Shown here piece after piece: positions 1-64,000 of a DNA stretch of 64,000 nt. Position numbers and translations under genes: made by a program. The notes beneath the pieces were generated by a model. It searched no databases. It saw nothing but the letters and a program-made list of their open reading frames with translations, and was not told where the DNA came from. Within the stretch, counting starts at the first letter, position 1. The number at the start of each line of letters is the position of its first letter. The stretch is from Lophium mytilinum (lineage: Eukaryota): the NCBI GenBank assembly GCA_010093605.1, contig MU004181.1, forward strand, positions 1,922,001 through 1,986,000, given 5' to 3'.

Positions 1-148
1 CCTTGGGACTGGGGTTCGCGGGCTTGAGCTCTGACTGTGGTTCAAAATAAATGGCCTTGTGCCCCTGGCGCTGCTTCGGTGATGTTCCAGCACACCTTTC
101 AATCATTGGGTCCCTTTACGTGACCTACATAATTCTCAAGAATCGTAG

Positions 149-1279
149 ATGGAGCAGAATATCGGCTTTATAGGTGACAGCCGCTGAAATTTGCTCGCTA
201 TAGATGGATCAAACTAATAGTATCAAAGGACTCGGAGCCATGGGCTATCCAATGGCTAAGAACATAAGAACCAAGATGAACCAACAATCAACTCTATGGG
301 TCTATGATGTACAGAAAGAGGCCTGCGAGAGATTTAAGCAAGAATTCATGGGTTATGGACCGATATCTATCGCGAACTCAGCAAAAGAAGTCGCCCAGAA
401 CGCTTTGACCATCGCCACGATTGTACCTGCGGGCCACCATGTCCGTCAAGTCTTTTTAGATGAATCAGATGGCGTAATAGCCGCGAAAAGATTGCCACAT
501 GACAAGGAGCGACTATATCTGGAGTGCAGCACCATTGACGTAGCGACGGCTCGAGATGTTGCGCAGAAGCTCGAGACCATGGGTATGGGGCGTTATGTTG
601 ACTGTCCGGTATCTGTACGTCTATGTCCCTCCGATGCTTGAACGTTATTTGATGATCTTCCTCTCGCAGGGCGGCGTGCCGGCAGCAGATTCTGGGACAC
701 TGTCGATGCTGGTAGGAGCCACGAAACCCGCTCCTGCAGAAGCTGAACAAGGTGTGGGTAAGCGATTGCAAGCTTTACTGCTATGGATGGGCGATGCGAA
801 GAAGCACTTCTACTGCGGTGGTGTAGGCTCAGGCTTGGCTGCAAAGATATGCAACAACTATCTGTCGTGTACGATCCTACTGGCTAACGCCGAAGCCATG
901 GCGACTGGCGTCAAGCTTGGTTTGGACCCGAAACTCTTGTATGAGGTCATTGCAAACTCCACGGGACAGAATTTCATGTGCGATCACGTCTGTCCCGTTC
1001 CCGGCGTCGTCCCTCATGCCCCGAGCAGCAACGGGTATAGACTGGGATTCAAGGCGCAGATGTTGTCCAAAGACGTCGGGCTAGGGGTTGAGGCTGCGAA
1101 GAGTGTTAATATTAAACCCTCTATTGGCGAAGCTGCTGTAGCCGTGTTTGATCAGGTTGGTAAGGATGAGCGATGTATCGTAAGTTTTGCTTGCTCAGGA
1201 TAGCATTGAAGCCCCTTCTGATGCTGTCTAGGACCGCGATGCATCTGTCGTGTATCGATTTCTTGGGGGGCCAGAATAG
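149..1279 (+). CDS. beta-hydroxyacid dehydrogenase (3-hydroxyisobutyrate dehydrogenase / 6PGD-like family), copy A, multi-exon
   Basis: ATG 149 gives MEQNIGFIG, spliced to LGAMGYPMA (Rossmann GxGxMG). Also DCPVS|GG and the catalytic Lys motif AAKICNN. Last exon DRDASVVYRFLGGPE ends at TAG 1277-1279. Three GT-AG introns. Confidence 0.88.
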
Positions 1280-1497
1280 GCCATGTCTCGATAGCGGACG
1301 GCAGAAGTCCTGCAGGGCCCACAAGGTTGGAGGGCGAATCTTGAGGTCAGCTAGACGAGCCGACTGAGTGTTCAGAGTGCCTGAAGGCACGCTCGCTAGG
1401 ATTATTTCTAGTGCGGCCGCGGTAGGTCAACCGTAGATATACGGACAAAGAGTATGAAACAGTTTCCACAGTCGTCCGTGTCCAGTCCCCAGTTCTG

Positions 1498-4400
1498 TCA
1501 GCGAGCAAAGGTCGCTGAAGACCTTTCCCCAAAACCTCTAGCTTTCCTTGAGCTACTTTCGTAGACCTTTGCAAGATCCATCAGAAGGCGGCCCATTCTC
1601 GTAGTGATTCCCCAAACCCAGACCTAGGATTGGATTAGCTGAATGAACACTACGTGGACTAAACAGCGCGACATACGTCGGTCATCAATGAAGCCCAACT
1701 CTTTACAATAGCAGCTGCAAGCGAATCGTTCTCGCTGCACTCGATGTCCATTCCCTCAAGCGCTACTTTGACTTGTGAGATGATCTCGGCTTCCGCATGG
1801 GTAAGTGGAGTGTCGCTTGATTGATCCTCGAGACAGTGGATCCATTTTGAAAGCAGTAGAACTTGGCAACACTCATCAGTAAAGGTAAAGTAGATCGGCT
1901 TGAGCTGGGAACTTACCGCAGCCCCAGCCTGCGACAGCATGCTCGACGCTCCAACTTATCGCTGCCGTCTTCTGCACAAGCAGATAGCCCGCTTTTGACG
2001 GCACAGAGAATGCTTCACACATGTTCGCCATTGCCTTAATAATGAGAGGACTTCGCTCTTGCCTAGCAGCAACGAATCGTGTCAATAGTCTGACGTTCTC
2101 TTCCGGACTGTTGAGGAGGAGTACGATGCCATCAGGCATACTTGCATTAAGGAATAGTCGCGTATAGGCGACACGTAGCATAGCTTCGCAGTTTAGAAGT
2201 AGCGGCCCTTCAGGATTGTTCCACAGGGACTCGATGCCTTCTGGTCTAGCAAGTTGCAAGACTTCGCGACATCTTGCAAGCGTTGTCAAGGCATTTGAGA
2301 GCAATGTATTTGGCGCGACACCTGATAGATCAGAGAAAGGAGAGATATGTAAGTGGGTCAATTGGCTTAGGTTCCACGCGTACACGTTGACCGCGTGTGT
2401 GATGACAAGTGCAGTGAATCCCGACACATAATAGGGCGAATATTCGGAACTGTCGTTCGTCGTGCCTGCGAGCATGTCTTCCATCACGTCTCGTATGGTC
2501 TTTGTGGGTGATGATAGTTCGGAGTCTCGCAGGGCTCGCCACTCGTCAGCAGTTGAAGCATTCCATAGATTTTCCTCTTTGAGCACCTCGATCTCAAGGT
2601 CCTGCGTAATGCCGAGGCCGGGAGGAAGACCATACACGATCACGAGAAGGCTGCTGCAAATGAACCCAGCACACAGAAGCCGCTTAGTGGACTCGATTTG
2701 AATCCATTCCTGCCATTGAACTTCTCCGTACTGGCGACTTTTGGCTAACAGGGCAGATCGTCGAGATCGATGGTCCTTGGTCGTGTAAGTTCAGTTCATC
2801 AACAAGAAGTCAGCGTCACTCACCGTCGTAAATACTCCCAGCCTGTCAAGCTCCGACTTCATTATCCCACTGTTGCTACCAAGCGCAGCATATAGCAGCA
2901 GAAGAGTGCGCGCCTGCATGAACCACAGTGGCCTTAATTCCACCAGATGACTCGCTTCTTGCTCTTCCGTAGACAAACTATAGTTTGACTTGACCGGAGA
3001 TGGATAACCATGCCCTGCAAGCTCCGTCTCCAACATACTGGCACTCATTAAATATAGCTTCTGAGCTTTCTGACGATCAAGACGGTATAATGCTCCAATG
3101 CAACACATTGCAAAAATGAGAGGACTAGGCACTTCAGACACCAGGAGCGAAGGCAAATGAATGATAGGTAAATGCCGGTGGAAGCAATCCAGATAGCCAC
3201 TCAACAAGTGCTGCAGCTCTCGACGGTTTTTGAAAGGGAGTTGAAGCTCGCTCTTATCTAACCGTTGATAGGCATCAGCACAGACTGATTGAAATGCAGC
3301 GTCGTCCACCACAAGCTTGGGCGGGTTCTCGGACTTCTCCTTCAGAATCATTGGCATGCGTATTCGATCGGTCCTTTCGGTTCCAGTATCGCTGGTAGAG
3401 TCCGAGAATTGTCCCGAAGGCGAGCCATCCGTGGAGTTTGGTAGTCCAAAACTGTAGGAATCCGAGATATGATTGGGGTTGTCCATATTCCTGCGTCCGT
3501 TCAAGGCTTGATTCTCTTGCTGTGTGATTTGATGGAAAAAAATCTCATTACTGACTCCTCCGATCTCCATATCAACATCCATGAAATCGAATGAACGGAG
3601 CGTGTTCTGTGCATCGTCCGATGACATTGTTTGCGGGGTTGGTAATGGGAAGACCTCGTCATTCTGGACAGGTTGCAATGATGGAGCATCATCAGATAGT
3701 CGTTGGCGCTTATTGCGACCTTGTTCGGCTTCGAAAAGATCGACATGGCTTTCCCAGTGTGATAATGATCCAAGTGGTGACGGGATTAATAAGTCACTGA
3801 GGTTAAAGTCGAAATGCTGAGAGCTAGCTATCGGAGATAGCGGGTGGATGGGCGAAGACTGTCCTCGAATCCGTGCAAACATTGGGGATGTTGATGTGCA
3901 ATGGCTTTTCTCTGGCGATTTAGTTGTTGTATTATTCAGTACGGCGGCGTTGGCGGTGAGCAAGAAGGGAGATACTGAAGACGCACGCGACGTCACGATA
4001 GTCGGATCGTATCTGATTGTATTCGGGTCGCCCGAAAAGGTGGCTCTCCTTGAAACAGTCGGCGTCTCATTATGATTCGCTAGAGTCTCGTCATCTGGTA
4101 CAGCGAGGTCCCTAATACTGGATGCATCTCGGCCCGTCTGGTTAGGAATGGTGTGAAGGTGGATGACATCGCGATCTTGCCCAGAAGAAGTATTGATATC
4201 GCCAGCGCCTTGCTGCTGTTTGGGATCACTGGGATTGACTAGCGCGTTGTATAGGTCGGCGTGGATGGTTCTCTCATGCCTTTTGACGAGATCTCTTGAG
4301 AATGGAAATCAAATTAACTATACTGAGCCTGACAGGTATTTGCAGTGGAGACATACCTGCGAGCATAAGACCTGTTGCAGAACTGACATGGAAATGGTCT

Positions 4401-4589
4401 TTCCTTTGTATGTGAAAGCTCGTGGCGAGAGCAGTGTTCGCTCCTCTTGAAGGCCTTGGGACAATACGAGCATTTGAAGGCATGTGTCGGCTTGGATTGA
4501 TTGGCGTTGTTAGTGCTATTGTTGGGTGCTGCCCGGCTGTCAAGAGGCCTATTCTGTACCGGAAAGGAATGAACAGACATCTGCAGCAT
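1498..4589 (-). CDS. C2H2 zinc-finger transcription factor (Adr1/AmdX-type) with fungal-specific TF domain, copy A
   Basis: Finger 1 FKCSYCPKAFKRSEHCSRH and finger 2 CQFCNRSYAR|RDLVKRH (intron 4295-4356). Middle domain YLDCFHRHLPIIH...AMCCIGALYR. C-terminal WSVEHAVAGW and VWVWGITTRMG, ending at TGA 1498-1500. Confidence 0.85.
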
Positions 4590-6251
4590 GTTTGGAGGTA
4601 TCTCAGAAAGTTCGCAGTCTTCGTCGAGTGTACTGAAGATGGACCACGGATGGATTTGTAAGAGCTAGGTTGCGACAATCTGGCGATGGAAAGGATTCTT
4701 GCCAAAAATGCGGGGTCCCGTCCGAGCCAGGGGCTGCCATGACTTGCCACCAAGCATACCTAGACACGGCAAGGAAAGACGGTCAAATCACACGCCACTC
4801 AGCAGTAATGCGTTCACGCACGTGCCGCCAGCCACTCCCTTAGTGCCAGCCATCCCATTGCATTTGCCGGTCGCGAAGTCTATTGCACGGACCTGGGTAT
4901 CCAATCCTTGAATTGACTCGGCAGCTGTGCCATGATCACTCATCCTCCAGTTGCTGGTTATGATTTGGTGAAAAGTTGAATGCTTTGACTGCTTCACAGC
5001 ATCAGCGGCCTCCTCCTCGACGGCGCTTCACAGCCTCTGTGCTATAGCTCTACAGTAAGTATCTAGAAGAGATCAACCTCATAGATTAATTGCATGGCAA
5101 CATTCACTCACATCCTCCTGGTAACACGCAGAACTGGTTGGGGATCTTGCTTTTACCATATATTACCCTAAAACTGCCCTGCCTGAGCTAGTCAAGATGG
5201 GGAGTGGGAAAACGAGAAAGCATGGAGACCCTGAGAAGTTTTCAAGAATTCCCAGGAGAAGAAACACCCATCATCTCTTCGAATAATCTCTCCAGTGCCT
5301 GGGGTTTGATTGCATCCTGAAAAGCTAGCGCACACATTATCAGTCACTCGTTTCCGACTGTTCCAGATCCAACTCCATGTCTCTAAATCAGTATCAACAC
5401 AGCCCATGCCTTGTCCCTCCCCCTGTCACTTCAGGTAGCCCATATGCGGCAAATCGAGACATCCCAAAAGTTGGGCGGCCAAAATCGATGCTGAGAGAGC
5501 AAGGTCAGATATTCATCCCCGTTGGTGCTTATGAGCTAGGGGTTGTGTCTTTTCAGCTCCAATGGTGAAAATGTTCATGCATTCGTGTTGGTTGACTGTC
5601 TCGTTATTATATCTGAACATATAGTCATCTTCAGCAACCTCCCGCTCAGGTTGCAATAAGTTGACTAGTTTATTTAGCGATTTAACCACTCTTGAGCAGT
5701 CCGAGTGTAACTAACTGTGAGCTAGAGATTCTCTCTTCACGTAGCCCATCCTGCTGTAAAGATGGATCCCGAAGTGGGGCTGTGATAATATTTAGGGAAA
5801 TTTATCATGATGTAAGGATGAAGCAAAGAGAACTCGACGATGATCTTTCCATAGGACATCCTAGAATTTTTATGCGGCATTCGTTCGTCGTCTTCGAGAA
5901 TGACACGCAAGGTGCTGTTGCCGAGGGTGTCAGAAGTCGCCGGATAAAGGCAGAGAAAAGAGATCGATATGTTATTTCTGACCTTATAGATACCGAACAC
6001 CCGTATGGCACTGATAAGGCCCACTTCACTGTTCTTTCTCGGTCGGCTAAGAGCTGGAGCTATATCGTTGGGAGCCTCTAGATAATAGGAGATCCCAATC
6101 TCCTGTAGTTGCTGCCTGCCCTCTCTCACGTCAAAATGCCGACATTGGCCAATCATTTTAGGACGATTTTGGGGATGAAGGCCAGTCTCTGCCAAGCCTA
6201 TTTACCCCATGAAGTGAAGTGAGGGGCCCCTTAGCGAGGGGCTTCCCCCTT

Positions 6252-6266
6252 ACCCCACAGTGGGGT
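6252..6266. promoter_or_regulatory. palindromic CCCCRC pair ACCCCAC-A-GTGGGGT upstream of the SDR
   Basis: Perfect 7-bp inverted repeat with a 1-nt spacer. The same hexamer recurs in nearly all cluster promoters. Confidence 0.5.
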
Positions 6267-6455
6267 TTTAAACAGATTTACACGGCAAGACCAAATCTGG
6301 GGTGCTATTCTCCAGTCATGAACATCATTTCCAATGCCGCGCATCAAAAGTAGTGACTCGCTTAAGACTATAAGGGTTGAGGGCGTTGATGGCGGGGAGA
6401 ATTTTGTCCTGTGAGCTGGTGGCCAATCCTGTTCGACAATCTCTGTTTTGGAAAC

Positions 6456-7469
6456 ATGACAACCTACAACCTTAAGAATGCTGAGTTCGAGGCGTTGAAG
6501 GGGAAAGTCATTTTGATCACTGGAGCTGCGACTGGCATTGGAAGAGCTACGGTGGAGCTTGCACATAGTATGTCTTCACAAGCTGCTGCGCCAAAGCTAT
6601 ATACTGATACACCGGCAGAGTATGGGGCAACCGTTGCGATTGGAGATTGGAATGAAACAGAAGGCGCGAAACTTGTGGCCAGTTTGAAAGAGTGTGTTCT
6701 TCCTATTACTGACATTGCTTTTAGCTGATGTTGTGATATGTAGGCGCGTATTGTTCCGTAAATGCGACGTCACCAAGTGGTCGGACGTACTTGCACTCTT
6801 CGAGGAGACCCGCAAGACTTTCGGTATCATCCATGCGGTTCTTTCCAACGCTGGCGTCAACCAAGAAGACCTCCTTCTTGACCACTTCGATCTCAAGACT
6901 GGAGAGCTTCTCGCCCCAGATCGTAAAGTTCTCGATATCAATCTGACAGGGACACTTTACGTGGTCAAGTGTGCAGTACATTATTTCAGACAGTGGCCGG
7001 AAACACGAACCCAGATCGTGATGACTGGTTCTGCAGCCAGTTATATCGATACCCCCCCGCTTCACATTTACTGTGCTTCAAAGGCCGGGGTGCTGGGACT
7101 AATGCGCTCATTGAGGACACAGCTCGTCAAGGAAAACATCACCATCAACATGGTTGCGCCGTGGATGACTAGTAAGTTTCATATAGAACTGAGCCGCTTC
7201 CAAGCTGACTGCTATACTATGTAGTAACACCTATGCTGTTGCAAGAGATAGTCGATATGTGGGGAGATTTACCAGCCAACCGGCCTACTGGTGTTGGAAG
7301 AGCGATACTTCTACCAATAGTACGTCCAGAAGTGAATGGGAAGTCTTTCTTTGTGGCCGGCCACGAGATTGTGGATTTTGAAGACAAGCTTCATGATACG
7401 CAGCCGCAATGGATGGGGCAAAGCCTGAGTAAAGCCGTCGATGAAGGGCAACGGCGTCTTATTCCGTGA
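6456..7469 (+). CDS. short-chain dehydrogenase/reductase
   Basis: ITGAATGIG, NAG and YCASK (YxxxK) motifs spread over ORFs 6411-6728, 6694-7224 and 7233-7469, joined by introns. Confidence 0.9.
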
Positions 7470-7775
7470 AAGCCAGCTGTGCTGGGACTGATTATGGTTC
7501 TGATTCCTTGTGGTAGCTCACACAGCACGTGCTCATTTAGATGTCTGATGCTGTGAAAAAGTCGAATGTTGCTGCGTTGTAGAAATCTTTGGAACTAGAA
7601 ATATGAGGATTAAGATGCTCTGTCCAAAAACTAGAACTTCTGTGCGCCCGTTGAGATTATAAGGCACCATCTACAGGAGAGATGTCTGTAAGAGTTGAAG
7701 ACTGTATGTTCATAGTATGACAGCCAAAAGCCTTCGCATGGTAGAAGAATTGAGACAGATGGACTAGGATTTTGA

Positions 7776-9386
7776 CTAGTATTTGGTGTTTACGGCCTCA
7801 AGACAATCCCGCTCAATCAGCGCAGCGTGCTTCTCACTCCTGACTCTCACTTTCACAGCAAATGGCGCCTCATTCTTCGTTATTTGGGGAATTGTCATGG
7901 TATCGATCGGGTGATTCTGTTTGAAAGTCAGTGAGACCGCTTTTGAGCTAGCCTTGGTGTTATGCAGCATTGGGAATTGATGGCTAGATCGTACCTTGTC
8001 TTCGTCAAACTCAAAGCAATACAGCAGCCTTGCAATTGCGATCCAAACGTTCATTTCGCCGACCTTCCAGCCGACGCACACTCGTCGACCGGGGCCGAAT
8101 GCCCAGTGGCCTTTCAATGCGTTAGTGAGATGCTCGTTCATGAATCGCTCCGGCCAGAAGCGCTCTGGCTGCTCGTATTCTTTCTCGTTAAGTGCTATAG
8201 CCCACGCATTCCAGGTGAAAATGGTCCCAGCTGGAAAACGATAGCCTTCGTATTCGTCATCACGGACGAGCGATGTTGGTGCCCCAATCTCAGCAATATT
8301 CGGGCGCCAGCGAAATCCCTCTTTCACAACGGCGGTGATATACGGAAGAGCCTCCCGATCGTCCCATCCCGGGAGACGTTCAGCGTTCGCACCGCAAACT
8401 GCATCCAGCTGAGCGCGCGCTCTGGCAGGCCAATCTGGGTATGTTGCTGCGCCTGCGATGATCTGCCCAATACTGACGCGGGACGTATCTGAGCCAGCTT
8501 CCATGAGCGTCCCAAGAAGGAAGAGCTGCTGCGTTTCGGAAAACTTTGTCTCTGCCTCTTGTTGCTTCAAGAAATCCACGGCAAAGCATGGTTTTTGCGT
8601 CCCTGCGTTGATGCGAGCGTGGACTGCATCGAGCTCTCTTTTGTATACTTTTTCCGTCATGCGAAAGACTTTCTCGCCTCGCGGTCGCCACCACTGCAGG
8701 CGTTTAGGAAGTTTGTTGAAGATATTGAATCCGTCTACGAGGTTCACGCCCGGCTGCTGATTCTCCAAGAAGAGCTCGATTGTCTCGAAGAGCTCGCGAG
8801 TTTGCTCTGAGTCCAGATCCGTGCGAGTCCCAAAAACCACCGACATAATAACTGAGTTTGCAAAGCGGCCATTGGCGATATACCACTTGCCTGGATGGTG
8901 CAGGTAATCGTAGAGAAGGTGGCGAGATTCGAGGTCTTGGTACGGCTTAAAGATGTCCTGCGACCTACCCGCAAGGATGTTATGCATGATCTTGCGGAGG
9001 GCACGCCACCGGTCATCGTATGGCATGAGCACAATGCGTGAATCGCCTGACATGATACTCTGCGTCATGGGAAACGGGGGCCGGGAGCAGTAAATCGCTG
9101 CTCTACGCTCCAAAAGATCATTGACCACACGTGACGAGTTCAAAAAGACCCAGGTATTGCCACCAAAACTGCAGGTAAACATCTCTCCATACTTTTCAGC
9201 AAGCTTCTTTGCCCATGGTCCCTGCTGCACCAGAGGGATCTGAAATGTGTTACCAAATACTGGAACTCCGGGTACACGAGGCGGGAGCTTGTATTTTCGT
9301 GCCTTTAGATGGGATTGGAGGATACCGTAAGCAAGGAATAGGACTGGAGTGCCGAAAAGAAGCAGGAGGAAGAGAAAGCTATCCAT
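7776..9386 (-). CDS. cytochrome P450 (copy A)
   Basis: N-terminal TM anchor, Pro-rich hinge, I-helix EAGSDTS, KEGFRWRP (ExxR), PERF and heme motif FGPGRRVCVG. Probably one short intron near the 3' end (~7920-7995). Confidence 0.95.
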   Translation of the reverse strand: MDSFLFLLLLFGTPVLFLAYGILQSHLKARKYKLPPRVPGVPVFGNTFQIPLVQQGPWAKKLAEKYGEMFTCSFGGNTWVFLNSSRVVNDLLERRAAIYCSRPPFPMTQSIMSGDSRIVLMPYDDRWRALRKIMHNILAGRSQDIFKPYQDLESRHLLYDYLHHPGKWYIANGRFANSVIMSVVFGTRTDLDSEQTRELFETIELFLENQQPGVNLVDGFNIFNKLPKRLQWWRPRGEKVFRMTEKVYKRELDAVHARINAGTQKPCFAVDFLKQQEAETKFSETQQLFLLGTLMEAGSDTSRVSIGQIIAGAATYPDWPARARAQLDAVCGANAERLPGWDDREALPYITAVVKEGFRWRPNIAEIGAPTSLVRDDEYEGYRFPAGTIFTWNAWAIALNEKEYEQPERFWPERFMNEHLTNALKGHWAFGPGRRVCVGWKVGEMNVWIAIARLLYCFEFDEDKVRSSHQFPMLHNTKASSKAVSLTFKQNHPIDTMTIPQITKNEAPFAVKVRVRSEKHAALIERDCLEAVNTKY

Positions 9387-9848
9387 GATGCAGATTGTGA
9401 ATGCACGTCAATGATTGCGGGTCTTATTGCTGCAAACTGCCTATGAGAGGTTGGTGGTCGTAGATAGAATGCAAAAGCTGGAGCGCCGCTGAGGCATTTG
9501 AGATTCTGTTAGGGTCTTGAAAAGACTCCAGGAGTAGCCCCACCTTACCCCAATGTGGTAGTTGGTGAGTTGTTGACCCATGGAGTAGGCTGCGGGGTCC
9601 CCCCATTCCCCCTCATTGGGCGTAACCTAACCTAATAGGTGGTCGGTTCGAATTCCCGGAACGCCCGCGCTGTCGTTGGCGAGTGGCGCGGAGAGAGAAG
9701 TATAGCCAGACAAGCTGCTCACGGCTTACCACGTTCGGGGCCAGCTACTAGCACGGTCATTTTGGTATTCGTAAACGACGTCCCTCTGTGTATTTGGCCT
9801 TGTCGCCCCCTCGTCGATCGTAAAACCTGGCCCGTCCTGAATGGAAAC

Positions 9849-11765
9849 ATGGAAATCCTTCTCAGTCATCGCGACATAGGCACTATCAAAGGGATCAGAT
9901 CAGCCGGCGTAGCCCAATTCCTAGGGGTCAAGTATGCGGCGCTTGCTGATCGTCTCGCTCCTCCAACTCTAGTGACCAGCTATGCGGCCGATCCAATCGA
10001 CGCGACGACATATGGGTGCGTAACAAGCCTCCTACAGCGTTTCATGGCAGCTTGACTGACCATTACAGTCCTAGTGCAGTGTCTCCACCAATGGGATGCG
10101 ATATGGAGTTTGGCATCATCCAGCACTCGTTGCCCAAACCTCAACAGCTACCATCGTCAGATCTTGACTGTCTAAACCTAAATATCACTGTGCCGCTCGA
10201 TAGCTCAGGTGAAATACATACTGCAGGCAAATTACCTGTGTTTGTCTTCATCCATGGCGGTGGTTTTGGTATTGGAGCAAATTGGTGGCCGCAGTATGAT
10301 GCCGCCGAACTTGTGCGCCTATCCAAGGCTAAGGGGAAGCCGGTTATTGGAATCAATATCAAGTAAGATCACCGTTTAGCTCAACTCAAGCCTTTAGCCT
10401 ACATCTTTGCCGAGAGTACCATCTGAACAGACATGCAGCTACCGTCTTGGTGCGCTAGGGTTCCTCACATCGAAAGAGCTTCGTCAGGCTGGATATCCGG
10501 GCAATAACGGCCTCCGTGACCAGAGGGCTGCACTGCAATGGATCAGGAAATTCATTGGAGTGTACGGAGGGTCCTCAGATGAAATAACAGTTGTTGGCGA
10601 AAGTGCCGGAGCTTGTAAGCGACCTTTTTGCTGCTTCAGAGTGTGTGAAATTCTAATCATTGTGCTCTACCAGTCTCCGCGACCATGCTCCTACAATCCA
10701 AAGAACCTTTGATGAAACGTACTGCTGCGTTTGGGGGATCACCACTTCTGTTCAAACCTCTCCCACTGCCGGTCACCGAGTTCGCGTATGAGAGTGTTCT
10801 TCAAGCTTTAGGACTTGTCGACAAGTCGCCAGAGTCTCGTATCCAAGCTCTTTTAGAAATACCAACGGATGAGCTGTGGCAGAAAATTCCACCCGCAATC
10901 CCGATGATGCCCTTCATGGACGACGATATCGTGACTGCCGAACCGACCTTCGCCATGTTTTATGGTCCGCTCGATCGTACCGAGCTAGCCTTTCCAGGAC
11001 TCAAGTGGTGCGAGGGCCTCATGGTGGGAGACTGTCAGTTTGATGTAACTGACCCTTCCCTTCCTCTCGACTTCCAAACATGAGATTTCAAATCTCAGGT
11101 GTCTGTTTTCAGATAGTACTAACACGCAAGCCATATAGGGAAATGTCTTTGGCCACATCGGCCTCCACGATCGCAAGACCGGCATAGCTACCGCCTTCAT
11201 AAGGTCGGTCGAGGCCACACTGAAATCTAATTCGACAGCAACGTCCGCTATTCTGGAGGCATACCAAATAAGGACGGATACGAGCGACGACGACGCACTG
11301 AACTCCATCTTGCAATTCGCAAGCGACATCACGTTCTACGCGCCAGCAATCACCATCGCCGCGTATTGGCCCTCCACCAGGAACTCCAAATCGTACCTGT
11401 TCCACTTCAATGAACCAAATCCGTGGGATGGTCTATACAAAGGCAAGGCGTCGCATGTTCTAGATGTGGCATACCTGTTCCAGAACTTCGCGAAGCATTT
11501 GACCGACGATCAGAAGGCCGTTGGTCGCGCTCTTGGTTCGGATTTCATAGAATTTGTGAATGGAGGTTCACCGTGGCAACCCGTTTCGGCTGGAAAGATG
11601 TGTGCTAGGGTTTATGGCCCCAGCGACGCAAAGGAGACTGCTAAGCTGGTTGATTCAAGCGACACGGTGGAGTCGGGGAGGAACAGAAAGATTCACGACC
11701 TTGCCAGCCTTGTTGGCTGTGATGCTCTTGCAGAAGTCTATATTAAGTTCTTCCAGGGAACGTAA
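9849..11765 (+). CDS. type-B carboxylesterase (COesterase family), copy A, no signal peptide
   Basis: FLGVKYA, DCLNLNI, FIHGGGF, N|YRLG, GLRDQRAALQWI, GESAG nucleophile elbow and the His motif ASHVLDV. Several introns. Confidence 0.92.
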
Positions 11766-12229
11766 TGCGAAGCGCTACTCTTGTCATGGGCTCCAGACAG
11801 CCTATTTTGCTGGACTATAAATCGTCGAACGAGATCGGATGAAACAAGCTCCTTCACAAAAGCCGTCTGTAGACTATATCTACTTGCTTCTCAACAGAGT
11901 TCTTTACTTCGTTCCCGCCGTTTTATAATATGCCTTCCAAATCATCCAATTCTAGATTCATATGGCCAATACCGCGCCAAAATTGCGTTAGTCACAATAA
12001 GATTTTGCACATGCTGTATCCCGTGTGGCGGGGAAGGCACCGGCAAACAATCAATACTGGATCGATGAGTCGGTAAATATGGTCGACTGCATGGTTAAAG
12101 ATATGATATTTGACTCAGTCTCCGAGTTTGGATTTACACGGGAACAGACACGCAGCGTCACGGGACGTTACACAGCCAACGAACGTAACTCCTAATATAC
12201 TGTAACTGATCTCAAAAGATGTTTACTAC

Positions 12230-13966
12230 TTAAAGCTTAATTCCCTGTTTTTCGCCCTCGACGAAAGTCTCTCGAATAATCCTGGCGTGTTTGGTGGAGC
12301 GCACAGTGATCTGACACTCAAACGGCTCCGGAACACTGAGGAACCCTCTAACCATCCTCGTGGTGGGCTCTACGACTCCGCCATCCAGTCCCTTTTTCTT
12401 GGCTATGTTGAACCCCCATAAAGTACGCACGATGTTGATATAAAGAGAGCGCTCAGCGACATGCACACCTGGGCATACCCTCCTTCCTGCCCCGTACGTG
12501 AAATGGTCTCGCTCGAGTGGGCTTTGAACGTTGATATAATGGGCCGTAGGTAGGGGCTTGTTGAGAAAGCGCGCTGGATCAAACTGTTCTGGTTCTGGAT
12601 AGAGCTCTGGATTCATGTGGATGGCCCTTTATCGTGACTTAGTCATATTCTCGTCTGACAGCTTCTGGCGGGAAAACTTACCACCAGTTCAAGATCGCTA
12701 CGGAGCCCTTGGGGATGAAGTGACCCTCATACCAGTCGTCCTCACTGGTTGCATGCATCATGCCAAACTTGTTGACAGGGCGCCAACGCAAGATCTCCTT
12801 GACCATACTTCTCGAGTACGGGAGATTCTGCTCATCGTTCCAATCCGGGAGTCGATCTGAGCCCACGACACGATCAATCTCCTCCTGGGCTTTCTTGGCG
12901 GTCTCCGGGAAAAGGACCATGGCTAGGATCCAGTTGTTCAGAGTTGTTGCTGTTGTCTCCGAGCCGGCTTCGACGAGGCCCCCGCATGTGTAAGCTGCGA
13001 GTAAATCATCGATGCCATTCTTCTTTGGGTCGTCAAGGTAGAACTGCTTGCAGAAACAGTTTGCGGCAGTACCCTCGTCCACCTCCTTCTTCAAGCGCTC
13101 CCACAAGTCTAGGTATACTTTACTGTCGTACTTGAATACGCTCTCAGCATAGCTACGCCAGTTTCCAAGCATCCACTGGGGCAGGTATGCCAAAGAAGGG
13201 AAGCTGTCTACTACATGTGCGCCTGGTGCTGTCATCTCGGTCAAATTGTCGAGGACAGTATAGATTTTCTTGATCAGGGGATCGTTCCACGATGGGATCC
13301 GATAGCCATAGGTCACCAGCATGATGACAGAAGCAGAGTAGCGCCGATTTATGGAGTAGAACTCGTCAGGCTCGTTCAAGAGATCGTGTAGAACTTGCTT
13401 TGATTCAAAGTCCTGCACGGGTTGGTACTTCACGGCGGTGGTTGAGCTAAGAAGCGCGTGGCTATGTTTACGAAGCTGTCTCCATTGCGGTCCATAGGCC
13501 ATGAACAGCTGTCGGCAAAATCGACTGGCGACATCTTGGGCCAATGGAAGGGGAGGTCTCGAAGAGTAGATTGCCGATTTCTTGTCCATCAAATCTTTGA
13601 CAGCTTGTGGCGACGAAAGCCACACATAGTCCGCTCCGCCTATCTTGGTGTAGAACACATCACCGAATTGTCGGTGCCATTGGACTGCTTTGGCTCGGAC
13701 CAGTTCAGAATCAGCCAGGTCGAATAAGTTACCAACAAGCGGCAATCCTTTTGGACCGGGTGGAAGGCGTCGCCTTCGCGAATCCTAAATGAAAAGCGGA
13801 GTCAGAAGTGTCTTAATGCTGCCGAGACTAGACTTGCACATACCCTGATCACATTCGGAACGGTAAAGAAATATACAGCAACTAAGAGCAAAACAGGCCC
13901 AACAACGAGCACAAGCGAAAGGGGGATGTGGGGCATCAAGCCACCAAAAAGCGCTGCGAATGCCAT
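12230..13966 (-). CDS. cytochrome P450 (copy B, related to copy A)
   Basis: TM exon MAFAALFGGLMPHIPLSLVLVVG from 13966, PPGPKGLP hinge, EAGSETT, KEILRWRP, PARF and heme motif TYGAGRRVCPG. Two introns. Confidence 0.93.
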
Positions 13967-14425
13967 GCTTGTATCGGATAGTCAACACAGCCTCCAGGAC
14001 AAAACAACTGCAACGAGTCGGACCAATGCTTATACATACACAAACGCCCCAGCTAAGAAAGCGGAAAGTAGCTGGTGGGCTGAATGTGAGCGTGGGGAGG
14101 CGCCAGGGCCGAATTACCCCTCAGTGGGGAGACCCCTCGCAACCGCCCAGAGCCTACTCCTGAACTGTACTGAAGTTGCATAGTCCTACCCCCATCTTTA
14201 AACTAAGTGGGATATGCAATGGATGTGAGGAACTTCTCTCGCCATCTGCGACCTTCCGCATCCCGTCACCGCCGCCGACGACGCGCCCCCTGACGTTGCT
14301 TATAGAACTGCTCAAGTCTCGTATGTATCATCTCAATCACGAGCCTATTCCAACCTTGGGCATCCCTGCAAATCATTGACCGCTGACATTTCAGAAGTTT
14401 AGGACCGTCTATCTGTTCTCGAAGG

Positions 14426-14839
14426 ATGGCGTCTCCCAAGGAAGTCACGGACGCACACAAGACGATATTTGAAGAGGGCATCAAGATGCGATATGCCGTT
14501 GCCGGGAAGGAGTACGTCGACAAGGCGCTTGCGAATGGGTCATCCGAGTTCGCCCGGCCGATGCAAGAGCTGGTTACGGAAGCCTGCTGGGGTTCTGTTT
14601 GGAGCAGGCCAGGGCTGGAGCGGAAGCAGCGCAGCTTGCTCAACATTGCAATGCTGTGTGCCTTGAATCGTTCTGCCGAGCTTGCAGTGCACGTCAAAGG
14701 CGCTGTGAATAACGGCGCGTCGGACGTGGAGATCAGAGAAACATTGTTGCAGGCGGCTATTTATTGCGGAATGCCCGCTGGGATCGAGGGGTTCAAGGTG
14801 GCAGAGAAGACGATAAACGAGATGAGGATTGCGAAGTAG
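14426..14839 (+). CDS. carboxymuconolactone decarboxylase (CMD/AhpD-like) family protein
   Basis: G..MR..VAG.EYV, WGSVWSRPGLERKQRSL, ELAVHVKGA.NNG and AIYCGMPAG match PcaC-like CMD proteins. No CxxC motif. Confidence 0.88.
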   Translation: MASPKEVTDAHKTIFEEGIKMRYAVAGKEYVDKALANGSSEFARPMQELVTEACWGSVWSRPGLERKQRSLLNIAMLCALNRSAELAVHVKGAVNNGASDVEIRETLLQAAIYCGMPAGIEGFKVAEKTINEMRIAK

Positions 14840-15183
14840 AGAATACAAGTTGACGGTTGAGAATCTCGGTGGAGCAAGAATGGTAGCGTTGCTGGCCGGG
14901 AAAGACTACACGCATATCAAGATTTTCACTTTCAAATCAAATACTAGCAATGTTCGCCGATTGAATCATGAATCCGCAACTTGGTGCGCGTCCTACTTTC
15001 CAATGTGTTTCCGACCAATGCTACTGTGCTAGCTCGACGAAAGGGACATCATTTTCTCATTGCGGTGTCATTGTTGGCATTGACGAAACTTGGACTACCC
15101 CCTAATCACGATAGCGTAACATATGTTTTGCTAAATGTATACGTGCTTTCGAGTCTACCATTGAGAACGCTATTTCGTTTTGT

Positions 15184-16778
15184 CTAATCAGTGACCCCCA
15201 CAGCCGCTACCAAAGCAGGGGAAGTGAATTCCTTGCCAACCACAGCTGCGTCTTTTGCTCCTGTTGAATTATTGTAGTGTTTCGTGAAGTCGTATTTCAG
15301 AGCGTTGATACCCTAGAATTATTTCAACCCAGTCAGCACAGTACTCCCTTTGTACTCAACGCCGCTTTCTCCGATACACTTACAGCTTGGAATTCCCTCG
15401 AGAAATCTGCGTCTGTTGCTGTCCTTTGGCAGAGCTTTAGAAATTCATCCGTCTCAAGAGCCTTTTCTGGGTCTTGTGCAAACAGACGGCGAATGTTCTC
15501 ACTTGAGAGGGGATCGACGATACAGGTGTATAGCTTCCTACGGACGTCGCTGTAGATGTCGAGAATGTCTGGGGCGGCCACATTGTCGTAGATGCCTATA
15601 AGGCAGTCGTATAGTCCGCCCACATCAACTATCCCACCGGTGAGTCCGAGACCCCCGCTATTGCTAGTGTGTTAGCGTTCGGTTGACGACAGGGTAGAGA
15701 ACGGGGTAGAGTATGCTGCGGAAGCCTTACAAAGGGTTGCAGAGATGTGCAGCGTCTGCTGCCAATAGAAAACGGCCAACTCTCATCCTCTCTGCCAGCC
15801 GCTGGTGTATCTTATACGGACTAATGCTGGCAAGCTTATAGTCACTGGGCTCCGGATTACCAGGCAGCATTGTCTTGAACTTCATTGGTTGGCGGGCAAG
15901 CAGCTCCTCCCGCGACAACCCGGGCAGTTCGCCATAGCTAACTCTCCATAGACCATCATTCGAGATACGTGACGCCATGTGCCAGTGCTCTGGGTGGATG
16001 ATGAAGTTGGCGTCCTCGTACCCGTACTTAGTGAAGTCGTAATACGTCTGAAAATAGCACCGTTAGCCGGGGCCTGTATGGTTGGATGCATCATCAGAGG
16101 TGCATCGGCTTGACTCTTACATTAGTTGCTACGATCTGCTCATCCCACGTTCGTCCGGGAAAATTCGAATCACCAAACAGTGACCGGCGTATCTGGCTGT
16201 TCGCACCGTCGCAGCCGACGATGTAGTCGGCCTCTATTCTCGACTCCCCATCCGGTGACTGGACGTCCACCCAGGCCTTGTCATCGTCTTGACCGATGCC
16301 AGTGACCTTGTGCTTGAAGAGAATCTTCGCAGTGGGCTGTTTCGTCACATGCTCGTACAAAACAGCCCCCAGCTTATTCAAGGGCAGGCACACCATCCGG
16401 TCCGGGTCGCCGTCCATGACACTGCCGTCGATGCCTGCTAGGACAGTGCCGTCCATCTTTCGCCAGCAGACGACGCCTGGAATGAAGCCTTTGGCACGGA
16501 CGTCATCGCCGACCCCAGCACGATTGAGCTCATGCATGGCTGGCGGACCGTAGTGTGTGGCGCGTGGGTTCTCGTCCAGCTTGTCACCCATTTCGAGTAT
16601 CGTCACGGGAATGCCTTGTTTGGCTAGGAGAATACTGAGGAGTAGTCCCGCAGGGCCTGCGCCTACAACGATGACCTGGGGACGGCCGTCAGTCTTGGAC
16701 ACGACCCAAAATGGGCAACAGGCTGGAATGCGTGCTCGTTACCTTTGAAAAGCCCGGGGTCTTATGTGAAATAGCCAT
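15184..16778 (-). CDS. FAD-dependent aromatic-ring monooxygenase (group A, FAD_binding_3 / MhpA-like)
   Basis: Small first exon MAISHKTPGFSK spliced to VIVVGAGPAGL, then IVGCDGANS (DG motif) and LLAADAAHLCNP|GGLGL (GD motif). Last exon ends AAVGVTD at TAG 15184-15186. Confidence 0.9.
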
Positions 16779-17302
16779 GATTACGGTAGAATGAGAAGCA
16801 AGGTAGTAACAGGACTTTCCGCACAACAATCAGAGGAAGCAGCATCTTTATTGACTGCGCCACAGCGAAGCAGAGCAGTCGAGATGGCGGGGGAGGGGCA
16901 AGCAATGCGGGGCCAACTTGGGGAGCTTCCCCAGGTCAACGTACCGGCGACGGCAAAGGACGCCTGGTAAGGCTTCGTCAGCCAGTAGCTACTGCGTGTA
17001 GGTGTAGCTTTTCTGCCGTGGAGACAGGGGGCTGCATCAGGTGCCAGCGCCAGGTCGCTAACACACCACACTCCACTTGCGCAGTGACTGCATCAACGAG
17101 CTTGTATGGAAGAATCGGCTGCCTCGATCGCGTTGTGTGCCACGAGAAAGTCAGGAAAGATTGGAGCGCAGCTAGGTTTGATCGAGACATCCTTTCGGCA
17201 TGGCGTCGCTTGACACACGTGACACCACGTGATGTGCTAAGCTTCAAGTATTTTCATTTGTGCGAGAGCTACAGGACTTCATATACCCGCCCGAAACATC
17301 TA

Positions 17303-18354
17303 CTACTGTGCACTCCCTCTAGCCGCGCCCGTCTTCCCTACAGCCCAATCTTCATCGCCGCCGATGTATCTAAACACCACTCGCGAGTCGAGATCGCGGC
17401 AGCGCTCATCATTCATCGCAGCCGTATACGTCTCCAAGCCCGCATCTCCCAGCATCAGCTTCGCGCCGACGCGCTTCGCCGAGTCCACGGCCAGCGAGAA
17501 GTCCTTTCGCATCAATTGCACTTTGAATCCGCCCTGGTAGCCCTTGCTCGCCGGCGCCTCTGGGCAGATGCCCGGCACCGGATTCCACTTGTCACAGATG
17601 GTACTCTGCGCCGTGCTGGTGTGGAAGATGTCAGCCAGCACGCGCGGGCTCATGCCAGACTTAATGCCCATGTTCATTGCTTCTGATGTCGCTATGGCAA
17701 TCAGGCCGGAGCAGTAGTTGTTGCACAGCTTCGCCGCGAGGCCGAGCGACTGGGCACCGCATGGGAAGACGGATGTGCCCATCATGCCTAACAGGTGCTG
17801 GATGCCCGCAAAACGGACGTCGTCGTGGGCGCAGCCGACCATGAATGTGAGAGTAGCTTTCTGGGCGCCCAGGTTCCCTCCTGAGACCGGGGCATCATAG
17901 AACGCAATGGATGCGTCTTTTTCCCTGATGCTTGACGCTACGGCTAGCGAGGTAGCCGTGTCGATGGTGGAGCAGTCAATGAGCAGCTTGCCATTTATGT
18001 TGGCGGAGAGAATGCCCGTTTCGGGCGTGAGGTATACCGAACGGACATGCGAGCCTTCTGGCAGCATGGTTAAGATGATATCCTATGGCGTGGTGTCGTG
18101 TTAGCCATTGGTGGGGTTCTTTAATTACTGTAAAATGGGGGCATCTGTACAGCTTTTTCTGCTACATCCTTTGCGCTCCCACATGCTTCAACTTTACCAT
18201 TGCTCTGTACAGACAACATGTGCATCGGCTGGGTAACTACGTCAAACACATACACCTTCACCGGCTGCGGGAGCTTCTTGGCCAAGTTCTCAACCATGGG
18301 ATATCCCATGACACCGAGCCCGACGAAACCAATGCTTTTGTTTGTAAAGTCCAT
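17303..18354 (-). CDS. beta-hydroxyacid dehydrogenase (3-hydroxyisobutyrate dehydrogenase-like), copy B
   Basis: IGFVGLGVMGYPM, DCSTID, DAPVSGG, AAKLCNN and GFKVQLMRKD. One intron at ~18085-18148. Confidence 0.9.
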
Positions 18355-18704
18355 GATATAGCACCAGACGGGCAGAAAATTGTTGCTAGGGACAAAAAAA
18401 AAATGCGAATACTGTCGTTGGAAAATTGTTAGGTGTGTTTTCTAAGGAGAGTTGCTGGTTTTATCGGGCCGGCGATTGAAGAGGATCAGGTGGGGTTTGA
18501 CCGATCGCGTACCTGGACACCAGTAGCTTTATGGTAGTGCTAGTAACTATATCACTGTTGCCACAGGGCAACAGGGGGCTTCGGCGCGGGGTACATAAAT
18601 GCTCAACGACGCGTCGGCCAATCATCAGCTTGCCCAGGGACAGTATTGCGGCCCACATCTGACAAGTATTGCAAGTTTAAATTTGGGGCTACCAGTGCCT
18701 CTCT

Positions 18705-19643
18705 CTAAGGCAGCGAGTTTGGGAAGAAGTATGCCTGATTCGCCTTATACCAATGCTCATCGTGAGCAGCAACTACCTGAACACCACCAGATTGCTGCAG
18801 CATCCGCAACCTCACAATCGACTCCCTCGCACCCTCCGGGTCCAAGTGGATGCACAAACTATGCCCTTCATCACCAGTCCAGAAGCCCAGTTCCTTCTCC
18901 CCGCTCAGCAGGCGCGGGTCGTGGAACGCATCGCCACAGAGACAAACCCACTTTGTCGGCCCGGTGCGACACAGTAGATTGATATGGCCTGGAAGGTGAC
19001 CGGGGCAGTCGACCACGTAGACGGAACCGTCCCCTAGCAGATCAATTGCTGCAGGGAATGGCCCCAGCGCCTGCCAGTTCCACCTCTGCTCCGATGCTGC
19101 ACTGGTGCTGTCCACCGGCGGGAGCTCGACGGTACGTTCTTTGGGCAAGACATGTGGGTCAAAGTGCTGGTGAGTGCCTTTGCCCGTGAGACCGTGGGCC
19201 GTCATGTTGCATGCGCCGTGGCCCACAATCACTTCAGCGGTGTGGAAGTCCTCCAGATCGCCGTGGTGGTCGTAGTGCATATGGCTGATTACAATGGCGT
19301 CAATTTTAGTCGCCGGAATGCCTCCATCCGCCAACTGTCTTGCCACGCCTGGCCCCAGCTGGTATGGCTGCCTGTTCCGCAAGTGGACTTGCTGCATAGG
19401 CGTGTATCGATTGATGTCGGAGCGCAGGCCCAAGTCAAACATCAGGTAGAATGGCTTGCTGCTCCCATCGGCCAGGCCCGGGTGAGTGATGAGAAATGCC
19501 ATTGAGGGCACTGTCCTCACGGCTTCAGAGTCAGCCGGCGATACGAAGGCCTTTTCTGGGAGGGTTATGAAGCCGCTCGTCAGCGGGGACACGGCGACGA
19601 ACTTCTGGCCACGTGGGCAGGCGGGCAGCGTGGAGCTGTTCAT
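18705..19643 (-). CDS. metallo-beta-lactamase-fold hydrolase (AHL-lactonase / lactamase-like)
   Basis: Intronless 312 aa ORF with FDLGLR, SHMHYDHHG (HxHxDH), DLLGDGSVYVVDCPGHLPGH, GDAFH and AAHD. Confidence 0.9.
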   Translation of the reverse strand: MNSSTLPACPRGQKFVAVSPLTSGFITLPEKAFVSPADSEAVRTVPSMAFLITHPGLADGSSKPFYLMFDLGLRSDINRYTPMQQVHLRNRQPYQLGPGVARQLADGGIPATKIDAIVISHMHYDHHGDLEDFHTAEVIVGHGACNMTAHGLTGKGTHQHFDPHVLPKERTVELPPVDSTSAASEQRWNWQALGPFPAAIDLLGDGSVYVVDCPGHLPGHINLLCRTGPTKWVCLCGDAFHDPRLLSGEKELGFWTGDEGHSLCIHLDPEGARESIVRLRMLQQSGGVQVVAAHDEHWYKANQAYFFPNSLP

Positions 19644-19987
19644 GGTGAAGACGGTCGTAGATGCTCAGCTTGGCGGAGCGTGGTGGGTACTGTGCGATGT
19701 TGGATACACAAGTAGTAGGCTTAGGTGGGCTATAGACAGCTTGGACAGCATGATTGACAGCAGGTAGTTGCAAAAGCAGAAATGGTTGGTGTTTACCGCA
19801 GTCAAAAGCCGGATGTGGGGAAGCAGTGAAGTCCCCGCATAAGAGCAGTCCCTGAGCCCCTGACTCAGACCCCGTTTGAGCCACCAGCAGCAGCAGGTAT
19901 ATTGGCGAGAGCTGCTGCTGCCGGCAACGTTAAATACCATCTTTTCAAACGCCGATATCGAAATCAAACGCCACAGCCGTGCCGAAA

Positions 19988-21919
19988 ATGGGCTCCGTAG
20001 GAGAAGCTTCGACAGCAGAAGCCGCGCTAGCTAAAGACGACCCCGATGGCCACCATGACCACGACATCGAAACCAGCACCACCTCGGCCTGCACGGAAAA
20101 ACGGGCGGCAAAGCGGAAGCCCGGGAATGTGAGGCCCCCCCGTGTTCAGACGGCTTGCGAGAGATGCCGTATCAAGCGAGTGCGCTGCGACGGCGAGCTG
20201 CCCAGCTGCGCTCGCTGTCTATCATTGGACCTCCCGTGCCAATACCCGCGGCGGCGGCGGCCCAGGGGCCGCTCTGACTACGTGCGGGTGCTGGCGTCGC
20301 AGACGTCCTCATCCTTACCCCAAGTGACGGAGCATTCCACCCAAGATCTGCTCGGAGATCGATTCCGGCCCGAAGCGCATCGCAACAAGGACAGCCAGCC
20401 GCTGGCGCTGCCACCAGATGCCTGGAGCCTCATCGACACCTACTTTGCATACACGCAGAGTTGGCTACCCATTCTCGACCGTGCCAACGTCTACCGCACA
20501 GCGCACTTCTGCTCGGCGAGCGGCGTCGAAGATGCGGCCAACTGCCCTGGTCCGGGGGCAACGGTTGCGTTATGGGCCGCCCTCGCGCTAGCATCGAGCC
20601 AAATCTCAATGCCTCCACGCGACCGAAACCACATCTACCGCGTGGCAAGAGGCCTGGTCTCGGACGATGTGGAAACTTGCGGGCTGGGACATGCCCAGGC
20701 GCTGCTCCTGCTTAGCCTCGTTAAGTTCAATGCGGGATTCTGCGCCACGGCCTCCCTTCTGGTTGGGCAGGCCATCCAGATCGCCTACAACATCGGCCTG
20801 CACCAAGCAAACCGCCCCTCCGATGGCGACGCAGCATCGCATGCTCCTCATCCCAAGGGGAAGCACGTCCTGCTAGGATGCTTCATTCTCGATACCTTGT
20901 ACTCGGCTAGGCTTGGCCGTCCGCCGCAGCTGCGAAAAGACTTCGTTGGCGAGCTGGAACGTCTAGACGAAGACGTACTGGAGGAGTGGGACGTGTGGGA
21001 TGTCCCTCCCCACTTGAACTACGCTGTGAGCCGGCAGCCGCTGAGATTGAACAGTACTTTTAAGGAGCTGGGAAAAATCCACGTGCTTCTCAACGACCTC
21101 CTATGCAGCGGTATGGAGAAGGAACACGCGCCCGGGCAGTACTCCCTCTTCTTCGACCGGCTGGTGAAGCTCAGCAGGGAGCTTCCTAGTCCTTGTCAGC
21201 TCAACATGTCGCTGGAGGAATCAAAACTCATCGCCAACATCCATCAACTGCAGGTATACAATCTGCACTCCGCCTTGGCCGCCGCAGCCATGCTTCTCCA
21301 GCTCTATCCCTACCGCGCCGAGAGCGCCGACACCTTGGCCACCAACCTCGGAACAGGCCCTACCCACGCCCACCACATCCTCGGCCTGCTCCGCCGATAC
21401 TCAACTACATTCGGGCTTAGCTACGTCCCGCCTCATCTCGATTTCGCCGTCGCGCTGGCAACACGTCTTTCAGAACGGCCAACTGCCGGCACCGACTGTG
21501 ACTGGAGCGCCGAGAGGACAGTGAGGATCCGTCTAGAAGGCTATGCCGCGCGGATCCGCTACCAACGACTGCAGCTCGACGCCGTAGACACAGCCTCTCT
21601 CGCCTCGCCCGCGTCCCTCACGACAGCGACGACAGAAGCGGCATCGAGCCCGGCGACCAGCCTCGACGGGGCTTCTCACCACACGCCAGCACTGTGCTTC
21701 TCCACGCCGAGCTCCTCGATTTGCACTGGACCTATAGTAGAGGCGGATGTTGTGGCTATGGATCTCGTAGGGAAGGGGGTGCCGTGCCCCGACGAGTTGA
21801 AGAACTGTGCCCAGTCGCTGGACGTCGGGAGCGTGTCTGCAGCGTATGGGCCACGGGAGTCCGAGACACCATTCCAATTTATCGACTGGCCGAACGAGCT
21901 ATTAGCGTTCTCGTTATAG
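19988..21919 (+). CDS. Zn(II)2Cys6 transcription factor with fungal TF middle domain (QutA-like)
   Basis: ACERCRIKRVRCDGELPSCARCLSLDLPC cluster, LPPDAWSLIDTYFAYTQSWLPIL and CFILDTLYSARLGRPP. Single long ORF. Confidence 0.9.
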   Translation: MGSVGEASTAEAALAKDDPDGHHDHDIETSTTSACTEKRAAKRKPGNVRPPRVQTACERCRIKRVRCDGELPSCARCLSLDLPCQYPRRRRPRGRSDYVRVLASQTSSSLPQVTEHSTQDLLGDRFRPEAHRNKDSQPLALPPDAWSLIDTYFAYTQSWLPILDRANVYRTAHFCSASGVEDAANCPGPGATVALWAALALASSQISMPPRDRNHIYRVARGLVSDDVETCGLGHAQALLLLSLVKFNAGFCATASLLVGQAIQIAYNIGLHQANRPSDGDAASHAPHPKGKHVLLGCFILDTLYSARLGRPPQLRKDFVGELERLDEDVLEEWDVWDVPPHLNYAVSRQPLRLNSTFKELGKIHVLLNDLLCSGMEKEHAPGQYSLFFDRLVKLSRELPSPCQLNMSLEESKLIANIHQLQVYNLHSALAAAAMLLQLYPYRAESADTLATNLGTGPTHAHHILGLLRRYSTTFGLSYVPPHLDFAVALATRLSERPTAGTDCDWSAERTVRIRLEGYAARIRYQRLQLDAVDTASLASPASLTTATTEAASSPATSLDGASHHTPALCFSTPSSSICTGPIVEADVVAMDLVGKGVPCPDELKNCAQSLDVGSVSAAYGPRESETPFQFIDWPNELLAFSL

Positions 21920-22354
21920 CACACAGGTGGCCCGGGTTGCCCGTCTTGGGCGGAGGAATTGTATTAGTACCCTGTTGCTATACTTCTACAGAGGCGTCAC
22001 GGATGTAATGAAGGGATATGAAGGGTCATAATCATTAATATGAAAATTCAGGGCTTAAGGTTGGAACGTTGAATTGGATTGTACTCATAATTATGAAAGA
22101 TATATACAGAGGAAGAGACGAGTTCCAACGGTCAACGTCGCGATAGACTAGGCCTGGAACAACGTTGGTCCGATCCGTAGCGCCACCACTGGTTACGTCG
22201 AGATATAAGAAACTACGGCGAACGCAATACCTTTGATCAAGAGGCGATAGATAATTGACATCCAAGGTAGCAACGCTCACATCTCCTAGAACGTGATTCA
22301 ACCGCGCAGTCCATTCCATCTGCTGGCTATCCTGGCGGGCAAGTCGTTGAAAGG

Positions 22355-22437
22355 CCCCTCAAAGTAGCCCCTCAAATTGACCCCTCAAAGTGACCCCTCA
22401 CCCCGCACCCCACATCTCCACAAAATGTGTGCCCCGC
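22355..22437 (+). promoter_or_regulatory. four CCCCTCA units at 13-bp period followed by three CCCCRC boxes
   Basis: CCCCTCA starts at 22355, 22368, 22381 and 22394. CCCCGC at 22401, CCCCAC at 22408 and CCCCGC at 22432. Lies ~340 bp upstream of the alpha/beta hydrolase. Confidence 0.5.
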
Positions 22438-22774
22438 ATGCAAACCACCCTCCCACACGAGACGAAGTGGCCTGGAGAGCAGCTCGAGCAAAGCATGGCG
22501 ACCCCTCGCCCCTGGAGAGAGGGCGGCACCCGTGTCAGGCTATACTGGGGGGTCGCATTCGAGCCGCAAGCCCACGCTGGCCTTAACTTCGGCAAAGTCA
22601 CGGCGGGGCTATTGATACGTACGGGCAGTGCCCTTAATACAGCCACCGCTACGGTTTGGGCAGGTGGTACTAAAGAATTGCTACGCATCTACTTCAGCGT
22701 CGCCTTTTTGCATTTCATATATTGTATATTTTCGAGCCCTTGAATTCCCACGAGCCTACTCTCGCAGCAGCGCA

Positions 22775-23662
22775 ATGCAGACAGCCGACAGCACAGGAAA
22801 CACGTTCGTCGTCCATCCCAGCGGCCAGAGGACGCACTATGTCGAGGATGATGTTGACGATCCTGGAGCTGGCGCACAGAAGCCCAAGGAGACGGTCCTC
22901 ATACAGCATGGCTTCTGTCGTACCACCGCCCATTGGCAGCATTGGGTTCCTGCTCTCGCGCGCCGGTTTCGCGTCGTCCGGCGCGATCTGCGTGGCCACG
23001 GGCGGTCTAGCTATCCGCTAGAATCTGATGGCTACGACTTCTCAATCGACACGATCCTGCTCGAGATTGTGCAGACGCTCGACGCGCTGGGCGTCGACAG
23101 GGTGCACTTCATCGGCGAGTCGACGAGTGGCATGCTCGGTGAGATCTTCGCCGCCAGGCATCCGGAGCGGCTGCTCTCCCTGACGGTCATCTCGTCGCCG
23201 ACACACCTCCCTCCGCAGGCACTGGAGCTCTTCGCGTTTGGCCACGCCAGCTGGCCGGAAGCATGTCGCGCGATGGGCTCACGGGGATGGGCCGAGGCGC
23301 TGTCCAAAGTCCCGGGAACTGTCTCGAGCCCTGATCCGGTGTATATCAAGTGGTGGATCGAGCAGGTGGCCGTGTCGAGTGGGGAGGGTCTCGCGGCCTA
23401 CGCGCAGTTCCTAAGCACGCTTGACTCGCGGTCGTACTTGAAGGACATTCGCGTGCCAATGCTGATCCAGGCGCCGGCCAACAGCGCCGCAACGAAGCTG
23501 CCCGACCAGCGGTGGTTAGCCGAGCAGGTCCCAAGTGCCAGGCTAGAGGTAGTTAATGGCCGCGGGCACGAGATCTACGTGGAGATGGCGGAGGAATGTC
23601 AGAGGCTGTTTGTCGAATTCGTGGACGGGCTAGGCGAGCTAGATACTAGCAAGGCCCAATGA
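22775..23662 (+). CDS. alpha/beta hydrolase (enol-lactonase / C-C or amide hydrolase-like)
   Basis: LIQHGF oxyanion motif, DLRGHGRS, nucleophile elbow IGESTSG and C-terminal GHEIY. Intronless. Confidence 0.88.
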   Translation: MQTADSTGNTFVVHPSGQRTHYVEDDVDDPGAGAQKPKETVLIQHGFCRTTAHWQHWVPALARRFRVVRRDLRGHGRSSYPLESDGYDFSIDTILLEIVQTLDALGVDRVHFIGESTSGMLGEIFAARHPERLLSLTVISSPTHLPPQALELFAFGHASWPEACRAMGSRGWAEALSKVPGTVSSPDPVYIKWWIEQVAVSSGEGLAAYAQFLSTLDSRSYLKDIRVPMLIQAPANSAATKLPDQRWLAEQVPSARLEVVNGRGHEIYVEMAEECQRLFVEFVDGLGELDTSKAQ

Positions 23663-23938
23663 GAGTAATTACTTGTTGTACTCACCTACACGGTACAGTC
23701 ATCGTTGATCTGGTATTTGGCTGGTGGTGTCTCCGTTGCCCTGCTTCATGTGCTCTACCGCAACGAACGGATCAACACTCGCAAACTACAATTGATAACC
23801 GCACCGCACGACAGATCTAGCGGCTGTCGGCCGGTCCCATCATGTCAGTAGCCAGCTATTTGCAGTAGCCCCGAGCGAAACTAAGCGCCCGGGCATTCAC
23901 TACCGCAACTGGAATAGCGATGCGGTAGACGGAGCCGC

Positions 23939-26894
23939 TCAGGAGACGCGGGCCCAGCTACGATAGTCTTTCTCGAATTGGCTTGCAAGCTCTTGCAGCA
24001 CTGAACCCATCCTCGGTGTTATGCCCCATACCCACACGTCATCTAGGGCCAGTTAGAACACAAGCGCAAATGCCGGCCACCGGCCGCAACCACCATCGTG
24101 ACTTACCAAGAAGGCTGGCCCACGTCGTCGCGACAGCCGCGGCCAGCGACGAGTCCCCGGAATAGTCACTCTCAACCTCCGCGAGGAGCTCTTTAACCTG
24201 GTCGAGAATCTTGCGCTCCCCTTCATCGGGATCCTGTACAGCCGACGATTTCTCCACCGTGTGGATCCATTTCGTAAGGAACAGTGCTATGGTGGAGGGT
24301 TACTCGACTGTTGCAATCAGAAAACACATGCAAAGGGCCTGCACTCACCACTGTCCCATCCCGCTACAGCGTGCTCGACGCTCCAATTGAACGCGGCCGT
24401 CTTCCTCACCAGCATCAAGCCAATTCTCACCGGCGCAAGTAACCCTTCGAATGCCTTGGCAACGGCCTTGGTATGGTGATGGCTACGCTGCTGCTTGGCA
24501 AAAACGTACACGGTCAAGGCTTGCTTAACCTCCTGTGGATTGTCCGCGAGCAACGCCATACGGTTGAAAGCTGCGGAATCCGTAAAGATTCGGTTGTACG
24601 CAATTCGCAACAGCGCTCTACAGTTGAACATAAGTGGGCCCTCTGTTTCGCTCCATGTGGAACCAGGATCATCGGCATGGCCTTGCGTGAGGGCCCCCTG
24701 GCACCTTGCGAGCGCTGTCGATGCCGCTGACAGCAAGACAGACTGGAGCGACCCGTCCGGGCCGACTTCGGACGCGTCCTGGCTGAATGACTGCGTGAAC
24801 TGCAGCTGGGTCCACATGTGCACGTTTACGGCGTGCATGAGGACAACGGTCGTGAATGCAGAAATACAGAGCGGACTGGAGTTGACGCTGTCTTCCTTTC
24901 TGGCTAAAATGAGCGTCGCCATGGCCTCACGAATGGTTTTGATCGGGCTCGAAACTTGAAAGTCTCTCAGACTAGCCCACTGCTCAGTCGAAGAGGCATT
25001 CCAGAGCTTCTCTTCACATGGCATCTCGATGATGAGGTCGTGGGTTGTCGAAAACCCAGGCGTCACGCCGTACGTTATAGCAATCATGTCGCTCAGGATG
25101 AAGAAGGCGCAAAGAACCCTAGTTTCGTTAGAAAAGAATCGAAAGGCCAAGGGTAAGCCAAATGTGGCTGCTGAGAAGAGCCAACAAGCAGGGCACTAAG
25201 TTCACAACCGGTGTGTCGCGGTAGCTTACCTTTTACTCGATTCCTTACAGGTCCATTCCTCCCAGGTCAAATCCTCATCCCGTCTCGTATCCGCGAGCAG
25301 CGCCGTCCTCCTCGCCGAGTAATCCACCACAAAAAAACCTAGCTTAGAGATCATCGCCTTCGCAATTGCCGGCTTGTCGCCAAACATGCCGAATACAGCT
25401 AACAGGGTGCGGGTCTGCGCAATCCACAGCGGACTTGGAGCTAGCGACGCGCCGAGCATATTTGGAATTGAATTTGCTTCCAGCATCTGCGTGGCAAGCT
25501 GATACAGACTCTTAGACCACTTCCGGTCGAGTCGGTAGAGCGCGCCTATTGCGCAAACAGCGAATGTTAAAGGGCTCGGCGTAGTGTGCAGGTCGAAGGA
25601 GGCGAAGTGGATGATGGGGAGGTGGCGGTGAAAGCAGTTTATGTAGCTTGTCACGAATCTTTGTATGTCCTTGGCACTCGGCAGGGGCGTTTGACTGCAT
25701 TCGTTTGCCTTTAGTCGGCTCTGCACGTCTCTATGCATCTGCTGGTACGCTAAGTCCTCGATTCTTGGATTTGGCAAATGAACGCCGCTATCCCATGATA
25801 TAAGAGGTAGGTTGGCGAATGGATTGCCGGTGTGTTCGTTCGCGAATCCGAGCGGGTGTCCCTGTATATTTGACTTCTTCCTCTCGGCGGCCTTTCCAGC
25901 TACAGACGAGTGCTCGGACCCCGACGCCCTGAGTTGTGGTGGGCGGGGAGTCTGCTGCGGTTGCCCTTGGTGCATCGTCTGCTCATTGTCTGGGCTGAAT
26001 CCGACGTTAGTCATGAAGGCTAAGTCTTGGAAGACGTTGAAGTCTGATCCAGTGCCCAGGTCCATGTTAGCCCACTCGTCAAACGGCTGCGGCGGGCTGA
26101 CGTCCTGCTGCTCGATCATGTCTCCGGGTTGCTGGTGCTGCTGCTGCAACGGAGATAGCAAGGCCTCTTGGTCGGGCATATTGACAGGAATCACGGGCTG
26201 GAAGTGGGATGAGTTTTCTGCCGTGAAACTGGTGGGCGGCGCATGTTGAAACGAGTCAAGATCCATATCTGGAGCCCCATCGATGCAGAAGTCCAATTCG
26301 GAGCCGAGATGGAAGTAGTCATCCACCCGTCGGGTCTGCGTAGGCGAGAACGTGCCTCCTGATGCTTGCGAAGAGCGCGAAGCGAGGTCGTTTGCTGGCT
26401 CTATGGCTGCACCTGATGGACTTGCCTGAGGGGCATCCTCGGGCGGTTGGTTCGCGAGCGCAGCCGGACGGCCGACATTGATGGTGTCGCTGGTGTCGAG
26501 CTGCCGTCGTTGCCCAGCGGGGGGAGCGGCGGCGGTGTCAACCGGATGGATGGACCTTTCGTGCCTCTGGACTAGGTCTCTGCCGACGGCGTGGTCAGTC
26601 TTTGCGCTTTAATAGCGGAGGGCCGAGGGGAGACTTGCTTGCGGGCGTAGCGACGTGTGCAGAAGCGGCAGGCAAACGGCTTCTCTTGAGTGTCTGCAAC
26701 ACCGGTGAGGCCAGGCCGGCGGCGGCGGAGAGGCGAGCGCGAGGTGTAAACTTACGAACGCGTTCGTGGCGGGCACAGTGCTCGCTCCGCTTGAACTCGC
26801 GGTGGCAGCTCCGGCACTTGTGGATTCTTCTTGGCCGACCCGTCTTAGTAGTGGAGGTGTCTGGCGGTGGAACCTGCAGGTCGGTGAGAGACAT
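23939..26894 (-). CDS. C2H2 zinc-finger transcription factor (Adr1/AmdX-type) with fungal-specific TF domain, copy B
   Basis: Fingers HKCRSCHREFKRSEHCARH and CRFCTRRYARK|DLVQRH. Also YINCFHRHLPIIH, AVCAIGALYRLDR, WSVEHAVAGW and VWVWGITPRMG, ending at TGA 23939-23941. Collinear with copy A. Confidence 0.85.
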
Positions 26895-27496
26895 TGGGCG
26901 TGTCCACGATGGGGGAGGGGAGTGGTGGAGGCGGGGATGGGTGCGGAGGGGATCGTGTCGGGGGTGGATGCGAAGCTGAGCAGTATGGTTGCCAAGCCGG
27001 CATGTTCGAGCTGCTCGGTCTGCCGAGCGTGAAGGCCAGGGGAGCAGCCGATCAAGCGGGGAAGGGGCCTGGGCGGTCTGTGCTGAGGCTAATTTTGACC
27101 ATCCTTCTCGACATTTTGCACACAGAACTCGCATGCACCGAAAGCTTCTACAGAGCTATATTCTAGCTACACGATTGCACTTTGGCCTTATCGTAGTCAT
27201 CAGGAATACTGCCATTGCGTTCTTGACAGGCTCAAAGGCAGTCTTACTATCTCCCAATAGTCTGAACCACGCTCAAGTTCCAGGACAATATCATCGGTGC
27301 TTTCAGACACAAATATCGTGCTAGAACGGACTCTTCGTGCATGACTCAAGCATTCCTAGACGGAAAATCAACATTGACACTGCGAGTGCTCGCCTTGCAT
27401 TATCTAGCTAATCTTCTGCGTATTTAGTAAGCCTTATACACCATGTTCATGGGCACGCGTCCCTCACTGCGCTATCACGTGGCTGTCAGGTACTTA

Positions 27497-27528
27497 CCCC
27501 ACACCCCGCATTCCCGGTCATACCCCAC
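27497..27528 (+). promoter_or_regulatory. triple CCCCRC box in the divergent TF-B/MFS promoter
   Basis: CCCCAC at 27497, CCCCGC at 27504 and CCCCAC at 27523. Confidence 0.5.
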
Positions 27529-27781
27529 ATTACCGCCCTGGGTTTAGCGTCAATTCCCCATACTATCGTCGGCCAATGGCAGGTCAACGTCAGCGAGGGT
27601 CTGGACCTACAATGCATCTCGATTGAAGCCACAATTGTGCCAACTTGTAAATAAAAAGGATGTCAGGGTAGCTAGAAGATGTTCAAATCAATCGTGCAAA
27701 CGGCCAGCCTCTCTTAGAACAGCACGCTCTTCTTCAGTCTACTCTTGTACTTTACGTTCTAGCTCAGATTCGTTTACCACC

Positions 27782-29452
27782 ATGGGCTTTGGAATCCTCG
27801 AGGACAAATCAGACCTCGCTCATGTTCCGGGCACTGTTCTCCTCGCCGAGAAGATATCACAACCTGGTGACGTTCTCGCACAACTCAAGCATGGCAGTGG
27901 AGCAGATGCTCAGATCGTACTCGTCCCACAGCCTAGTGAGGACCCCAACGACCCCCTGAATTGGCCATACTGGAAGAAACTGTCCATTGTTGCCATTCTT
28001 GTGTACGGCTCTTGCCTATGCGCCGCAACAGTCGGCCCTTTGCTGAACGCAAGCATCGCTGTGCTCGCCATGGATTTCAAGACATCTTTCAAGGACATCA
28101 CTCTCATGTCTGGCTATCAACTCCTGGCTGCTGGCTGCTCCGGCCCGATTGTGTCTGCTCTGGCGAGGAAATATGGAAAACGTCCAGTATTCTTAGCTTC
28201 TTCCCTCTTCGCAGTAATAGGGTCAATTATGGGCTCGGCATCCCATTCTTACAATACTCTACTTGCGGCTCGCATCGTCCAGGGGTTCTCTATTTCCGCA
28301 TACGAGTCCATCATATTCTCAGTTATTCCGGACCTCTTCTTCCTCCACCAACGTGGACTGTTCACGGCCATCGTGAGCTTTACGCTAAGCGCTGTCTCCA
28401 ATTTGAGCAGCGTTGTCGCAGGGGCTGTCACGAACAATCTCGGATGGCATTACCTGTTCCACCTCCTCATAGTTACCGTGGGCCTACAGCTCATCCTGCT
28501 ATATCTGTTCGTGCCAGAGACGACTTATCATCGCGACCGTCTTTACGAAGTTGACCTAGCCTCGACCGACAACCTCCAAGAACTGGCAGAAGCTGAGGCT
28601 CGGCACGACCCAAGAACACAGAAAGCTATCCAGGACCTCAAGATCGAGAAGACCGTTACAAACACCAGCTCAGTACCTCCGCCCAAGAAGACTTTCATCC
28701 AAGAACTTGCAATATTCACGGGCACCCACAGCGACGAAAGCCTCATCCAGCTCGTCTTCGCTCCGGTATTGTGCTGTCTCAATCTGGGAGTTCTGTGGGT
28801 GGTCGTCGTCAGTGGCACCGTGACGTCCTTTTACGTCGGCATGGCCTATGTCGCCGCCCAGATTTTCTCTTTCCCTCCATACAACCTTACCGCAGCCGGC
28901 GTGGGCTACTTGTCCCTTGGACCATTTCTTGGCGGTGCACTCGCCTCCATCGTGTTAGGTCTAACCAACGACCCTCTGATTATCTGGTTCACAAAACGCA
29001 ACAAAGGCATCTTCGAGCCTGAAATACGTCTTTTACCAATCATTTTCAGCTCCGTCGGTGGTGTTGGCCTTATTCTATACGGTGTGCTCGCTCAAAGAGG
29101 AGACAACCTTTACCTAGTGGACTTCATGTGGGGCCTTATGCTCTTCGGAGCCGTCTTCATCTTCACGTCGGCCTCGGCGTACGCTATCGATGCGTACCGG
29201 GACATGAGCAGCGAGCTGTTCATTGCCAGCATGATGTTGAAAAACTTCCTATTTTACGCTTACAGTTACTTCATGAACGACTGGGCCGCTTCTGCTGGAC
29301 CAGCCCAAGTGTTTGAAGTTTTTGGCGGCGTGTACTTTGCACTGGCGCTGACTACCATTCCTCTTTATATCTTTGGAAAGCGATATCGAAGCTTCTGGCA
29401 TCGTCATAACCTTTTGGAGATGCTTCATGTTCGCACTCACTCTGCGTTTTAG
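27782..29452 (+). CDS. MFS transporter (Hol1-like / DHA1-related)
   Basis: MGFGILED..., PQPSEDPNDPLNWP, KYGKRPV, PETTY and EPEIRL. About 12 hydrophobic segments, intronless. Confidence 0.92.
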   Translation: MGFGILEDKSDLAHVPGTVLLAEKISQPGDVLAQLKHGSGADAQIVLVPQPSEDPNDPLNWPYWKKLSIVAILVYGSCLCAATVGPLLNASIAVLAMDFKTSFKDITLMSGYQLLAAGCSGPIVSALARKYGKRPVFLASSLFAVIGSIMGSASHSYNTLLAARIVQGFSISAYESIIFSVIPDLFFLHQRGLFTAIVSFTLSAVSNLSSVVAGAVTNNLGWHYLFHLLIVTVGLQLILLYLFVPETTYHRDRLYEVDLASTDNLQELAEAEARHDPRTQKAIQDLKIEKTVTNTSSVPPPKKTFIQELAIFTGTHSDESLIQLVFAPVLCCLNLGVLWVVVVSGTVTSFYVGMAYVAAQIFSFPPYNLTAAGVGYLSLGPFLGGALASIVLGLTNDPLIIWFTKRNKGIFEPEIRLLPIIFSSVGGVGLILYGVLAQRGDNLYLVDFMWGLMLFGAVFIFTSASAYAIDAYRDMSSELFIASMMLKNFLFYAYSYFMNDWAASAGPAQVFEVFGGVYFALALTTIPLYIFGKRYRSFWHRHNLLEMLHVRTHSAF

Positions 29453-30021
29453 TATAATAGGAAGTTAGCTTTATTGGGCCGAGTTAAGGAGCGTTGGCGA
29501 AATTACATTCACTAATAAACACCCTCAACTTCTCATGACTCCTACCATCCCTCGGCCTATCAAGGTCTTAGTGCAATCGTGCTATTGCTGATGTTCCCCT
29601 TTCACTTTTCATCTAGGGGCGCACATAGGGATCAATGCCGACCACTCTCCTGCATGTTTCCCAGAGCGGAGGCTGGTTCGGCGTAGGGGCGCATATTCAA
29701 TTAACAGCTGGATATCTTATTCTGTAGATGCAATTGGGATTTCCCTCGGGGTACCACTCGTTCGTGTAGATCTGACAGGTCTCCAAGAGCCTTATTACCG
29801 ATAGTTCCTGTATTTAGAAAGGGATGCTCCTATATCTAATCCACCATGATCTCTTCATCACCTTCTACGAGCTGTCAGTGTAGTAGTACTCAATCTGAAT
29901 CACGATACTCTAGGGAGAAGTGGAAGTGAGCAATGACCTTCATTGATGAGCTATAAAGTCCCATTCAAGAAAACGTGCGTTGAGATTGAGCTAAGTAGGC
30001 AAGAAAAAAACCCCTTGCTAA

Positions 30022-31552
30022 TCAATGCTTCGAGTTCCCATTCAGAGTAGTGCTCTTCAAATTAGCCATAATCTTCTCAACTTCCTCCTTGTGCCCCGAA
30101 AAATTATCCACCAGACTGTCCCACATTTTCGGCTCATGCTCATGCTTCTTCTTGCTATTCCATGCGTACTCCGTGATGGTGAATGGCCTGCTACTCTCAA
30201 ACATGAAAGCGATGGAACCCTTGGAGATTTGCATGACTGGAGGGTCGGCCTTCGAAGCCTCGGCGAACTCTTCATACGCAACACCATGAGGTACCATGCC
30301 GCACTCGAACGAAACGCTGCCTGGCTGGAACTCATCAGATCGGCCGCCGTAATCTCCATATATGAGGCCCATGAGCTCAGACGCCGCGTTGCGATGATAG
30401 TAAGGCGGCCGATACGTGTGAGACGCAACGTCCCAGCGCGGTGAGAAGATCAAAATGTCTGCCAGCGGAGCCGTCGGATCGCGCGACCTCGCGGTCAGGA
30501 CACAGAAGATGGACGGGTCGATGTGGTCTACTGAGATGGATCCCACATTGACGAACTTGGTGAGATCGTACTTGAATGGCACGTAGTTGCCGTGCCACGC
30601 AACGACGTCGAATGGGCAGTGCCGCTGGGTGCTCTTAAAGAACTTGCCGCCAAGCTTGTAGATAATCTCCCATGGATCGTCTTGCGTGACTTCGTAGGCC
30701 GCCTTGGGGTGGAGGAAGTCGCGAGCGTTTGCGAGCCCGTTGGCTCCAAGAGGACCTAGCTCGGGAAGTTCGAAGTTTGAACCCCAGATCTCGAGAATGT
30801 ATCCTCGGGTAGGGCCATCGACCTTGACTTTGAAGCGTTGGCCTCGTTGGATGATGCAGATCTCGCCGGGTTGAACGTAAAGATGTCCATACTCGGTTTG
30901 GATATCTAGCGCACCCTGTTGTGGCACAATGCAGAAGTCTCCGTCTGAGTTTACAAAGGCTCGCTTCTCCATGCTTTGATTGCACAGATAGACGTGTGTA
31001 GCTAGACCTTCCCTCAACATGGGATCGCCGGCGCCTGCGATCGTTTTCAGCCCGGAAACGAAATCGACCTTGTCGCTGCTCTCCGGAAGATCGAAAGGCA
31101 GCCAGGCCAGCTGAGTCGGAGAGACGCGAACCCGAGGATTTATAGGGAGGAAGTTTGATTCCGTATCATTATTATCAGGCATGTCGGTCTACGGCCATAG
31201 TTAGATCTAAATATATGAATGGGTACGAGAAAGTACTCACAAAGCCTTGATGAGCAACCGCAGGCCGTGCGCGATACAACCATGCCTTCTTGTTCAAATG
31301 CCTCGGAGCAATAAAAGAAGAAGCAGTCAGTTGCTCGGCGTATAATCCAAAGCGAACGCATCTGGGGCTATTTTGACCCTGTGGAATGGTACCGGGGATA
31401 GCTTCAGACTCAAAGGAATTGCCTAAGCCGGCCATGTACTCGTATGGATCATTCTTCCGAGTAGCGAACGACGGGACGGCGCCATTCTTCTGCGTCTCGG
31501 CCCAGTGGAAAATATCCTGATACTCCTTGGAGTTTGACAGTTCGGCAGGCAT
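30022..31552 (-). CDS. hmgA: homogentisate 1,2-dioxygenase family protein (divergent paralog)
   Basis: SEAIPGTIPQGQNSP, GLYAEQL, WLYRARP, PELGPLGANGLANARDF, DVVAWHGNY, DHIDPSIF, and the iron-ligand motifs RPPYYHRN.ASE and PHG. One intron at ~31180-31240. Confidence 0.93.
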
Positions 31553-32713
31553 GGTGGATTTGATGTAATGCTTACACGAAACGAGAAGAAATGGTATTGG
31601 GTGACTGGTTTGTATCGATTGGCTCAGTATTTAGATGTGTTGTATATGAATCTATGATGAATGTGGGGATGGTGGGGTAGTTAAGGGGGCTACTAAAGTG
31701 GTCCGATGGGGCGATGGAGGGGCACCGAAATGGGCTGATGGAACATCCCGTGCCGTTTTTGACTCTGGCAACCGAAATAATGAGACGAACGAAAAGGTCC
31801 TTTAGGCAGATGTCTACAATGTAAACTTTTAAAGATCAAGATCTACATTTTTACTAAAGCTAGTACAGGCCTCTATATCTTCGGTATCTCGCGAGTACAT
31901 ACATTGAACTCCCCGGTATGTCTCGCTAGAATAGCGGACAATTGAGTAACCCGACGGTTTCCCCATTGGGGTATCTCGTATTGAACGCTGGAAGTAGGAC
32001 CTGTGGCTTCGTTTAAACCATGATCGTAATGCGAACTTTTGCTAGAACATCCCGGAAAGGACGATCTTGATGTTTCTATCTACGTGTCACCCCTCCTCTG
32101 CCGTCAGGAGACTTGAGACTGTGAAGTATCGATACGGTACGGATATGATCGAGGAGCTAGACTGCTTAGAGCATAGATTGAGGCATGGAAGTATCTCAGA
32201 ACTCCCTGGCAGCCAACAAGCTTTAGAGAATACCAGTGGGCCAAAATTCGGAAAATTGCTGCATTGGTTGACATCAACGTAGTCAAAAGTAGCGATGATG
32301 ATCGGTATTCGATATGTCTATTATTGCTACTCATATAGAGTGCAAGATTTAATATCTATGATCTTAAGCCATATAGAATGTCACATATCGGCTACATCAT
32401 TGCACTTTGCTGGCTCGGCTTGCATAGAACAACATACTTTGGTGAGTCGGCAAGGGGGCAGATCAACCAGGAGACTGCGCTCACTCATTGTGAGTATTTT
32501 GCTTGCGAATGTCGATACATGCGCCAGCACCAGCTCAAAGCAGGATAGTGAGATTGAAAGTATGCATGAGGCGAAGTAGAAAGTAGTGATCGAGCCTATT
32601 GGACGCAAAGCTTAGTAGAAGCAGGGCTAGGCTACCACAGAGAAGTTTCTATGTAGATGTTCTTTGAGTGCGACCAACGCGTTCAATTACTATGTGAACC
32701 ATTTGCGTAGAAT

Positions 32714-33848
32714 TTACAGATCTGCTCTAGCATTGTCTCCAGCCCAAGCCCTTCGAATAAGTTCTTGGATCGACGCCTTCTCCAGCGGTCTCGGGTTAGG
32801 GTATGGCTTTGATAGTGCAATCTCAGCCGCCTTGGCGACATCTTCTTCCTTTAGACCAAAATCTTTCAGTGCCCTTTTTACTCCTAGTCGTTCTAGTAAC
32901 AGATTTAATCCCTTAATTGCATCTCCGTCGCTATCCGGCAGCACTTCTGCAAGCTTCCGCATGGCTTCCGGAATTGCGGGAGCATTGTACGCTAGGGCAT
33001 GGGGCAGAACGATCGTATGTGTCTCGGCGTGAGGGAGATTGAAAGAACCTCCGAGAGTGTGGCAGAGTTTGTGGTGAAGTGCCATGTCGACACTACCAAG
33101 GCAAAATCCGCAAAGCCACGCGCCGTATAGAGCATCTTTCCGGGCATCGATGTCACTTGGCAGTGAAACTAGGGCCGGAAGTGAGCGGGCAAGAGACCGT
33201 ATACCTTCAAGCGCGAGGACGCTGACGATTGGATTCTTATTGGCTGCATAGAGAGCCTCCACTGTCAAGAAGAGTTGCTTATCAGTATGGTCATGGTGAC
33301 TTTCGTGTCTGGAGAGGCTGACCTGAGTGCGCAATTGCATTCACTCCACTTGTCGCACTCATCATGGCGGGCAATGTGAGTGTGAGGTCGATGTCATAGA
33401 TGACTGTTGTAGGAAGAATCGCTAAATCTCTGCGCGTTGTCTTGAGCCCGTCCACCGTCTCACCCAGTATCGGCGTCATCTCGCTCCCAGCATAGGTGGT
33501 CGGAATGCAGATATGCGGCTTGCCGGTTCGTACGCTGAGTGCCTTGCCGAGCCCAATAGTGCTGCCACCGCCGAGCGAAACGAAGCTATCGACACCGAAC
33601 GCGTTCACCACGCCTAGTGCTTTCTCGGTGATGTGGATGGGCGTGTGCATAGTCGCTTCGGAGAAGACATGGTCGGCGGCCGCTCCAAGAGACTTGGCCA
33701 GCTCTAGAATGGAACCTTGTTGCTCTGGTGTGGAGAGAAAGAGTGGCGTATGCACTTTCAGCCGTGCGAGCTCTGCGGCCAGGGTCGACAGTGTGCCTGA
33801 GCCAAATATGACTCGGCTGGGATTTCCGTTGTATTCAAAGCTAGCCAT
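32714..33848 (-). CDS. maleylacetate reductase (iron-containing alcohol dehydrogenase family)
   Basis: RVIFGSG, ATMHTP, GGGSTIGLGKA, IPTTYAGSEMTPILGET, SGVNAIAH and MALHHKLCHTLGGSFNLPHAETHTIVLPHA. One intron. Confidence 0.93.
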
Positions 33849-34279
33849 AATTCAACAAAATGTTTGGTGAGCGTTGCAAATCCAGATATCTCGGGCATAT
33901 CTTCAGATAATGGATATGCAGGGCAGCGTGGGGTCAGGCCCGCAGCAGGTCTGTTTGATAGTTAAAAACATTCCTTAAAACAAGACACTTACAGTACAGC
34001 AGACGAGCGGAAAGAACAGGAGTCAGCCTAGACTGGATTAGAATGCCTGTTCGTACCCCACCTGGCCCTTGATAGCTCCCCTTGCACGTTTGGTTTTGTC
34101 TCCTCCGCTTTTTTGATCTCTTCGCCCCGTGGGGCGTGCTGCTCTGAACACGAAAATCTACCCCACTTCCGCGGGGAACACCGTTTGGGGAACACAGTCA
34201 AGAGTTATGGACAATGCATCTACAGACCGCGGAGGGCTCGCAGAACCTCTAGACAACGTCTCTATAGTCTCTCTTCGCA

Positions 34280-36057
34280 ATGTCTGTCACACTGAATCAT
34301 GCCTCTCTCGGTGCCCGCCTGGAAGGACTCGAGGTTGGGAAGCTCTGGCAGTTCAGAGGCATCCAGTATGGAACAATACCCGCCAGATTTGCGCGAGCAT
34401 GCCCGAAGAAGCTTGAGGGTAGAGTGGACTGTACTCGTTACGGGTATTGCTTCTCAGACTGGTGGTCAACACAAATGTTTTCGCTGACTTGAGTAGGCCT
34501 CGTTGTCCGCAACTGAACTTCGATGTGCGACACCTTCTCCGTATCCCTCAAGATATCGAGCTGCCCGCTGAGCCAGAAGACGAATTTCAATGCCTAAACC
34601 TAGACGTGACGATGCCGCCTCTCAAGCCAGGGCCCAGGCCTCAGTTGCTGCCTGTTTTATTGTGGATTCATGGTATGCTTTGCTGTGTTTCGAGTAAGAG
34701 CAGTGCTTACCTAATTCTGTTCTAGGTGGTTCCCAGATTGCGACATTCGGGAGTTCGGCTTCAGGATTATGTGGTCAGTTTCTTTGCTTCGTATTCCGTC
34801 CCCATCTCTACTAGACAACTTTAACGCAAACCCTGTACCACAGATATGACCAGAATTGTGTCTGACTCGGTAGATCTTGGGTACCCGTTCATAGCGGTGG
34901 GTATTCAATATCGGCTGAACATGTTCGCTTTTGGGAACGGCAAAGGAGAGAAGAATCTAGCTCTCAAAGACCAGAGGCTAGCGATCGATTGGGTTGTGGA
35001 ACATATTGGAGGATTTGGCGGCGATCCAGTATGAGTTCCCAGCACTCTAAAGTTATACAAAGTCAGTGTTTGTGTCTAACCTAAGCTAGGCAAACATAAC
35101 TCTTGCTGGCGAGAGCGCGGGCGCGGTCTTCTGCCATGCACATGTCGTAGCTCAAGCTCCGATACACCAAGCGATACTTTCTTCGGGAACACTATATCTA
35201 TCGCCACCATTACCAGTCCAGAATGGCACTGCTCTCATAAACAATGTGGCTAGGGAGCTCGAGAAACTGGGCCACAAAGATATGGAAACTGCTCCACCGC
35301 ATATTCTTCTCAAAGCGCAGGCCAATCTCGGCATTAAATCTGTATGGATTCAAATGGAACCTGCCTTTGAGGACTGGGAAAATAAAACGGGAAATACTAC
35401 GCAGTTACTCATTGGAGATGTCGAGTTTGAGGTACGCTTCTACTACAGCTTTTCAATGCGGAAGGAGACTAACATAGTCAGAGTATCATATGGAGGAATG
35501 GAATCGAGATGCTAGAGCCCGATTACATTGCAAAATGCTTCGACAACCTCGGGGACGACAGTGCGGCTGTGAAGCGTTTGTACGGCATCTTGCCCGACCG
35601 AAGTACATCTTGCAAAATCGGAGCTCTTGACTTGATTACCGACCAGAGGTTCGCGCTACCGGTGGAGAAGGTTCAACGGCTATGGTTGAACTCTGGAAAG
35701 CCTGCCTACCGGTACTTACTGGATCAGCCAAATCCCTGGCAATCGTCGAATCGTTCTCATCATGCTGTGGATTTGGTATTTCTTTTCGGCGTATTCGACA
35801 CTTCAAATCCAGCAGCAGAAGCTGTTGGAAAGGCGATGCGGACGAAATGGATAGAGTTCATAAATGGGAGGGCCCCGTGGGATTCTTCTCGTGCTTTCGC
35901 GTTTGGGCCGTATGGAGAGGCGCAAAGTATCGATCAATCTGTGGTAGACATGCGGAGACGACGAGCTCATCTAGACCTCGTGAGCAAAGTAGGTTGGTCA
36001 AAGTTTAACGCGGCAGTTGTGCCACTGATTATGGGCCGTGTCAGCCTACTCAATTAA
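34280..36057 (+). CDS. type-B carboxylesterase, copy B, no signal peptide
   Basis: QFRGIQYG, EDEFQCLNL, LWIHG, QYRLN, LKDQRLAIDWV..HIGGFGGDP, LAGESAGA and the His motif SHHAVDL. Multiple introns. Confidence 0.9.
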
Positions 36058-36605
36058 TACTATCGACTCAAACAGCTCGCAGGTGATGATTGAATCCACC
36101 TGATGTCCCTCTGAGGAAATACAAGCGATGTGGCCATGATTTGTAGTTCGATATTAACTTGATCAAGGTAGAAAAGGAACGAAACAAAGTGATAGCAGGA
36201 GTGACGGCTGATCAAGGAACAGCCACTGCTAATTATTCATTGACCAGAACCAGCAACTCCATGGGTTGAACGTGGAGAATTGCTCACTGCGCTCTTACGG
36301 CGTACATATCGACCGGAACGTTCACTTACCCATGACGGAAAGCCATTGCGAGAGTGGCAGGAGAGGGTTCTCGCACAACTCTGCTCAGTCCTGATTGAGC
36401 GTAAGGTGTTTGACTGCAACGGGGCTCTTTTCCCGACTCCACACCATCTAGCAAACCCCGCAAAACCCCCAGAATGCGGGGTATGACAGCCTTGCGTAGT
36501 ATATCTAACCGTTACAGTTGGAGCAGGGGGTCTTCGCTTTGAAAGGTTGAGCTAAATATATACCGGGCTGGCACTGTAGCCATATGAGCTGAGAATCGAC
36601 CTCCA

Positions 36606-38498
36606 ATGAGTTTTTCCAAACTATTGCCTCATTTGACGATGGCCCAACTTACCCCAATCGCTTTTGCAGCGATCATATCACTTTTCCCCATTTACGTGGT
36701 GGTGCGTGCTATTGCTGATCCATTGAGGAAAGTGCCTGGCCCATTTTGGGCACGTTTTTCGCGATTATGGTATCTACGCGAAGTTTACAACGGCGCATTT
36801 GAGAAGCGCTCTCTTCAACTTCATGAGAAATACGGTGAGGTTACGATGTCATCTTACCAGGATCTGCACGGCAGCTGAACATTCATGTAGGGCCTATTGT
36901 GCGCATCGCTCCGAACGAGTATAGCATAGACGATCCGACAGCGGTCAAGACCATATACGGGCTGGGAACCAAATTCTATAAAGTATGGCAAGTCTACTAA
37001 CTATTCTTCGCCTCACCATCACTTTTCCAACAGGACAAAAATTTCAGCTAATCATCGCCCTGAAGTCGCCGTGGTATATTGCTTCCGGAAATCCAGATCC
37101 AGAACATTTGGACCTCTTCACGGAACGCGACCCCACAAAGCATGCGCTCATGCGACGGAAGGTTGCTGGCCTATACTCTGCATCTAGCTTAGTACGCATG
37201 GAGCCTTTTGTTGATGAGTGTGTAGGGCTGTTTGTACAGCGCCTAAATGAGGTTGCTGCAACAGGTCGTTCAATCAATGTGCAGCATTGGATGCAGTGTT
37301 ATGCATTCGATGTTATTGGATATATCACAGTATGACATTCTTCCGGTGACAACTGTAGATTTTGTGTTCTGATGCTAATCGCATGCAGCTTTCGAAGAGA
37401 TTCGGGTTCCTGGACCGCTGTGAAGACGCACCGGGAATGTTTACAAGTCTCCATTCCTATCTGAAATATGCTTCACGCGTCGGGGTATTTTCAGAGGTGC
37501 ATTCAATAGCATCCAAGTTGTTAGCAAAGCTCGGCAGCGGTGGTATGTCCCACATGACGAACTTCGTTGGCGCCCAGCTCCAAGACAGACAGCAGCGACT
37601 CGCAGAAAAAGAGGGCGGAGGCACAGATGATGACTTTATGTCGAAAGTACTCGCGCAGCACAAAGCGGATCCTGAGAAGTTCACCTTCAATGATGTTTTC
37701 ACTACGTGTATTACCAACATTGGTGCTGGTTCTGACACGACATCGATTTCGCTGTCTGCGGTTATGTACTATCTAATTCGTAATCCGGACGTGCTCGACA
37801 AGGTACCGTACCACACTCGCCTGCGTCTGCAAAAGCAAATCATAGGTCGAGCTAACGGGGACACCTGTAGCTTCGCAAGGAAGTCGATGAAAAGTTACCG
37901 CCGGGAAGCACTGTCGAGAACTTCTCGTTTCAAGACGCCCAAAAGTTGCCATATCTACAAGCGTGCATTAAAGAAGCTCTCAGAGTCCATCCGGCAACTG
38001 GCTTACCTCTCGGACGAGTGGTACCAAGCGGTGGTGCAGAGATCATGGGAGTGCTTTTCCCGGCCGGAGTAAGTAACTGAGACTACTTGTGTTGAAGCTC
38101 TGTATTAATGTTCCATCAGACGGTGGTTGGTATCAACACATGGGTTGCCCATGCTAACAAAGAGGTTTTTGGGCTCGATGCGGCTTCATATCGGCCAGAG
38201 AGGTGGTTGATCAACGATAAACAGCAGTTATCTCGAATGGAGGGTTATTATATACCGGTATTCTCCACATCAATTCAATCGCTATTGTGCAACATACTCA
38301 TATAAATGTTTTTAGTTCGGCCACGGATCGCGTACCTGTATCGGGAAGAACATAAGCCTCTTGGAAATATCGAAGCTTGTGCCCATATTGGTGCATCGAT
38401 TCAACTTCAACCTAGTTAGACCAGAGGAAGCCCTTAAATGCCAAAATGTCTGGTTCGTTAAGCAAACAAACATTGAATGTCGGGTGTCGCTCAGATAA
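36606..38498 (+). CDS. cytochrome P450 (copy C; pisatin-demethylase-like group)
   Basis: VPGPFWARFSRLWY, LHEKYG|PIVRIAPNE, I-helix IGAGSDTTS, KEALRVHP, YRPERW and heme motif FGHGSRTCIG. Stop TAA 38496-38498. The start may instead be ATG 36639. Confidence 0.9.
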
Positions 38499-39250
38499 TG
38501 CTACGAACCTATCATGGAACGTTCCGCCCGATTCTGAAGAAGTATGTGTCAACGCAAGTCATCTGGTGGCTGCTCATCGCTGCTGGAGGGCCTCAGCTAA
38601 TGACCGCCTTGTGTATGTGGAAATTTTGCTCGGCATGAAAGCTGATACCAGCTAAAATGGAGCAGTGTTGGTTCGAACGCAGAATCAAGGGGTTTGTAGT
38701 TTTCATGCGCGGACTTGGGTAGCAGTGTTAGATCTAACCTAGACCTCTCGAGAATGAAGAAATTGAGCGACTCTTTTGTGAACATGCGCCTTATACCACT
38801 CTACACTGAGAAATATTGCCCAGGCTTGCTTGGTGCCAACCGTAGAATGCGAAGGTAACGTGAGGCGGTAACGAGACGCTGTGCTTGCCAGCTCAGGAGC
38901 AATCTCAGTGGAGACTGTTAGAGCGGGTAGAGACAGTAGTGGAGAGGGGTAGTGGAAGAGTAGTGGTAAGCGCCGGATGGGTGCCAGGTGAGTGCTAGGT
39001 ACGTGGCCGTGAGTAGTGGAAAAGCTGATCAACTTGCTTAGCCAGGATCACGGGCAGACGTGCGAGAAGAACTAGCAATTAGCTCGGAGCGATCTGGATG
39101 GTCAATGGTGCAAAGGAGCTTCTAAGATGCCTTATTGCGAAATTGTAGATCTCGCTCGTCCGGCCGGCTAGATTTTTAGAAATCTTTTTCTGGGGTTGAA
39201 GGGGCGGCCTGGTGCTCGAACGTGGACAATATGGGTAAAAAGGGAGAACA

Positions 39251-39593
39251 GCACGTGATTAGATACTTCTTCGGGAAAGTCTTGGCGGTACCCAAAAGGT
39301 GTGGAAGGCAGAGAGGATTCAGAAAGGGTTTAGAAATGGTTCAGAAATGGTTCAGAAATGGTTCAGAAAGGGTTTAGAAAGGGTTTAGAAAGGGTTTAGA
39401 AAGGGTTTAGAAAGGGTTCAGAAAGGGTTCAGAGAGGGTTGCGAGAGGGTTGCGAGAGAATTGTAGGGCAGTTTAACGGGGGTGGAGTTTGGGTTCCGGT
39501 TAAACCGACTACAATTTTAGACGCAACCCTCTCCGCCTTCCACACCCTTTGCACACCGCCAAGACTTGCCCGAACAAGTATCTGATCACGTGC
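39251..39593. mobile_element. foldback / MITE-like element: ~70-bp imperfect inverted arms enclosing an 11-bp minisatellite
   Basis: Left arm gcacgtgattagatacttcttcgggaaagtcttggcgg...gtgtggaaggcagagagg (39251-39320) matches the reverse complement of 39521-39593. About 12 copies of AGAAAGGGTTY and variants at 39321-39455. No clear TSD. Confidence 0.6.
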
Positions 39594-42331
39594 AGACTCC
39601 TTTCATTTCGACCTTCCTGACTCTACTCTCTAACTACAAACACAACAATACCATTTTGAATATAGTTCTTATTCTTCCGATGCAGATTTGACTAGATCAC
39701 TTAGCATTGTGTGTTCTAAAGCCGCTTGTTAATTCATATACCTTGGGTTTCCTTAATCATTGAGCGATTGCTGAGCTCCTTCTGATGACCGGCCTGCTAG
39801 CATGCATACATACTGAGGTATGCCTGATAGGGTTTCATAGACTCGCAATCATTAGCAACATCCACCCCATATTACTAGCACTGAAGTCACTTCACAGCAT
39901 AAGAACTGTACCAACCCTGATCGATTATACCGAGACTTCCAACGCCCGATGCAGCCTGGCTCGGACACGATCGTGGACGTCACGCTCGGGAAGCTCATCA
40001 CAGAGACTCAGCGGGCTAGACCGCTCAGAATTCCATCCCGTGGATCAGCACCGCACCTAAGCAACAGCCCGACTGCTACTTCATTCCCGTGCTCCGCAGC
40101 TTCCATCAAGGAGGTCTAATTATCTTTGATTTCCGTTCGTCTACTCCGCTTCCCAGGTTGTGAAGCCGTTGTAAGGCCTTCGTTTTGTGTTCCGCAATCT
40201 TAGTCTTCTAGAAAGAGTCCACGCCTCAATCTTGAAATATGAAGCCAAACGAAACCCCGCGGGGTTCAGGCTCGATCTGCCAAAGATGGCGAGGAGCTGC
40301 TCACCGGTCTTTAGCGCGGGTGGCTTTTGGTGTAACGGCAAGATCGTATCCAATGACAGTTAGCGATGTCTAGTTAGTAGGTCGTTGGTCCGGACCTTGC
40401 ACAAGAAATCGAAGAGGCATCACACGAAGTACGTGGTTCTCATCACAGCCTTGTGAATGCAGTTCGCCTCCAAATGGTTCAGGTCGAGTAAAGATGATAC
40501 GGAGAACGCGGTTTACCGTGCACATAGTACGTGATATGGAATGCACGGTAATCGTGTTCGTATCAGGCACGCCCGAGTTCAATTAATCAGCGAGATACAA
40601 GGCTTCTGTCTTGAGAAAATAGAAATAAATCACGCGCAATCGATACGTGCAAGTTGAATCTCACCGATGACAGACAAGGTGTGGCTGAAGGGGATGGGAT
40701 GATACTTAACAATATAAGCGGCTGTAACCCAGAGCCTCGAAATGTGTGTTGTAAATCCAGCAGACCTTGCGATGAATGCTCGTACTCGTTCATGCTACAA
40801 GGCTGTGCTGTCTGCGTGGTCTTGGTGATATCGAGATAAAGCATCGTCAGTGGTCAGGATGGAAATGAGCCTTCTCCACACAGGCCAGCAGGTCGCAGCG
40901 TGGTGTTGTAGTCAGCTCGGCGGAAGGCCTTGCCAGGGCGCCACGTCCGCTGGGACGATGCGGATGAGAAACCAGGGCTCTAATTTAGAGGCCTGACCAG
41001 TAGCAAGGCTAGGGTGGTGACTTGAAACAAAAAGAATGGAATATATCAGCGATGCTAAGGGCAGGCTTACACCATGCACGCGAACCCAACACCTGCCAAG
41101 AAGGCCGGCATATGATGGATGGCCTTGCTTGCTCATCCAGCGGCGCAGCAGTCGCAGGGGTTTTGCGTGTCCATCAGCGAGGCATAAGGCGTCTCAATTC
41201 AGAGAGAGATAGAACGGGTGAGATGTAGATGAAAACGGTTTAACGGCGAAGACGACAGATACAGGAAATGTTCTGCAGCCACACGGGTAGTCTGTGTCAA
41301 AGCCAGAGATCCGTTATATTGGCTCAGGTAGGGTGCAGCAGAGGATGGGGGTTCTCTGCCAATAATGGGCTCTCGGACTGGTCTCGCGGCTGAGCATCCG
41401 ACAGCCAGGCAGGGAGCAAGGCCCGGGGCGCGGGGTCCGTAGATTGCTGGTGCAACACAGCAGGAATGCAATCGCGCACGAGGGTGATAAGGGCATCTCG
41501 CGATGGACGTGGTGTTGAAGCGCAAGGAGAGGTCGAAAAGGCGATATCAAACCCCCTCTGAGGCCGAACTGCCGGCTCCCCGTAGTTTCGAAAAATAGCG
41601 ATGGGCCCTGAAGGCGTTTCCGCTGGCTAGCTGCTTCGAGCAGTGCACGAACGAGTCTGCTCTGGCGCCGATGCAGCTGCATGAGGCCGCGCAGCCATCG
41701 CCGCGACCCCAGACCTCCCGCCGTCGCCCAACGCGCGATACATCTTACCTGCTGCCGCTGCTATTGTCACCCTTTACTACATTGTCTGCTGCTTTGTGCT
41801 ATCGCGACTTCGCCCACATCAACAGCCCAGAGTCTTCTTTGTCTCGAAACCCTGCGGACCGTGCTGCCCTGACTAGCACAGCGCCATTTCGCCGGGGGGC
41901 CGCCGTCGCCTGCTTTCAAAGGAGCGGCCAAGATCCCTTCACCACCACCCACTCAATCTTCAACCACCAGACCACCTCTCCTCCTCTCCCGCTGTGCAAC
42001 TGGTCCCACCCAGCTCCTCCTGTCGCTCGTTACTTCGCTGCCATACCTTCTCTTTGCCCGTCGTTACGCGGCACTCTTCCGCCTGTCGCCTTCCATTCGT
42101 CTGGCCTCGACCCGCTCAAGTGCCGCCCTCCTTTGTCCTCTCACCGTCGCCGCCTGAGTCGCACCACCGCTGTTGCGCCATCCACCTTCATTTTCTCCTT
42201 CACCGTACAGCCTGTTAGTCTGTCGCACTCCGGCCGGTCGGCGTGTCGCTGCAGCACCCAGGTCTCTGTCCATCACCCTCCCCTTCTAATATACCACTGT
42301 CGATCCTTCCTACCATCACCACTCCGCCGCC

Positions 42332-43828
42332 ATGGCGCTCAATCGCGAGAGTCAGTCTATCCTCGTCCATCGCACCGCTCTCTCGCATGCTGACTTGTTT
42401 GTAGACGTCGAGTATACCCTACGCACCATCTTCCGTCGCTGCGTCCAGTGTCCCACGAATCAATCACCATCGTGTCCCGACTGCCCCAGCGGTCAGATAT
42501 GCGCCCAAACACCTTACAGCTGCGGAGCCTGCGCGTCAACAACCTGCATCCAGCAGACCGTCGACCCTACAAACACCGCTCCCCAGAAGTCGAGCGGCCC
42601 GAACGTCGGCGCCATTGCAGGAGGTGTCGTCGGAGGAGTCGTCTTTCTACTCATTGTTGTCTTTATCGTCTATAAATTCTGCCTCAAGGGCCGGCGACAA
42701 CAGAACCAGGAAGGAGAATGGCGCGAGGTTGACGCGCCGGCTGAGAAGAATGACCAGAACGACTTTGCTTCACGACGATCAGCACGAGCATCGACACACA
42801 CCGTGGCCTCCATGGCCTCTTCCGTCCTCACTCGAGCCTCGAATATCATCCAGATCGCCTACATTCCCGGAGTCACTAATCGCTCAGGCCCTGGATCTCC
42901 AGATCTTCTCGTCCCGCCCGTTCCTCCGATTCCCTCCGCCACGTCTCCCTCAACCGCTCTCACCAGTCCATACTCGATGGAGGACCAGCACTTCTTCCTT
43001 CCTGGCGAGCTGCGCGATTCTACCTACTCAGGGTTGACCGATGGACGCAGCAGCTACGCTCGCACGAGCATTACTCCGAGTCTTCAACGTTCCAGTGTTG
43101 CCACCACAATCTACCGGAATAACGCCATCGTTTCTCCTCTCCCCGCGCAGACCATCGTTCGTGGAAAGGCAGCAGTTGTCAGCGTCAAGTCGAGCGGATC
43201 CAGCAGCCCATCGGACACACCCGGCTACGAAACTCCTCCAATACCCCAAATTGAGCAGAAGCACTTGGCTGCTCCCATGCGGATCCAAATGCCAGGCATG
43301 GGCAGCTCGTCTTCACTCAGTCCATCAGGTTCTATAAGGAGTACGGGGACCCTGGCCAAGCCCACTGCCCTCAACATTGTCAGGAAGGCTAAGCCAGCGT
43401 TGGTGACCACGCCAAGTTCTTCGTCCACTACGTCAAGCACAACAACCACTAGGCCGGTAACCGCTGTTTCTGTAGCAGAATCAGAGTCTACCGTTGGGCA
43501 CTCCCGCGCCCGCCAATCTGGAAGCTTAGACTCCGACTCGGAATCCGACTCTGACGACCACTCACGCGCACGCCGCAGCTTGCTCCGGGAAGAGTCCAAC
43601 CCACGCGATTCAGAAATCACGGTGATACAGGACACACCGGGAATCAACCAAGGTCCCTTCGCCGACTCCGCCAGCCCCGACCCACCTCAGCGACAGTTCT
43701 CACGTTCCAGCATGTTGGGTCCTAGCGGCCTCGAGACAATCACCGAAGACCACTCCTCCAAACGCACAAGCAAGACGTCCCACCGAACCCAGAGCCCCTT
43801 CTCAGACGACAACGAGATCGGACGATGA
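42332..43828 (+). CDS. OPY2: Opy2-like single-pass membrane anchor (HOG/Ste50 pathway)
   Basis: Cys-rich extracellular motif CVQCP..SPSCPDCPSGQIC...SCGACASTTC, TM GAIAGGVVGGVVFLLIVVFIVY and conserved ASTHTVASMASSVLTRASNIIQIAYIPGV. Likely short intron at ~42350-42405. Confidence 0.8.
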   Translation: MALNRESQSILVHRTALSHADLFVDVEYTLRTIFRRCVQCPTNQSPSCPDCPSGQICAQTPYSCGACASTTCIQQTVDPTNTAPQKSSGPNVGAIAGGVVGGVVFLLIVVFIVYKFCLKGRRQQNQEGEWREVDAPAEKNDQNDFASRRSARASTHTVASMASSVLTRASNIIQIAYIPGVTNRSGPGSPDLLVPPVPPIPSATSPSTALTSPYSMEDQHFFLPGELRDSTYSGLTDGRSSYARTSITPSLQRSSVATTIYRNNAIVSPLPAQTIVRGKAAVVSVKSSGSSSPSDTPGYETPPIPQIEQKHLAAPMRIQMPGMGSSSSLSPSGSIRSTGTLAKPTALNIVRKAKPALVTTPSSSSTTSSTTTTRPVTAVSVAESESTVGHSRARQSGSLDSDSESDSDDHSRARRSLLREESNPRDSEITVIQDTPGINQGPFADSASPDPPQRQFSRSSMLGPSGLETITEDHSSKRTSKTSHRTQSPFSDDNEIGR

Positions 43829-44605
43829 CCACCTCTCCTCTCTAGCTGAACTACGGGAACTCGGTTTACAGGGTACAGGATACGGGCGTTGAACAGGAAT
43901 TTTGCGAGCCTGAAACTCTACGGAGATGCCGCCACGGAAATTTTCCCTTGTTTTTTTTTGAGATCCTCATTGTCTTTCATGTTTTGGAGACTTTTTGATA
44001 ACTTGTGTTTTACTTCTCTTCTACCAACCCCTTTTATTGTTCTAAACCTAAGGTTTGTTTGGAGCGTTTTGAGCTCTCGCGGGGCTTGATGTCGCGCGAG
44101 ACGGGGACTGAGCGATGAGATGAGATGAGCGGATGATGCATGGTGGGATAGCGAGGGGCTTGTTGTGCAGTGTTTTCTTGGCGAGAGCTCTGCTGGCTGC
44201 TGTGTTATCTTGAGCGATTAGAATCTATGGTTTTGATTGTCATTGAGTGTTTTCAGGTGGGGTGCGTGTGAAGTTAGCTCGTAATGCGGTGGAGATCGGA
44301 TGATCTGGAGGGGCGGGGAGATGATGTGCGTGGGTTTGGGAGATGGTGAAACGGGCCCCTGGTCGTTTGGTAGGCTGTGTGTGACGGGGAGAGAGTCATG
44401 ATTCTGGGTTGAGAACGCTTCGTTCAATAGACTGCTTGGGTTGTATGGTTGGCTTCGTCCTTCACGTGTCTAAGAGACAACCTCCTCACCTTCCTCGCCT
44501 TGCAAGGCTTGTTCTATGAAACTACGATATCATTGAGTATCGGTGTTTTAGAAACGTGGCTATGGTAAGTCTTCCTTTTCAGCTGTGTCTTCTCGTTCTC
44601 TTGAC

Positions 44606-44862
44606 TTACTCCCATTACTCCCATTACTCCCATTACTCCCATTACTCCCATTACTCCCATTACTCCCNNNNNNNNNNNNNNNNNNNNNNNNNNNNNNNNN
44701 NNNNNNNNNNNNNNNNNNNNNNNNNNNNNNNNNNNNNNNNNNNNNNNNNNNNNNNNNNNNNNNNNNNACTCCCATTACTCCCATTACTCCCATTACTCCC
44801 GTTACTCCCATTACTCCCATTACTCCCATTACTCCCATTACTCCCATTACTCCCATTACTCC
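44606..44862. repeat. 9-bp tandem repeat (TTACTCCCA)n spanning a 100-N assembly gap
   Basis: The same unit flanks both sides of the Ns at 44668-44767, so true length is unknown. Confidence 0.95.
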
Positions 44863-46160
44863 TCCCTGACCCGGATGGGCATTCATCGACACACTTCCGA
44901 TCGAGGGTAAGAAACACAATCAAAAGACAGCCTCCAGCACAACCACCTTCACCACTTGCTCCCCATCTCCCCTTTCCAGAATGGTCATTACCTTCAACCG
45001 ACCCTTTCGCTCACCGCTTCTTCGTGCACGACCATCACGTGCGTCCAATATCCGGCACGCTCAAGAAGTCCTTCTCAATCATGTGACCTCTATGCCTTCA
45101 TCTCCCCTCACGCACTACTTAAACCCTCTCCCTTCCTGAACGCTGGAGACATCGGCAGGAGCAAAGAGGTGGATCCATCGATAAAGATGGAGAGTGCATG
45201 AGGTGCGGTTCAACATTGCGAGTGCTGAGTCCCTATGGGCTTGTGCAAACTTGCGACCGCAAGCCTGATGATGGAGTTGGTGGTGGGGTTGAGAAAACAA
45301 CGACGAAAAACGGGCCAGGGAGCTCAAGAATGTGCGGTCCTTCGGAGAGCGACAGAAAAGTGGTGATGCTAAGCAGGTGATATAAGACTTCATGATAGCA
45401 AACGGTGGATTGGGATGATGAAGGTTTCAAAACGGTTGAGAAGATGATAAATCCTCATCGACACATCATCGATTTAGGGGATGATGATCGTCATGAACAG
45501 AGTACGTCGACGGTTCTCGGAGGCATGGGGGAGTAGTGGAGGTCATCACCGGCTGTGGCCTGGTAAGGGAGCGGCGACCAAATCCACCACTCCATAAACG
45601 TTGCTGCAAGAGAGAGTGGAACCCCACGACCCAGCCATGGGCTTTCACATTGAATATGTTGAACAAATCCCACCACATCAAGTCTTTGATTTCTATGTTT
45701 GATGCGCCCCAACCCTTTCCCACTGCATGTCCCAAACTTCCCCTTCAACCTCCCAAGAAGTTTAAATACCTTCGAAGAGAACTACGAAGCCATCCACCCT
45801 CACGTGCGCCATCCCAAACCCCGTGACCATAGTCTTGGCACGCACTCGGCCCGGATCGGATCGCCACACTCCCGTCCGGGGGTCCCGGGTGCCAGTGAAG
45901 ACTAAAGTGAAAGAGCAGTCATAGTGCCGGAGAAAATAGAGGAAATTTCATATATGCTATCTGATCTCTTGCTCATGTAACATCCACTGGAATCTTGAGC
46001 GCCTTGAAAACCTAGAACTACAACCATGCACCAAACGCCAATGCTTGATCTAAGAAATATGTGAAACGACACCGCTGTTGAGTATGCAGCATGCAAATGC
46101 CAAACTCAACTCCAAAAAAGCCTACACAAAGTCCGCTTTTTCAGTCTTCACAAGGTCGCC

Positions 46161-48027
46161 CTAAATACCACCCTCCCCCATCCTCCTCCGCCAGCGATCA
46201 CCATAATTCTTCATCGCCCAAATAACCGCACACCCACTCACTAGACTCCACAAACCCAGAATAGTAAACAACCACCCATTCCCAATAGCATCGATAATCG
46301 GCCCCGACGCCACCGCCGCAGCGCACGAAAAGATATTGCGGACGAAATTATTGATAGCGATGCCAGCGGATGCGCGGCGCGGCATGAACTCGGTTAGCAT
46401 AGTGGTGGCGAGGCCGAAGATGAGCATGCTGCCGATGCCGAAGAAGAAGTTGGCGAGCATCTTTTGGGGGGGTTAGCATTTCAATTCGGAAGAGAGGGGG
46501 ATGGTTGAGAGGGGGGGAAAGGAGGAGACGTACCGGGACAAACCAAAAGACCCCCTTCTCAGCCGTCCATCCGTACCAGATCAACGCCCCAGGCCACAGG
46601 AACGCAGCAAGCCATGCGTTCTCACGCATGCGGTCTTCGGGTCTGAAGGAGAGTTTTCCGTTCTCGTCGTACCGGCCTGCTTTGGTGGCTTCGCGGTGCA
46701 TGATGCGGTCGATCCAGCGGCCGCCGAAGAGGGAGGCGAGGAAGTAGCCGATGGAGTTGGGGATGTATAGGAGGCCGATGATGAGAGTTGAGAAATTGTA
46801 GGGTGACGCGGCAAAGGTTTGTTGGATTGAGATGTTGAGGAAGTAGAGCGAGCCGAAGGCGATGGAAGCGTAGTAAACAGTGAGTGCGACAGCTGGGTAT
46901 TTCAGGTAGGCTAGAACGAGGAGAGGGTCGATGAAGATGCGTTTGGCGAGGGTAGCGTACTTTTTTGTCTTGATCTGGACGGATTGACGGGTTGACATGC
47001 GGGTGAGTGGTTGTTGCTGTTGCGCGGCTCCTTTCTTTTCTCCGTCTTCTACAGTCTCTTTGCCTTTGTTTCCTCTTGATACCATTCGACGTATCACTTC
47101 ATCTTCTGCCTCTTTCGCAAGATCCTTCCGCTTCACCAAAGTTTCTGGAAGAAGGAAGAGGATACTGAGCACCATGATACCTCCATATACAACCAAGAAC
47201 CACTGGGTACTTCTCCACCCAAGCCCCTCCCCCATGGCACCTCCAATAATGGGAGCAAAAAGCGGACCGCATAGTGGGCCCAGATAGAACAGTCCCATAG
47301 CCCTCCCGCGCTCTTTCGGCTCCCAGATATCCGCGATCGTCCCAGCACCGACAGCTTGCACCGACGCAGCCGCACCACCAGAAAGAACCCTCATGACGAT
47401 CAACATAGCCATGCTCGTCGACACAGCAGCCAAGACCCCGAAGAGCAAAAAGAGCACAAAAGAAACGAGATAAATCGACCGCCTGCCCAACGTCTCACTG
47501 AAACTCGACCACCACAGCGGAAAGATAGACATAGAGAGCATGTATATGGCGACGTTAAGATTGGCAATCGTAGAAGAGGCGTGGAAGTTGCGTGCAATAT
47601 CGGCAAGCACAGGCATTACAATCGCAGACCCCAGCGGCGCCGCCATGCCCGCTATCGCAACAAGAACCGTGATCATCCATTTCGTGCGGCGAGGGTAGTG
47701 GTACGGATTCGTGACCTCGGGTATGAGAGCGAGAGAGGCGAAGAGGCCTCGTCGATGGCGCCCATCGACGTGGTGGGCGGTTGAGGCTATCGAGGAGGCT
47801 TGAGTGCGAGGCCGGGGCCTCTCTGCGTCGCTGTCTTCGTGCATCGATGGCGGTGAGGTTGAGGAGATTGCGGAGGGCGCAATTGAGTCGGTGTCTTCGT
47901 TTTTATCGTTTGATATTCCCATTTCCTTATCCATCTCTTCCCTCGGGCCATCAGCTGATAGCGATTCTGATGGGCTCGGGGCGGCGCCGTCGCGCGTCTT
48001 CAGAGCCTTTTTTTCCGAGTCATCCAT
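46161..48027 (-). CDS. MFS multidrug transporter (DHA1, Dtr1/Qdr-like)
   Basis: PLWWSSFSETLGRR, GAGTIADIWEPKERGRAMG..YLGPLCGP, LPETL and PEDRM. Final exon 46161-46460. Confidence 0.92.
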
Positions 48028-48891
48028 CTTCCGTCAATTCAGGATGGTCGTTGAGTTGGCTAAGTGGTGAAGCCGTGGAATCGAGCCAATGCACATCTAT
48101 CTGTCTTCACAACGGTTGGAAGCTACGGCTCAAGGGTATCGCTAACAGGGATACGAAGACACAGCACGGCTTGATAAGAGAATACGCAATTGAGGAAGAG
48201 GAGAAAGGGTGAGTAGGCCAGACAGCATGCTGCCGAAGGGCAAACGAGGTATTGCTCGGACAAGTCTTCCCAGCGGAGTCATGTCGGAGCTCGAGTCGGC
48301 GTATGCCATGGTCCCTGCAAGCAACTGGGCCAACTGCTGAGGTACGGATGGCAAAAACGGCTCTTAGTAGACGGCGGGTGGGGAGGAGGTTGTATACAGC
48401 CAATTGGGGGTGCAGGCTGGCCGCGGGGGGTGCCGTGTGTGCCGAGTTCGCGATGCAAGATGGGTCTTGGTCTGGCACCGAGCAATCTGAGGGACAAGCT
48501 TTCCGAGCACTCACCGCACACCTCGACTTGTCCGATTGCGGGGTGACGTGCCCCGCCATTGCTGGTAGATATAGGTAGACATCTTCCGACCGTAGAAACA
48601 TCAATTTGTTCATTTTGATCACTTTAATCTACCAATTGACCGTGCTCAAGCTCGAGAGACGTTATTCGAATATGTCGAGCCCACCAGCCCTAGGCTCGCT
48701 ACTCATTCCATCCCGATTCCGGCCACCTTTGTCCAATCCACGGCGACGCCTCCGCCCATAAACTAATCCAGGCACTGTGGCGTCATCGCCCTTCTCAAAT
48801 AACTCATTGACATTCCTCAATTCTCAAACCCATCCTCAACCACATTTGCGTCTACAACTAAACTACCCTCACATCGACAAACTCCACAACC

Positions 48892-49842
48892 ATGTCCTCC
48901 GACCCCCAACCCCCCGCTCCCGCCCCCTTTTACACCGTCAACGAAGTCCGCACGCGCCTCCAATCCCACTTCCTCGACGCCGACCCCAGCCAACACCCCT
49001 CACGCTGGGACGACCTCTGGAAATCCCAAGACTTCCTCCCCTGGGACCGGGGCACCTGGAACCCCGCGCTCGCCGACGTGCTCAGCGAACAAACCGCCCT
49101 CCTCGGCACTCCCACCATTCTCGACGAAGCCACCGGCGTCAAGCGGCGCAAACGCGCGCTGGTCCCCGGCTGCGGCAAAGGCTACGACGTGCTGCTGCTC
49201 GCGAGCTTCGGCTACGACAGCTACGGCGTCGAGGCGTCCGCGAACGCCGTGCGGGCGTGCGAGAAGTACGCAGCAGACGCGGCGGATGCGTATCCGGCGC
49301 GGGATACGGAGGTGGGGAGCGGGAGTGTGAAGTTTTTGTTTGGGGATTTTTTCAAGGATGAGTGGGTCGAGGGGGTGGATGGGGGGTTGGGGGATGGGTT
49401 TGATGTTATTTATGATTATACGGTGAGTTCTGTACACGCTCGTTTGGATTCTGTGGACGAGTGTTGCGAGTGAGTGAGTGCTGACGCGGTTGTTTTGTAT
49501 TAGTTCCTATGTGCTCTACCGCCCTCGCTTCGGCCGTCCTGGGCCGCGAGACAGTCGCAGCTCCTCGCGCCCACGGCCCGTTTGATTTGCCTCGAGTTCC
49601 CGACGCATAAGAGTCCTTCGTCTGGAGGCCCGCCGTGGGCGCTGCCGCCGGTGGTGTATGAGGAGATACTTGCGAGGCCGGGCGAGGAGGTGACGTATGA
49701 TGAGGATATGAATGTGATAGTGCAGACACCGGTGAGGGACAACGAGAAAGCGCTGGAGCGTTTAGCACATTGGCAGCCGGAGCGGACGCATGAAGCTGGG
49801 ATAGGCACCGATTGGGTTAGCATATGGAAGCACAAGTATTGA
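48892..49842 (+). CDS. SAM-dependent thiol/halide methyltransferase (TPMT family)
   Basis: WDDLW..DFLPWDRG, RALVPGCGKGYD, FDVIYDYT|FLCALPP, LICLEFP...GPPW and WQPERTH. One intron at ~49423-49503. Confidence 0.9.
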
Positions 49843-49899
49843 TGTTGTGGTGACTTGGGGATGCCGGTGGATGGTGGAGGTAGCCTGAGAGCAAAAGCT

Positions 49900-50895
49900 T
49901 CACGGCGCTTTCCGCAGCGAGTTGTAATGCTCGCCTAATCCAAAGTTGTGATGGTAGTACCCTAGCCAAATCACCTTCTTATCGTCGCCTGTAGCAGTAC
50001 TGTCCTCGGCCGGAGTTATCTCGTCCACGGTCCCGTTCGCCTGGAGCACATTGATCTGTATCCCATACTGTCTCGCCAGCGCCATGAGCTCCACATGGCC
50101 GCCCCACTCCCCTGTCTCTCGTATCTTACGCAGATACTCGTCAACAGGCTCTTCCATGAATCCAGCAAAGTCGTCTGGATTCTGCTCAATGAAGTCCGCA
50201 GCAGCATACCTCACAAGCTTATATGACGGCAACTTCTTTTCCGCTTCGCCGACCCCGTCCAGCTGCTTGTCCGCTATTGTAGGTTGTATGCGTGGGTTCA
50301 GCCCCAGCCCGGCCTGGTCCATCTGGTCAGCAACAGCTGAGTACATGCAGTGTCCATCCGCTCGGATCTCCTTTTCCTGCAATTTGTACTTCGAGAAATG
50401 GCCCCGCATGTTAATGCGTTCTTGCTCCCGCAAATCCGGCATGGAAGCTGCTTCAGCGGCGGCCTGGGCAGCGAGAGCGTCCTGCTCGGCAGCGCGACGC
50501 GCGAGCCTTGCTTTAGCCCGGTTTTGCTTCTTTCGAGGCTCGCTGGAGGCCGGGGAATCTGCGGATTCGGAGGGAGGGGAGGATATCGATGTGTTCTGAA
50601 GTGATTCTGCTATGCCGTTGGTAATTGTTTCCGGGTCGTCTTCAGCTTCCGCCTCTGGGCTCTGTTCAATGGAGGCCTCGTCCTTCGCTATACTGCCATT
50701 CTCCCCGTTCAGAGCTGCCAGCTCTTGAGAATGACGTTCTTTCAGCTCACTCTCAAGCGTGGCACACTCGTCGTTCACGCCCTTCCTCGTCTTTTTGCTC
50801 GCAGATTTCTTTTTCTGCGTAATGCGGGCCTGGAGGTCGCGGTGTTCTCTGCGGTGGCGCGTTTGGAGGGCTTCTAAGGTCTCTAGAGGGCCCAT
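49900..50895 (-). CDS. OTU2: OTU-domain deubiquitinase (Otu2/OTUD6-like)
   Basis: N-terminal RHRREHRDLQARIT, catalytic ADGHCMYSAVADQ, WGGHVEL and GLGEHYNSLR. Confidence 0.85.
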   Translation of the reverse strand: MGPLETLEALQTRHRREHRDLQARITQKKKSASKKTRKGVNDECATLESELKERHSQELAALNGENGSIAKDEASIEQSPEAEAEDDPETITNGIAESLQNTSISSPPSESADSPASSEPRKKQNRAKARLARRAAEQDALAAQAAAEAASMPDLREQERINMRGHFSKYKLQEKEIRADGHCMYSAVADQMDQAGLGLNPRIQPTIADKQLDGVGEAEKKLPSYKLVRYAAADFIEQNPDDFAGFMEEPVDEYLRKIRETGEWGGHVELMALARQYGIQINVLQANGTVDEITPAEDSTATGDDKKVIWLGYYHHNFGLGEHYNSLRKAP

Positions 50896-51280
50896 GGCGT
50901 CGAAGAAGCTTTAGATCTACTTGCCAGGTAGATAGATCACTCAAGGCTGCAGTTAAGAGCTCGAGTGTAGGTGGGGGAAGTGGACAGGTTTCGAGGTGGA
51001 TTTTGCGGACCTAAGAATAGACGGCGGAGTTGCCGAAAAGCACGTGATGTCCTTAAAACTACATGTCCGCGTCTAGCTTTCACTCTGTGTCAATATCAGA
51101 GCATGCTAGTGCAAATTGCATGTGAGACTTTACGAAAGTTATAAAGAGCTGTATTTTTAAGATTAAGTATTATAGGACCTCTATATAAACTCCACCCAAA
51201 TGCCGCCTAACGGAACTAAAACCTCCCAAGCCTATATCATTAAACATGAATCACCATCTTCTCCCTGCCAAGCAACCCTT

Positions 51281-54200
51281 CTATATCATGGCTTGATACA
51301 TACTCAGCCGGTCCCCTGCCCCGCAGAACTCATTCGAGTTCCCTGGACACAAGAAGCTACAGTCTCCTTCACTAGCAACAGTCGTCGGATTCGCAAACGT
51401 ATTCCCGCAATAGCACTCGGTTCCATACTCCGTCCCAAAGTACGTATAACCCGCGCAGAAAGTCGCACATTCCTCGACCGTCATCGAATTATCAAACAGA
51501 TACTTCGCATCCAACGCCCTGTTGCCAACGGAGTCGGTATGGCACGAGAGGTAGCTGTATCCAGAAACTATTGGATTAGACGGTCCGGTGTGTGATGTGC
51601 TACTCTTGAAAAGGTTCATCCGACCGCCCGCGCCGCACGTTTCGGTCGCATCGCCGGAGCAGGTGAAGGAGCAGTCGGTTTCCGGCGCTGTGTCGGTGGG
51701 GTTGGTGAAGCTGTCGCCGCAATAGCACTCGGACCCGTATTCGACGCCGAAGTAGTTGTAGCCTGAGCAGAAAGCAGCGCAGGAAGCGTATGTCGTGGTG
51801 CCGGTGGATTGTGTTTTGGCAGTCAAAACGCGGGCGTAGACTAGATCGGTGTGGCAGCCTTGGTAGTCATATCCGGCGAGGGTGGGACCCGCAGCGCTAG
51901 AAGAGGTGGTTGATGAGGACGACGACGTGGAAGCGACTGAGGGCGTTGGTGTCGTTGAGGTTGAGGCAGCCGCTGTAATTGTGGAAGAGAAGGAAGAGGC
52001 ACTACTAGAAGCTGCTGCGCTGCTTGTAGACGATGAGGAGCTAGAAGCGCTACTGGAAACGGCTGATTTCCTGTAAATGTTGAGACGGTTTCCAGCTCCG
52101 CAGTACTCCTGACTATTTCCAGCGCAGGCCATCGAACAGTCAGATGCAGACTGATTTGTGCTAGTCGTAGCAAGACTCGCGCCGCAGTAGCATTCTCTGC
52201 CGTATTCAACACCAAAGTAAGTCGATCCACCGCAGAAGGAAGCACAACTCTCCACGGTGAGATCGTCAGCCGCAGTAGAAGAATCAGCGAGAGCTCGTCC
52301 TCCTTGTGCTTCGCTGAAGCAGCCTTGATAAGTGTAGCCTGCGATCGTTGGATTTGTGACTGGGGCATATTTCAGGTTCTTGTATGCGCTGATACGGCTG
52401 GATCCACCACAATACTCATCGGTATTGCCAGGGCAAGCCACATTGCACTCTGACACTCCAGCACGAGTGCTCGAAGCATCTCGAGAGTTGCCACAGTAGC
52501 ACTCTCCCCCAAACTCTACTCCGAAATACTGAAATTTGCTACAATCTGACGCACACTTCTCCACTGTGAGGCTATTGTCGTAGAAAACGGCGGCTGAAAA
52601 CGCCCGAGAAGCAGAAGAGTCCGTGTAGCAGCCTTGGTATGAGAAGGCCAAAGAAGAAGGCGTCGAAGATGGAGCAGAGGGGCTTAGAGTTGCGCAGGTG
52701 CTTGGCAGAAGAGTAACGTTTTTGTAATTATCGGCAGCACTTCCCGCGGACACTCCAAATGAGGCGGTCTGTGCCTGAGAGGGATCTAGGGAATAGGTGG
52801 CCGCATAGAGATTATACGAACCAATCGCAGTCTGCGATGCCATAGCCGCCGAAACTGTAGATAGAGTAGGAACGATGATTCCATTGCTTCTTGGGATCTT
52901 CAGGGTGAGCTGGAGTTGTACGGAATTCGATGCGGTATTCCGGACCTAGGGTGTCGATTAGCCTTCAATGATATCTGCAAATGGTAGATAGAACTCACAG
53001 CAGCGACGACGGTTAGACTACGCTGCCCATTGGCATCGTTGGTCGAGCTGAGGCAGCTCTGTGGGGACTGCAACATGATCGTGTCTTGGATGGCAAATCC
53101 GGCACCATTATTGTCATGTAGCTCCGTAGACCCGTCGATGAGGGTCACAAGTACATTGAATGATGAGATTGAGGTACTAGCGTCAAGGTTGGCGGAAAAT
53201 CCATAGAACTTTACTTTTGGTCAGCATGCGTTCTAATTCGTTGACGTGAAGACTTACAGTAAAGCTATCGTCGAACCCGTTGGCAGTTCCTTTGAACGCT
53301 GTATCGATATTGTCACTCGCAGAATTCCCACTGCGGTCTTTATAGACAAGCTGGACACTGGCGACCTGGCTTGCTGTGCGAACGGTTGTCCGAATTCGAA
53401 TGTCACCAGTAAAAGAGATACTCGCTCCTCCTGCAACCAAGGTCAACTGAAGAGCATATGGTTTGACTTCATATGGTACAATTGGATCCGTAAGAACAGT
53501 CCCTTTTGGCACAACTTCAATCATCTTTTGAAGCATGGTCGAACAGAGGCTGGCGAAGGTTGTGGGGTTCGTCATTGCTTTGATAGTAACGTTTCCGTCA
53601 GCTGCGAAGACTCTCCCATCCGAGTTCTCCGCTTTGGCAATCGACGGGCCGACCACAAGAGGGTTCAAAGTAGACCCAGAGACGTATTCAGTCGCAACCT
53701 TATTGTCGAAGGATTGTGTAGTGTCGAAGTCCTTAACACCATTCGAGTTTGCAGCAGATGCTACCGGGACGATTTCTGGAAAATTGCTGGAATGGACACC
53801 CCCGAGAGTATGTCCGCATGCAACGACAGCGATCATCTCCGTTGTGTTGAATCCCATCCTGAGGAACTGATTCTGAAAAATGCTGATCGCGTTCTGCGGT
53901 AGCGGAACTCCAGAATCTCCGCCTTTGGTGGCATCAATTCTTCCAGTCTTAATAGCTACCACAGGCCCACCACAGGATCGCACGGCGGTGTACATCCCCA
54001 TTGCGATGATGTCGGACATTGACGATCGACTCGAAAAGAATGGCGCATACGTGGTGAGCGTTGTATTGAATGCGGGCCCAATATTTTCGCCTCCATTGGT
54101 CTCAAATACGAGGGACGCATCAAGACCTCCAATGCCTTGGACTGCGTTTCCAGTCGCCATGTCGTGGAAAGCGGTTCGAATCCATTCGGCTGCAGCAACT

Positions 54201-54391
54201 CGTCCGGCTCCCTGGGCAGAATAAGAGCAAGGGGTTACGGCAGCTGAGAATCCACGAGATCGGTAGCCGGTATTTAGGAGCATGATATCCTCCAACTCGT
54301 CCACTGAAGAAGGCCATGTTGGCACAGCGGATACTCCTGGTTGCAGAACCGACAGGACCCACACGAGGATCGGCAACGAGAGGGCGATCAT
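51281..54391 (-). CDS. secreted heme-peroxidase-like domain protein with four WSC domains
   Basis: Signal peptide, distal motif WIRTAFHD and proximal motif ACGHTLGGVH. Two introns (~53208-53258, 52946-52998) link it in frame to four YxGC...GVEYGxECYCG...CGAG.R WSC repeats separated by a Ser/Thr linker. Confidence 0.88.
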
Positions 54392-55020
54392 GTTTGCAGG
54401 CTAAATGAACGGCACAGCGAAAGACAAACAGCGCAGCGCAGCGAGTGATGGCGCTGGCCAAAAACGCAGGTGGAGAGAACGGGAAGAAACGAGTGGGCAG
54501 AGACAGATTTGCTCTCAAGCGGGCTCTACGGTCTATATCATGCCGGCCGAGTCGCTACTTTGCTTGGGAGGCAGCTTTCAGGGCGTGTCAAGAAAGACCG
54601 AGACTCTCAGAGCCGGCGACTGTCTGCGGGACGGCGTTAGACTTCAGGTCGCATGAGCCAGCCATATCTTATGCAAGCGCCACAGGCAATCGGGAATAAC
54701 GCAAACAGAGGAAAGACACTCTAAACATAGCCGACAGGGCGAGACTTTGACAGCGGGAAGAGACGGTGGTTCGAGAGCAGTCGCTGACCCCTGAGGGCAG
54801 GGCTGAGCGGGAGCGGCACATCGCCAAACCAGACACGCGCTATAGCAAGATCGGACCTAGCGGTCAACTTGCCAATACCTTATGCATAATTGTGCAGGAG
54901 AAACGGGTCGGATGCAGGGGCAAGTGGCTTCGGAGACTTGCGTGGCGGTGGAGATTGAAGAAACCCTGATATTGCTTGGGCGTCTGAGCTAGCCTCATTC
55001 GGAGCAAGCTGGGCGACAAT

Positions 55021-58000
55021 AGACGGATTTCAGAGACGAATCGCACGGCCGTAGGAGGAAATTCGCCACGTAAATCGGTGTGATGAGGCTTAAGCTACTG
55101 CAGGCCCCTGGTTAGCTCGGTATTCATAAATTTTCATAAAATGCCCACTAGTAGGGGGCCCCCTAGTTAGCGGTATACCTAGTGTAAGGCCTGTATGCCC
55201 GGAGACCTTAGATAAGGTCTCTAATTAAGGTAGCTCGTGCAGGCCGTATATAGTAAGGCGCCGCTAAGATAAGGCTGCTAGCCCGTTCTATTTTATTATA
55301 GCCCTAATAATCTATAGATTCTTCTAAGAATTCTTAACTTTCTTATATTATAATTACCTATACTATAATTAAGGCCTAAGGCTATATATAAGGCTATAAA
55401 GAAGGCCTAAGGCTATATAGAAGGTTAAATATATAATAAGATTTATATTTATAATACTATTTTTAATAGAAATAGCCGGCTAATAATATAGAGAGAGGAG
55501 AGAAAGTAGAAGGCATAGAAATATTATAGAAAGCCCTTAACTAAATATTTAAGAGGAGGAAGATCTATACGCTATTTTATTAGTAGTAGAATTACCCTAT
55601 TATAATTTATTATTAGCTTCTACCTTAAATTCTTATAATCTCTATATAAACCTTAATTTTTATTATATTATAATATTCTCTTACTAGCCTAATATTTTCT
55701 CTCTTCTTAATACTGCGCCTAGAGTTCTGTAGCTATATAGAGTTCTATAGCCGCGCGTAGTTCTATAGCTGCGCGCAGTTCTATAATACGCGCCGCTACT
55801 CTTCTATTTAATTATTTCTTACTCTAAGTCTTTAGTAATACCTCTATAGCCTCTATAGGCTCCTCTATAGGCCCTAGGGCCTTACCGCGCGCTCTATAAG
55901 ATTAACGCGAATAAATAGCTAGAGCTTATTAAGCTAGATAATAATATAGATAATATTCTATAGACTTAAGAGTACTCTAAGGTAGAGAATAAAAATACCT
56001 TAATAGTTCTTCCACCCTTTTATAATATTATTTCTCTAGAAACACGTAAGTAATTAAGGCCGGCTAAGCAGCTCTACTTTATTAAGCTACTAAACTAGTA
56101 CCGCTACTAGGCCCGTAAGCGTTAGCTTAAGGCGTATATAGAGAGGATAGTAGTAATAATAAATAAGCTTACGGGCTGTATAGAGCGCGGCTATAACTTC
56201 TATAATAGATATAATTAGTTAAAGAATAAAATTAATAAGAGAATCGCCATCTAAAAGAGTAAGAGAGAGGAGACTAGAATAGTATAGAGAGATAATAAGT
56301 ACCTATAGCAGCTTAACGTCTTTATTATAAAGGCGGCGGATATAAATAAGGTAATTAAAAAGAAGCTCTAAGGCCTGCCTAAGGCATAAACCTATAATAG
56401 CTAGCGGCAGGCTATTATTATTAACCTTACGCGCTTAATTAGTATAAAGAGAGGAATTAATAATATTAATGCACTAGAGGAGGCGCCGCGGCCTTAGCGG
56501 AGGCCTAGTAGAGGACCTTTACGCCGCGGGGGGTTTACAGCCGCATACTGCATGCGTTAAAAGGTTAAGAAGCGTTAAATTACTTATGTAGATAAGAGAG
56601 AGAGGCGCTGTACGGCTAAGGCTAAGGCTTAAATTAAGAGGATAATAGCGGGATAGAGAGAGTTATTTAAGGCCTTTATACGGGGCCTAGTAATTTCTAT
56701 CTAGGCTATAATAGATTCTACTTAAATAGTAAGTAACTATAAGAAGCTATAGGTATTCTACTATACTACTAATTAACTATACTATAAGAGGGCGATTACT
56801 AATATAGAAAAGATATAGAGAGACTTTAAGCAGCTATTTTATATTTAAACTAAGGTAACTAAGGGCGCTAAGTATAGTAGAACTCTTGGTAAGGTTACTA
56901 GTAATATAGAACGTGCAATTAATAATAATAGAGGAAGAAAGAAAAGTATTATTAATAGAGGAGAGAATAAGAGGGTATTATTAGCGGAGGAATATAGCCC
57001 TATAGAGGTGGCTAGCCTAGCTAGCCTTAATTTAGGGCCTAATACCCCTAGAGACTTCTATTTTTTTAGTTCTACTTCTTATAACTAATGTATTTTAGAC
57101 GCTATTACTTATAGGTAGAAAGTAAGTAGTGCAAATTATAGTAGTAACTATTAGCTATATTTTCTAGTTATTTTTAAATAAATTAATAGACTTTTAGTGT
57201 TAGTTTTATATATGCAAAGTAGATAGATATAAAATTAATATTATCTATAGAGTTTTAATTTTCCTCGCTTATTTTGCAAGCTAGCAGGAGCTAAACCTAA
57301 ATAAACGCGTCTAATTAGCTAATTTCTTATATAATAGGTAGTAGTAATATTAGTTTACACGCTAGTAATAAAATAGAAAGGCTATATAAAATAGAAAGGC
57401 TATATAAGTATAGTAATACTATAATTTAGCCTACTATAACCTTAATTCTATACTCCTATACGCCCTTTTTAACGCCTAGGTACTTCTTAATATTAGGCGT
57501 GCCTATATTATATACGTCTACTATCTAATTACCCTAGAAATAGCTTAAATAATTTATTAGTAGCACGGTAATAATATAATAGCTTTCTATAGGCAATAAT
57601 TCCGTTTTTATTACTAACCTAAATAAACTAAAACTCTAGTATTTTAATACTAAACTAAAGCTATGCTTAATAGCTATATATAGGCTTACTATCTCTCTAT
57701 TATACTAATATTAATTAGGGCGCTAAGCTATATATTCCTCTAGCCTCCCTTTAAAGGCACTAATTATGCCCCATTTATTAATATATGCGGAATTACTATA
57801 AAGATACTAAACTTTCTCTAGTAGAAGGTTACTATATAGCTCTACTAGCTTTATAGATAGCCTAGACTCCTCTATTATTATAAAGTTGCTAGTACTATCT
57901 AGAAATAGCCTAGCAAGAGACTAGATTATGCCGTTAGAAGTAATAATAGACTAGAACTTAAGGTAGTAGTACTTTTTATACCTGGAGTATATTATCTACT

Positions 58001-59034
58001 AGATCTAGGGGTCCTTTAGCTATATAATTAGGCGAGTAGTTCTATCTATATAGCTCTAGACTTTACTAATACCTAGATAAGGTTCTATAGCTATTATATA
58101 CTTCTCTAGCTTCTTACGCGTAAGCTGCTGCCTATTCTAGTATAGCCGCTGCTACTACTAATTTATAAGAAAGATAATAGTATCTCTAAATATAGTATAA
58201 AGCTATAAGCGGCTATATCTAAATACTACTAGTATATTACTAAAGTAGTATAGTATTAAGAGGCGCTAAAGAAGTATATAGAGTAAGAGAATTAGATAAA
58301 AATAACGCCCGTAAGTATACTTAATCTTATTAAGCTAGAGAAGTATAGCTAACTATCTAATTTTCTTACAGTTAAAGCGCATCTTAAAGCGCGCGCGCTT
58401 ATTAGTAAGCTTATTATTAAACTAGCGTATAAAGTTAACCTAATTATATAGTAGTAGATTGCGTAGTTAAGGAATAAAGCTATTTAGAACCTTATTAACT
58501 TTCTCTTTAGCCTTTATCTTATCTATCTTAGCGGCCTTATTATTAGTAAGGGCACATTCTTTCTTATCTAATAGCTCCGCGAGCTTACCAATATTAATAG
58601 CAGCGGCCGCGGCAGCTGCAATACTACCTAGAAGGGCTATAAGGGTAGTAATGCAAGAATTATAATAATTTTCTATATTTTAATATGTTTAAATAATTAA
58701 AATTAAATAAGATATAGGTGCTAATAGCTAGTAGATAAAATTCTTACCTTATTATACTAAAATAACATCTAATCTATATTATTAGAGGCTCTGCGCTAAT
58801 TGCCCGTAACCTTATAATCTATAATACTAAGCCGGGCAGCCTAAGCTATATATAGAGGCCTTAAACGGGTGGAAATTAAAATCCAATTTTTATGAAAATC
58901 ACGCGTTAATGGCGGCCAGGGTAGCCCCCTGTGCTAATTTGTTAGTGTCACCACCAAAATCGGCACACCTCTTACCCCTCCGAGCCTAGCTGACCGCCGT
59001 GCAGATACTAGCGTAATTCCGTTGAAATCCGTCT
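55021..59034 (-). mobile_element. RIP-inactivated PIF/Harbinger DNA transposon, apparently full length
   Basis: Perfect 12-bp TIR AGACGGATTTCA (55021-55032) / TGAAATCCGTCT (59023-59034), flanked by AAT on both sides. The interior is AT-rich, TpA-saturated and ORF-free. A relic DDE_Tnp_4 transposase lies on the minus strand. Confidence 0.85.
57450..58600 (-). pseudogene. RIP-mutated Harbinger transposase (DDE_Tnp_4); boundaries approximate
   Basis: 57989-57927 reads YSRYKKYYYLKF*SIITSNGII, which restores to YSGYKKxHxLKFQSIVTPDGII by reversing C>T/G>A changes. Near 57690-57550, IAIKHSFSLVLKY* and TVLLIN restore to IAVEHGFG.V..YW and AVLLTN. Confidence 0.8.
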
Positions 59035-59415
59035 AATAGTCTCGAACGCCAGCTTCGCAGATCCGAACAGGGAGCCGCCAACCGAGCGGTGATAGCGAGT
59101 CAAGAGCAGCTGAGGGTTGCGGCGCCTTATCATGGCAATGATCTCGCTATGCAAAGAGGCCATTGACTGACGGCACATTGCAAATCCTTTCTGGAGACCC
59201 AGAACTTAGCTGTTTGTGAGGTTGCGAGAAGTAGGAAATGAAGAACGCCGCTGTGATGCAGCATACATTAGTACTGGCATATACAAGTACGCCTAAGGGG
59301 CGAAGGGTTGTACTAAGTAAGCGATGAGCACCAAACGAGGCTGAGCTTCCAACACCACCTCTCTTGTCACCGCAATGCTAAGAGGATGATTACTTTGCTC
59401 TATCCAAAGCTCTCC

Positions 59416-59812
59416 ATGGGAGCCGCCTAAAGATACGTTCCGATATCTTCCCCTAGCACCATTCGAAACCTAAAGCTGTACGGCGAGAAGACGAAGAGCT
59501 ATAAGCTCAGGTGCGACTTAATCGAAGCAGACCTCAATAAGCCCCCAGCCTTCGACGCCATCTCGTACGCATTGGAGAGACAAACACCAGACCATCATAT
59601 ATCATGTAATGGGAAGTGGCTTCTGGTAACGAAGAACTGCTGGGACACTTTGCGACATTTTCGCCCAAATGACCCATCCGAACATCGCCTTCTTTGGATC
59701 GATGAGGCCTGCATCGATCAATCGGTAGGGTCGATATCAGAGAAAAGCAACCCAGTAGCCCTGATGGGCGGTATATGAAGCAAGGCACAGTGCTTGTTAA
59801 CATGGCTAGGTA
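59416..59812 (+). pseudogene. HET-domain (heterokaryon incompatibility) pseudogene fragment
   Basis: One frame reads MGAA*RYVPI...TIRNLKL...FDAISYAL...ISCNGKWLLVTKNCWDTLRHFR...LLWIDEACIDQ...EKSNPVALMGGI*SKAQCLLTWLG. In-frame stops at 59428 and 59776, and no downstream continuation. Confidence 0.82.
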
Positions 59813-60213
59813 AAATACTAGATTTCCACTACTTTCCTCCCCTTTTCAAATGGTTCATGTGCGTTAATGAGGGTGCTGAATGCCCTAATGAGGTTGAACG
59901 GGTGACGGGAAGCATCATATGAAGATATCATGCACACACATGTCTTGCAGAACCGGTGCAATGATCTCAGAGGTTTCTTTGAATCTGATTCCTACAGTGC
60001 ATAGTCCTCTTAAAGATCCCAAAAGGGAGAGCCCGCCGCTGTATCTGCAGGCTATCGCAAAGTAGTGGCCTCATATCCTTCGGTGAGGCCAGAAGTATCA
60101 GCCAGGCCGCCCATTCAATCTGACCTAGTTACTATCCGAGAACGCCTAATGTTAGGTAGTGGTACACCCTCAAACCGCCCGAAGTATCTTCAATGCAGCT
60201 TGCAAACCCCAGT

Positions 60214-62817
60214 TCACCAACCGCCTGGTGATGCTCGGCCCCGTCCCCTACCACGGCCGATTGAGCCACGGAGCGGACCGCCGTCCGAAGATAAGTTTCC
60301 TTGGTCATCTCCACTCGGAGGAGGTCCTCCTCTGCCACGCCCGAATCCACTACGATAATCAGGCTTCCTGGGTTCATTTTGAAGGGAGCTGTTACCGCCG
60401 CGACCACGGCTATAACCACCACGCGACAGCTCGCTGTTCCCACGACCACGACCGTATCCATTCCCGTGCTCGCCGCGGCCGCGATCACTCCAGCCGCCTC
60501 TTCCGCCGGCACCGCGTCCTGACAAGCCGCCGCGGTCGCCAGAGATGGTCGGCACGAGTAAGTGCGGGACAGAAGCTTCAGTCTTTTGCGGCGAGACAGA
60601 AGCATCAGCCTTTCGCTTTGCATCGTCGGGCTTTGCTCCACGACCAACAGGCACAGGCGCACCGCCGTCATCGCCCTCTTCCGCAGAGCTCCATCCTTCT
60701 TGATCTTCCCGAACCCTCTCTACAGCTGCGTTCTGAGCATCGACAACACGCTGCGCCTTATCCTGACCACGCTGTTCTGCAATAGCTTTGCCCCTCAGGC
60801 TCGCCTCTTTGACGGCGATCGCCATCATGCATTGCAGGGTGTAGCGAGCGTCGTTTCCCGCGTTGTGTAGATTCCACCCCGCGATGTCGAACTCGTAGAG
60901 AATCGTGCCAAGAGAGCGGGGATTAGCCTCGCGCTTCCACGCACGGTACATATCAGCGGTGTCGAGAATCTCGAGCATGTTTGGAAGGCTGAGAGGGTTG
61001 AAGCCTAGCTTTTGCAGGTATCTGACATCGTTGCCAGCGTCGTGGCCGAGGAAGATGAGGTTTCGCTTGTGTGCTGCATCGTCTGAGGCTGAAGCTGCTG
61101 GGTGATCGCTGGGCGCTGAGTATGGCGGTCGGAAGCACGACTCAATGATTTGAGCTGCGTCGGATAAGCTGATACGCTCCGAGTCGCCGAACTCGAAGGC
61201 ATTAACGCAACCAGTGACGAACTCAGTGTTGTGAAGGTGGCTGTGCTCGCGGATGATGAAATGGCGGTCGCGGATCTTGGATAGCCAGTTCTCGCCGTTG
61301 ATGCCTGGAGCAATACCCTCAAGGTCTAGGGTATCGAGGATTGAGATGCCAACCTCAGTAATCTTACTGTTGTCTCGCTCCCAGGCTTCGACGTCTACGC
61401 ATATGAAGATTACAGATGCATCGCACGGCCAAGGGCACAACTGCTCGGGGTCGTGAGCAGGGACGGTCAACACAGCTTTGCGATTAGCCTGTGCTTTCTG
61501 AAGCTCTTCCCAAGAAAGACTTGAGTCTTTCAACGGATCTTGAACTTCTTCTGATTAGCTCACACTATGGGTTCATTTACGCGGGCTCCACTTACTGTCT
61601 GGCCGCTTTGGGCGGAGGCCTAGATACCGCTGGGCTCTCTTGAGCTGCTTAGCCATGTTCTGCTGAGACATCTGCCTAGTCTTCTTTTGTTTCTCCCTCT
61701 TGGCTTTGTTCTTCCCCCTGGACAGCTCGACCATATCTTCTATCATTTCCTTGAAGGCCTCGAGTGTGCGTTCGTCCGGAGGAGGCGCGTGGCCTTCTCC
61801 CGGTGCCCGGTGCCTGTGGCCCGGTGGAGCAGCTGACATCTTGTCGAACTCCGCCTTGGAGCTGATACGGCCAAGATAGCGGGGAGTGAGTCGAGGGTGG
61901 TTGGGGAATCTAGCAGCTAGGCCTTGTTCGCGATCGGCGTCGGTGATTTTGGCGCCTATACGTGGGAACAAACGGTTGATGTGATCGAGCAGGGCTTGGA
62001 CCTGGTCTTCTGTGGTGAGAATGAGAGGCTTAGAACCGTCGGTTGGCCAGACGTAGTATCTGTGCAAGTGTACGGTTAGTATTTGCGGGTGCGTGCTAGG
62101 AGCTAGGTAATGGCGGTGAATCAATGGCACAGCCGGACGACTCTACGAGACGACGAAACGGTTGAGAGATGGTGACTTGCAAAGCAAACTGGCGCGTAGT
62201 ACGACAGCTTAGTGCTCATCAAGACGGCGGAGGACTGTGACTGGTGATTAAGGGCGAGTAACTTACAGGTCCCATCCACGTTCCCAGAATTTGCCCTCGT
62301 CAAAGACGGCAGAAGCAACTCTCTGAGATTCACGTCTCTCCACGAATAGGTAGGGGTACTTGCTGACAGCAAGAATCGGACTGTAGACTTGACTCGGAGA
62401 CGCGAGGGCGCCGCTGTCGAGGGTGCAACGCGGCAAGCTGGTGCTTGGTCCTTTAGGTGTGCCTTCTGTCTTCGTGTTATCCTTCAGTACGAGGGCGCCT
62501 GCCGTATTGGATGCAGCGCTAGGTTGTTCGGTGCCAGGGAGTCGTTTGGGGGGCTCAGACTCGAGCTTGTGGTCGGGGTGCTGAGAGAGCGGGACGGACG
62601 CTTGAAAGGACATATCCTTGACTGCGACCGCGTGACTTTCGTTACCGGTGATGCTGGGCACCTCCAGGTCAGTCGATGCTTTTAGTGCTTGCTCGGAGAG
62701 CAATTCTACACCGCCATCTGAATCATCGTCGGTCAGGCTGGCTGCGGGCAAGTCGGGGAGGGCTTCCATGTGGGCGTCCATAAGCGCCAGCCGATCTAGT
62801 CGAGATGCGAGAGCCAT
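60214..62817 (-). CDS. qip: QDE-2-interacting protein (QIP)-like DEDDh exonuclease (Gfd2/YDR514C family) with RGG-rich tail
   Basis: Three exons (ORFs 62263-62817, 61573-62130, 60214-61533). Motifs FICVDVEAWE..KITEVG, IFLGHD, ILDT and LHNAGNDARYT. N-terminal KYPY...FDEGKFW...WDL|YY region. Gly/Arg-rich C-terminus. Confidence 0.75.
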
Positions 62818-63661
62818 GGTGGAGGGTAGGGAGTGTAGTAGAAGTAAAGCGTTTGGCTCGGTTGAGGTGGAACAAGGTCGTTTGCTATCGCAGACACGTG
62901 ACCGGTCTCGGAAGCGGCGCCGCGGACGGGAAGATGCATAGAAGGGTGTCCGAGGTGTGAGAAGCTTGAAATTTTGAAAGGAGGGCTGTCTAACTAGGCT
63001 TTGCGGCTGGTGGCGAAAAAGCAGAGCGGGCAGGAGCGTCTCTCAAGCCTGCTCTATATATGGCTAACACCTCGGGGCGAAATGGGTGAATTGAATGCAC
63101 CGAGGACCCTTACACAGCGGCACATTTCTCAGACCATTTTATACATGGTCTTGACTTGAGCCTTTCAGACATACACTATCTTCACCGACTGAGAGGAAAT
63201 ATAAGGATTTAAAAGAGCAATGCCGGGTCATTGCTGGCTCTTCACTCACTTGGGTACTAGCTCACTCCAAGTCCTGTGACATAGCCTATAGGCTCAATTA
63301 GCCAGCTCTGCGCTATTGCTACTCACGCCGAGGTGCTTGTAGGAACTTTACCGCCAGTAGAGCATTCACCTGCAGGTGGACGTCGCGTCTTACCAGGTTT
63401 TGGAGGTCGTGAATGTTCGCCAAGCCCCCCGCGCCGAAGAAGTCCCGCTTAAAGCGTCCTCGCGTGTAACCACCACCGTCACACTCCCTGAGCTGCTTTG
63501 GCACCCACCACACAAGTAACGCCCTCCACTCCGCTGTCACCACCACCCTCATCTCTCCCATCGCCGCCCCCATTCTTCTCCCATCCGTCGTCGACGCGTG
63601 GCTGGCTTGTCTGACGCGCCCGTCCGGCAACGCTGCTTCACGCTCCCAAACAGCATGCCCA

Positions 63662-64000
63662 ATGGCTGAAGCGAGCATGGCGACCGCCCTCTCCGACATG
63701 ACGCCCCAGCCGCCCTCGAACCCGGACGCGCAAACTACCGTTAATGACTTCCTCGACTACACCGAGTTCTTCCCCTCGGACCTGTACCGCTCCATGAAAC
63801 TGATCGAGGATCTCGACCAGAAATATAAAGATGCTGCCCAGCAGGTCCACGAACTGACCCAGACATACGCCAACCTGCCCAAGACCCCCGAGAATGAGCG
63901 TGCAGATCCGCAGGAGCTGCGTCGGGAAATATCGGCTGCGCTCGAGAAGGCCCTCTTCTTCAGGGAATCGTCTCACGCCGAGGCCGCGCGCATCTGTGAA
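63662..64000 (+). CDS. ING-family (probable PHD finger) protein, 5' part only
   Basis: Open frame running off the window: MAEASMATALSDMTPQPPSNPDAQTTVNDFLDYTEFFPSDLYRSMKLIEDLDQKY..., resembling the ING N-terminal domain of fungal proteins. Confidence 0.7.
   Translation, partial: MAEASMATALSDMTPQPPSNPDAQTTVNDFLDYTEFFPSDLYRSMKLIEDLDQKYKDAAQQVHELTQTYANLPKTPENERADPQELRREISAALEKALFFRESSHAEAARICE

Follow-up and report, generated by a model that had tools for sequence, protein, structure and literature searches.

Gene content and borders of the locus

Eighteen genes lay side by side between positions 204 and 38498 of the window (the whole 64-kb stretch of DNA that was analysed), as displayed by Pfam matches on its open reading frames. 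The scan encompassed 112 of the 158 stop-to-stop frames of at least 100 aa, the 46 left out being shadow frames that overlapped a longer frame, and a further scan covered 101 frames, mostly of 45-99 aa, within and between genes. All 18 consecutive genes described in an earlier sequence-only reading were recovered in the same order and orientation, and the six divergent pairs that it had claimed were right by strand. Coordinates, strands and Pfam matches (E-values in brackets) were as follows:

204..1279, plus strand: gene 1, HIBDH1, beta-hydroxyacid dehydrogenase of 3-hydroxyisobutyrate dehydrogenase-like (3-HIBDH-like) type; NAD_binding_2 (6e-21), NAD_binding_11 (4e-21); 3' end approximate
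1659..4943, minus strand: gene 2, TF-A, fungal-specific transcription factor (TF) domain; Fungal_trans on two frames; exon ends approximate
6456..7469, plus strand: gene 3, short-chain dehydrogenase/reductase (SDR); adh_short (1.5e-22); model approximate
7776..9407, minus strand: gene 4, P450-A; p450 (1.7e-56)
9639..11765, plus strand: gene 5, type-B carboxylesterase A; COesterase on three frames; GESAG at about 10596; start approximate
12230..13966, minus strand: gene 6, P450-B; p450 (8e-52 and 1.7e-12)
14426..14839, plus strand: gene 7, carboxymuconolactone decarboxylase-family protein (CMD); CMD (1.2e-20)
15187..16711, minus strand: gene 8, group A flavin monooxygenase (FMO), annotated protein P0254, 436 aa; FAD_binding_3 (1e-31); exons mapped with P0254
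17303..18354, minus strand: gene 9, HIBDH2, 3-hydroxyisobutyrate dehydrogenase-like; NAD_binding_2, NAD_binding_11
18705..19643, minus strand: gene 10, metallo-beta-lactamase-fold (MBL) hydrolase; Lactamase_B_2 (5e-7)
19988..21919, plus strand: gene 11, Zn2Cys6 transcription factor; Zn_clus (3e-10), Fungal_trans (1e-16); first ATG at 19988
21536..22358, minus strand: unlisted spliced transcript between the Zn2Cys6 and hydrolase genes, no family match; intron 21886-21970
22775..23662, plus strand: gene 12, alpha/beta hydrolase; Abhydrolase_1 (2e-24); covered by an RNA contig
23939..27134, minus strand: gene 13, TF-B, C2H2 plus fungal-TF-type regulator; five RNA-supported introns; start possibly at 26894
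27782..29452, plus strand: gene 14, MFS transporter; MFS_1 (1e-27)
30022..31552, minus strand: gene 15, predicted MhdA-type hydroquinone ring-cleavage dioxygenase, a homogentisate dioxygenase (HGD) paralogue, P0001, 492 aa; HgmA_N (1e-80), HgmA_C (3e-46)
32714..33848, minus strand: gene 16, maleylacetate reductase; Fe-ADH (8e-23), ADH_Fe_C (5e-41)
34280..36057, plus strand: gene 17, type-B carboxylesterase B, candidate OmeA counterpart; COesterase on four frames; GESAG at about 35108; ends approximate
36639..38498, plus strand: gene 18, P450-C; p450 on five frames, up to 38316-38495; start approximate

The last P450-C exon (haem region, 38316-38495) was consistent with a gene end at 38498. RNA evidence came from one data set in the form of contigs, from which splice joints were read. 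Spliced contigs displayed transcription of the HGD, esterase B, the two nearby TFs and the hydrolase; those of gene 11 spanned 19710-20240 and 20313-21359, and the introns of genes 15 (31189-31240) and 17 (about 35430-35481) were supported as well. Joining the exons across the RNA-supported introns rebuilt TF-B as a single frame, at most 945 aa long, that carries two C2H2 fingers. TF-A was its paralogue (35% identity over 505 aa), and the short frames upstream of TF-A contained no Zn cluster or C2H2 domain detectable with Pfam. The unlisted minus-strand transcript, whose joint (21885>21971, CT..AC ends) was seen only in the RNA run, comprised frames 21536-21898 and 22038-22358, both without Pfam match, and is possibly a small nineteenth gene.

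Genes to the right of 38.5 kb (Opy2, MFS, TPMT, OTU, WSC, peroxidase, HET, exonuclease and ING by Pfam) were unrelated, while the left border of the cluster coincided with the window edge, HIBDH1 starting 204 bases from it. The position of this border, together with the names PatI, YanC and TerC carried by some relatives in databases, would suit the tailoring half of a secondary-metabolite cluster, whose backbone enzyme (e.g., a 6-MSA-type PKS) would lie beyond the left edge; the FMO, SDR, esterases and P450s would then resemble the enzymes that tailor patulin, yanuthone or terrein. Such an origin appears improbable. The sequence-only reading had noted no PKS, NRPS or terpene synthase among the 18 genes, and Pfam displayed none of these, nor any DMATS, and no KS, AT, A, C or terpene synthase domain, in the 112 long and 101 mostly short frames of the 64-kb window; PKS or NRPS genes were found in none of the eight related loci scanned with Pfam. 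The relatives named at source as PatI (57-69% identical to window proteins) and TerC (65-66%) are not the characterised enzymes, and genes 15-17 match A. niger enzymes whose catabolic roles have been shown or proposed (PMC8336404).

The predicted ring-cleavage dioxygenase and its neighbours

The gene 15 protein was 100% identical to KAF2502682.1. Its residues His369, Glu375 and His405 aligned with the metal ligands of human HGD (His335, Glu341 and His371; chain residues 361, 367 and 397 in 1ey2) and were invariant in 16 members of its clade. The protein was 74-84% identical to Pezizomycotina proteins of about 490 aa, among them Pc21g22500 and proteins of Aspergillus section Nigri. In a quick tree with 63 rows, built without a canonical fungal HmgA sequence, it was placed within a fungal clade of 57 rows (SH-aLRT 100), whose internal order seemed, by eye and on few named rows, to approximate the species tree. 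The section Nigri proteins P0076 and P0082 were each 80% identical to gene 15 on the large exon (P0076 78% over the full length) and belonged to the same clade along with Pc21g22500; these three were the nearest proxies for A. niger NRRL3_10111. HGDs with FAH or HPPD neighbours were separate from the clade and only 43-47% identical to gene 15. Neighbours of the clade members were esterases, MFS transporters and flavin monooxygenases, and never FAH or HPPD. Judged by its sequence, gene 15, first labelled "homogentisate dioxygenase", is a member of the MhdA-type paralogue clade and not the Tyr/Phe enzyme.

A homogentisate, tyrosine or phenylacetate catabolic cluster, with gene 15 as HmgA and P450-A as a PhacB-type 3-hydroxyphenylacetate 6-hydroxylase, is suggested by the HgmA domains and by the names (3-hydroxyphenylacetate 6-hydroxylase, phenylacetate 2-hydroxylase) of some P450-A relatives, and we consider it very improbable. 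Besides the position of gene 15 outside the FAH/HPPD-linked group, fumarylacetoacetase (FAA_hydrolase), maleylacetoacetate isomerase/GST and HPPD/Glyoxalase were absent from all long and short frames scanned in the window, and likewise from eight related loci. The recurrent neighbour of the clade was an esterase, which fits a methyl-ester cleavage product and not maleylacetoacetate. In the phenylacetate/homogentisate route of A. nidulans, the P450s PhacA and PhacB act along with HmgA, FahA and MaiA. The window is similar in that a P450 of the same broad family would provide an HGD-family dioxygenase with a 2,5-dihydroxy aromatic as its substrate, but it lacks FahA and MaiA, its dioxygenase is of the MhdA clade, and a reductase and an esterase would act downstream.

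Correspondence with the methoxyhydroquinone pathway

The combination of genes had initially been thought to match no fungal catabolic cluster; genes 14-17 nevertheless correspond to the methoxyhydroquinone (MHQ) pathway, which was characterised in 2021 as a route of A. niger for vanillate (PMC8336404). This set comprises vhyA, mhdA (NRRL3_10111), omeA (NRRL3_10110), the maleylacetate reductase NRRL3_04956 and the MFS transporter NRRL3_10109. The mhdA product is an HGD paralogue only 50.8% identical to HmgA (expected size 55.5 kDa with His tag), and the carboxylesterase gene omeA adjoins mhdA and is followed by the co-induced MFS gene. MhdA was assayed as an enzyme and deletion of omeA led to accumulation of the ester, while the reductase, induced about 16-fold on four guaiacyl substrates, would perform a step that is proposed and not proven (PMC8336404). 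The MHQ pathway is one of eight fungal central pathways in FAMeDB (PMC13094099).

In common with the A. niger set, the window has a dioxygenase of the HGD-paralogue kind (about 490 aa), along with a type-B carboxylesterase, a transporter of the MFS family, a maleylacetate reductase and an FAD monooxygenase that would act upstream, and esterase and dioxygenase are linked in both. Orthology of genes 15 and 17 to mhdA and omeA is predicted from clade, length and synteny. Esterases 45-53% identical to gene 17 adjoined an HGD homologue in metagenome loci L001, L023, L031, L045, L049 and L055, and this B-type esterase was the one next to HGD where the order MFS, esterase, HGD was as reported for A. 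niger (L023, L031 and L055). In the PDB, gene 16 came closest to 3jzd (3e-62) and to two maleylacetate reductases, 3hl0 and 3w5s. Unlike in A. niger and A. oryzae, where the reductase is unlinked, gene 16 lies between dioxygenase and esterase. Gene 14 was 41% identical (97% coverage) to an MFS transporter of L045 and had no match to the esterase-adjacent MFS genes of L023, L031 and L054, where the order is MFS, esterase, HGD, or to that of L048. It appears to differ in subfamily from the transporter of the A. niger set. Beyond the A. niger set, the window also holds P450s and regulators (three of each), one more esterase and several further oxidoreductases and hydrolases.

Cleavage of methoxylated hydroquinones by HGD-family enzymes, with no demethylation beforehand, is also described from Phanerochaete chrysosporium, where PcHGD1 and PcHGD2 are methoxy- and dimethoxyhydroquinone dioxygenases (Kato 2024, as cited in PMC12420386 and in FAMeDB). 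Unlike the window enzyme, they are basidiomycete proteins derived from a recent duplication.

Putative hydroxylating enzymes

The FMO matched PnpA (3e-83) and HspB (9e-66) best in the PDB, the next match being at 6e-25, and no salicylate hydroxylase occurred among its 60 best PDB matches. By these matches it is a PnpA/HspB-like enzyme of the hydroquinone-forming type, and it is probably not the orthologue of VhyA, which is annotated as salicylate-hydroxylase-like. Bacterial hydroquinone pathways are encoded by pnpABCDEF for p-nitrophenol and by hapA-G for 4-hydroxyacetophenone, the hap cluster including an esterase. The window would follow the same sequence of a para-substituted phenol converted to a hydroquinone by a monooxygenase, ring cleavage, and a maleylacetate reductase (HapF in the hap pathway; PMC12420386), and the best solved relative of its FMO is PnpA. 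Its ring-cleavage enzyme is of the HGD type and not of the PnpCD/HapCD type, however, neither a benzoquinone reductase nor a semialdehyde dehydrogenase was recognised in the window, and the esterase of the fungal MHQ pathway acts after ring cleavage, unlike that of hap.

P450-A relatives carried names of PhacB/PhacA/PatI/YanC-type phenol hydroxylases. P450-B was a distant relative, 29% identical to P450-A and 30-34% identical to the named relatives of the latter.

Other genes of the locus

SDR, alpha/beta hydrolase, MBL, CMD and HIBDH2 fall outside the catabolic steps proposed below. HIBDH2 was 38% identical to gene 1 and matched human HIBADH (2i9p) with an E-value of 4e-47; it may be an ordinary valine-pathway gene of primary metabolism. 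The earlier claim that the locus holds no housekeeping gene is uncertain on this point, because of this strong match to genuine 3-hydroxyisobutyrate dehydrogenases. The MBL protein had no close solved structure in a PDB search and fell in generic Ascomycota MBL clusters in Atlas, with weak homologues (about 30% identity) in L026 and L045. PDB matches of gene 12 were weak, e.g., the 3-oxoadipate enol-lactonase 2xua (5e-14). The CMD protein matched 4g9q (1e-21) and 2af7 (2e-14), and none of the related metagenome loci had a CMD homologue as a neighbour, leaving the lower-pathway role first given to it unsupported. The beta-ketoadipate pathway was rejected as a match: besides the CMD-family protein and an alpha/beta hydrolase of generic type, the window showed neither an intradiol dioxygenase nor a cycloisomerase.

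Co-clustering in other fungi

The survey of neighbours took in 24 non-redundant metagenome loci around an HGD homologue, each having 7.9 kb of flank or more. An esterase adjoined HGD in seven of them and an FMO orthologue (56% identity) in two (L009 and L026), while 14 had no window-like neighbour at all. A-type esterases adjoined the HGD homologue in L016, L051, L055 and L071. Homologues of genes 1, 6, 8, 13, 15 and 18 occurred together in L026, with a HIBDH1-like gene (56% identity, 93% coverage) adjoining FMO and HGD, a P450-C-like gene (46% identity, 76% coverage), a P450-B-like gene (36%) and, next to HGD, a C2H2 TF weakly similar to TF-B. In L045, the MFS and esterase B (53%) homologues were accompanied by an SDR (47%, 2.5 kb from HGD) and an alpha/beta hydrolase (47%). 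Maleylacetate reductase was beside HGD in none of the 24 loci, its linkage being seen only in this window, and neither it nor Zn2Cys6, TF-A or HIBDH2 occurred as a neighbour among related metagenome loci.

By locus tag, HGD lay next to FMO in Sporothrix eucalyptigena, at a distance of four genes from it in Drepanopeziza brunnea, and next to P450-A in Cylindrodendrum hubeiense. P450-A and FMO were immediate neighbours in Aspergillus nanangensis, Dothideomycetes sp. NU459 and Cladophialophora psammophila, where the HGD matches had no nearby tag. Four gene models of Colletotrichum were merged ones, three with the order esterase A, esterase B, FMO and the fourth with esterase B, FMO. P450-A, FMO, HGD and both esterases were thus neighbours elsewhere in varying pairs. 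Because these core genes recur as neighbours in other fungi, they associate beyond chance, and the co-clustering proposed for the locus was confirmed for this core.

Two or more independent units could also lie side by side, i.e., an MHQ lower-pathway module (genes 13-17, perhaps 18) and, on the left, a module for detoxification or hydroxylation (P450-A, P450-B, FMO and esterase A), with HIBDH2, MBL, CMD, SDR and the hydrolase as unrelated genes between them and no single co-regulated pathway. We regard this arrangement as a doubtful but serious alternative. It is favoured by the three genomes pairing P450-A with FMO away from HGD, by the 14 loci without window-like neighbours, by the three separate regulators, by the resemblance of HIBDH2 to a genuine valine-pathway enzyme, and by a search for a promoter motif shared across the cluster genes, which found none. 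The adjacency of FMO to HGD in L009, L026 and S. eucalyptigena and of P450-A to HGD in C. hubeiense, the contiguous esterase A, esterase B and FMO of Colletotrichum (the fourth model lacking esterase A), and the gene combination of L026 argue against it, as they join the two proposed halves.

Proposed pathway

The window is best explained, with a probability of roughly 60%, as one consolidated cluster for the catabolism of methoxylated (guaiacyl-type) phenols with a para substituent, degraded via a methoxyhydroquinone-type intermediate. Both the substrate and the unity of the cluster are what we infer. Substrates would be imported by the MFS transporter (gene 14), under control of the paralogous TFs (genes 2 and 13) and of the Zn2Cys6 protein (gene 11). 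The FMO would replace the para substituent by a hydroxyl group, yielding a substituted hydroquinone; the PhacB/PatI-like P450-A may likewise form a hydroquinone by hydroxylating para to the phenolic hydroxyl, and P450-B and P450-C may contribute. By homology to the assayed A. niger enzyme, gene 15 would open the ring next to the methoxy group to give a methyl-ester dienoic acid, of which gene 16 would reduce a double bond, a step itself proposed in A. niger. Gene 17, by homology to the A. niger gene whose loss lets the ester accumulate, would then hydrolyse the methyl ester, leaving 3-oxoadipate. Probable further members of the cluster are esterase A and HIBDH1. Of the complete catabolic route first proposed, uptake, hydroxylation, ring fission and acid funnelling look supported, while a single route involving all 18 genes is unproven, the full set being repeated at no other locus found.

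More tentatively, a modular "hydroquinone funnel", so far undescribed, could be spread across Pezizomycotina, with the window as its fullest example. In it, a PnpA/HspB-type ipso-hydroxylase and PhacB/PatI-type P450s would make methoxyhydroquinone for MhdA from several guaiacyl compounds with para substituents, with two esterase types, a HIBDH-like reductase and dedicated C2H2 regulators as constant companions. Candidate substrates would be vanillate, acetovanillone-type aryl ketones, guaiacol, and conifer acetophenones or lignan fragments. If true, the funnel would provide candidates for missing fungal steps (alternatives to VhyA, P450 O-demethylation or para-hydroxylation) and would, for the first time, tie the proposed reductase step to mhdA in a genome. 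On the favoured reading of a consolidated guaiacyl-type cluster, a known route for methoxylated lignin-type phenols would be gathered at one locus of a wood-inhabiting fungus, together with extra hydroxylases, esterases and regulators.

Gene content and limits of the cluster

The 18 genes of the cluster occupied positions 204-38498. Of the 158 stop-to-stop frames of at least 100 aa, Pfam scanning covered 112 (the 46 omitted each lay in the shadow of a longer, overlapping frame), together with a second set of 101 frames, mostly of 45-99 aa, within and between the cluster genes. All 18 genes described by the sequence-only reading were recovered on open frames in the same order and orientation, which also bore out its six divergently transcribed pairs. 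Genes to the right of 38.5 kb were unrelated (Opy2, MFS, TPMT, OTU, WSC, peroxidase, HET, exonuclease and ING by Pfam), and no tRNA genes were found by the scan. The left edge of the cluster coincided with the window edge, which leaves room for a biosynthetic cluster with its backbone enzyme beyond the window; domains of PKS, NRPS or terpene synthase type were missing from the scanned frames of the whole 64-kb window, and we regard such a cluster as unlikely.

The cluster was separated from the Opy2-like gene by about 2.7 kb (38500-41200) without a frame of at least 100 aa except 38739-39047, and 36 frames of this interval gave no match when tried against Pfam. A run of 100 N (44668-44767) marked an assembly gap, beside which a Pfam 'Collagen' match (44563-44919) is probably low-complexity noise. 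The AT-rich stretch at 54600-59400 (core 55500-58500, with core GC 0.32, TpA/ApT 1.81 and (CpA+TpG)/(ApC+GpT) 0.24) lay between the peroxidase gene and the HET-domain gene, had no open frame of at least 100 aa, and looks like the relic of a RIP-mutated repeat.

The dioxygenase and its relatives

The product of gene 15 (30022-31552), a homogentisate dioxygenase (HGD) paralogue, was identical to KAF2502682.1 of Lophium mytilinum (Dothideomycetes, Mytilinidiales), encoded on a 3.87-Mb contig. Its large exon was 73-86% identical to the 119 other proteins listed, which span five or more classes of Pezizomycotina, and 16 full-length relatives, including one from Aspergillus fijiensis and Pc21g22500, were 74-83% identical to it. 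The three gene 15 residues aligned with the metal ligands of human HGD were invariant across the 16 full-length relatives.

A pattern scan of metagenome contigs yielded 80 loci with a gene 15 homologue, reduced to 59 non-redundant groups. Eight groups, at 43-49% identity, included four high-GC loci, presumably bacterial, with HGD beside fumarylacetoacetase or HPPD. A quick maximum-likelihood tree with 63 rows, which include neither A. niger MhdA nor a canonical fungal HmgA, placed gene 15 within a 57-row fungal clade (SH-aLRT 100). The internal order of this clade, judged by eye from few named rows, roughly tracked classes, and the Aspergillus and Penicillium rows grouped with loci whose gene order (MFS, esterase, HGD) is the one that A. 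niger is reported to have. The long-branch metagenome row L080 also fell inside the clade, a placement that is not trusted. Membership of the HGD family would suit a true homogentisate cluster; fumarylacetoacetase was absent from the window and from all eight related fungal loci scanned with Pfam, and we consider that explanation unlikely.

Correspondence with the methoxyhydroquinone pathway of Aspergillus niger

According to Lubbers et al. 2021 (PMC8336404), the A. niger FAD enzyme VhyA converts vanillate to methoxyhydroquinone (MHQ), the HGD paralogue MhdA (50.8% identical to HmgA, expected 55.5 kDa with tag) opens the ring, yielding a methyl-ester dienoic acid, and deletion of omeA, a carboxylesterase gene adjoining mhdA, makes 4-oxo-monomethyl adipate build up. 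The same study reports that the unlinked maleylacetate reductase gene NRRL3_04956 and the MFS gene by omeA were co-induced about 16-fold. FAMeDB (PMC13094099) counts the MHQ pathway among the eight central pathways of fungi, with OmeA entered as a type-B carboxylesterase. The four pathway homologues of A. oryzae have unrelated locus numbers (PMC12335040), and genes of the route have so far been mostly scattered in Aspergillus (PMC8336404; PMC12335040).

Genes 14-17 of the window likewise encoded an MFS transporter, an HGD paralogue, a maleylacetate reductase and a type-B carboxylesterase. The cluster had initially been said to match no fungal catabolic cluster; since these core genes correspond to a pathway of a kind already known, this claim does not hold. 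The reductase had 3jzd, 3hl0 and 3w5s as best PDB relatives, and esterase B (gene 17) carried a GESAG motif, while its C-terminal frame found no PDB match. The reductase lay beside the dioxygenase and esterase genes in the window, whereas it is unlinked in A. niger, and the window MFS appeared to belong to a different subfamily from the MFS of loci with A. niger-like order.

We favour, at a probability of roughly 0.6, a consolidated catabolic cluster that would convert para-substituted guaiacyl phenols to 3-oxoadipate by way of an MHQ-type intermediate. Its final three steps are proposed from homology to experimentally studied genes, and we infer the first steps and the identity of the substrate. 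Lophium lives on conifer wood and bark, and conifer lignin is guaiacyl-rich, which would fit this reading.

Candidate upstream enzymes

The flavin monooxygenase (FMO) of gene 8 (P0254, 436 aa) matched PnpA (3e-83) and HspB (9e-66) in PDB, the next structure following at 6e-25, and no salicylate hydroxylase occurred among its best 60 PDB matches. PnpA and HspB replace the para substituent of a phenol by OH, giving a hydroquinone or quinone. VhyA, by contrast, is annotated as salicylate-hydroxylase-like (PMC8336404 and PMC13094099), and gene 8 is thus taken to be probably a distinct enzyme of similar outcome. Relatives of P450-A were named 3-hydroxyphenylacetate 6-hydroxylase, phenylacetate 2-hydroxylase, PatI and YanC. 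PhacB and PatI place the new hydroxyl para to a phenolic OH. Given these likenesses, substituted hydroquinones, which are the kind of substrate that the dioxygenase takes, are plausible products of both the FMO and P450-A.

P450-B was a distant relative of P450-A (29% identity), and P450-C matched neither of them nor nine named P450-A relatives (local BLASTP, E up to 1e-5). The metallo-beta-lactamase-type (MBL) hydrolase had no informative structure or Atlas match. A second PnpA-type monooxygenase of L. mytilinum (P0360), 56% identical to gene 8, was encoded elsewhere on the same contig.

Transcripts, introns and regulators

Contigs of the public run X3 were placed on 18600-38500 only. They contained eight joints skipping 50-111 bases, with intron ends GT..AG in seven and GC..AG in one (gene strand), and the DNA run X1 had none of the eight. 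For the dioxygenase, esterase B and the regulator TF-B, these joints demonstrate transcription and fix introns. Joining across the five RNA-supported introns of TF-B left a single open frame, up to 945 aa long, that encodes two C2H2 fingers. TF-A is a paralogue of TF-B (35% identity over 505 aa). Contig depth is unfit for ranking genes and uncovered parts carry no evidential weight; the MFS, reductase and P450-C genes had no contig cover, which is uninformative on their expression.

One more spliced transcript was convergent with the Zn2Cys6 gene and overlapped its 3' end:
21536-22358, minus strand, spliced transcript with intron 21886-21970 (RNA joint), frames without a Pfam family

Computed splice models were approximate and employed solely as local BLAST queries. 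The modelled Zn2Cys6 intron 20129-20302 was ruled out by an unspliced RNA contig spanning 20129-20240, the modelled FMO first exon conflicted with the annotated protein, and the modelled last exons of the reductase and esterase B were doubtful. No shared promoter motif was found among k-mers of 7-10 bases in 12 upstream regions (7439 bases); two weak GC-rich 7-mers, each present in six of the 12, were not taken as evidence.

Neighbours in other genomes

Neighbours were counted in those 24 non-redundant loci of the gene 15 clade whose flanking sequence came to 7.9 kb or more. A type-B carboxylesterase stood beside the dioxygenase in seven (B-type in four, A-type in two, one of these a partial gene at the edge of its contig, and both in one), an FMO orthologue (56% identity) in two, and a weak SDR was the sole window-like neighbour in one. 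Window-like neighbours were absent from 14 of the 24, and the maleylacetate reductase was beside the dioxygenase in none. Two further short loci had one esterase apiece.

Window-like neighbourhoods in metagenome loci (L-numbers) and named fungi
L026 (within 20 kb): P450-C 46%, C2H2 regulator weak, dioxygenase, FMO 56%, HIBDH1 56%, MBL ~30%, P450-B 36%
L045: MFS 41%, SDR 47%, dioxygenase 78%, esterase B 53%, alpha/beta hydrolase 47%
Aspergillus nanangensis: P450-A and FMO adjacent (FE257_003631 and 003630)
Dothideomycetes sp. NU459: P450-A and FMO adjacent (g8105 and g8106)
Cladophialophora psammophila: P450-A and FMO adjacent (A1O5_02200 and 02201)
Sporothrix eucalyptigena: dioxygenase and FMO adjacent (010645 and 010644)
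Drepanopeziza brunnea: dioxygenase and FMO four genes apart (locus tags)
Cylindrodendrum hubeiense: dioxygenase and P450-A adjacent (g2411 and g2410)

Merged gene models in Colletotrichum joined esterase A, esterase B and FMO in three of four cases, and esterase B and FMO in the fourth. Altogether, 13 of the 18 genes had a homologue elsewhere beside the dioxygenase or its partners, those for the MFS, SDR, P450 and hydrolase being homologues without implied orthology. No such neighbour was found for TF-A, CMD, HIBDH2, Zn2Cys6 and the reductase in the related loci and locus tags examined. The main rival explanation is a set of modules that lie side by side, work independently and are interspersed with some bystander genes; we hold it to be possible, if clearly less likely than a consolidated cluster. 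The consolidated catabolic cluster is itself weakened as an explanation by a reductase linkage found in this window alone, by the apparently differing MFS subfamily and by the lack of a shared motif in the promoters searched.

A single 82-kb contig of Melanomma pulvis-pyrius, a fungus of a different order from Lophium, carried counterparts of both P450-A (86% identical) and FMO (85%). The FMO of the confamilial Mytilinidion resinicola also reached 85%, and the next P450-A match only 70%; the pair may have been transferred, or may be under strong constraint. An AMP-binding (CoA-ligase-type) gene, a further recurring partner but absent from the window, preceded the MFS, esterase, dioxygenase trio at two metagenome loci (L023:2831-4606 and L031:3508-5256).

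Novelty and biological meaning

In the accessible text of the papers found by literature searches, no MHQ cluster past the three A. niger neighbours is described. We therefore regard the locus as a new form of a known pathway, set apart by its large assembly rich in regulators, its linked reductase, its PnpA-type monooxygenase and its network of neighbours across genomes. Reviews treat the veratrate demethylase gene as unidentified and state that detailed characterisation of any fungal O-demethylase is lacking (the latter in PMC12335040); a literature search for fungal P450 O-demethylases of veratrate yielded only a bacterial enzyme.

By the MHQ route, fungi burn guaiacyl lignin fragments without prior demethylation. 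That the genes of the dioxygenase and the esterase share one locus with that of the proposed reductase supports the reduction step proposed for the route. The recurrence of these neighbourhoods, shuffled across four fungal classes, offers a useful case of modular catabolic cluster assembly, and the cluster supplies testable candidates for upstream enzymes, transporters and regulators, so far unknown, in the turnover of lignin aromatics.

Follow-up and report, generated by a model that had tools for sequence, protein, structure and literature searches.

A 2017 paper describes pathway-specific C2H2 regulators as rare among fungi and cites AmdA and AmdX as possible exceptions (PMC5746545, in the portions available). 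The closest described system is the hxn nicotinate regulon of Aspergillus nidulans. Its regulator, HxnR, has two C2H2 fingers and a PF04082 domain and is encoded in its own cluster (portions of PMC8478523 and PMC5746545), and its site, GHGGGG, was merely predicted as of 2021 (PMC8478523, same portions). The two-finger modules of yeast Adr1 and of A. nidulans AmdA and AmdX belong to the same class as those described here. To our knowledge, none of these three is cluster-encoded. The Adr1-type element consists of inverted half-sites at fixed spacing. The open literature searched contained no motif measured for Adr1, AmdA, or AmdX.

The window analyzed here, the whole 64-kb stretch of Lophium mytilinum DNA, holds 18 genes of a 23-gene cluster. 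The other five lie to its left, and the cluster begins ~9.5 kb beyond the left edge of the window, not at 4710, the first position given in the first-pass annotation. Most of these ~23 adjacent genes resemble enzymes of aromatic-compound breakdown. The genes share a G-rich promoter signal that fits the target predicted for two zinc-finger regulators of the cluster itself (TF1 and TF2), so they probably form a single pathway under joint control. Like HxnR, both factors have two C2H2 fingers and PF04082 and are encoded inside a catabolic cluster, as are their counterparts in two metagenome loci (L042 and L045); GHGGGG-type sites in the cluster promoters and apparent ring-compound catabolism are further likenesses. 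Unlike hxn, the cluster has two C2H2 factors rather than one and no molybdo-hydroxylase. We consider it probable that the box (A)TGYGGGG(T) is the site of TF1 and TF2 and that the two act as activators dedicated to this pathway, a catabolic regulon of 23 genes. The features of the cluster within the window are as follows.

149..1280, plus strand: g1, 3-hydroxyisobutyrate-dehydrogenase-like (Pfam NAD_binding_2/11; end approximate)
1497..4589, minus strand: TF1, two C2H2 fingers and a Fungal_trans domain (helices RSEHCSR, RRDLVKR)
4710..4715, plus strand: one box only, 121 bp before TF1, with an A-run ahead of it
6221..6397: boxes upstream of g3 (GAGGGG at 6221 and 6236, inverted pair 6253/6260, and 6392)
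6456..7469, plus strand: g3, short-chain dehydrogenase (SDR), with homologues in L042 and L045
7776..9386, minus strand: g4, cytochrome P450
9538..9614: boxes 9538 and 9592 and CCCCTC 9609, g4/g5 divergent promoter
9849..11765, plus strand: g5, carboxylesterase
12230..13966, minus strand: g6, cytochrome P450
14092..14138: boxes 14092 and 14124 and CCCCTC 14117 and 14133, g6/g7 divergent promoter
14426..14839, plus strand: g7, carboxymuconolactone-decarboxylase-like (PcaC-like, under the curated cut-off)
15150..16778, minus strand: g8, FAD monooxygenase (3' end approximate)
16887..16912, plus strand: boxes 16887 and 16907 upstream of g8
17303..18354, minus strand: g9, 3-hydroxyisobutyrate-dehydrogenase-like
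18490..18591, plus strand: boxes 18490 and 18586 upstream of g9
18705..19643, minus strand: g10, metallo-beta-lactamase-fold, lactonase-like
19813..19840: inverted box pair, g10/g11 divergent promoter, within RNA contig 19710-20240
19988..21919, plus strand: g11, Zn2Cys6 and Fungal_trans factor, covered by RNA contigs
22355..22608: box array upstream of g12 (four CCCCTC at 22355-22394, then 22401, 22408, and 22432; 22603)
22775..23662, plus strand: g12, alpha/beta hydrolase (PcaD-like, under the curated cut-off)
23939..26894, minus strand: TF2, two C2H2 fingers and a Fungal_trans domain, 865 aa (helices RSEHCAR, RKDLVQR)
26931..27528: boxes of the TF2/MFS divergent promoter (26931, 27056; triplet 27497, 27504, 27523)
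27782..29452, plus strand: g14, MFS transporter, with a homologue in L045
30022..31552, minus strand: g15, homogentisate-dioxygenase-like, paralogous to hmgA of this genome
31663..31677, plus strand: boxes 31663 and 31672 upstream of g15
32714..33848, minus strand: g16, Fe-ADH family, which we take to be maleylacetate-reductase-like
33928..34176: five boxes, g16/g17 divergent promoter
34280..36057, plus strand: g17, carboxylesterase
36456..36481: inverted box pair (36456, 36476) upstream of g18
36606..38499, plus strand: g18, cytochrome P450, the last gene of the cluster

The TF1 model, predicted from sequence, is open over 921 aa in four GT-AG exons, with a fifth exon read by eye. The TF2 model is also open; its second finger is interrupted by a GC-AG intron, and five of its joints are spliced in the sole candidate RNA run (X1), which is spliced, contig-level, and not recorded as RNA, and from which depths and uncovered genes are left out here. 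The nearest solved relatives of g8 are PnpA (E 8e-32) and HspB (E 6e-25). PnpA, HspB, PcaC, PcaD, and HmgA are to be read as resemblances, the NCBIfam matches all falling under their own cut-offs. The genome's hmgA adjoins a likely fumarylacetoacetase gene (read by eye). Among the boxes, the only one belonging to g1 lies outside the window, 55 bases to its left, where g1 and a metallo-lactonase gene share a promoter. The inverted pair at 19813-19840 is inside an RNA contig and may therefore sit in a transcribed leader, and boxes 26931 and 27056 are probably in the TF2 leader. The four CCCCTC upstream of g12 repeat at 13-bp spacing.

GYGGGG or CCCCRC stands at all 29 positions at which the first-pass annotation had listed it, and the inverted pairs at 6252-6266 and 19813-19840 are both as it described. 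Its list is correct but partial, with 50 sites in positions 1-38,500 and 16 of the unlisted ones in gene bodies, and the "few" sites that it saw outside the cluster number 28 in 25.4 kb, the background rate. The whole window has 78 sites, more than any of 100 shuffles (58.25 ± 8.02). Site density is 6.4/kb (29 sites in 4,544 bp) in the stretches of up to 300 bp before the 18 genes in the window and 0.57/kb (16 in 28,168 bp) in gene bodies; other intergenic DNA has 5 sites in 5,788 bp. The background came from 79 stretches (805,400 bp) of the same genome. Of 175 predicted gene groups in them, 47 were dropped for having <150 bp of non-coding DNA or lying at a stretch end, which left 128 upstream regions; background gene starts are approximate and come from a custom codon-score caller. 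With up to 400 bp taken per gene and the 23 cluster genes merged into 18 promoter regions, 49 sites were counted in 7,150 bp, where this background predicts 9.3, so that the motif is denser than in background upstream regions. Two strict promoter callers used earlier yielded 43 and 46 promoters and recovered just 3 and 2 cluster starts; fold enrichment was 4-5x under every caller tried. Boxes had been claimed before nearly every gene, mostly in multiples, and this is borne out: at least one site is present in 18/18 cluster regions (46/128 in the background) and at least two in 16/18 (11/128). One MFS gene at the flank, site-free over 800 bp, was counted as outside the cluster and dropped beforehand; its inclusion gives 18/19. 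CCCCAC ranks first and CCCCGC third among all hexamers in cluster promoters.

The hexamer is common (about 1/kb genome-wide) and is generated by C-rich leaders, so chance, base composition, or duplicated promoters were considered as its source. Promoter GC is 0.512 in both cluster and background, however, and 1,000 dinucleotide shuffles of the cluster promoters gave 8.7 ± 2.7 sites with a maximum of 18. The cluster promoters share no similarity with each other by blastn, the one match being a 23-bp G-rich stretch, to L042. This explanation, to which we give a negligible chance, is refuted because the enrichment was replicated in the cluster promoters left of the window (17 sites, 2.5 expected).

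The enriched word is (A)TGYGGGG(T), or loosely GHGGGG. TGYGGGG occurs 25 times in cluster promoters (2.0 expected) and TCYGGGG 4 times (2.5 expected). The ATG flank is a post hoc feature, because it was spotted after both parts of the cluster had been viewed; plus-strand ATGYGGGG occurs 13 times in the cluster, and within the contig's first 2.97 Mb no other 48.5-kb stretch has more than 4. The first-position G appears to be required. GAGGGG (14 in cluster promoters, 3.7-5.4 expected) appears to be tolerated, as leucine at +3 would allow; its enrichment was not replicated beyond the window, with 13 sites inside and 1 outside. Promoters carry two to five sites 100-350 bp before the start codon, with neither spacing nor orientation fixed. 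A fixed palindromic element was rejected: the 21 neighboring pairs ≤60 bp apart comprise 11 direct and 10 inverted arrangements at spacings of 5-54 bp, unlike the Adr1-type dimeric element.

Zinc-finger residues specify base triplets through a known code. By this code, finger 1 (R-1, H3, R6) of TF1 and TF2 alike is predicted to read GGG and finger 2 (R-1, D2, L3, R6) to read G-x-G with a free middle base, in agreement with the G-N-G-G-G-G type site originally predicted. That TF1 and TF2 are the proteins that bind the box we infer, because seven further C2H2 factors in the genome, CreA included, carry the same or similar residues. One, L097, is the probable HxnR of this genome, with helices (RSEHLQR/RKDLL) nearly the same as in TF1 and TF2 and a xanthine-dehydrogenase-like gene beside it; an hxn-like locus distinct from the cluster is on another contig, and four hxn-like promoter stretches hold 3, 1, 2, and 1 GHGGGG, the cluster sites being denser. 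TF1 and TF2 were rejected as HxnR orthologues: a genome search with the TF1 C-terminal exon missed L097, and one exon comparison gave no similarity. The likeness to Adr1 noted at first reading holds for the two-finger class (TF1 to structure 2ADR, E 1.6e-11), but HxnR is the closer precedent, and the genome's own Adr1-like factor is L087 (RLEHLKR/RRDLLLR; 2ADR, E 1e-21). It is conceivable, though unlikely, that a broad AmdX/Adr1-like factor encoded elsewhere, L087 or a relative, binds the box and that the cluster factors fit it through family-wide specificity. L086, L088, L093, L094, and L097 are C2H2 factors with like helices, and background upstream regions already hold ~1.3 sites/kb compared with 1.1/kb in non-coding DNA. 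Such a factor leaves unexplained why sites are densest in this single cluster, with the high density ending at its borders, why five unlinked paralogues of cluster enzymes have few sites (0, 0, 1, 2, and 1, the two being at -31 and -7), and why two intact factors lie inside the cluster, with relatives beside the same enzymes in other fungi.

CreA, Mig1, and CRE-1, like TF1 and TF2, are two-finger C2H2 proteins, and their site, given as SYGGRG (PMC8844935) or TSYGGGG (PMC7084071), overlaps the box. The boxes might thus be CreA sites in a cluster merely under heavy carbon catabolite repression, since all 49 fit the first consensus and 25/49 the second, whose T recurs in front of the box, the genes look like alternative-carbon catabolism, and the genome's creA (L095) has an intact-looking finger pair (RLEHQTR/RSDELTR). 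The first-pass annotation had raised this caveat; the fit to SYGGRG stands, but the variant profile departs from the CreA consensus. Just two of the eight SYGGRG words are clearly enriched. SYGGAG (22, 19.7 expected), CYGGGG (9, 6.3 expected; CTGGGG alone 8, 3.8 expected, P 0.04), and TCYGGGG are not clearly enriched, and the lack of enrichment of C-starting and GGAG variants weighs against CreA alone. GTG cores are about as frequent as GCG (26 and 23), and the unlinked hmgA promoter has no GYGGGG. Mig1 requires a 5' A/T-rich flank, which is not enriched among the sites (7/49, compared with 55/444; P 0.65), and only box 4710 has five A/T at -6..-2. Unlike TF1 and TF2, CreA is a global repressor encoded elsewhere, with E rather than L at +3 of finger 2. 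Altogether, we regard CreA alone as an improbable source of the boxes. Still less probable, by a good margin, is that control of the pathway really lies with the Zn2Cys6 factor g11, the G-boxes being secondary, even though g11 is in the cluster and covered by RNA contigs and such regulators are usually Zn2Cys6 proteins in fungi (PMC5746545, in the portions available). CGG-pair patterns are not enriched in cluster promoters (21, 18, and 21, with 25, 31, and 35 expected), and a homologue of g11 was not found in L042 or L045, whereas a C2H2 factor is in both. L045 also carries a Zn2Cys6 gene. AreA sites (HGATAR) were not enriched in cluster promoters either (19, 19.8 expected from a small background of 46 promoters).

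Five metagenome loci were obtained, three of which (L041, L043, and L044) are too short for promoters, leaving L042 as the one good comparative locus. This related cluster of another fungus encodes a regulator that is 54% identical, with finger-1 helix RSEHCAR, and has 13 sites in 3,152 bp (4.1 expected), including 9 TGYGGGG (0.9 expected); GAGGGG was not significantly enriched there (4, 1.6 expected, P 0.08). The distant cluster L045 has 7 sites (3.3 expected), which is borderline (P 0.053). Expectations for both come from the L. mytilinum background rather than from their own genomes. In each locus, the C2H2 factor is beside cluster-type enzymes and has sites upstream of it. The finger helices are kept in all five homologues that show both fingers, among 15 matches; no relative was found in the viral contigs searched.

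We propose that TF1 and TF2 would activate the 23-gene regulon as HxnR does the nicotinate genes. The multiplicity of sites, with their free spacing and orientation, suggests that each binding event is separate and that site number sets the response. Until a compound of the pathway is sensed, the Fungal_trans region probably holds the factor in an inactive state. The enzyme set suggests that a phenolic or heteroaromatic compound is oxidized, hydroxylated, and cleaved at the ring. Some of the sites may be subject to competition from CreA. The self-contained, autoregulated regulon first envisaged is thus retained in its core, namely, a shared box confined to the cluster, a factor that matches it, and the conservation of both together; "self-contained" is too strong because TSYGGGG, the CRE-1 motif, fits many of the sites as well. 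Evidence for autoregulation is weak, with one site at TF1 (4710) and, at TF2, two near-start sites and a triplet nearer the divergent MFS gene.

Searches of the open-access literature found neither this cluster nor this factor family described. This kind of regulon is already known from HxnR, and the regulatory logic itself is unsurprising. Tentatively, TF1 and TF2 may represent a second regulator family of the C2H2/Fungal_trans type, one that senses inducers, was recruited separately from HxnR, has spread over several classes of filamentous ascomycetes, and travels with modular aromatic-breakdown clusters; its members might activate through sites overlapping those of CreA, so that competition for the same six bases would decide between induction and glucose repression pathway-wide (23 genes). 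The locus would be a second case of a cluster C2H2 regulon, with a statistically clear and conserved motif that marks the edges of an uncharacterized 23-gene pathway.

The window is part of contig C1 in a 43.4-Mb fungal assembly, and a Pfam-based reading identified 18 cluster genes in bases 149-38,499. The adjoining 10 kb to the left (L001, C1:1912001-1922000) adds five more.

Genes of the cluster
149-38,499, enzymes: two 3-hydroxyisobutyrate-dehydrogenase-like, one SDR, three P450s, two carboxylesterases
149-38,499, enzymes: one CMD-family, one FAD monooxygenase, one metallo-lactonase-like, one alpha/beta hydrolase
149-38,499, further genes: MFS transporter, homogentisate-dioxygenase-like, Fe-ADH-family
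149-38,499, regulators: one Zn2Cys6, two C2H2/Fungal_trans (TF1, 1497..4589, minus strand; TF2, 23939..26894, minus strand)
L001: FAD-linked oxidase, P450, second FAD monooxygenase, second metallo-lactonase-like, one without a Pfam hit

The second FAD monooxygenase is 56% identical to the first. For the L001 gene at 7204-8201 (minus strand), the exon tested matched neither Pfam nor NCBIfam; a Rossmann-like motif at the start of the gene was read by eye. An MFS transporter gene next to the left of these five has no box (GYGGGG or CCCCRC hexamer) in 800 bp; it was taken as the cluster edge and excluded from later counts. Several gene types (factor, monooxygenase, dehydrogenase, lactonase, and esterase) occur twice, which suggests that two related modules were joined into one cluster. 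Searches of an open-access paper library found no account of this cluster. Right of the cluster, the window contains an intergenic short tandem repeat with a 10-base unit (39341-39460), a 100-base N gap (44668-44767), and an AT-rich section (56000-60000, GC 0.32-0.42) that is possibly a decayed repeat. At 51281-54400 (minus strand) a peroxidase-family exon adjoins an exon with four WSC domains, probably as one gene.

All 29 hexamers listed by the first-pass annotation are present. The whole window has 78 boxes compared to 58.25 ± 8.02 in shuffles, and the excess is entirely promoter-located (6.4/kb within 300 bp of start codons versus 0.57/kb in gene bodies). The 23 cluster genes were merged into 18 promoter regions (7,150 bp) containing 49 boxes. 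Expected values were 9.3, based on a sample of 128 upstream regions from other parts of the genome with approximate gene starts from our own codon-score gene caller, and 8.7 ± 2.7 from 1,000 shuffles. Stricter versions of the caller gave a background of 1.5–1.9 sites/kb, about one-quarter of the cluster rate. At least two boxes occur in 16 of 18 cluster regions versus 11 of 128 background regions, and an unguided hexamer ranking placed CCCCAC, ACCCCA, and CCCCGC as the top three. Promoters left of the window, outside the first-pass view, have 17 boxes in 1,904 bp (2.5 expected), extending the confirmed observation; right of the cluster, 28 boxes in 25.4 kb equal the background rate. Five unlinked paralogues of cluster enzymes, two with starts set by eye, have 0, 0, 1, 2, and 1 boxes, the pair lying at -31 and -7 within a C-rich leader. 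Taking window 30022-33848 together with L102, L103, and L105, the genome has three HmgA-like genes, and elsewhere another Fe-ADH-family gene that shares 65% identity with the one at 32714-33848.

Cluster boxes are more often preceded by AT (16/49 versus 34/444 background sites) and followed by T (25/49 versus 117/444). For the extended word ATGYGGGG, picked post hoc from data already seen, the 48.5-kb cluster has 21 copies versus 2.4 expected from 2,151 copies genome-wide. The inverted pairs described in the first-pass annotation are real but define no dimeric element, because the 21 neighboring pairs within 60 bp are 11 direct and 10 inverted, with spacing of 5-54 bp. GAGGGG is also frequent in cluster promoters (14 versus 3.7-5.4 expected), with 13 copies in the window and only one outside. 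Four copies, as CCCCTCA units with exactly 13-bp spacing (22355-22399), are directly before the box triplet of the alpha/beta hydrolase gene g12, as if the site had undergone a short tandem expansion. An RNA contig of run X1 skips 85 bases at 21885-21971 with CT..AC ends, a minus-strand intron that spans the 3' terminus of the Zn2Cys6 gene (plus strand); the transcript is thus spliced and antisense. Upstream of it on the minus strand is the box array at 22355-22437, which could act for this transcript in addition to g12.

TF1 (open model, 921 residues) has helices RSEHCSR and RRDLVKR, and TF2 (865 residues) has RSEHCAR and RKDLVQR; their C-terminal exons share 44% identity. All five TF2 introns are joined in RNA contigs of run X1, including a GC-AG intron (26579-26639) that splits the second zinc finger. 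The usual C2H2 code reads these helices as GGG plus G-x-G, or G-x-G-G-G-G. A protein search identified 15 homologues (E ≤ 1e-20), whose source names point to Nectriaceae, Xylariales, Sporothrix, black yeasts, and Mollisia; none has a characterized name. Code residues are kept in all five that show both fingers. Two entries are labeled carboxylesterase and 3-hydroxyisobutyrate dehydrogenase, suggesting gene models merged with the same neighbors.

One metagenome scan of 35 candidate stretches yielded five loci. At L042, a factor with 54% identity is accompanied by homologous hydrolase, CMD, monooxygenase, and SDR genes and also by phenol-monooxygenase-like and DHDPS-family genes. A box is within 500 bp for six of its seven genes; against background borrowed from L. 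mytilinum, its promoters have 13 boxes in 3,152 bp (4.1 expected) and nine TGYGGGG (0.9 expected). At L045, with a factor of 23% identity, there are seven boxes in 2,571 bp (3.3 expected, P = 0.053), in five of six regions. This distant cluster (L045:1500-20400) encodes two FAD monooxygenases, three SDRs, an MmgE/PrpD protein, an aldehyde dehydrogenase, an MFS transporter, and one C2H2 and one Zn2Cys6 factor.

The caveat that boxes overlap the CreA site holds. All sites fit the reported consensus SYGGRG (PMC8844935) and 25 of 49 fit TSYGGGG, given as the CRE-1 DAP-seq core (PMC7084071), so many of them are probably open to CreA binding. Nevertheless, only words starting with G and ending with GGGG have been enriched by selection: TGYGGGG occurs 25 times in cluster promoters (2.0 expected), compared to 4 for TCYGGGG (2.5), 9 for CYGGGG (6.3), and 22 for SYGGAG (19.7). 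The 5' A/T-rich flank of boxes is not enriched, and the same pattern recurs in L042; together these argue against CreA as the sole factor. The word pattern does not single out TF1 and TF2, since six other factors (L086, the AmdX/Adr1-like L087, L088, L093, L094, and L097) carry similar helices. We consider TF1 and TF2 the probable binders, as first proposed, an assignment resting on co-location, co-conservation, and precedent; their autoregulation is putative.

The precedent is HxnR of Aspergillus nidulans, described as a self-regulated protein with two C2H2 fingers and PF04082, encoded inside its own cluster, with a GHGGGG site, predicted and not experimentally determined, in every hxn promoter but one (PMC8478523). 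The locus here appears to work like that regulon and not to be a member of it. A separate hxn-like locus on contig C5 has 2-oxoglutarate-dioxygenase-like and old-yellow-enzyme-like genes, recognized by eye, and its C2H2 factor (L097) was not retrieved by the TF1 search. This locus (L113, L097, and L112; C5:2136001-2156000) is the genome's probable hxn (nicotinate) cluster. Because the helices of its factor nearly match those of TF1 and TF2, the two regulons may cross-talk.

We infer that the pathway would act on an aromatic or heteroaromatic substrate, which may be an ester or lactone, entering via the MFS transporter and then hydrolyzed and oxidized by esterases, lactonases, and P450s. The nearest solved relatives of the window's FAD monooxygenase are PnpA and HspB, which hydroxylate para to a hydroxyl group. 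The two FAD monooxygenases would produce a hydroquinone-type ring for cleavage by the HmgA-like enzyme, with products passing to the Fe-ADH-family, PcaC-like, and PcaD-like enzymes. Constitutive HxnR mutations are reported to imply a closed default state (PMC5746545), a model for the locked state proposed here. In this scheme, a pathway intermediate would release TF1, TF2, or both from that state to bind the boxes and raise expression of the whole cluster.

Follow-up and report, generated by a model that had tools for sequence, protein, structure and literature searches.

Putative genes of a methoxyhydroquinone lower pathway adjoining one another in the fungus Lophium mytilinum

Three adjacent genes of Lophium mytilinum, encoding a dioxygenase of the homogentisate dioxygenase (HGD) family, a maleylacetate reductase and a carboxylesterase, probably serve the lower pathway by which fungi degrade guaiacyl lignin units through methoxyhydroquinone (MHQ). 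They were found in a 64-kb stretch of the genome (the window), where the dioxygenase gene (30022-31552) and the reductase gene (32714-33848) occupy the minus strand, adjacent and co-oriented as originally predicted. The same prediction had described the two as orphans; they are instead probably part of a known three-gene lower pathway, completed by the esterase gene. The pair looked orphaned because neither automatic annotation nor the hmgA equivalog model can separate MhdA-type enzymes from true homogentisate dioxygenases. Since the MHQ lower pathway is already published, the pairing of dioxygenase and reductase is mostly explained rather than new. Adjacency of the trio in the window, together with the location of its counterparts on a common contig in Mytilinidion resinicola, leads us to conclude that the dioxygenase substrate is probably methoxyhydroquinone derived from the lignin product vanillate, as opposed to homogentisate, and that the neighbouring hydrolase would be an esterase.

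The dioxygenase and its clade

The dioxygenase gene consists of exon 1 (31241-31552), a GT..AG intron (31189-31240) and exon 2 (30022-31188, including the stop codon). Its spliced product is identical to a 492-aa protein (P0001) annotated as 'homogentisate 1,2-dioxygenase-like protein [Lophium mytilinum]', and the Pfam domains HgmA_N and HgmA_C are matched across both exons. The calculated mass is 55.2 kDa, compared with 54.5 kDa for a clade member from A. fijiensis and an expected 55.5 kDa for His-tagged MhdA (PMC8336404).

A search with a 388-aa exon-2 query placed the protein in a tight clade of Pezizomycotina, with 73-100% identity among the matches listed (at least 120). This clade forms one cluster at 50%, and the next full-length representatives of the family are at most 48% identical. 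The description of the dioxygenase as divergent thus applies outside its own clade, but not in relation to the hmgA equivalog model (NCBIfam TIGR01015), whose cut-off of 510.75 bits is passed by the full-length protein with 548.8 bits. In the phylogenetic tree the 16 clade rows, at 99, are nested in a 20-row fungal group, at 100, apart from other HGD representatives. Among the clade members are sequences from Aspergillus and Penicillium with lengths of 481-491 aa; Aspergillus proteins in the range of 487-491 aa share 77-80% identity with the window protein. In particular, A. hiratsukae CNMCM5793_000285 is 77% identical to it over 483 aa and adjoins CNMCM5793_000284, which ranks among the best matches of the window esterase beyond Mytilinidiales. 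Judged by these similarities, the A. hiratsukae pair appears to reproduce the mhdA-omeA arrangement of A. niger. Clade, size and synteny together make the window dioxygenase a putative orthologue of MhdA.

HGD-family enzymes preferring methoxyhydroquinone have also been reported from Phanerochaete chrysosporium (PcMHQD1 and PcMHQD2; PMC11634970), PcMHQD1 having both MHQ and homogentisate activity. These belong to a basidiomycete lineage, whereas the window clade belongs to Pezizomycotina, and PcMHQD2 has Phe at the position of the lid tyrosine (PMC11634970), which the window dioxygenase keeps. The nearest basidiomycete representative in our set (Cerrena, P0288) shows 46% identity and is not part of the clade.

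Examination of the alignment showed that the Fe(II) ligands of the window dioxygenase, H369, E375 and H405, are the same in all 89 clade members compared. They correspond to the Fe ligands of human HGD, which we take to be His335, Glu341 and His371, as counted out in the alignment. In fold and in its His/Glu/His site for Fe(II), the enzyme agrees with the canonical homogentisate pathway dioxygenases (A. nidulans AN1897, human HGD 1ey2 and P. putida 3zds), and exon 2 matches human HGD with E 4.9e-115. The residue equivalent to human His292 is conserved, as is the lid tyrosine (Tyr384; human Tyr350), which is reported to bind the homogentisate carboxylate (PMC11634970). Because this tyrosine is kept and the hmgA cut-off is passed, the window dioxygenase may also act on homogentisate. 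In contrast to human HGD, it has Glu in place of His365 and Tyr in place of Arg347, replacements found in 89/89 and 88/89 clade members, respectively. A search at a strict threshold for signature residues separating the clade from other HGDs returned residue 218 only, and inconsistently (this position is Pro in A. flavus and Gln in human).

The genomic partnership with fahA and maiA expected of a canonical HmgA was not found in the window. As the original prediction had observed, the usual partners are missing: among 335 stop-to-stop frames of at least 70 aa, a scan that shorter exons could escape, Pfam detected no fumarylacetoacetase, GST (the isomerase type), intradiol-dioxygenase or cupin gentisate-dioxygenase domain. 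This absence, the passed equivalog threshold and the conservation of the Fe ligands, the His292 equivalent and the lid tyrosine would all agree with a true homogentisate dioxygenase, in which case the reductase would convert maleylacetoacetate to succinylacetoacetate and the hydrolase would then split it, the two together taking over the roles of maiA and fahA in the breakdown of tyrosine. We nevertheless regard such a route as very improbable, given that the window clade stands apart from other HGD representatives with its replacements at His365 and Arg347, that Aspergilli with a member of this clade also carry a separate HmgA (PMC8336404), that deletion of mhdA in A. niger affects guaiacyl compounds (PMC8336404), and that the adjoining hydrolase is classified as a type-B carboxylesterase, not as a C-C hydrolase of the FAH fold. 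The dioxygenase differs from the canonical pathway (hmgA, maiA, fahA) in its separate clade and in having a reductase and an esterase for partners.

The esterase and the proposed methoxyhydroquinone route

The esterase gene (34280-36057, plus strand) lies 2.7 kb away from the dioxygenase gene. It has several exons and encodes an OmeA-like type-B carboxylesterase of about 496 aa with a COesterase domain and a GESAG serine motif, the latter found in frame 35090-35515. A tblastn search with the M. resinicola esterase (P0269) covered residues 1-496 across 34280-36054, while identity to Aspergillus relatives is just 45-50% (185-aa query). The protein is predicted to remove a methyl ester and not to cleave a C-C bond. 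We regard the dioxygenase and esterase genes as transcribed and spliced: in run X1, which consists of contigs, with none of the sources of such data recorded as RNA, one spliced contig joins 31188 to 31241 in the dioxygenase gene and another supports the esterase intron 35430-35479. Run X1 has no contig over the reductase gene.

We propose the following sequence of reactions. An MhdA-type enzyme with a His/Glu/His Fe(II) site would cleave 2-methoxyhydroquinone beside the methoxy carbon, yielding 4-hydroxy-6-methoxy-6-oxohexa-2,4-dienoate, the enol form of maleylacetate methyl ester. After tautomerisation, the C=C bond would be reduced by maleylacetate reductase with NAD(P)H to 4-oxo-monomethyl adipate, from which an OmeA-type carboxylesterase would take off the methyl group to give 3-oxoadipate, leading to central metabolism. 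The original prediction had suggested a non-canonical lower pathway in which a maleyl-type product is reduced and/or cleaved by an alpha/beta hydrolase. Our scheme likewise does without glutathione-dependent isomerisation and retains reduction followed by a hydrolase of the alpha/beta fold, but this hydrolase would act as an esterase and not as a C-C hydrolase, and methoxyhydroquinone is favoured over homogentisate as the substrate, the Aspergillus members of the clade neighbouring an OmeA-type esterase.

The scheme follows that described for A. niger (Lubbers et al. 2021, PMC8336404), where MhdA (NRRL3_10111), which carries an HGD annotation, has been shown to cleave MHQ in vitro, and the carboxylesterase OmeA (NRRL3_10110) neighbours mhdA and is co-induced. 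Deletion of omeA in A. niger leads to a build-up of 4-oxo-monomethyl adipate (PMC8336404), and therefore reduction comes before de-esterification; it is from these genetic data that we would transfer the order of steps to Lophium. Both systems combine a dioxygenase of the HGD family, about 490 aa long, with a nearby type-B carboxylesterase and a middle enzyme of the maleylacetate reductase family (the putative NRRL3_04956 in A. niger), with 3-oxoadipate as the end product. According to FAMeDB (PMC13094099), the MHQ route is one of eight fungal central ring-opening pathways. It opens guaiacyl-lignin rings in fungi without prior methyl removal, and the three-gene set would offer a compact cassette for testing or for transfer to production strains.

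The reductase between the two other genes

The reductase gene (32714-33848, minus strand) comprises exon 1 (33323-33848), an intron (33262-33322) and exon 2 (32714-33261, including the stop codon), and encodes a 357-aa maleylacetate reductase paralogue with the Pfam domains Fe-ADH and ADH_Fe_C. The modelled protein shares 90% identity with P0149 and with P0150, the M. resinicola orthologue, which in turn matches the solved structures 3jzd, 3hl0 and 3w5s with E-values of 7.4e-110 to 7.8e-105 (3hl0, 8.5e-107; 3w5s, 7.8e-105). Conservation reaches 95% or more in 160 alignment columns of 106 other fungal reductases; the window reductase clade keeps 159 of these, the sole change being G to H at residue 60. 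On this conservation the enzyme is predicted to be intact. The same comparison offers only this one differing column, and thus no set of clade-specific changes that would explain specificity for an ester.

Lophium possesses a second reductase (P0172), 70% identical to the window copy, which evolves slowly and groups with its M. resinicola counterpart, whereas the window copy sits on a long stem of 0.54 in the tree. The window gene is thus a fast-evolving second copy, found only in Mytilinidiales, and is a modestly new element of the cluster. For A. niger and A. oryzae an unlinked reductase gene, taken to be that of the general maleylacetate reductase, has been described; in Lophium, by contrast, the additional copy is placed between the dioxygenase and esterase genes. 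It is a tentative suggestion, for which we put the chances slightly short of even, that the embedded reductase is a duplicate recruited and specialised in Mytilinidiales for the methyl ester 6-methoxy-4,6-dioxohex-2-enoate, as distinct from a general maleylacetate reductase. If so, an MHQ-pathway step still listed as putative would gain its first dedicated enzyme and its first evidence from genomic context.

In A. niger, the reduction step was assigned to a maleylacetate reductase homologue as a proposal (PMC8336404); FAMeDB lists the corresponding NRRL3_04956 as putative and has one maleylacetate reductase acting in both the hydroxyquinol and MHQ pathways (PMC13094099). This step has never been linked to a gene by experiment, and a reductase-containing cluster lends independent genomic support to the assignment. 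The hydroxyquinol-type route involves the same reductase family and the same product, 3-oxoadipate. It differs from the proposed route in that an intradiol dioxygenase, lacking in the window, opens the ring, while here an HGD-type enzyme would open it to an ester.

The reductase and esterase genes are divergent and separated by a 431-bp spacer (33849-34279), which likely serves as a common promoter region. The three genes may be co-regulated, but no common promoter motif emerged: the spacer and the dioxygenase upstream region have two 9-mers in common, where chance would give 2.5, and no longer word.

Gene neighbourhoods in other genomes and in the window

The original prediction raised the question of whether the pair co-occurs elsewhere, and the answer is divided. 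In M. resinicola, which belongs to the sister genus of Lophium, the dioxygenase (P0123), the reductase (P0150, about 90-91% identical) and the esterase (P0269, 86%) are encoded on one contig of 1,675,696 bp. Proximity is also seen in Pseudogymnoascus sp. 05NY08, in which a 58,154-bp contig carries both the HGD-like gene (VF21_09419) and the reductase gene (VF21_09423), at a distance of four locus tags. On the other hand, no reductase adjoins the HGD-like dioxygenase in any of 49 other loci of the metagenome collection, and nine species that appear in both match lists have their HGD-like protein and best-ranked reductase on contigs of different length or under distant tags. Neighbourhood with the esterase recurs: in 7 of the 49 metagenome-collection loci, the available sequence around the HGD-like gene contains a strong esterase homologue (>400 bits), which amounts to 5 of 43 distinct loci and to 4 of the 19 with a flank of at least 8 kb. 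The available excerpts of the literature on methoxyhydroquinone with maleylacetate reductase describe no physically linked trio of dioxygenase, reductase and esterase, and the arrangement in the window is not mentioned in excerpts of Greene 2014 (PMC3914699), which treats the hmgA and gentisate clusters.

The lack of reductase adjacency in the 49 loci, the unlinked reductase of A. niger and A. oryzae, and the single reductase that FAMeDB (PMC13094099) holds in common for both pathways could also reflect a chance or loose neighbourhood, with the window reductase serving a hydroxyquinol branch whose intradiol dioxygenase is encoded elsewhere in the genome. This seems quite improbable to us, as Lophium already has the slowly evolving P0172, and the window copy is positioned exactly between the other two pathway genes, divergent from the esterase gene across 431 bp. 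The common contig in M. resinicola and the separate proximity of HGD-like and reductase genes in Pseudogymnoascus further argue against coincidence, and we favour a function of the window copy in the MHQ pathway.

Several other genes surround the trio. A cytochrome P450 gene with several exons (36588-38498, plus strand; p450 domain in four frames) lies 3' of the esterase gene and is a possible cluster member, and a PnpA/HspB-like flavin monooxygenase is encoded 14 kb distant. Both genes would fit the same chemistry acting on another substrate, such as dimethoxyhydroquinone, an alkyl- or hydroxy-hydroquinone, or a product of the neighbouring P450, and MHQ and dimethoxyhydroquinone are both accepted by HGD-like enzymes of P. 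chrysosporium, one of which also takes homogentisate (PMC11634970). We hold this to be quite improbable: the conservation of the clade, with its 77-80% identity to the Aspergillus members, argues for a conserved substrate, and an esterase is needed only when ring fission yields an ester, as from a methoxy group at the cleavage site. On the other side of the trio, an MFS transporter gene (27548-29452, plus strand; MFS_1 and Sugar_tr) is convergent with the dioxygenase gene and by position is a possible cluster member, and a fungal-specific transcription factor gene (24317-27155, minus strand; Fungal_trans in two frames) is, likewise by position, a candidate regulator.

Gene models of the dioxygenase, reductase and esterase

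The window is fungal in character, with fungal-specific transcription factor and Zn2Cys6 domains in many frames and short GT..AG introns; Lophium mytilinum belongs to the order Mytilinidiales, class Dothideomycetes, and its annotated 492-aa homogentisate 1,2-dioxygenase-like protein (P0001) is identical to the product of the dioxygenase gene studied here. This gene occupies the minus strand (exon 1, 31552..31241; intron, 52 nt; exon 2, 31188..30022), and its spliced product of 55.2 kDa reproduces P0001 exactly. A 1622-nt contig from sequencing run X1 splices 31188 to 31241, which shows that the gene is expressed and that the modelled splicing is correct. The reductase gene on the same strand (exon 1, 33848..33323; intron, 61 nt; exon 2, 33261..32714) encodes 357 aa with 90% identity to both P0149 and P0150, the latter being the Mytilinidion resinicola orthologue, which matches the solved maleylacetate reductases 3hl0 (E 8.5e-107) and 3w5s (E 7.8e-105). 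The Pfam domains, HgmA_N and HgmA_C in the dioxygenase and Fe-ADH and ADH_Fe_C in the reductase, agree with these models, and the co-oriented pair of the original prediction is confirmed. The usual partners of the two enzymes are indeed missing from the window, as had been claimed: a Pfam scan of all 335 window stop-to-stop frames of at least 70 aa yielded no match to the fumarylacetoacetase, GST, intradiol-dioxygenase, and cupin gentisate-dioxygenase families.

A multi-exon type-B carboxylesterase gene with the serine motif GESAG (34280-36057, plus strand; Pfam, frame reading, and tblastn) is transcribed divergently from the reductase gene across a 431-bp spacer, and one of its introns, 35430-35479, is confirmed by a spliced contig. 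A P450 gene lies downstream of the esterase gene, and an MFS transporter gene on the far side of the dioxygenase gene. A second carboxylesterase gene (approximately 9639-11762, plus strand), located between two minus-strand P450 genes (7779-9407 and 12233-13784), resembles in its setting the esterase and P450 genes at 34280-38498; the relationship between the two esterases is distant (27-41% identity in tblastn pieces).

Affiliation and active site of the dioxygenase

The best 120 matches to the dioxygenase, mostly of 470-513 aa and 73-100% identical over exon 2, spread across Pezizomycotina, including Penicillium rubens and Aspergillus sections Nigri, Flavi, and Fumigati. Among 50% cluster representatives this whole clade is represented by one protein, P0111 (77%), and all other full-length representatives, which include proteins of Cerrena, Beauveria/Cordyceps, Aspergillus multicolor, Exophiala, Smittium, Gonapodya, and a diatom, are at most 48% identical to the window protein. 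In a 41-row tree (16 of the 120 clade matches and 25 of the 34 other near-full-length representatives), built by a quick method and with long branches for many outgroups, the clade has support of 99 and is nested in a 20-row fungal group (support 100) that also takes in the lines from Cerrena, Beauveria, and A. multicolor, the remaining homogentisate dioxygenases standing apart.

In A. niger, the gene NRRL3_10111 (mhdA), annotated as homogentisate 1,2-dioxygenase, was reported to encode methoxyhydroquinone 1,2-dioxygenase, and purified MhdA converted methoxyhydroquinone to 4-hydroxy-6-methoxy-6-oxohexa-2,4-dienoate (PMC8336404, Lubbers et al. 2021). [quoted passage not shown] Another member, CNMCM5793_000285 of A. 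hiratsukae (77% identity over 483 aa), adjoins CNMCM5793_000284, one of the 18 proteins matching the window esterase, and this dioxygenase-esterase neighbourhood is the one described in A. niger. We infer from these comparisons that the window dioxygenase is probably orthologous to MhdA.

The Fe ligands H369, E375, and H405 are conserved in the dioxygenase, and both the human-292 histidine and the lid tyrosine (Tyr384) are present. In a comparison of 89 of the 120 clade matches (470-515 aa) with 34 other representatives (425-515 aa), the position of human His365 is filled by Glu in 89/89 clade members and by His in 18/34 of the others, and the position of human Arg347 by Tyr in 88/89 clade members. 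Methoxyhydroquinone is the preferred substrate of Phanerochaete chrysosporium PcMHQD1 and PcMHQD2, and PcMHQD2 was reported not to convert homogentisate (PMC11634970); it has Phe at the lid position, whereas the window dioxygenase has Tyr. P0001 also passes the NCBIfam hmgA equivalog model (548.8 bits; cut-off 510.75). Because the lid tyrosine is kept and this cut-off is passed, the enzyme may retain some homogentisate activity. The same model rejects a chytrid homogentisate dioxygenase (478.4 bits) and a Cerrena homogentisate dioxygenase-like protein (415.8 bits) while accepting this member of the MhdA clade; in fungi its cut-off therefore does not follow substrate specificity. Among solved structures, the dioxygenase is matched best by PDB 9pz4 (E 6.4e-120), a 496-aa chain deposited as 'homogentisate 1,2-dioxygenase', and no paper citing it was found in the literature searched. 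In the printed alignment this chain has neither His at the human His365 position nor Tyr at the lid position, and so could be a non-canonical fungal enzyme in its own right.

The probable methoxyhydroquinone pathway and conservation of gene linkage

The dioxygenase and reductase are best interpreted as belonging to the known methoxyhydroquinone lower pathway, of which they would make up two of three genes. An MhdA-type enzyme would open the ring, the resulting maleylacetate methyl ester would be reduced, and de-esterification would then yield 3-oxoadipate. In A. niger, the carboxylesterase gene omeA (NRRL3_10110) adjoins mhdA and is co-induced, its deletion leads to build-up of the reduced ester, 4-oxo-monomethyl adipate, and the maleylacetate reductase homologue NRRL3_4956 was suggested by the authors for the reduction step (PMC8336404). 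The FAMeDB database counts methoxyhydroquinone among eight central intermediates of ring opening in fungi and still lists the reductase NRRL3_04956 as putative, with the label 'same as maleylacetate reductase' (PMC13094099). The mhdA, reductase, and omeA homologues of A. oryzae are vanillin-induced, with locus tags on different scaffolds (PMC12335040). In the window the reductase gene stands between the dioxygenase and esterase genes. The original prediction proposed a non-canonical route in which the reductase and/or a hydrolase acts on the ring-fission product; this mechanistic intuition was good, but the proposed substrate and the claim of novelty give way to the published methoxyhydroquinone route, which fits.

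Adjacency of the reductase to the dioxygenase is not general. Among 49 metagenome-collection loci with a gene of the clade, of which 43 are distinct and 19 have flanks of at least 8 kb, none has a match to the window reductase in its flanks, and a strong esterase homologue (>400 bits) is found in seven (five distinct; 4/19 of the long-flank loci), with weaker carboxylesterase matches in loci L004/L005, L011, L016, and L025. Judged from contig sizes and locus tags rather than gene maps, the two genes lie on differently sized contigs or have distant tags in nine species present in both protein match lists (Saccharata, Mollisia, Dactylonectria macrodidyma, Leptodontidium, Pleurostoma, Phlyctema, A. 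arachidicola, Pseudogymnoascus VKM F-4519, and Chaenotheca). On the same basis there are two exceptions: M. resinicola, with dioxygenase, reductase, and esterase all on a 1,675,696-bp contig, and Pseudogymnoascus sp. 05NY08, with tags VF21_09419 (homogentisate dioxygenase-like) and VF21_09423 (reductase).

The reductase copy and the wider window

Lophium has a second reductase on another contig (P0172, 356 aa), 70% identical to the window copy. In both a 109-row (fasttree) and a 37-row (quick) tree, the window reductase, P0150, and one further protein form a group with support of 100, which has no settled place among other fungal reductases; its stem is 0.54 changes per site, vs 0.15 for the P0172/P0179 pair. 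The Pseudogymnoascus reductase near the homogentisate dioxygenase-like gene clusters with other Pseudogymnoascus reductases, and thus the two dioxygenase-reductase linkages arose separately. Of 160 columns with at least 95% conservation in 106 other reductases, the window reductase retains 159 and is therefore intact; these columns of the conserved core give no sign of a changed substrate. The modestly new element is this lineage-specific reductase copy in the cluster, faster-evolving than its paralogue, which lends context support to a step marked putative in the literature. Lophium grows on conifer wood, a substrate with much guaiacyl lignin, and the embedded reductase fits this life style.

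A flavin monooxygenase gene (approximately 15336-16738, minus strand), whose N-terminal exon has as best solved relatives PnpA and HspB, both para-diol-forming enzymes, lies beside a carboxymuconolactone-decarboxylase-family frame (14387-14836, plus strand); the genes at 14387-16738 could be candidates for hydroquinone supply to the cluster. Further genes in the left half of the window suggest a broader catabolic neighbourhood. They comprise two 3-hydroxyisobutyrate-dehydrogenase-like genes, one metallo-beta-lactamase-fold gene, and one alpha/beta hydrolase (Abhydrolase_1) gene (204-1200, 17306-18441, 18708-19664, and 22616-23659), with two Zn2Cys6/Fungal_trans regulators nearby (19934-21916 and 1879-4308). 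On the other side, a thiopurine-S-methyltransferase-like gene spread over two frames (48862-49839) lies near genes for an OTU protease, a WSC-domain protein, and a haem peroxidase (49903-54400). The stretch 56001-58000, with GC of 0.32 against a window average of about 0.5 and almost no long frames, may be a degraded repeat region, and is followed by a HET-domain frame (59431-59775).
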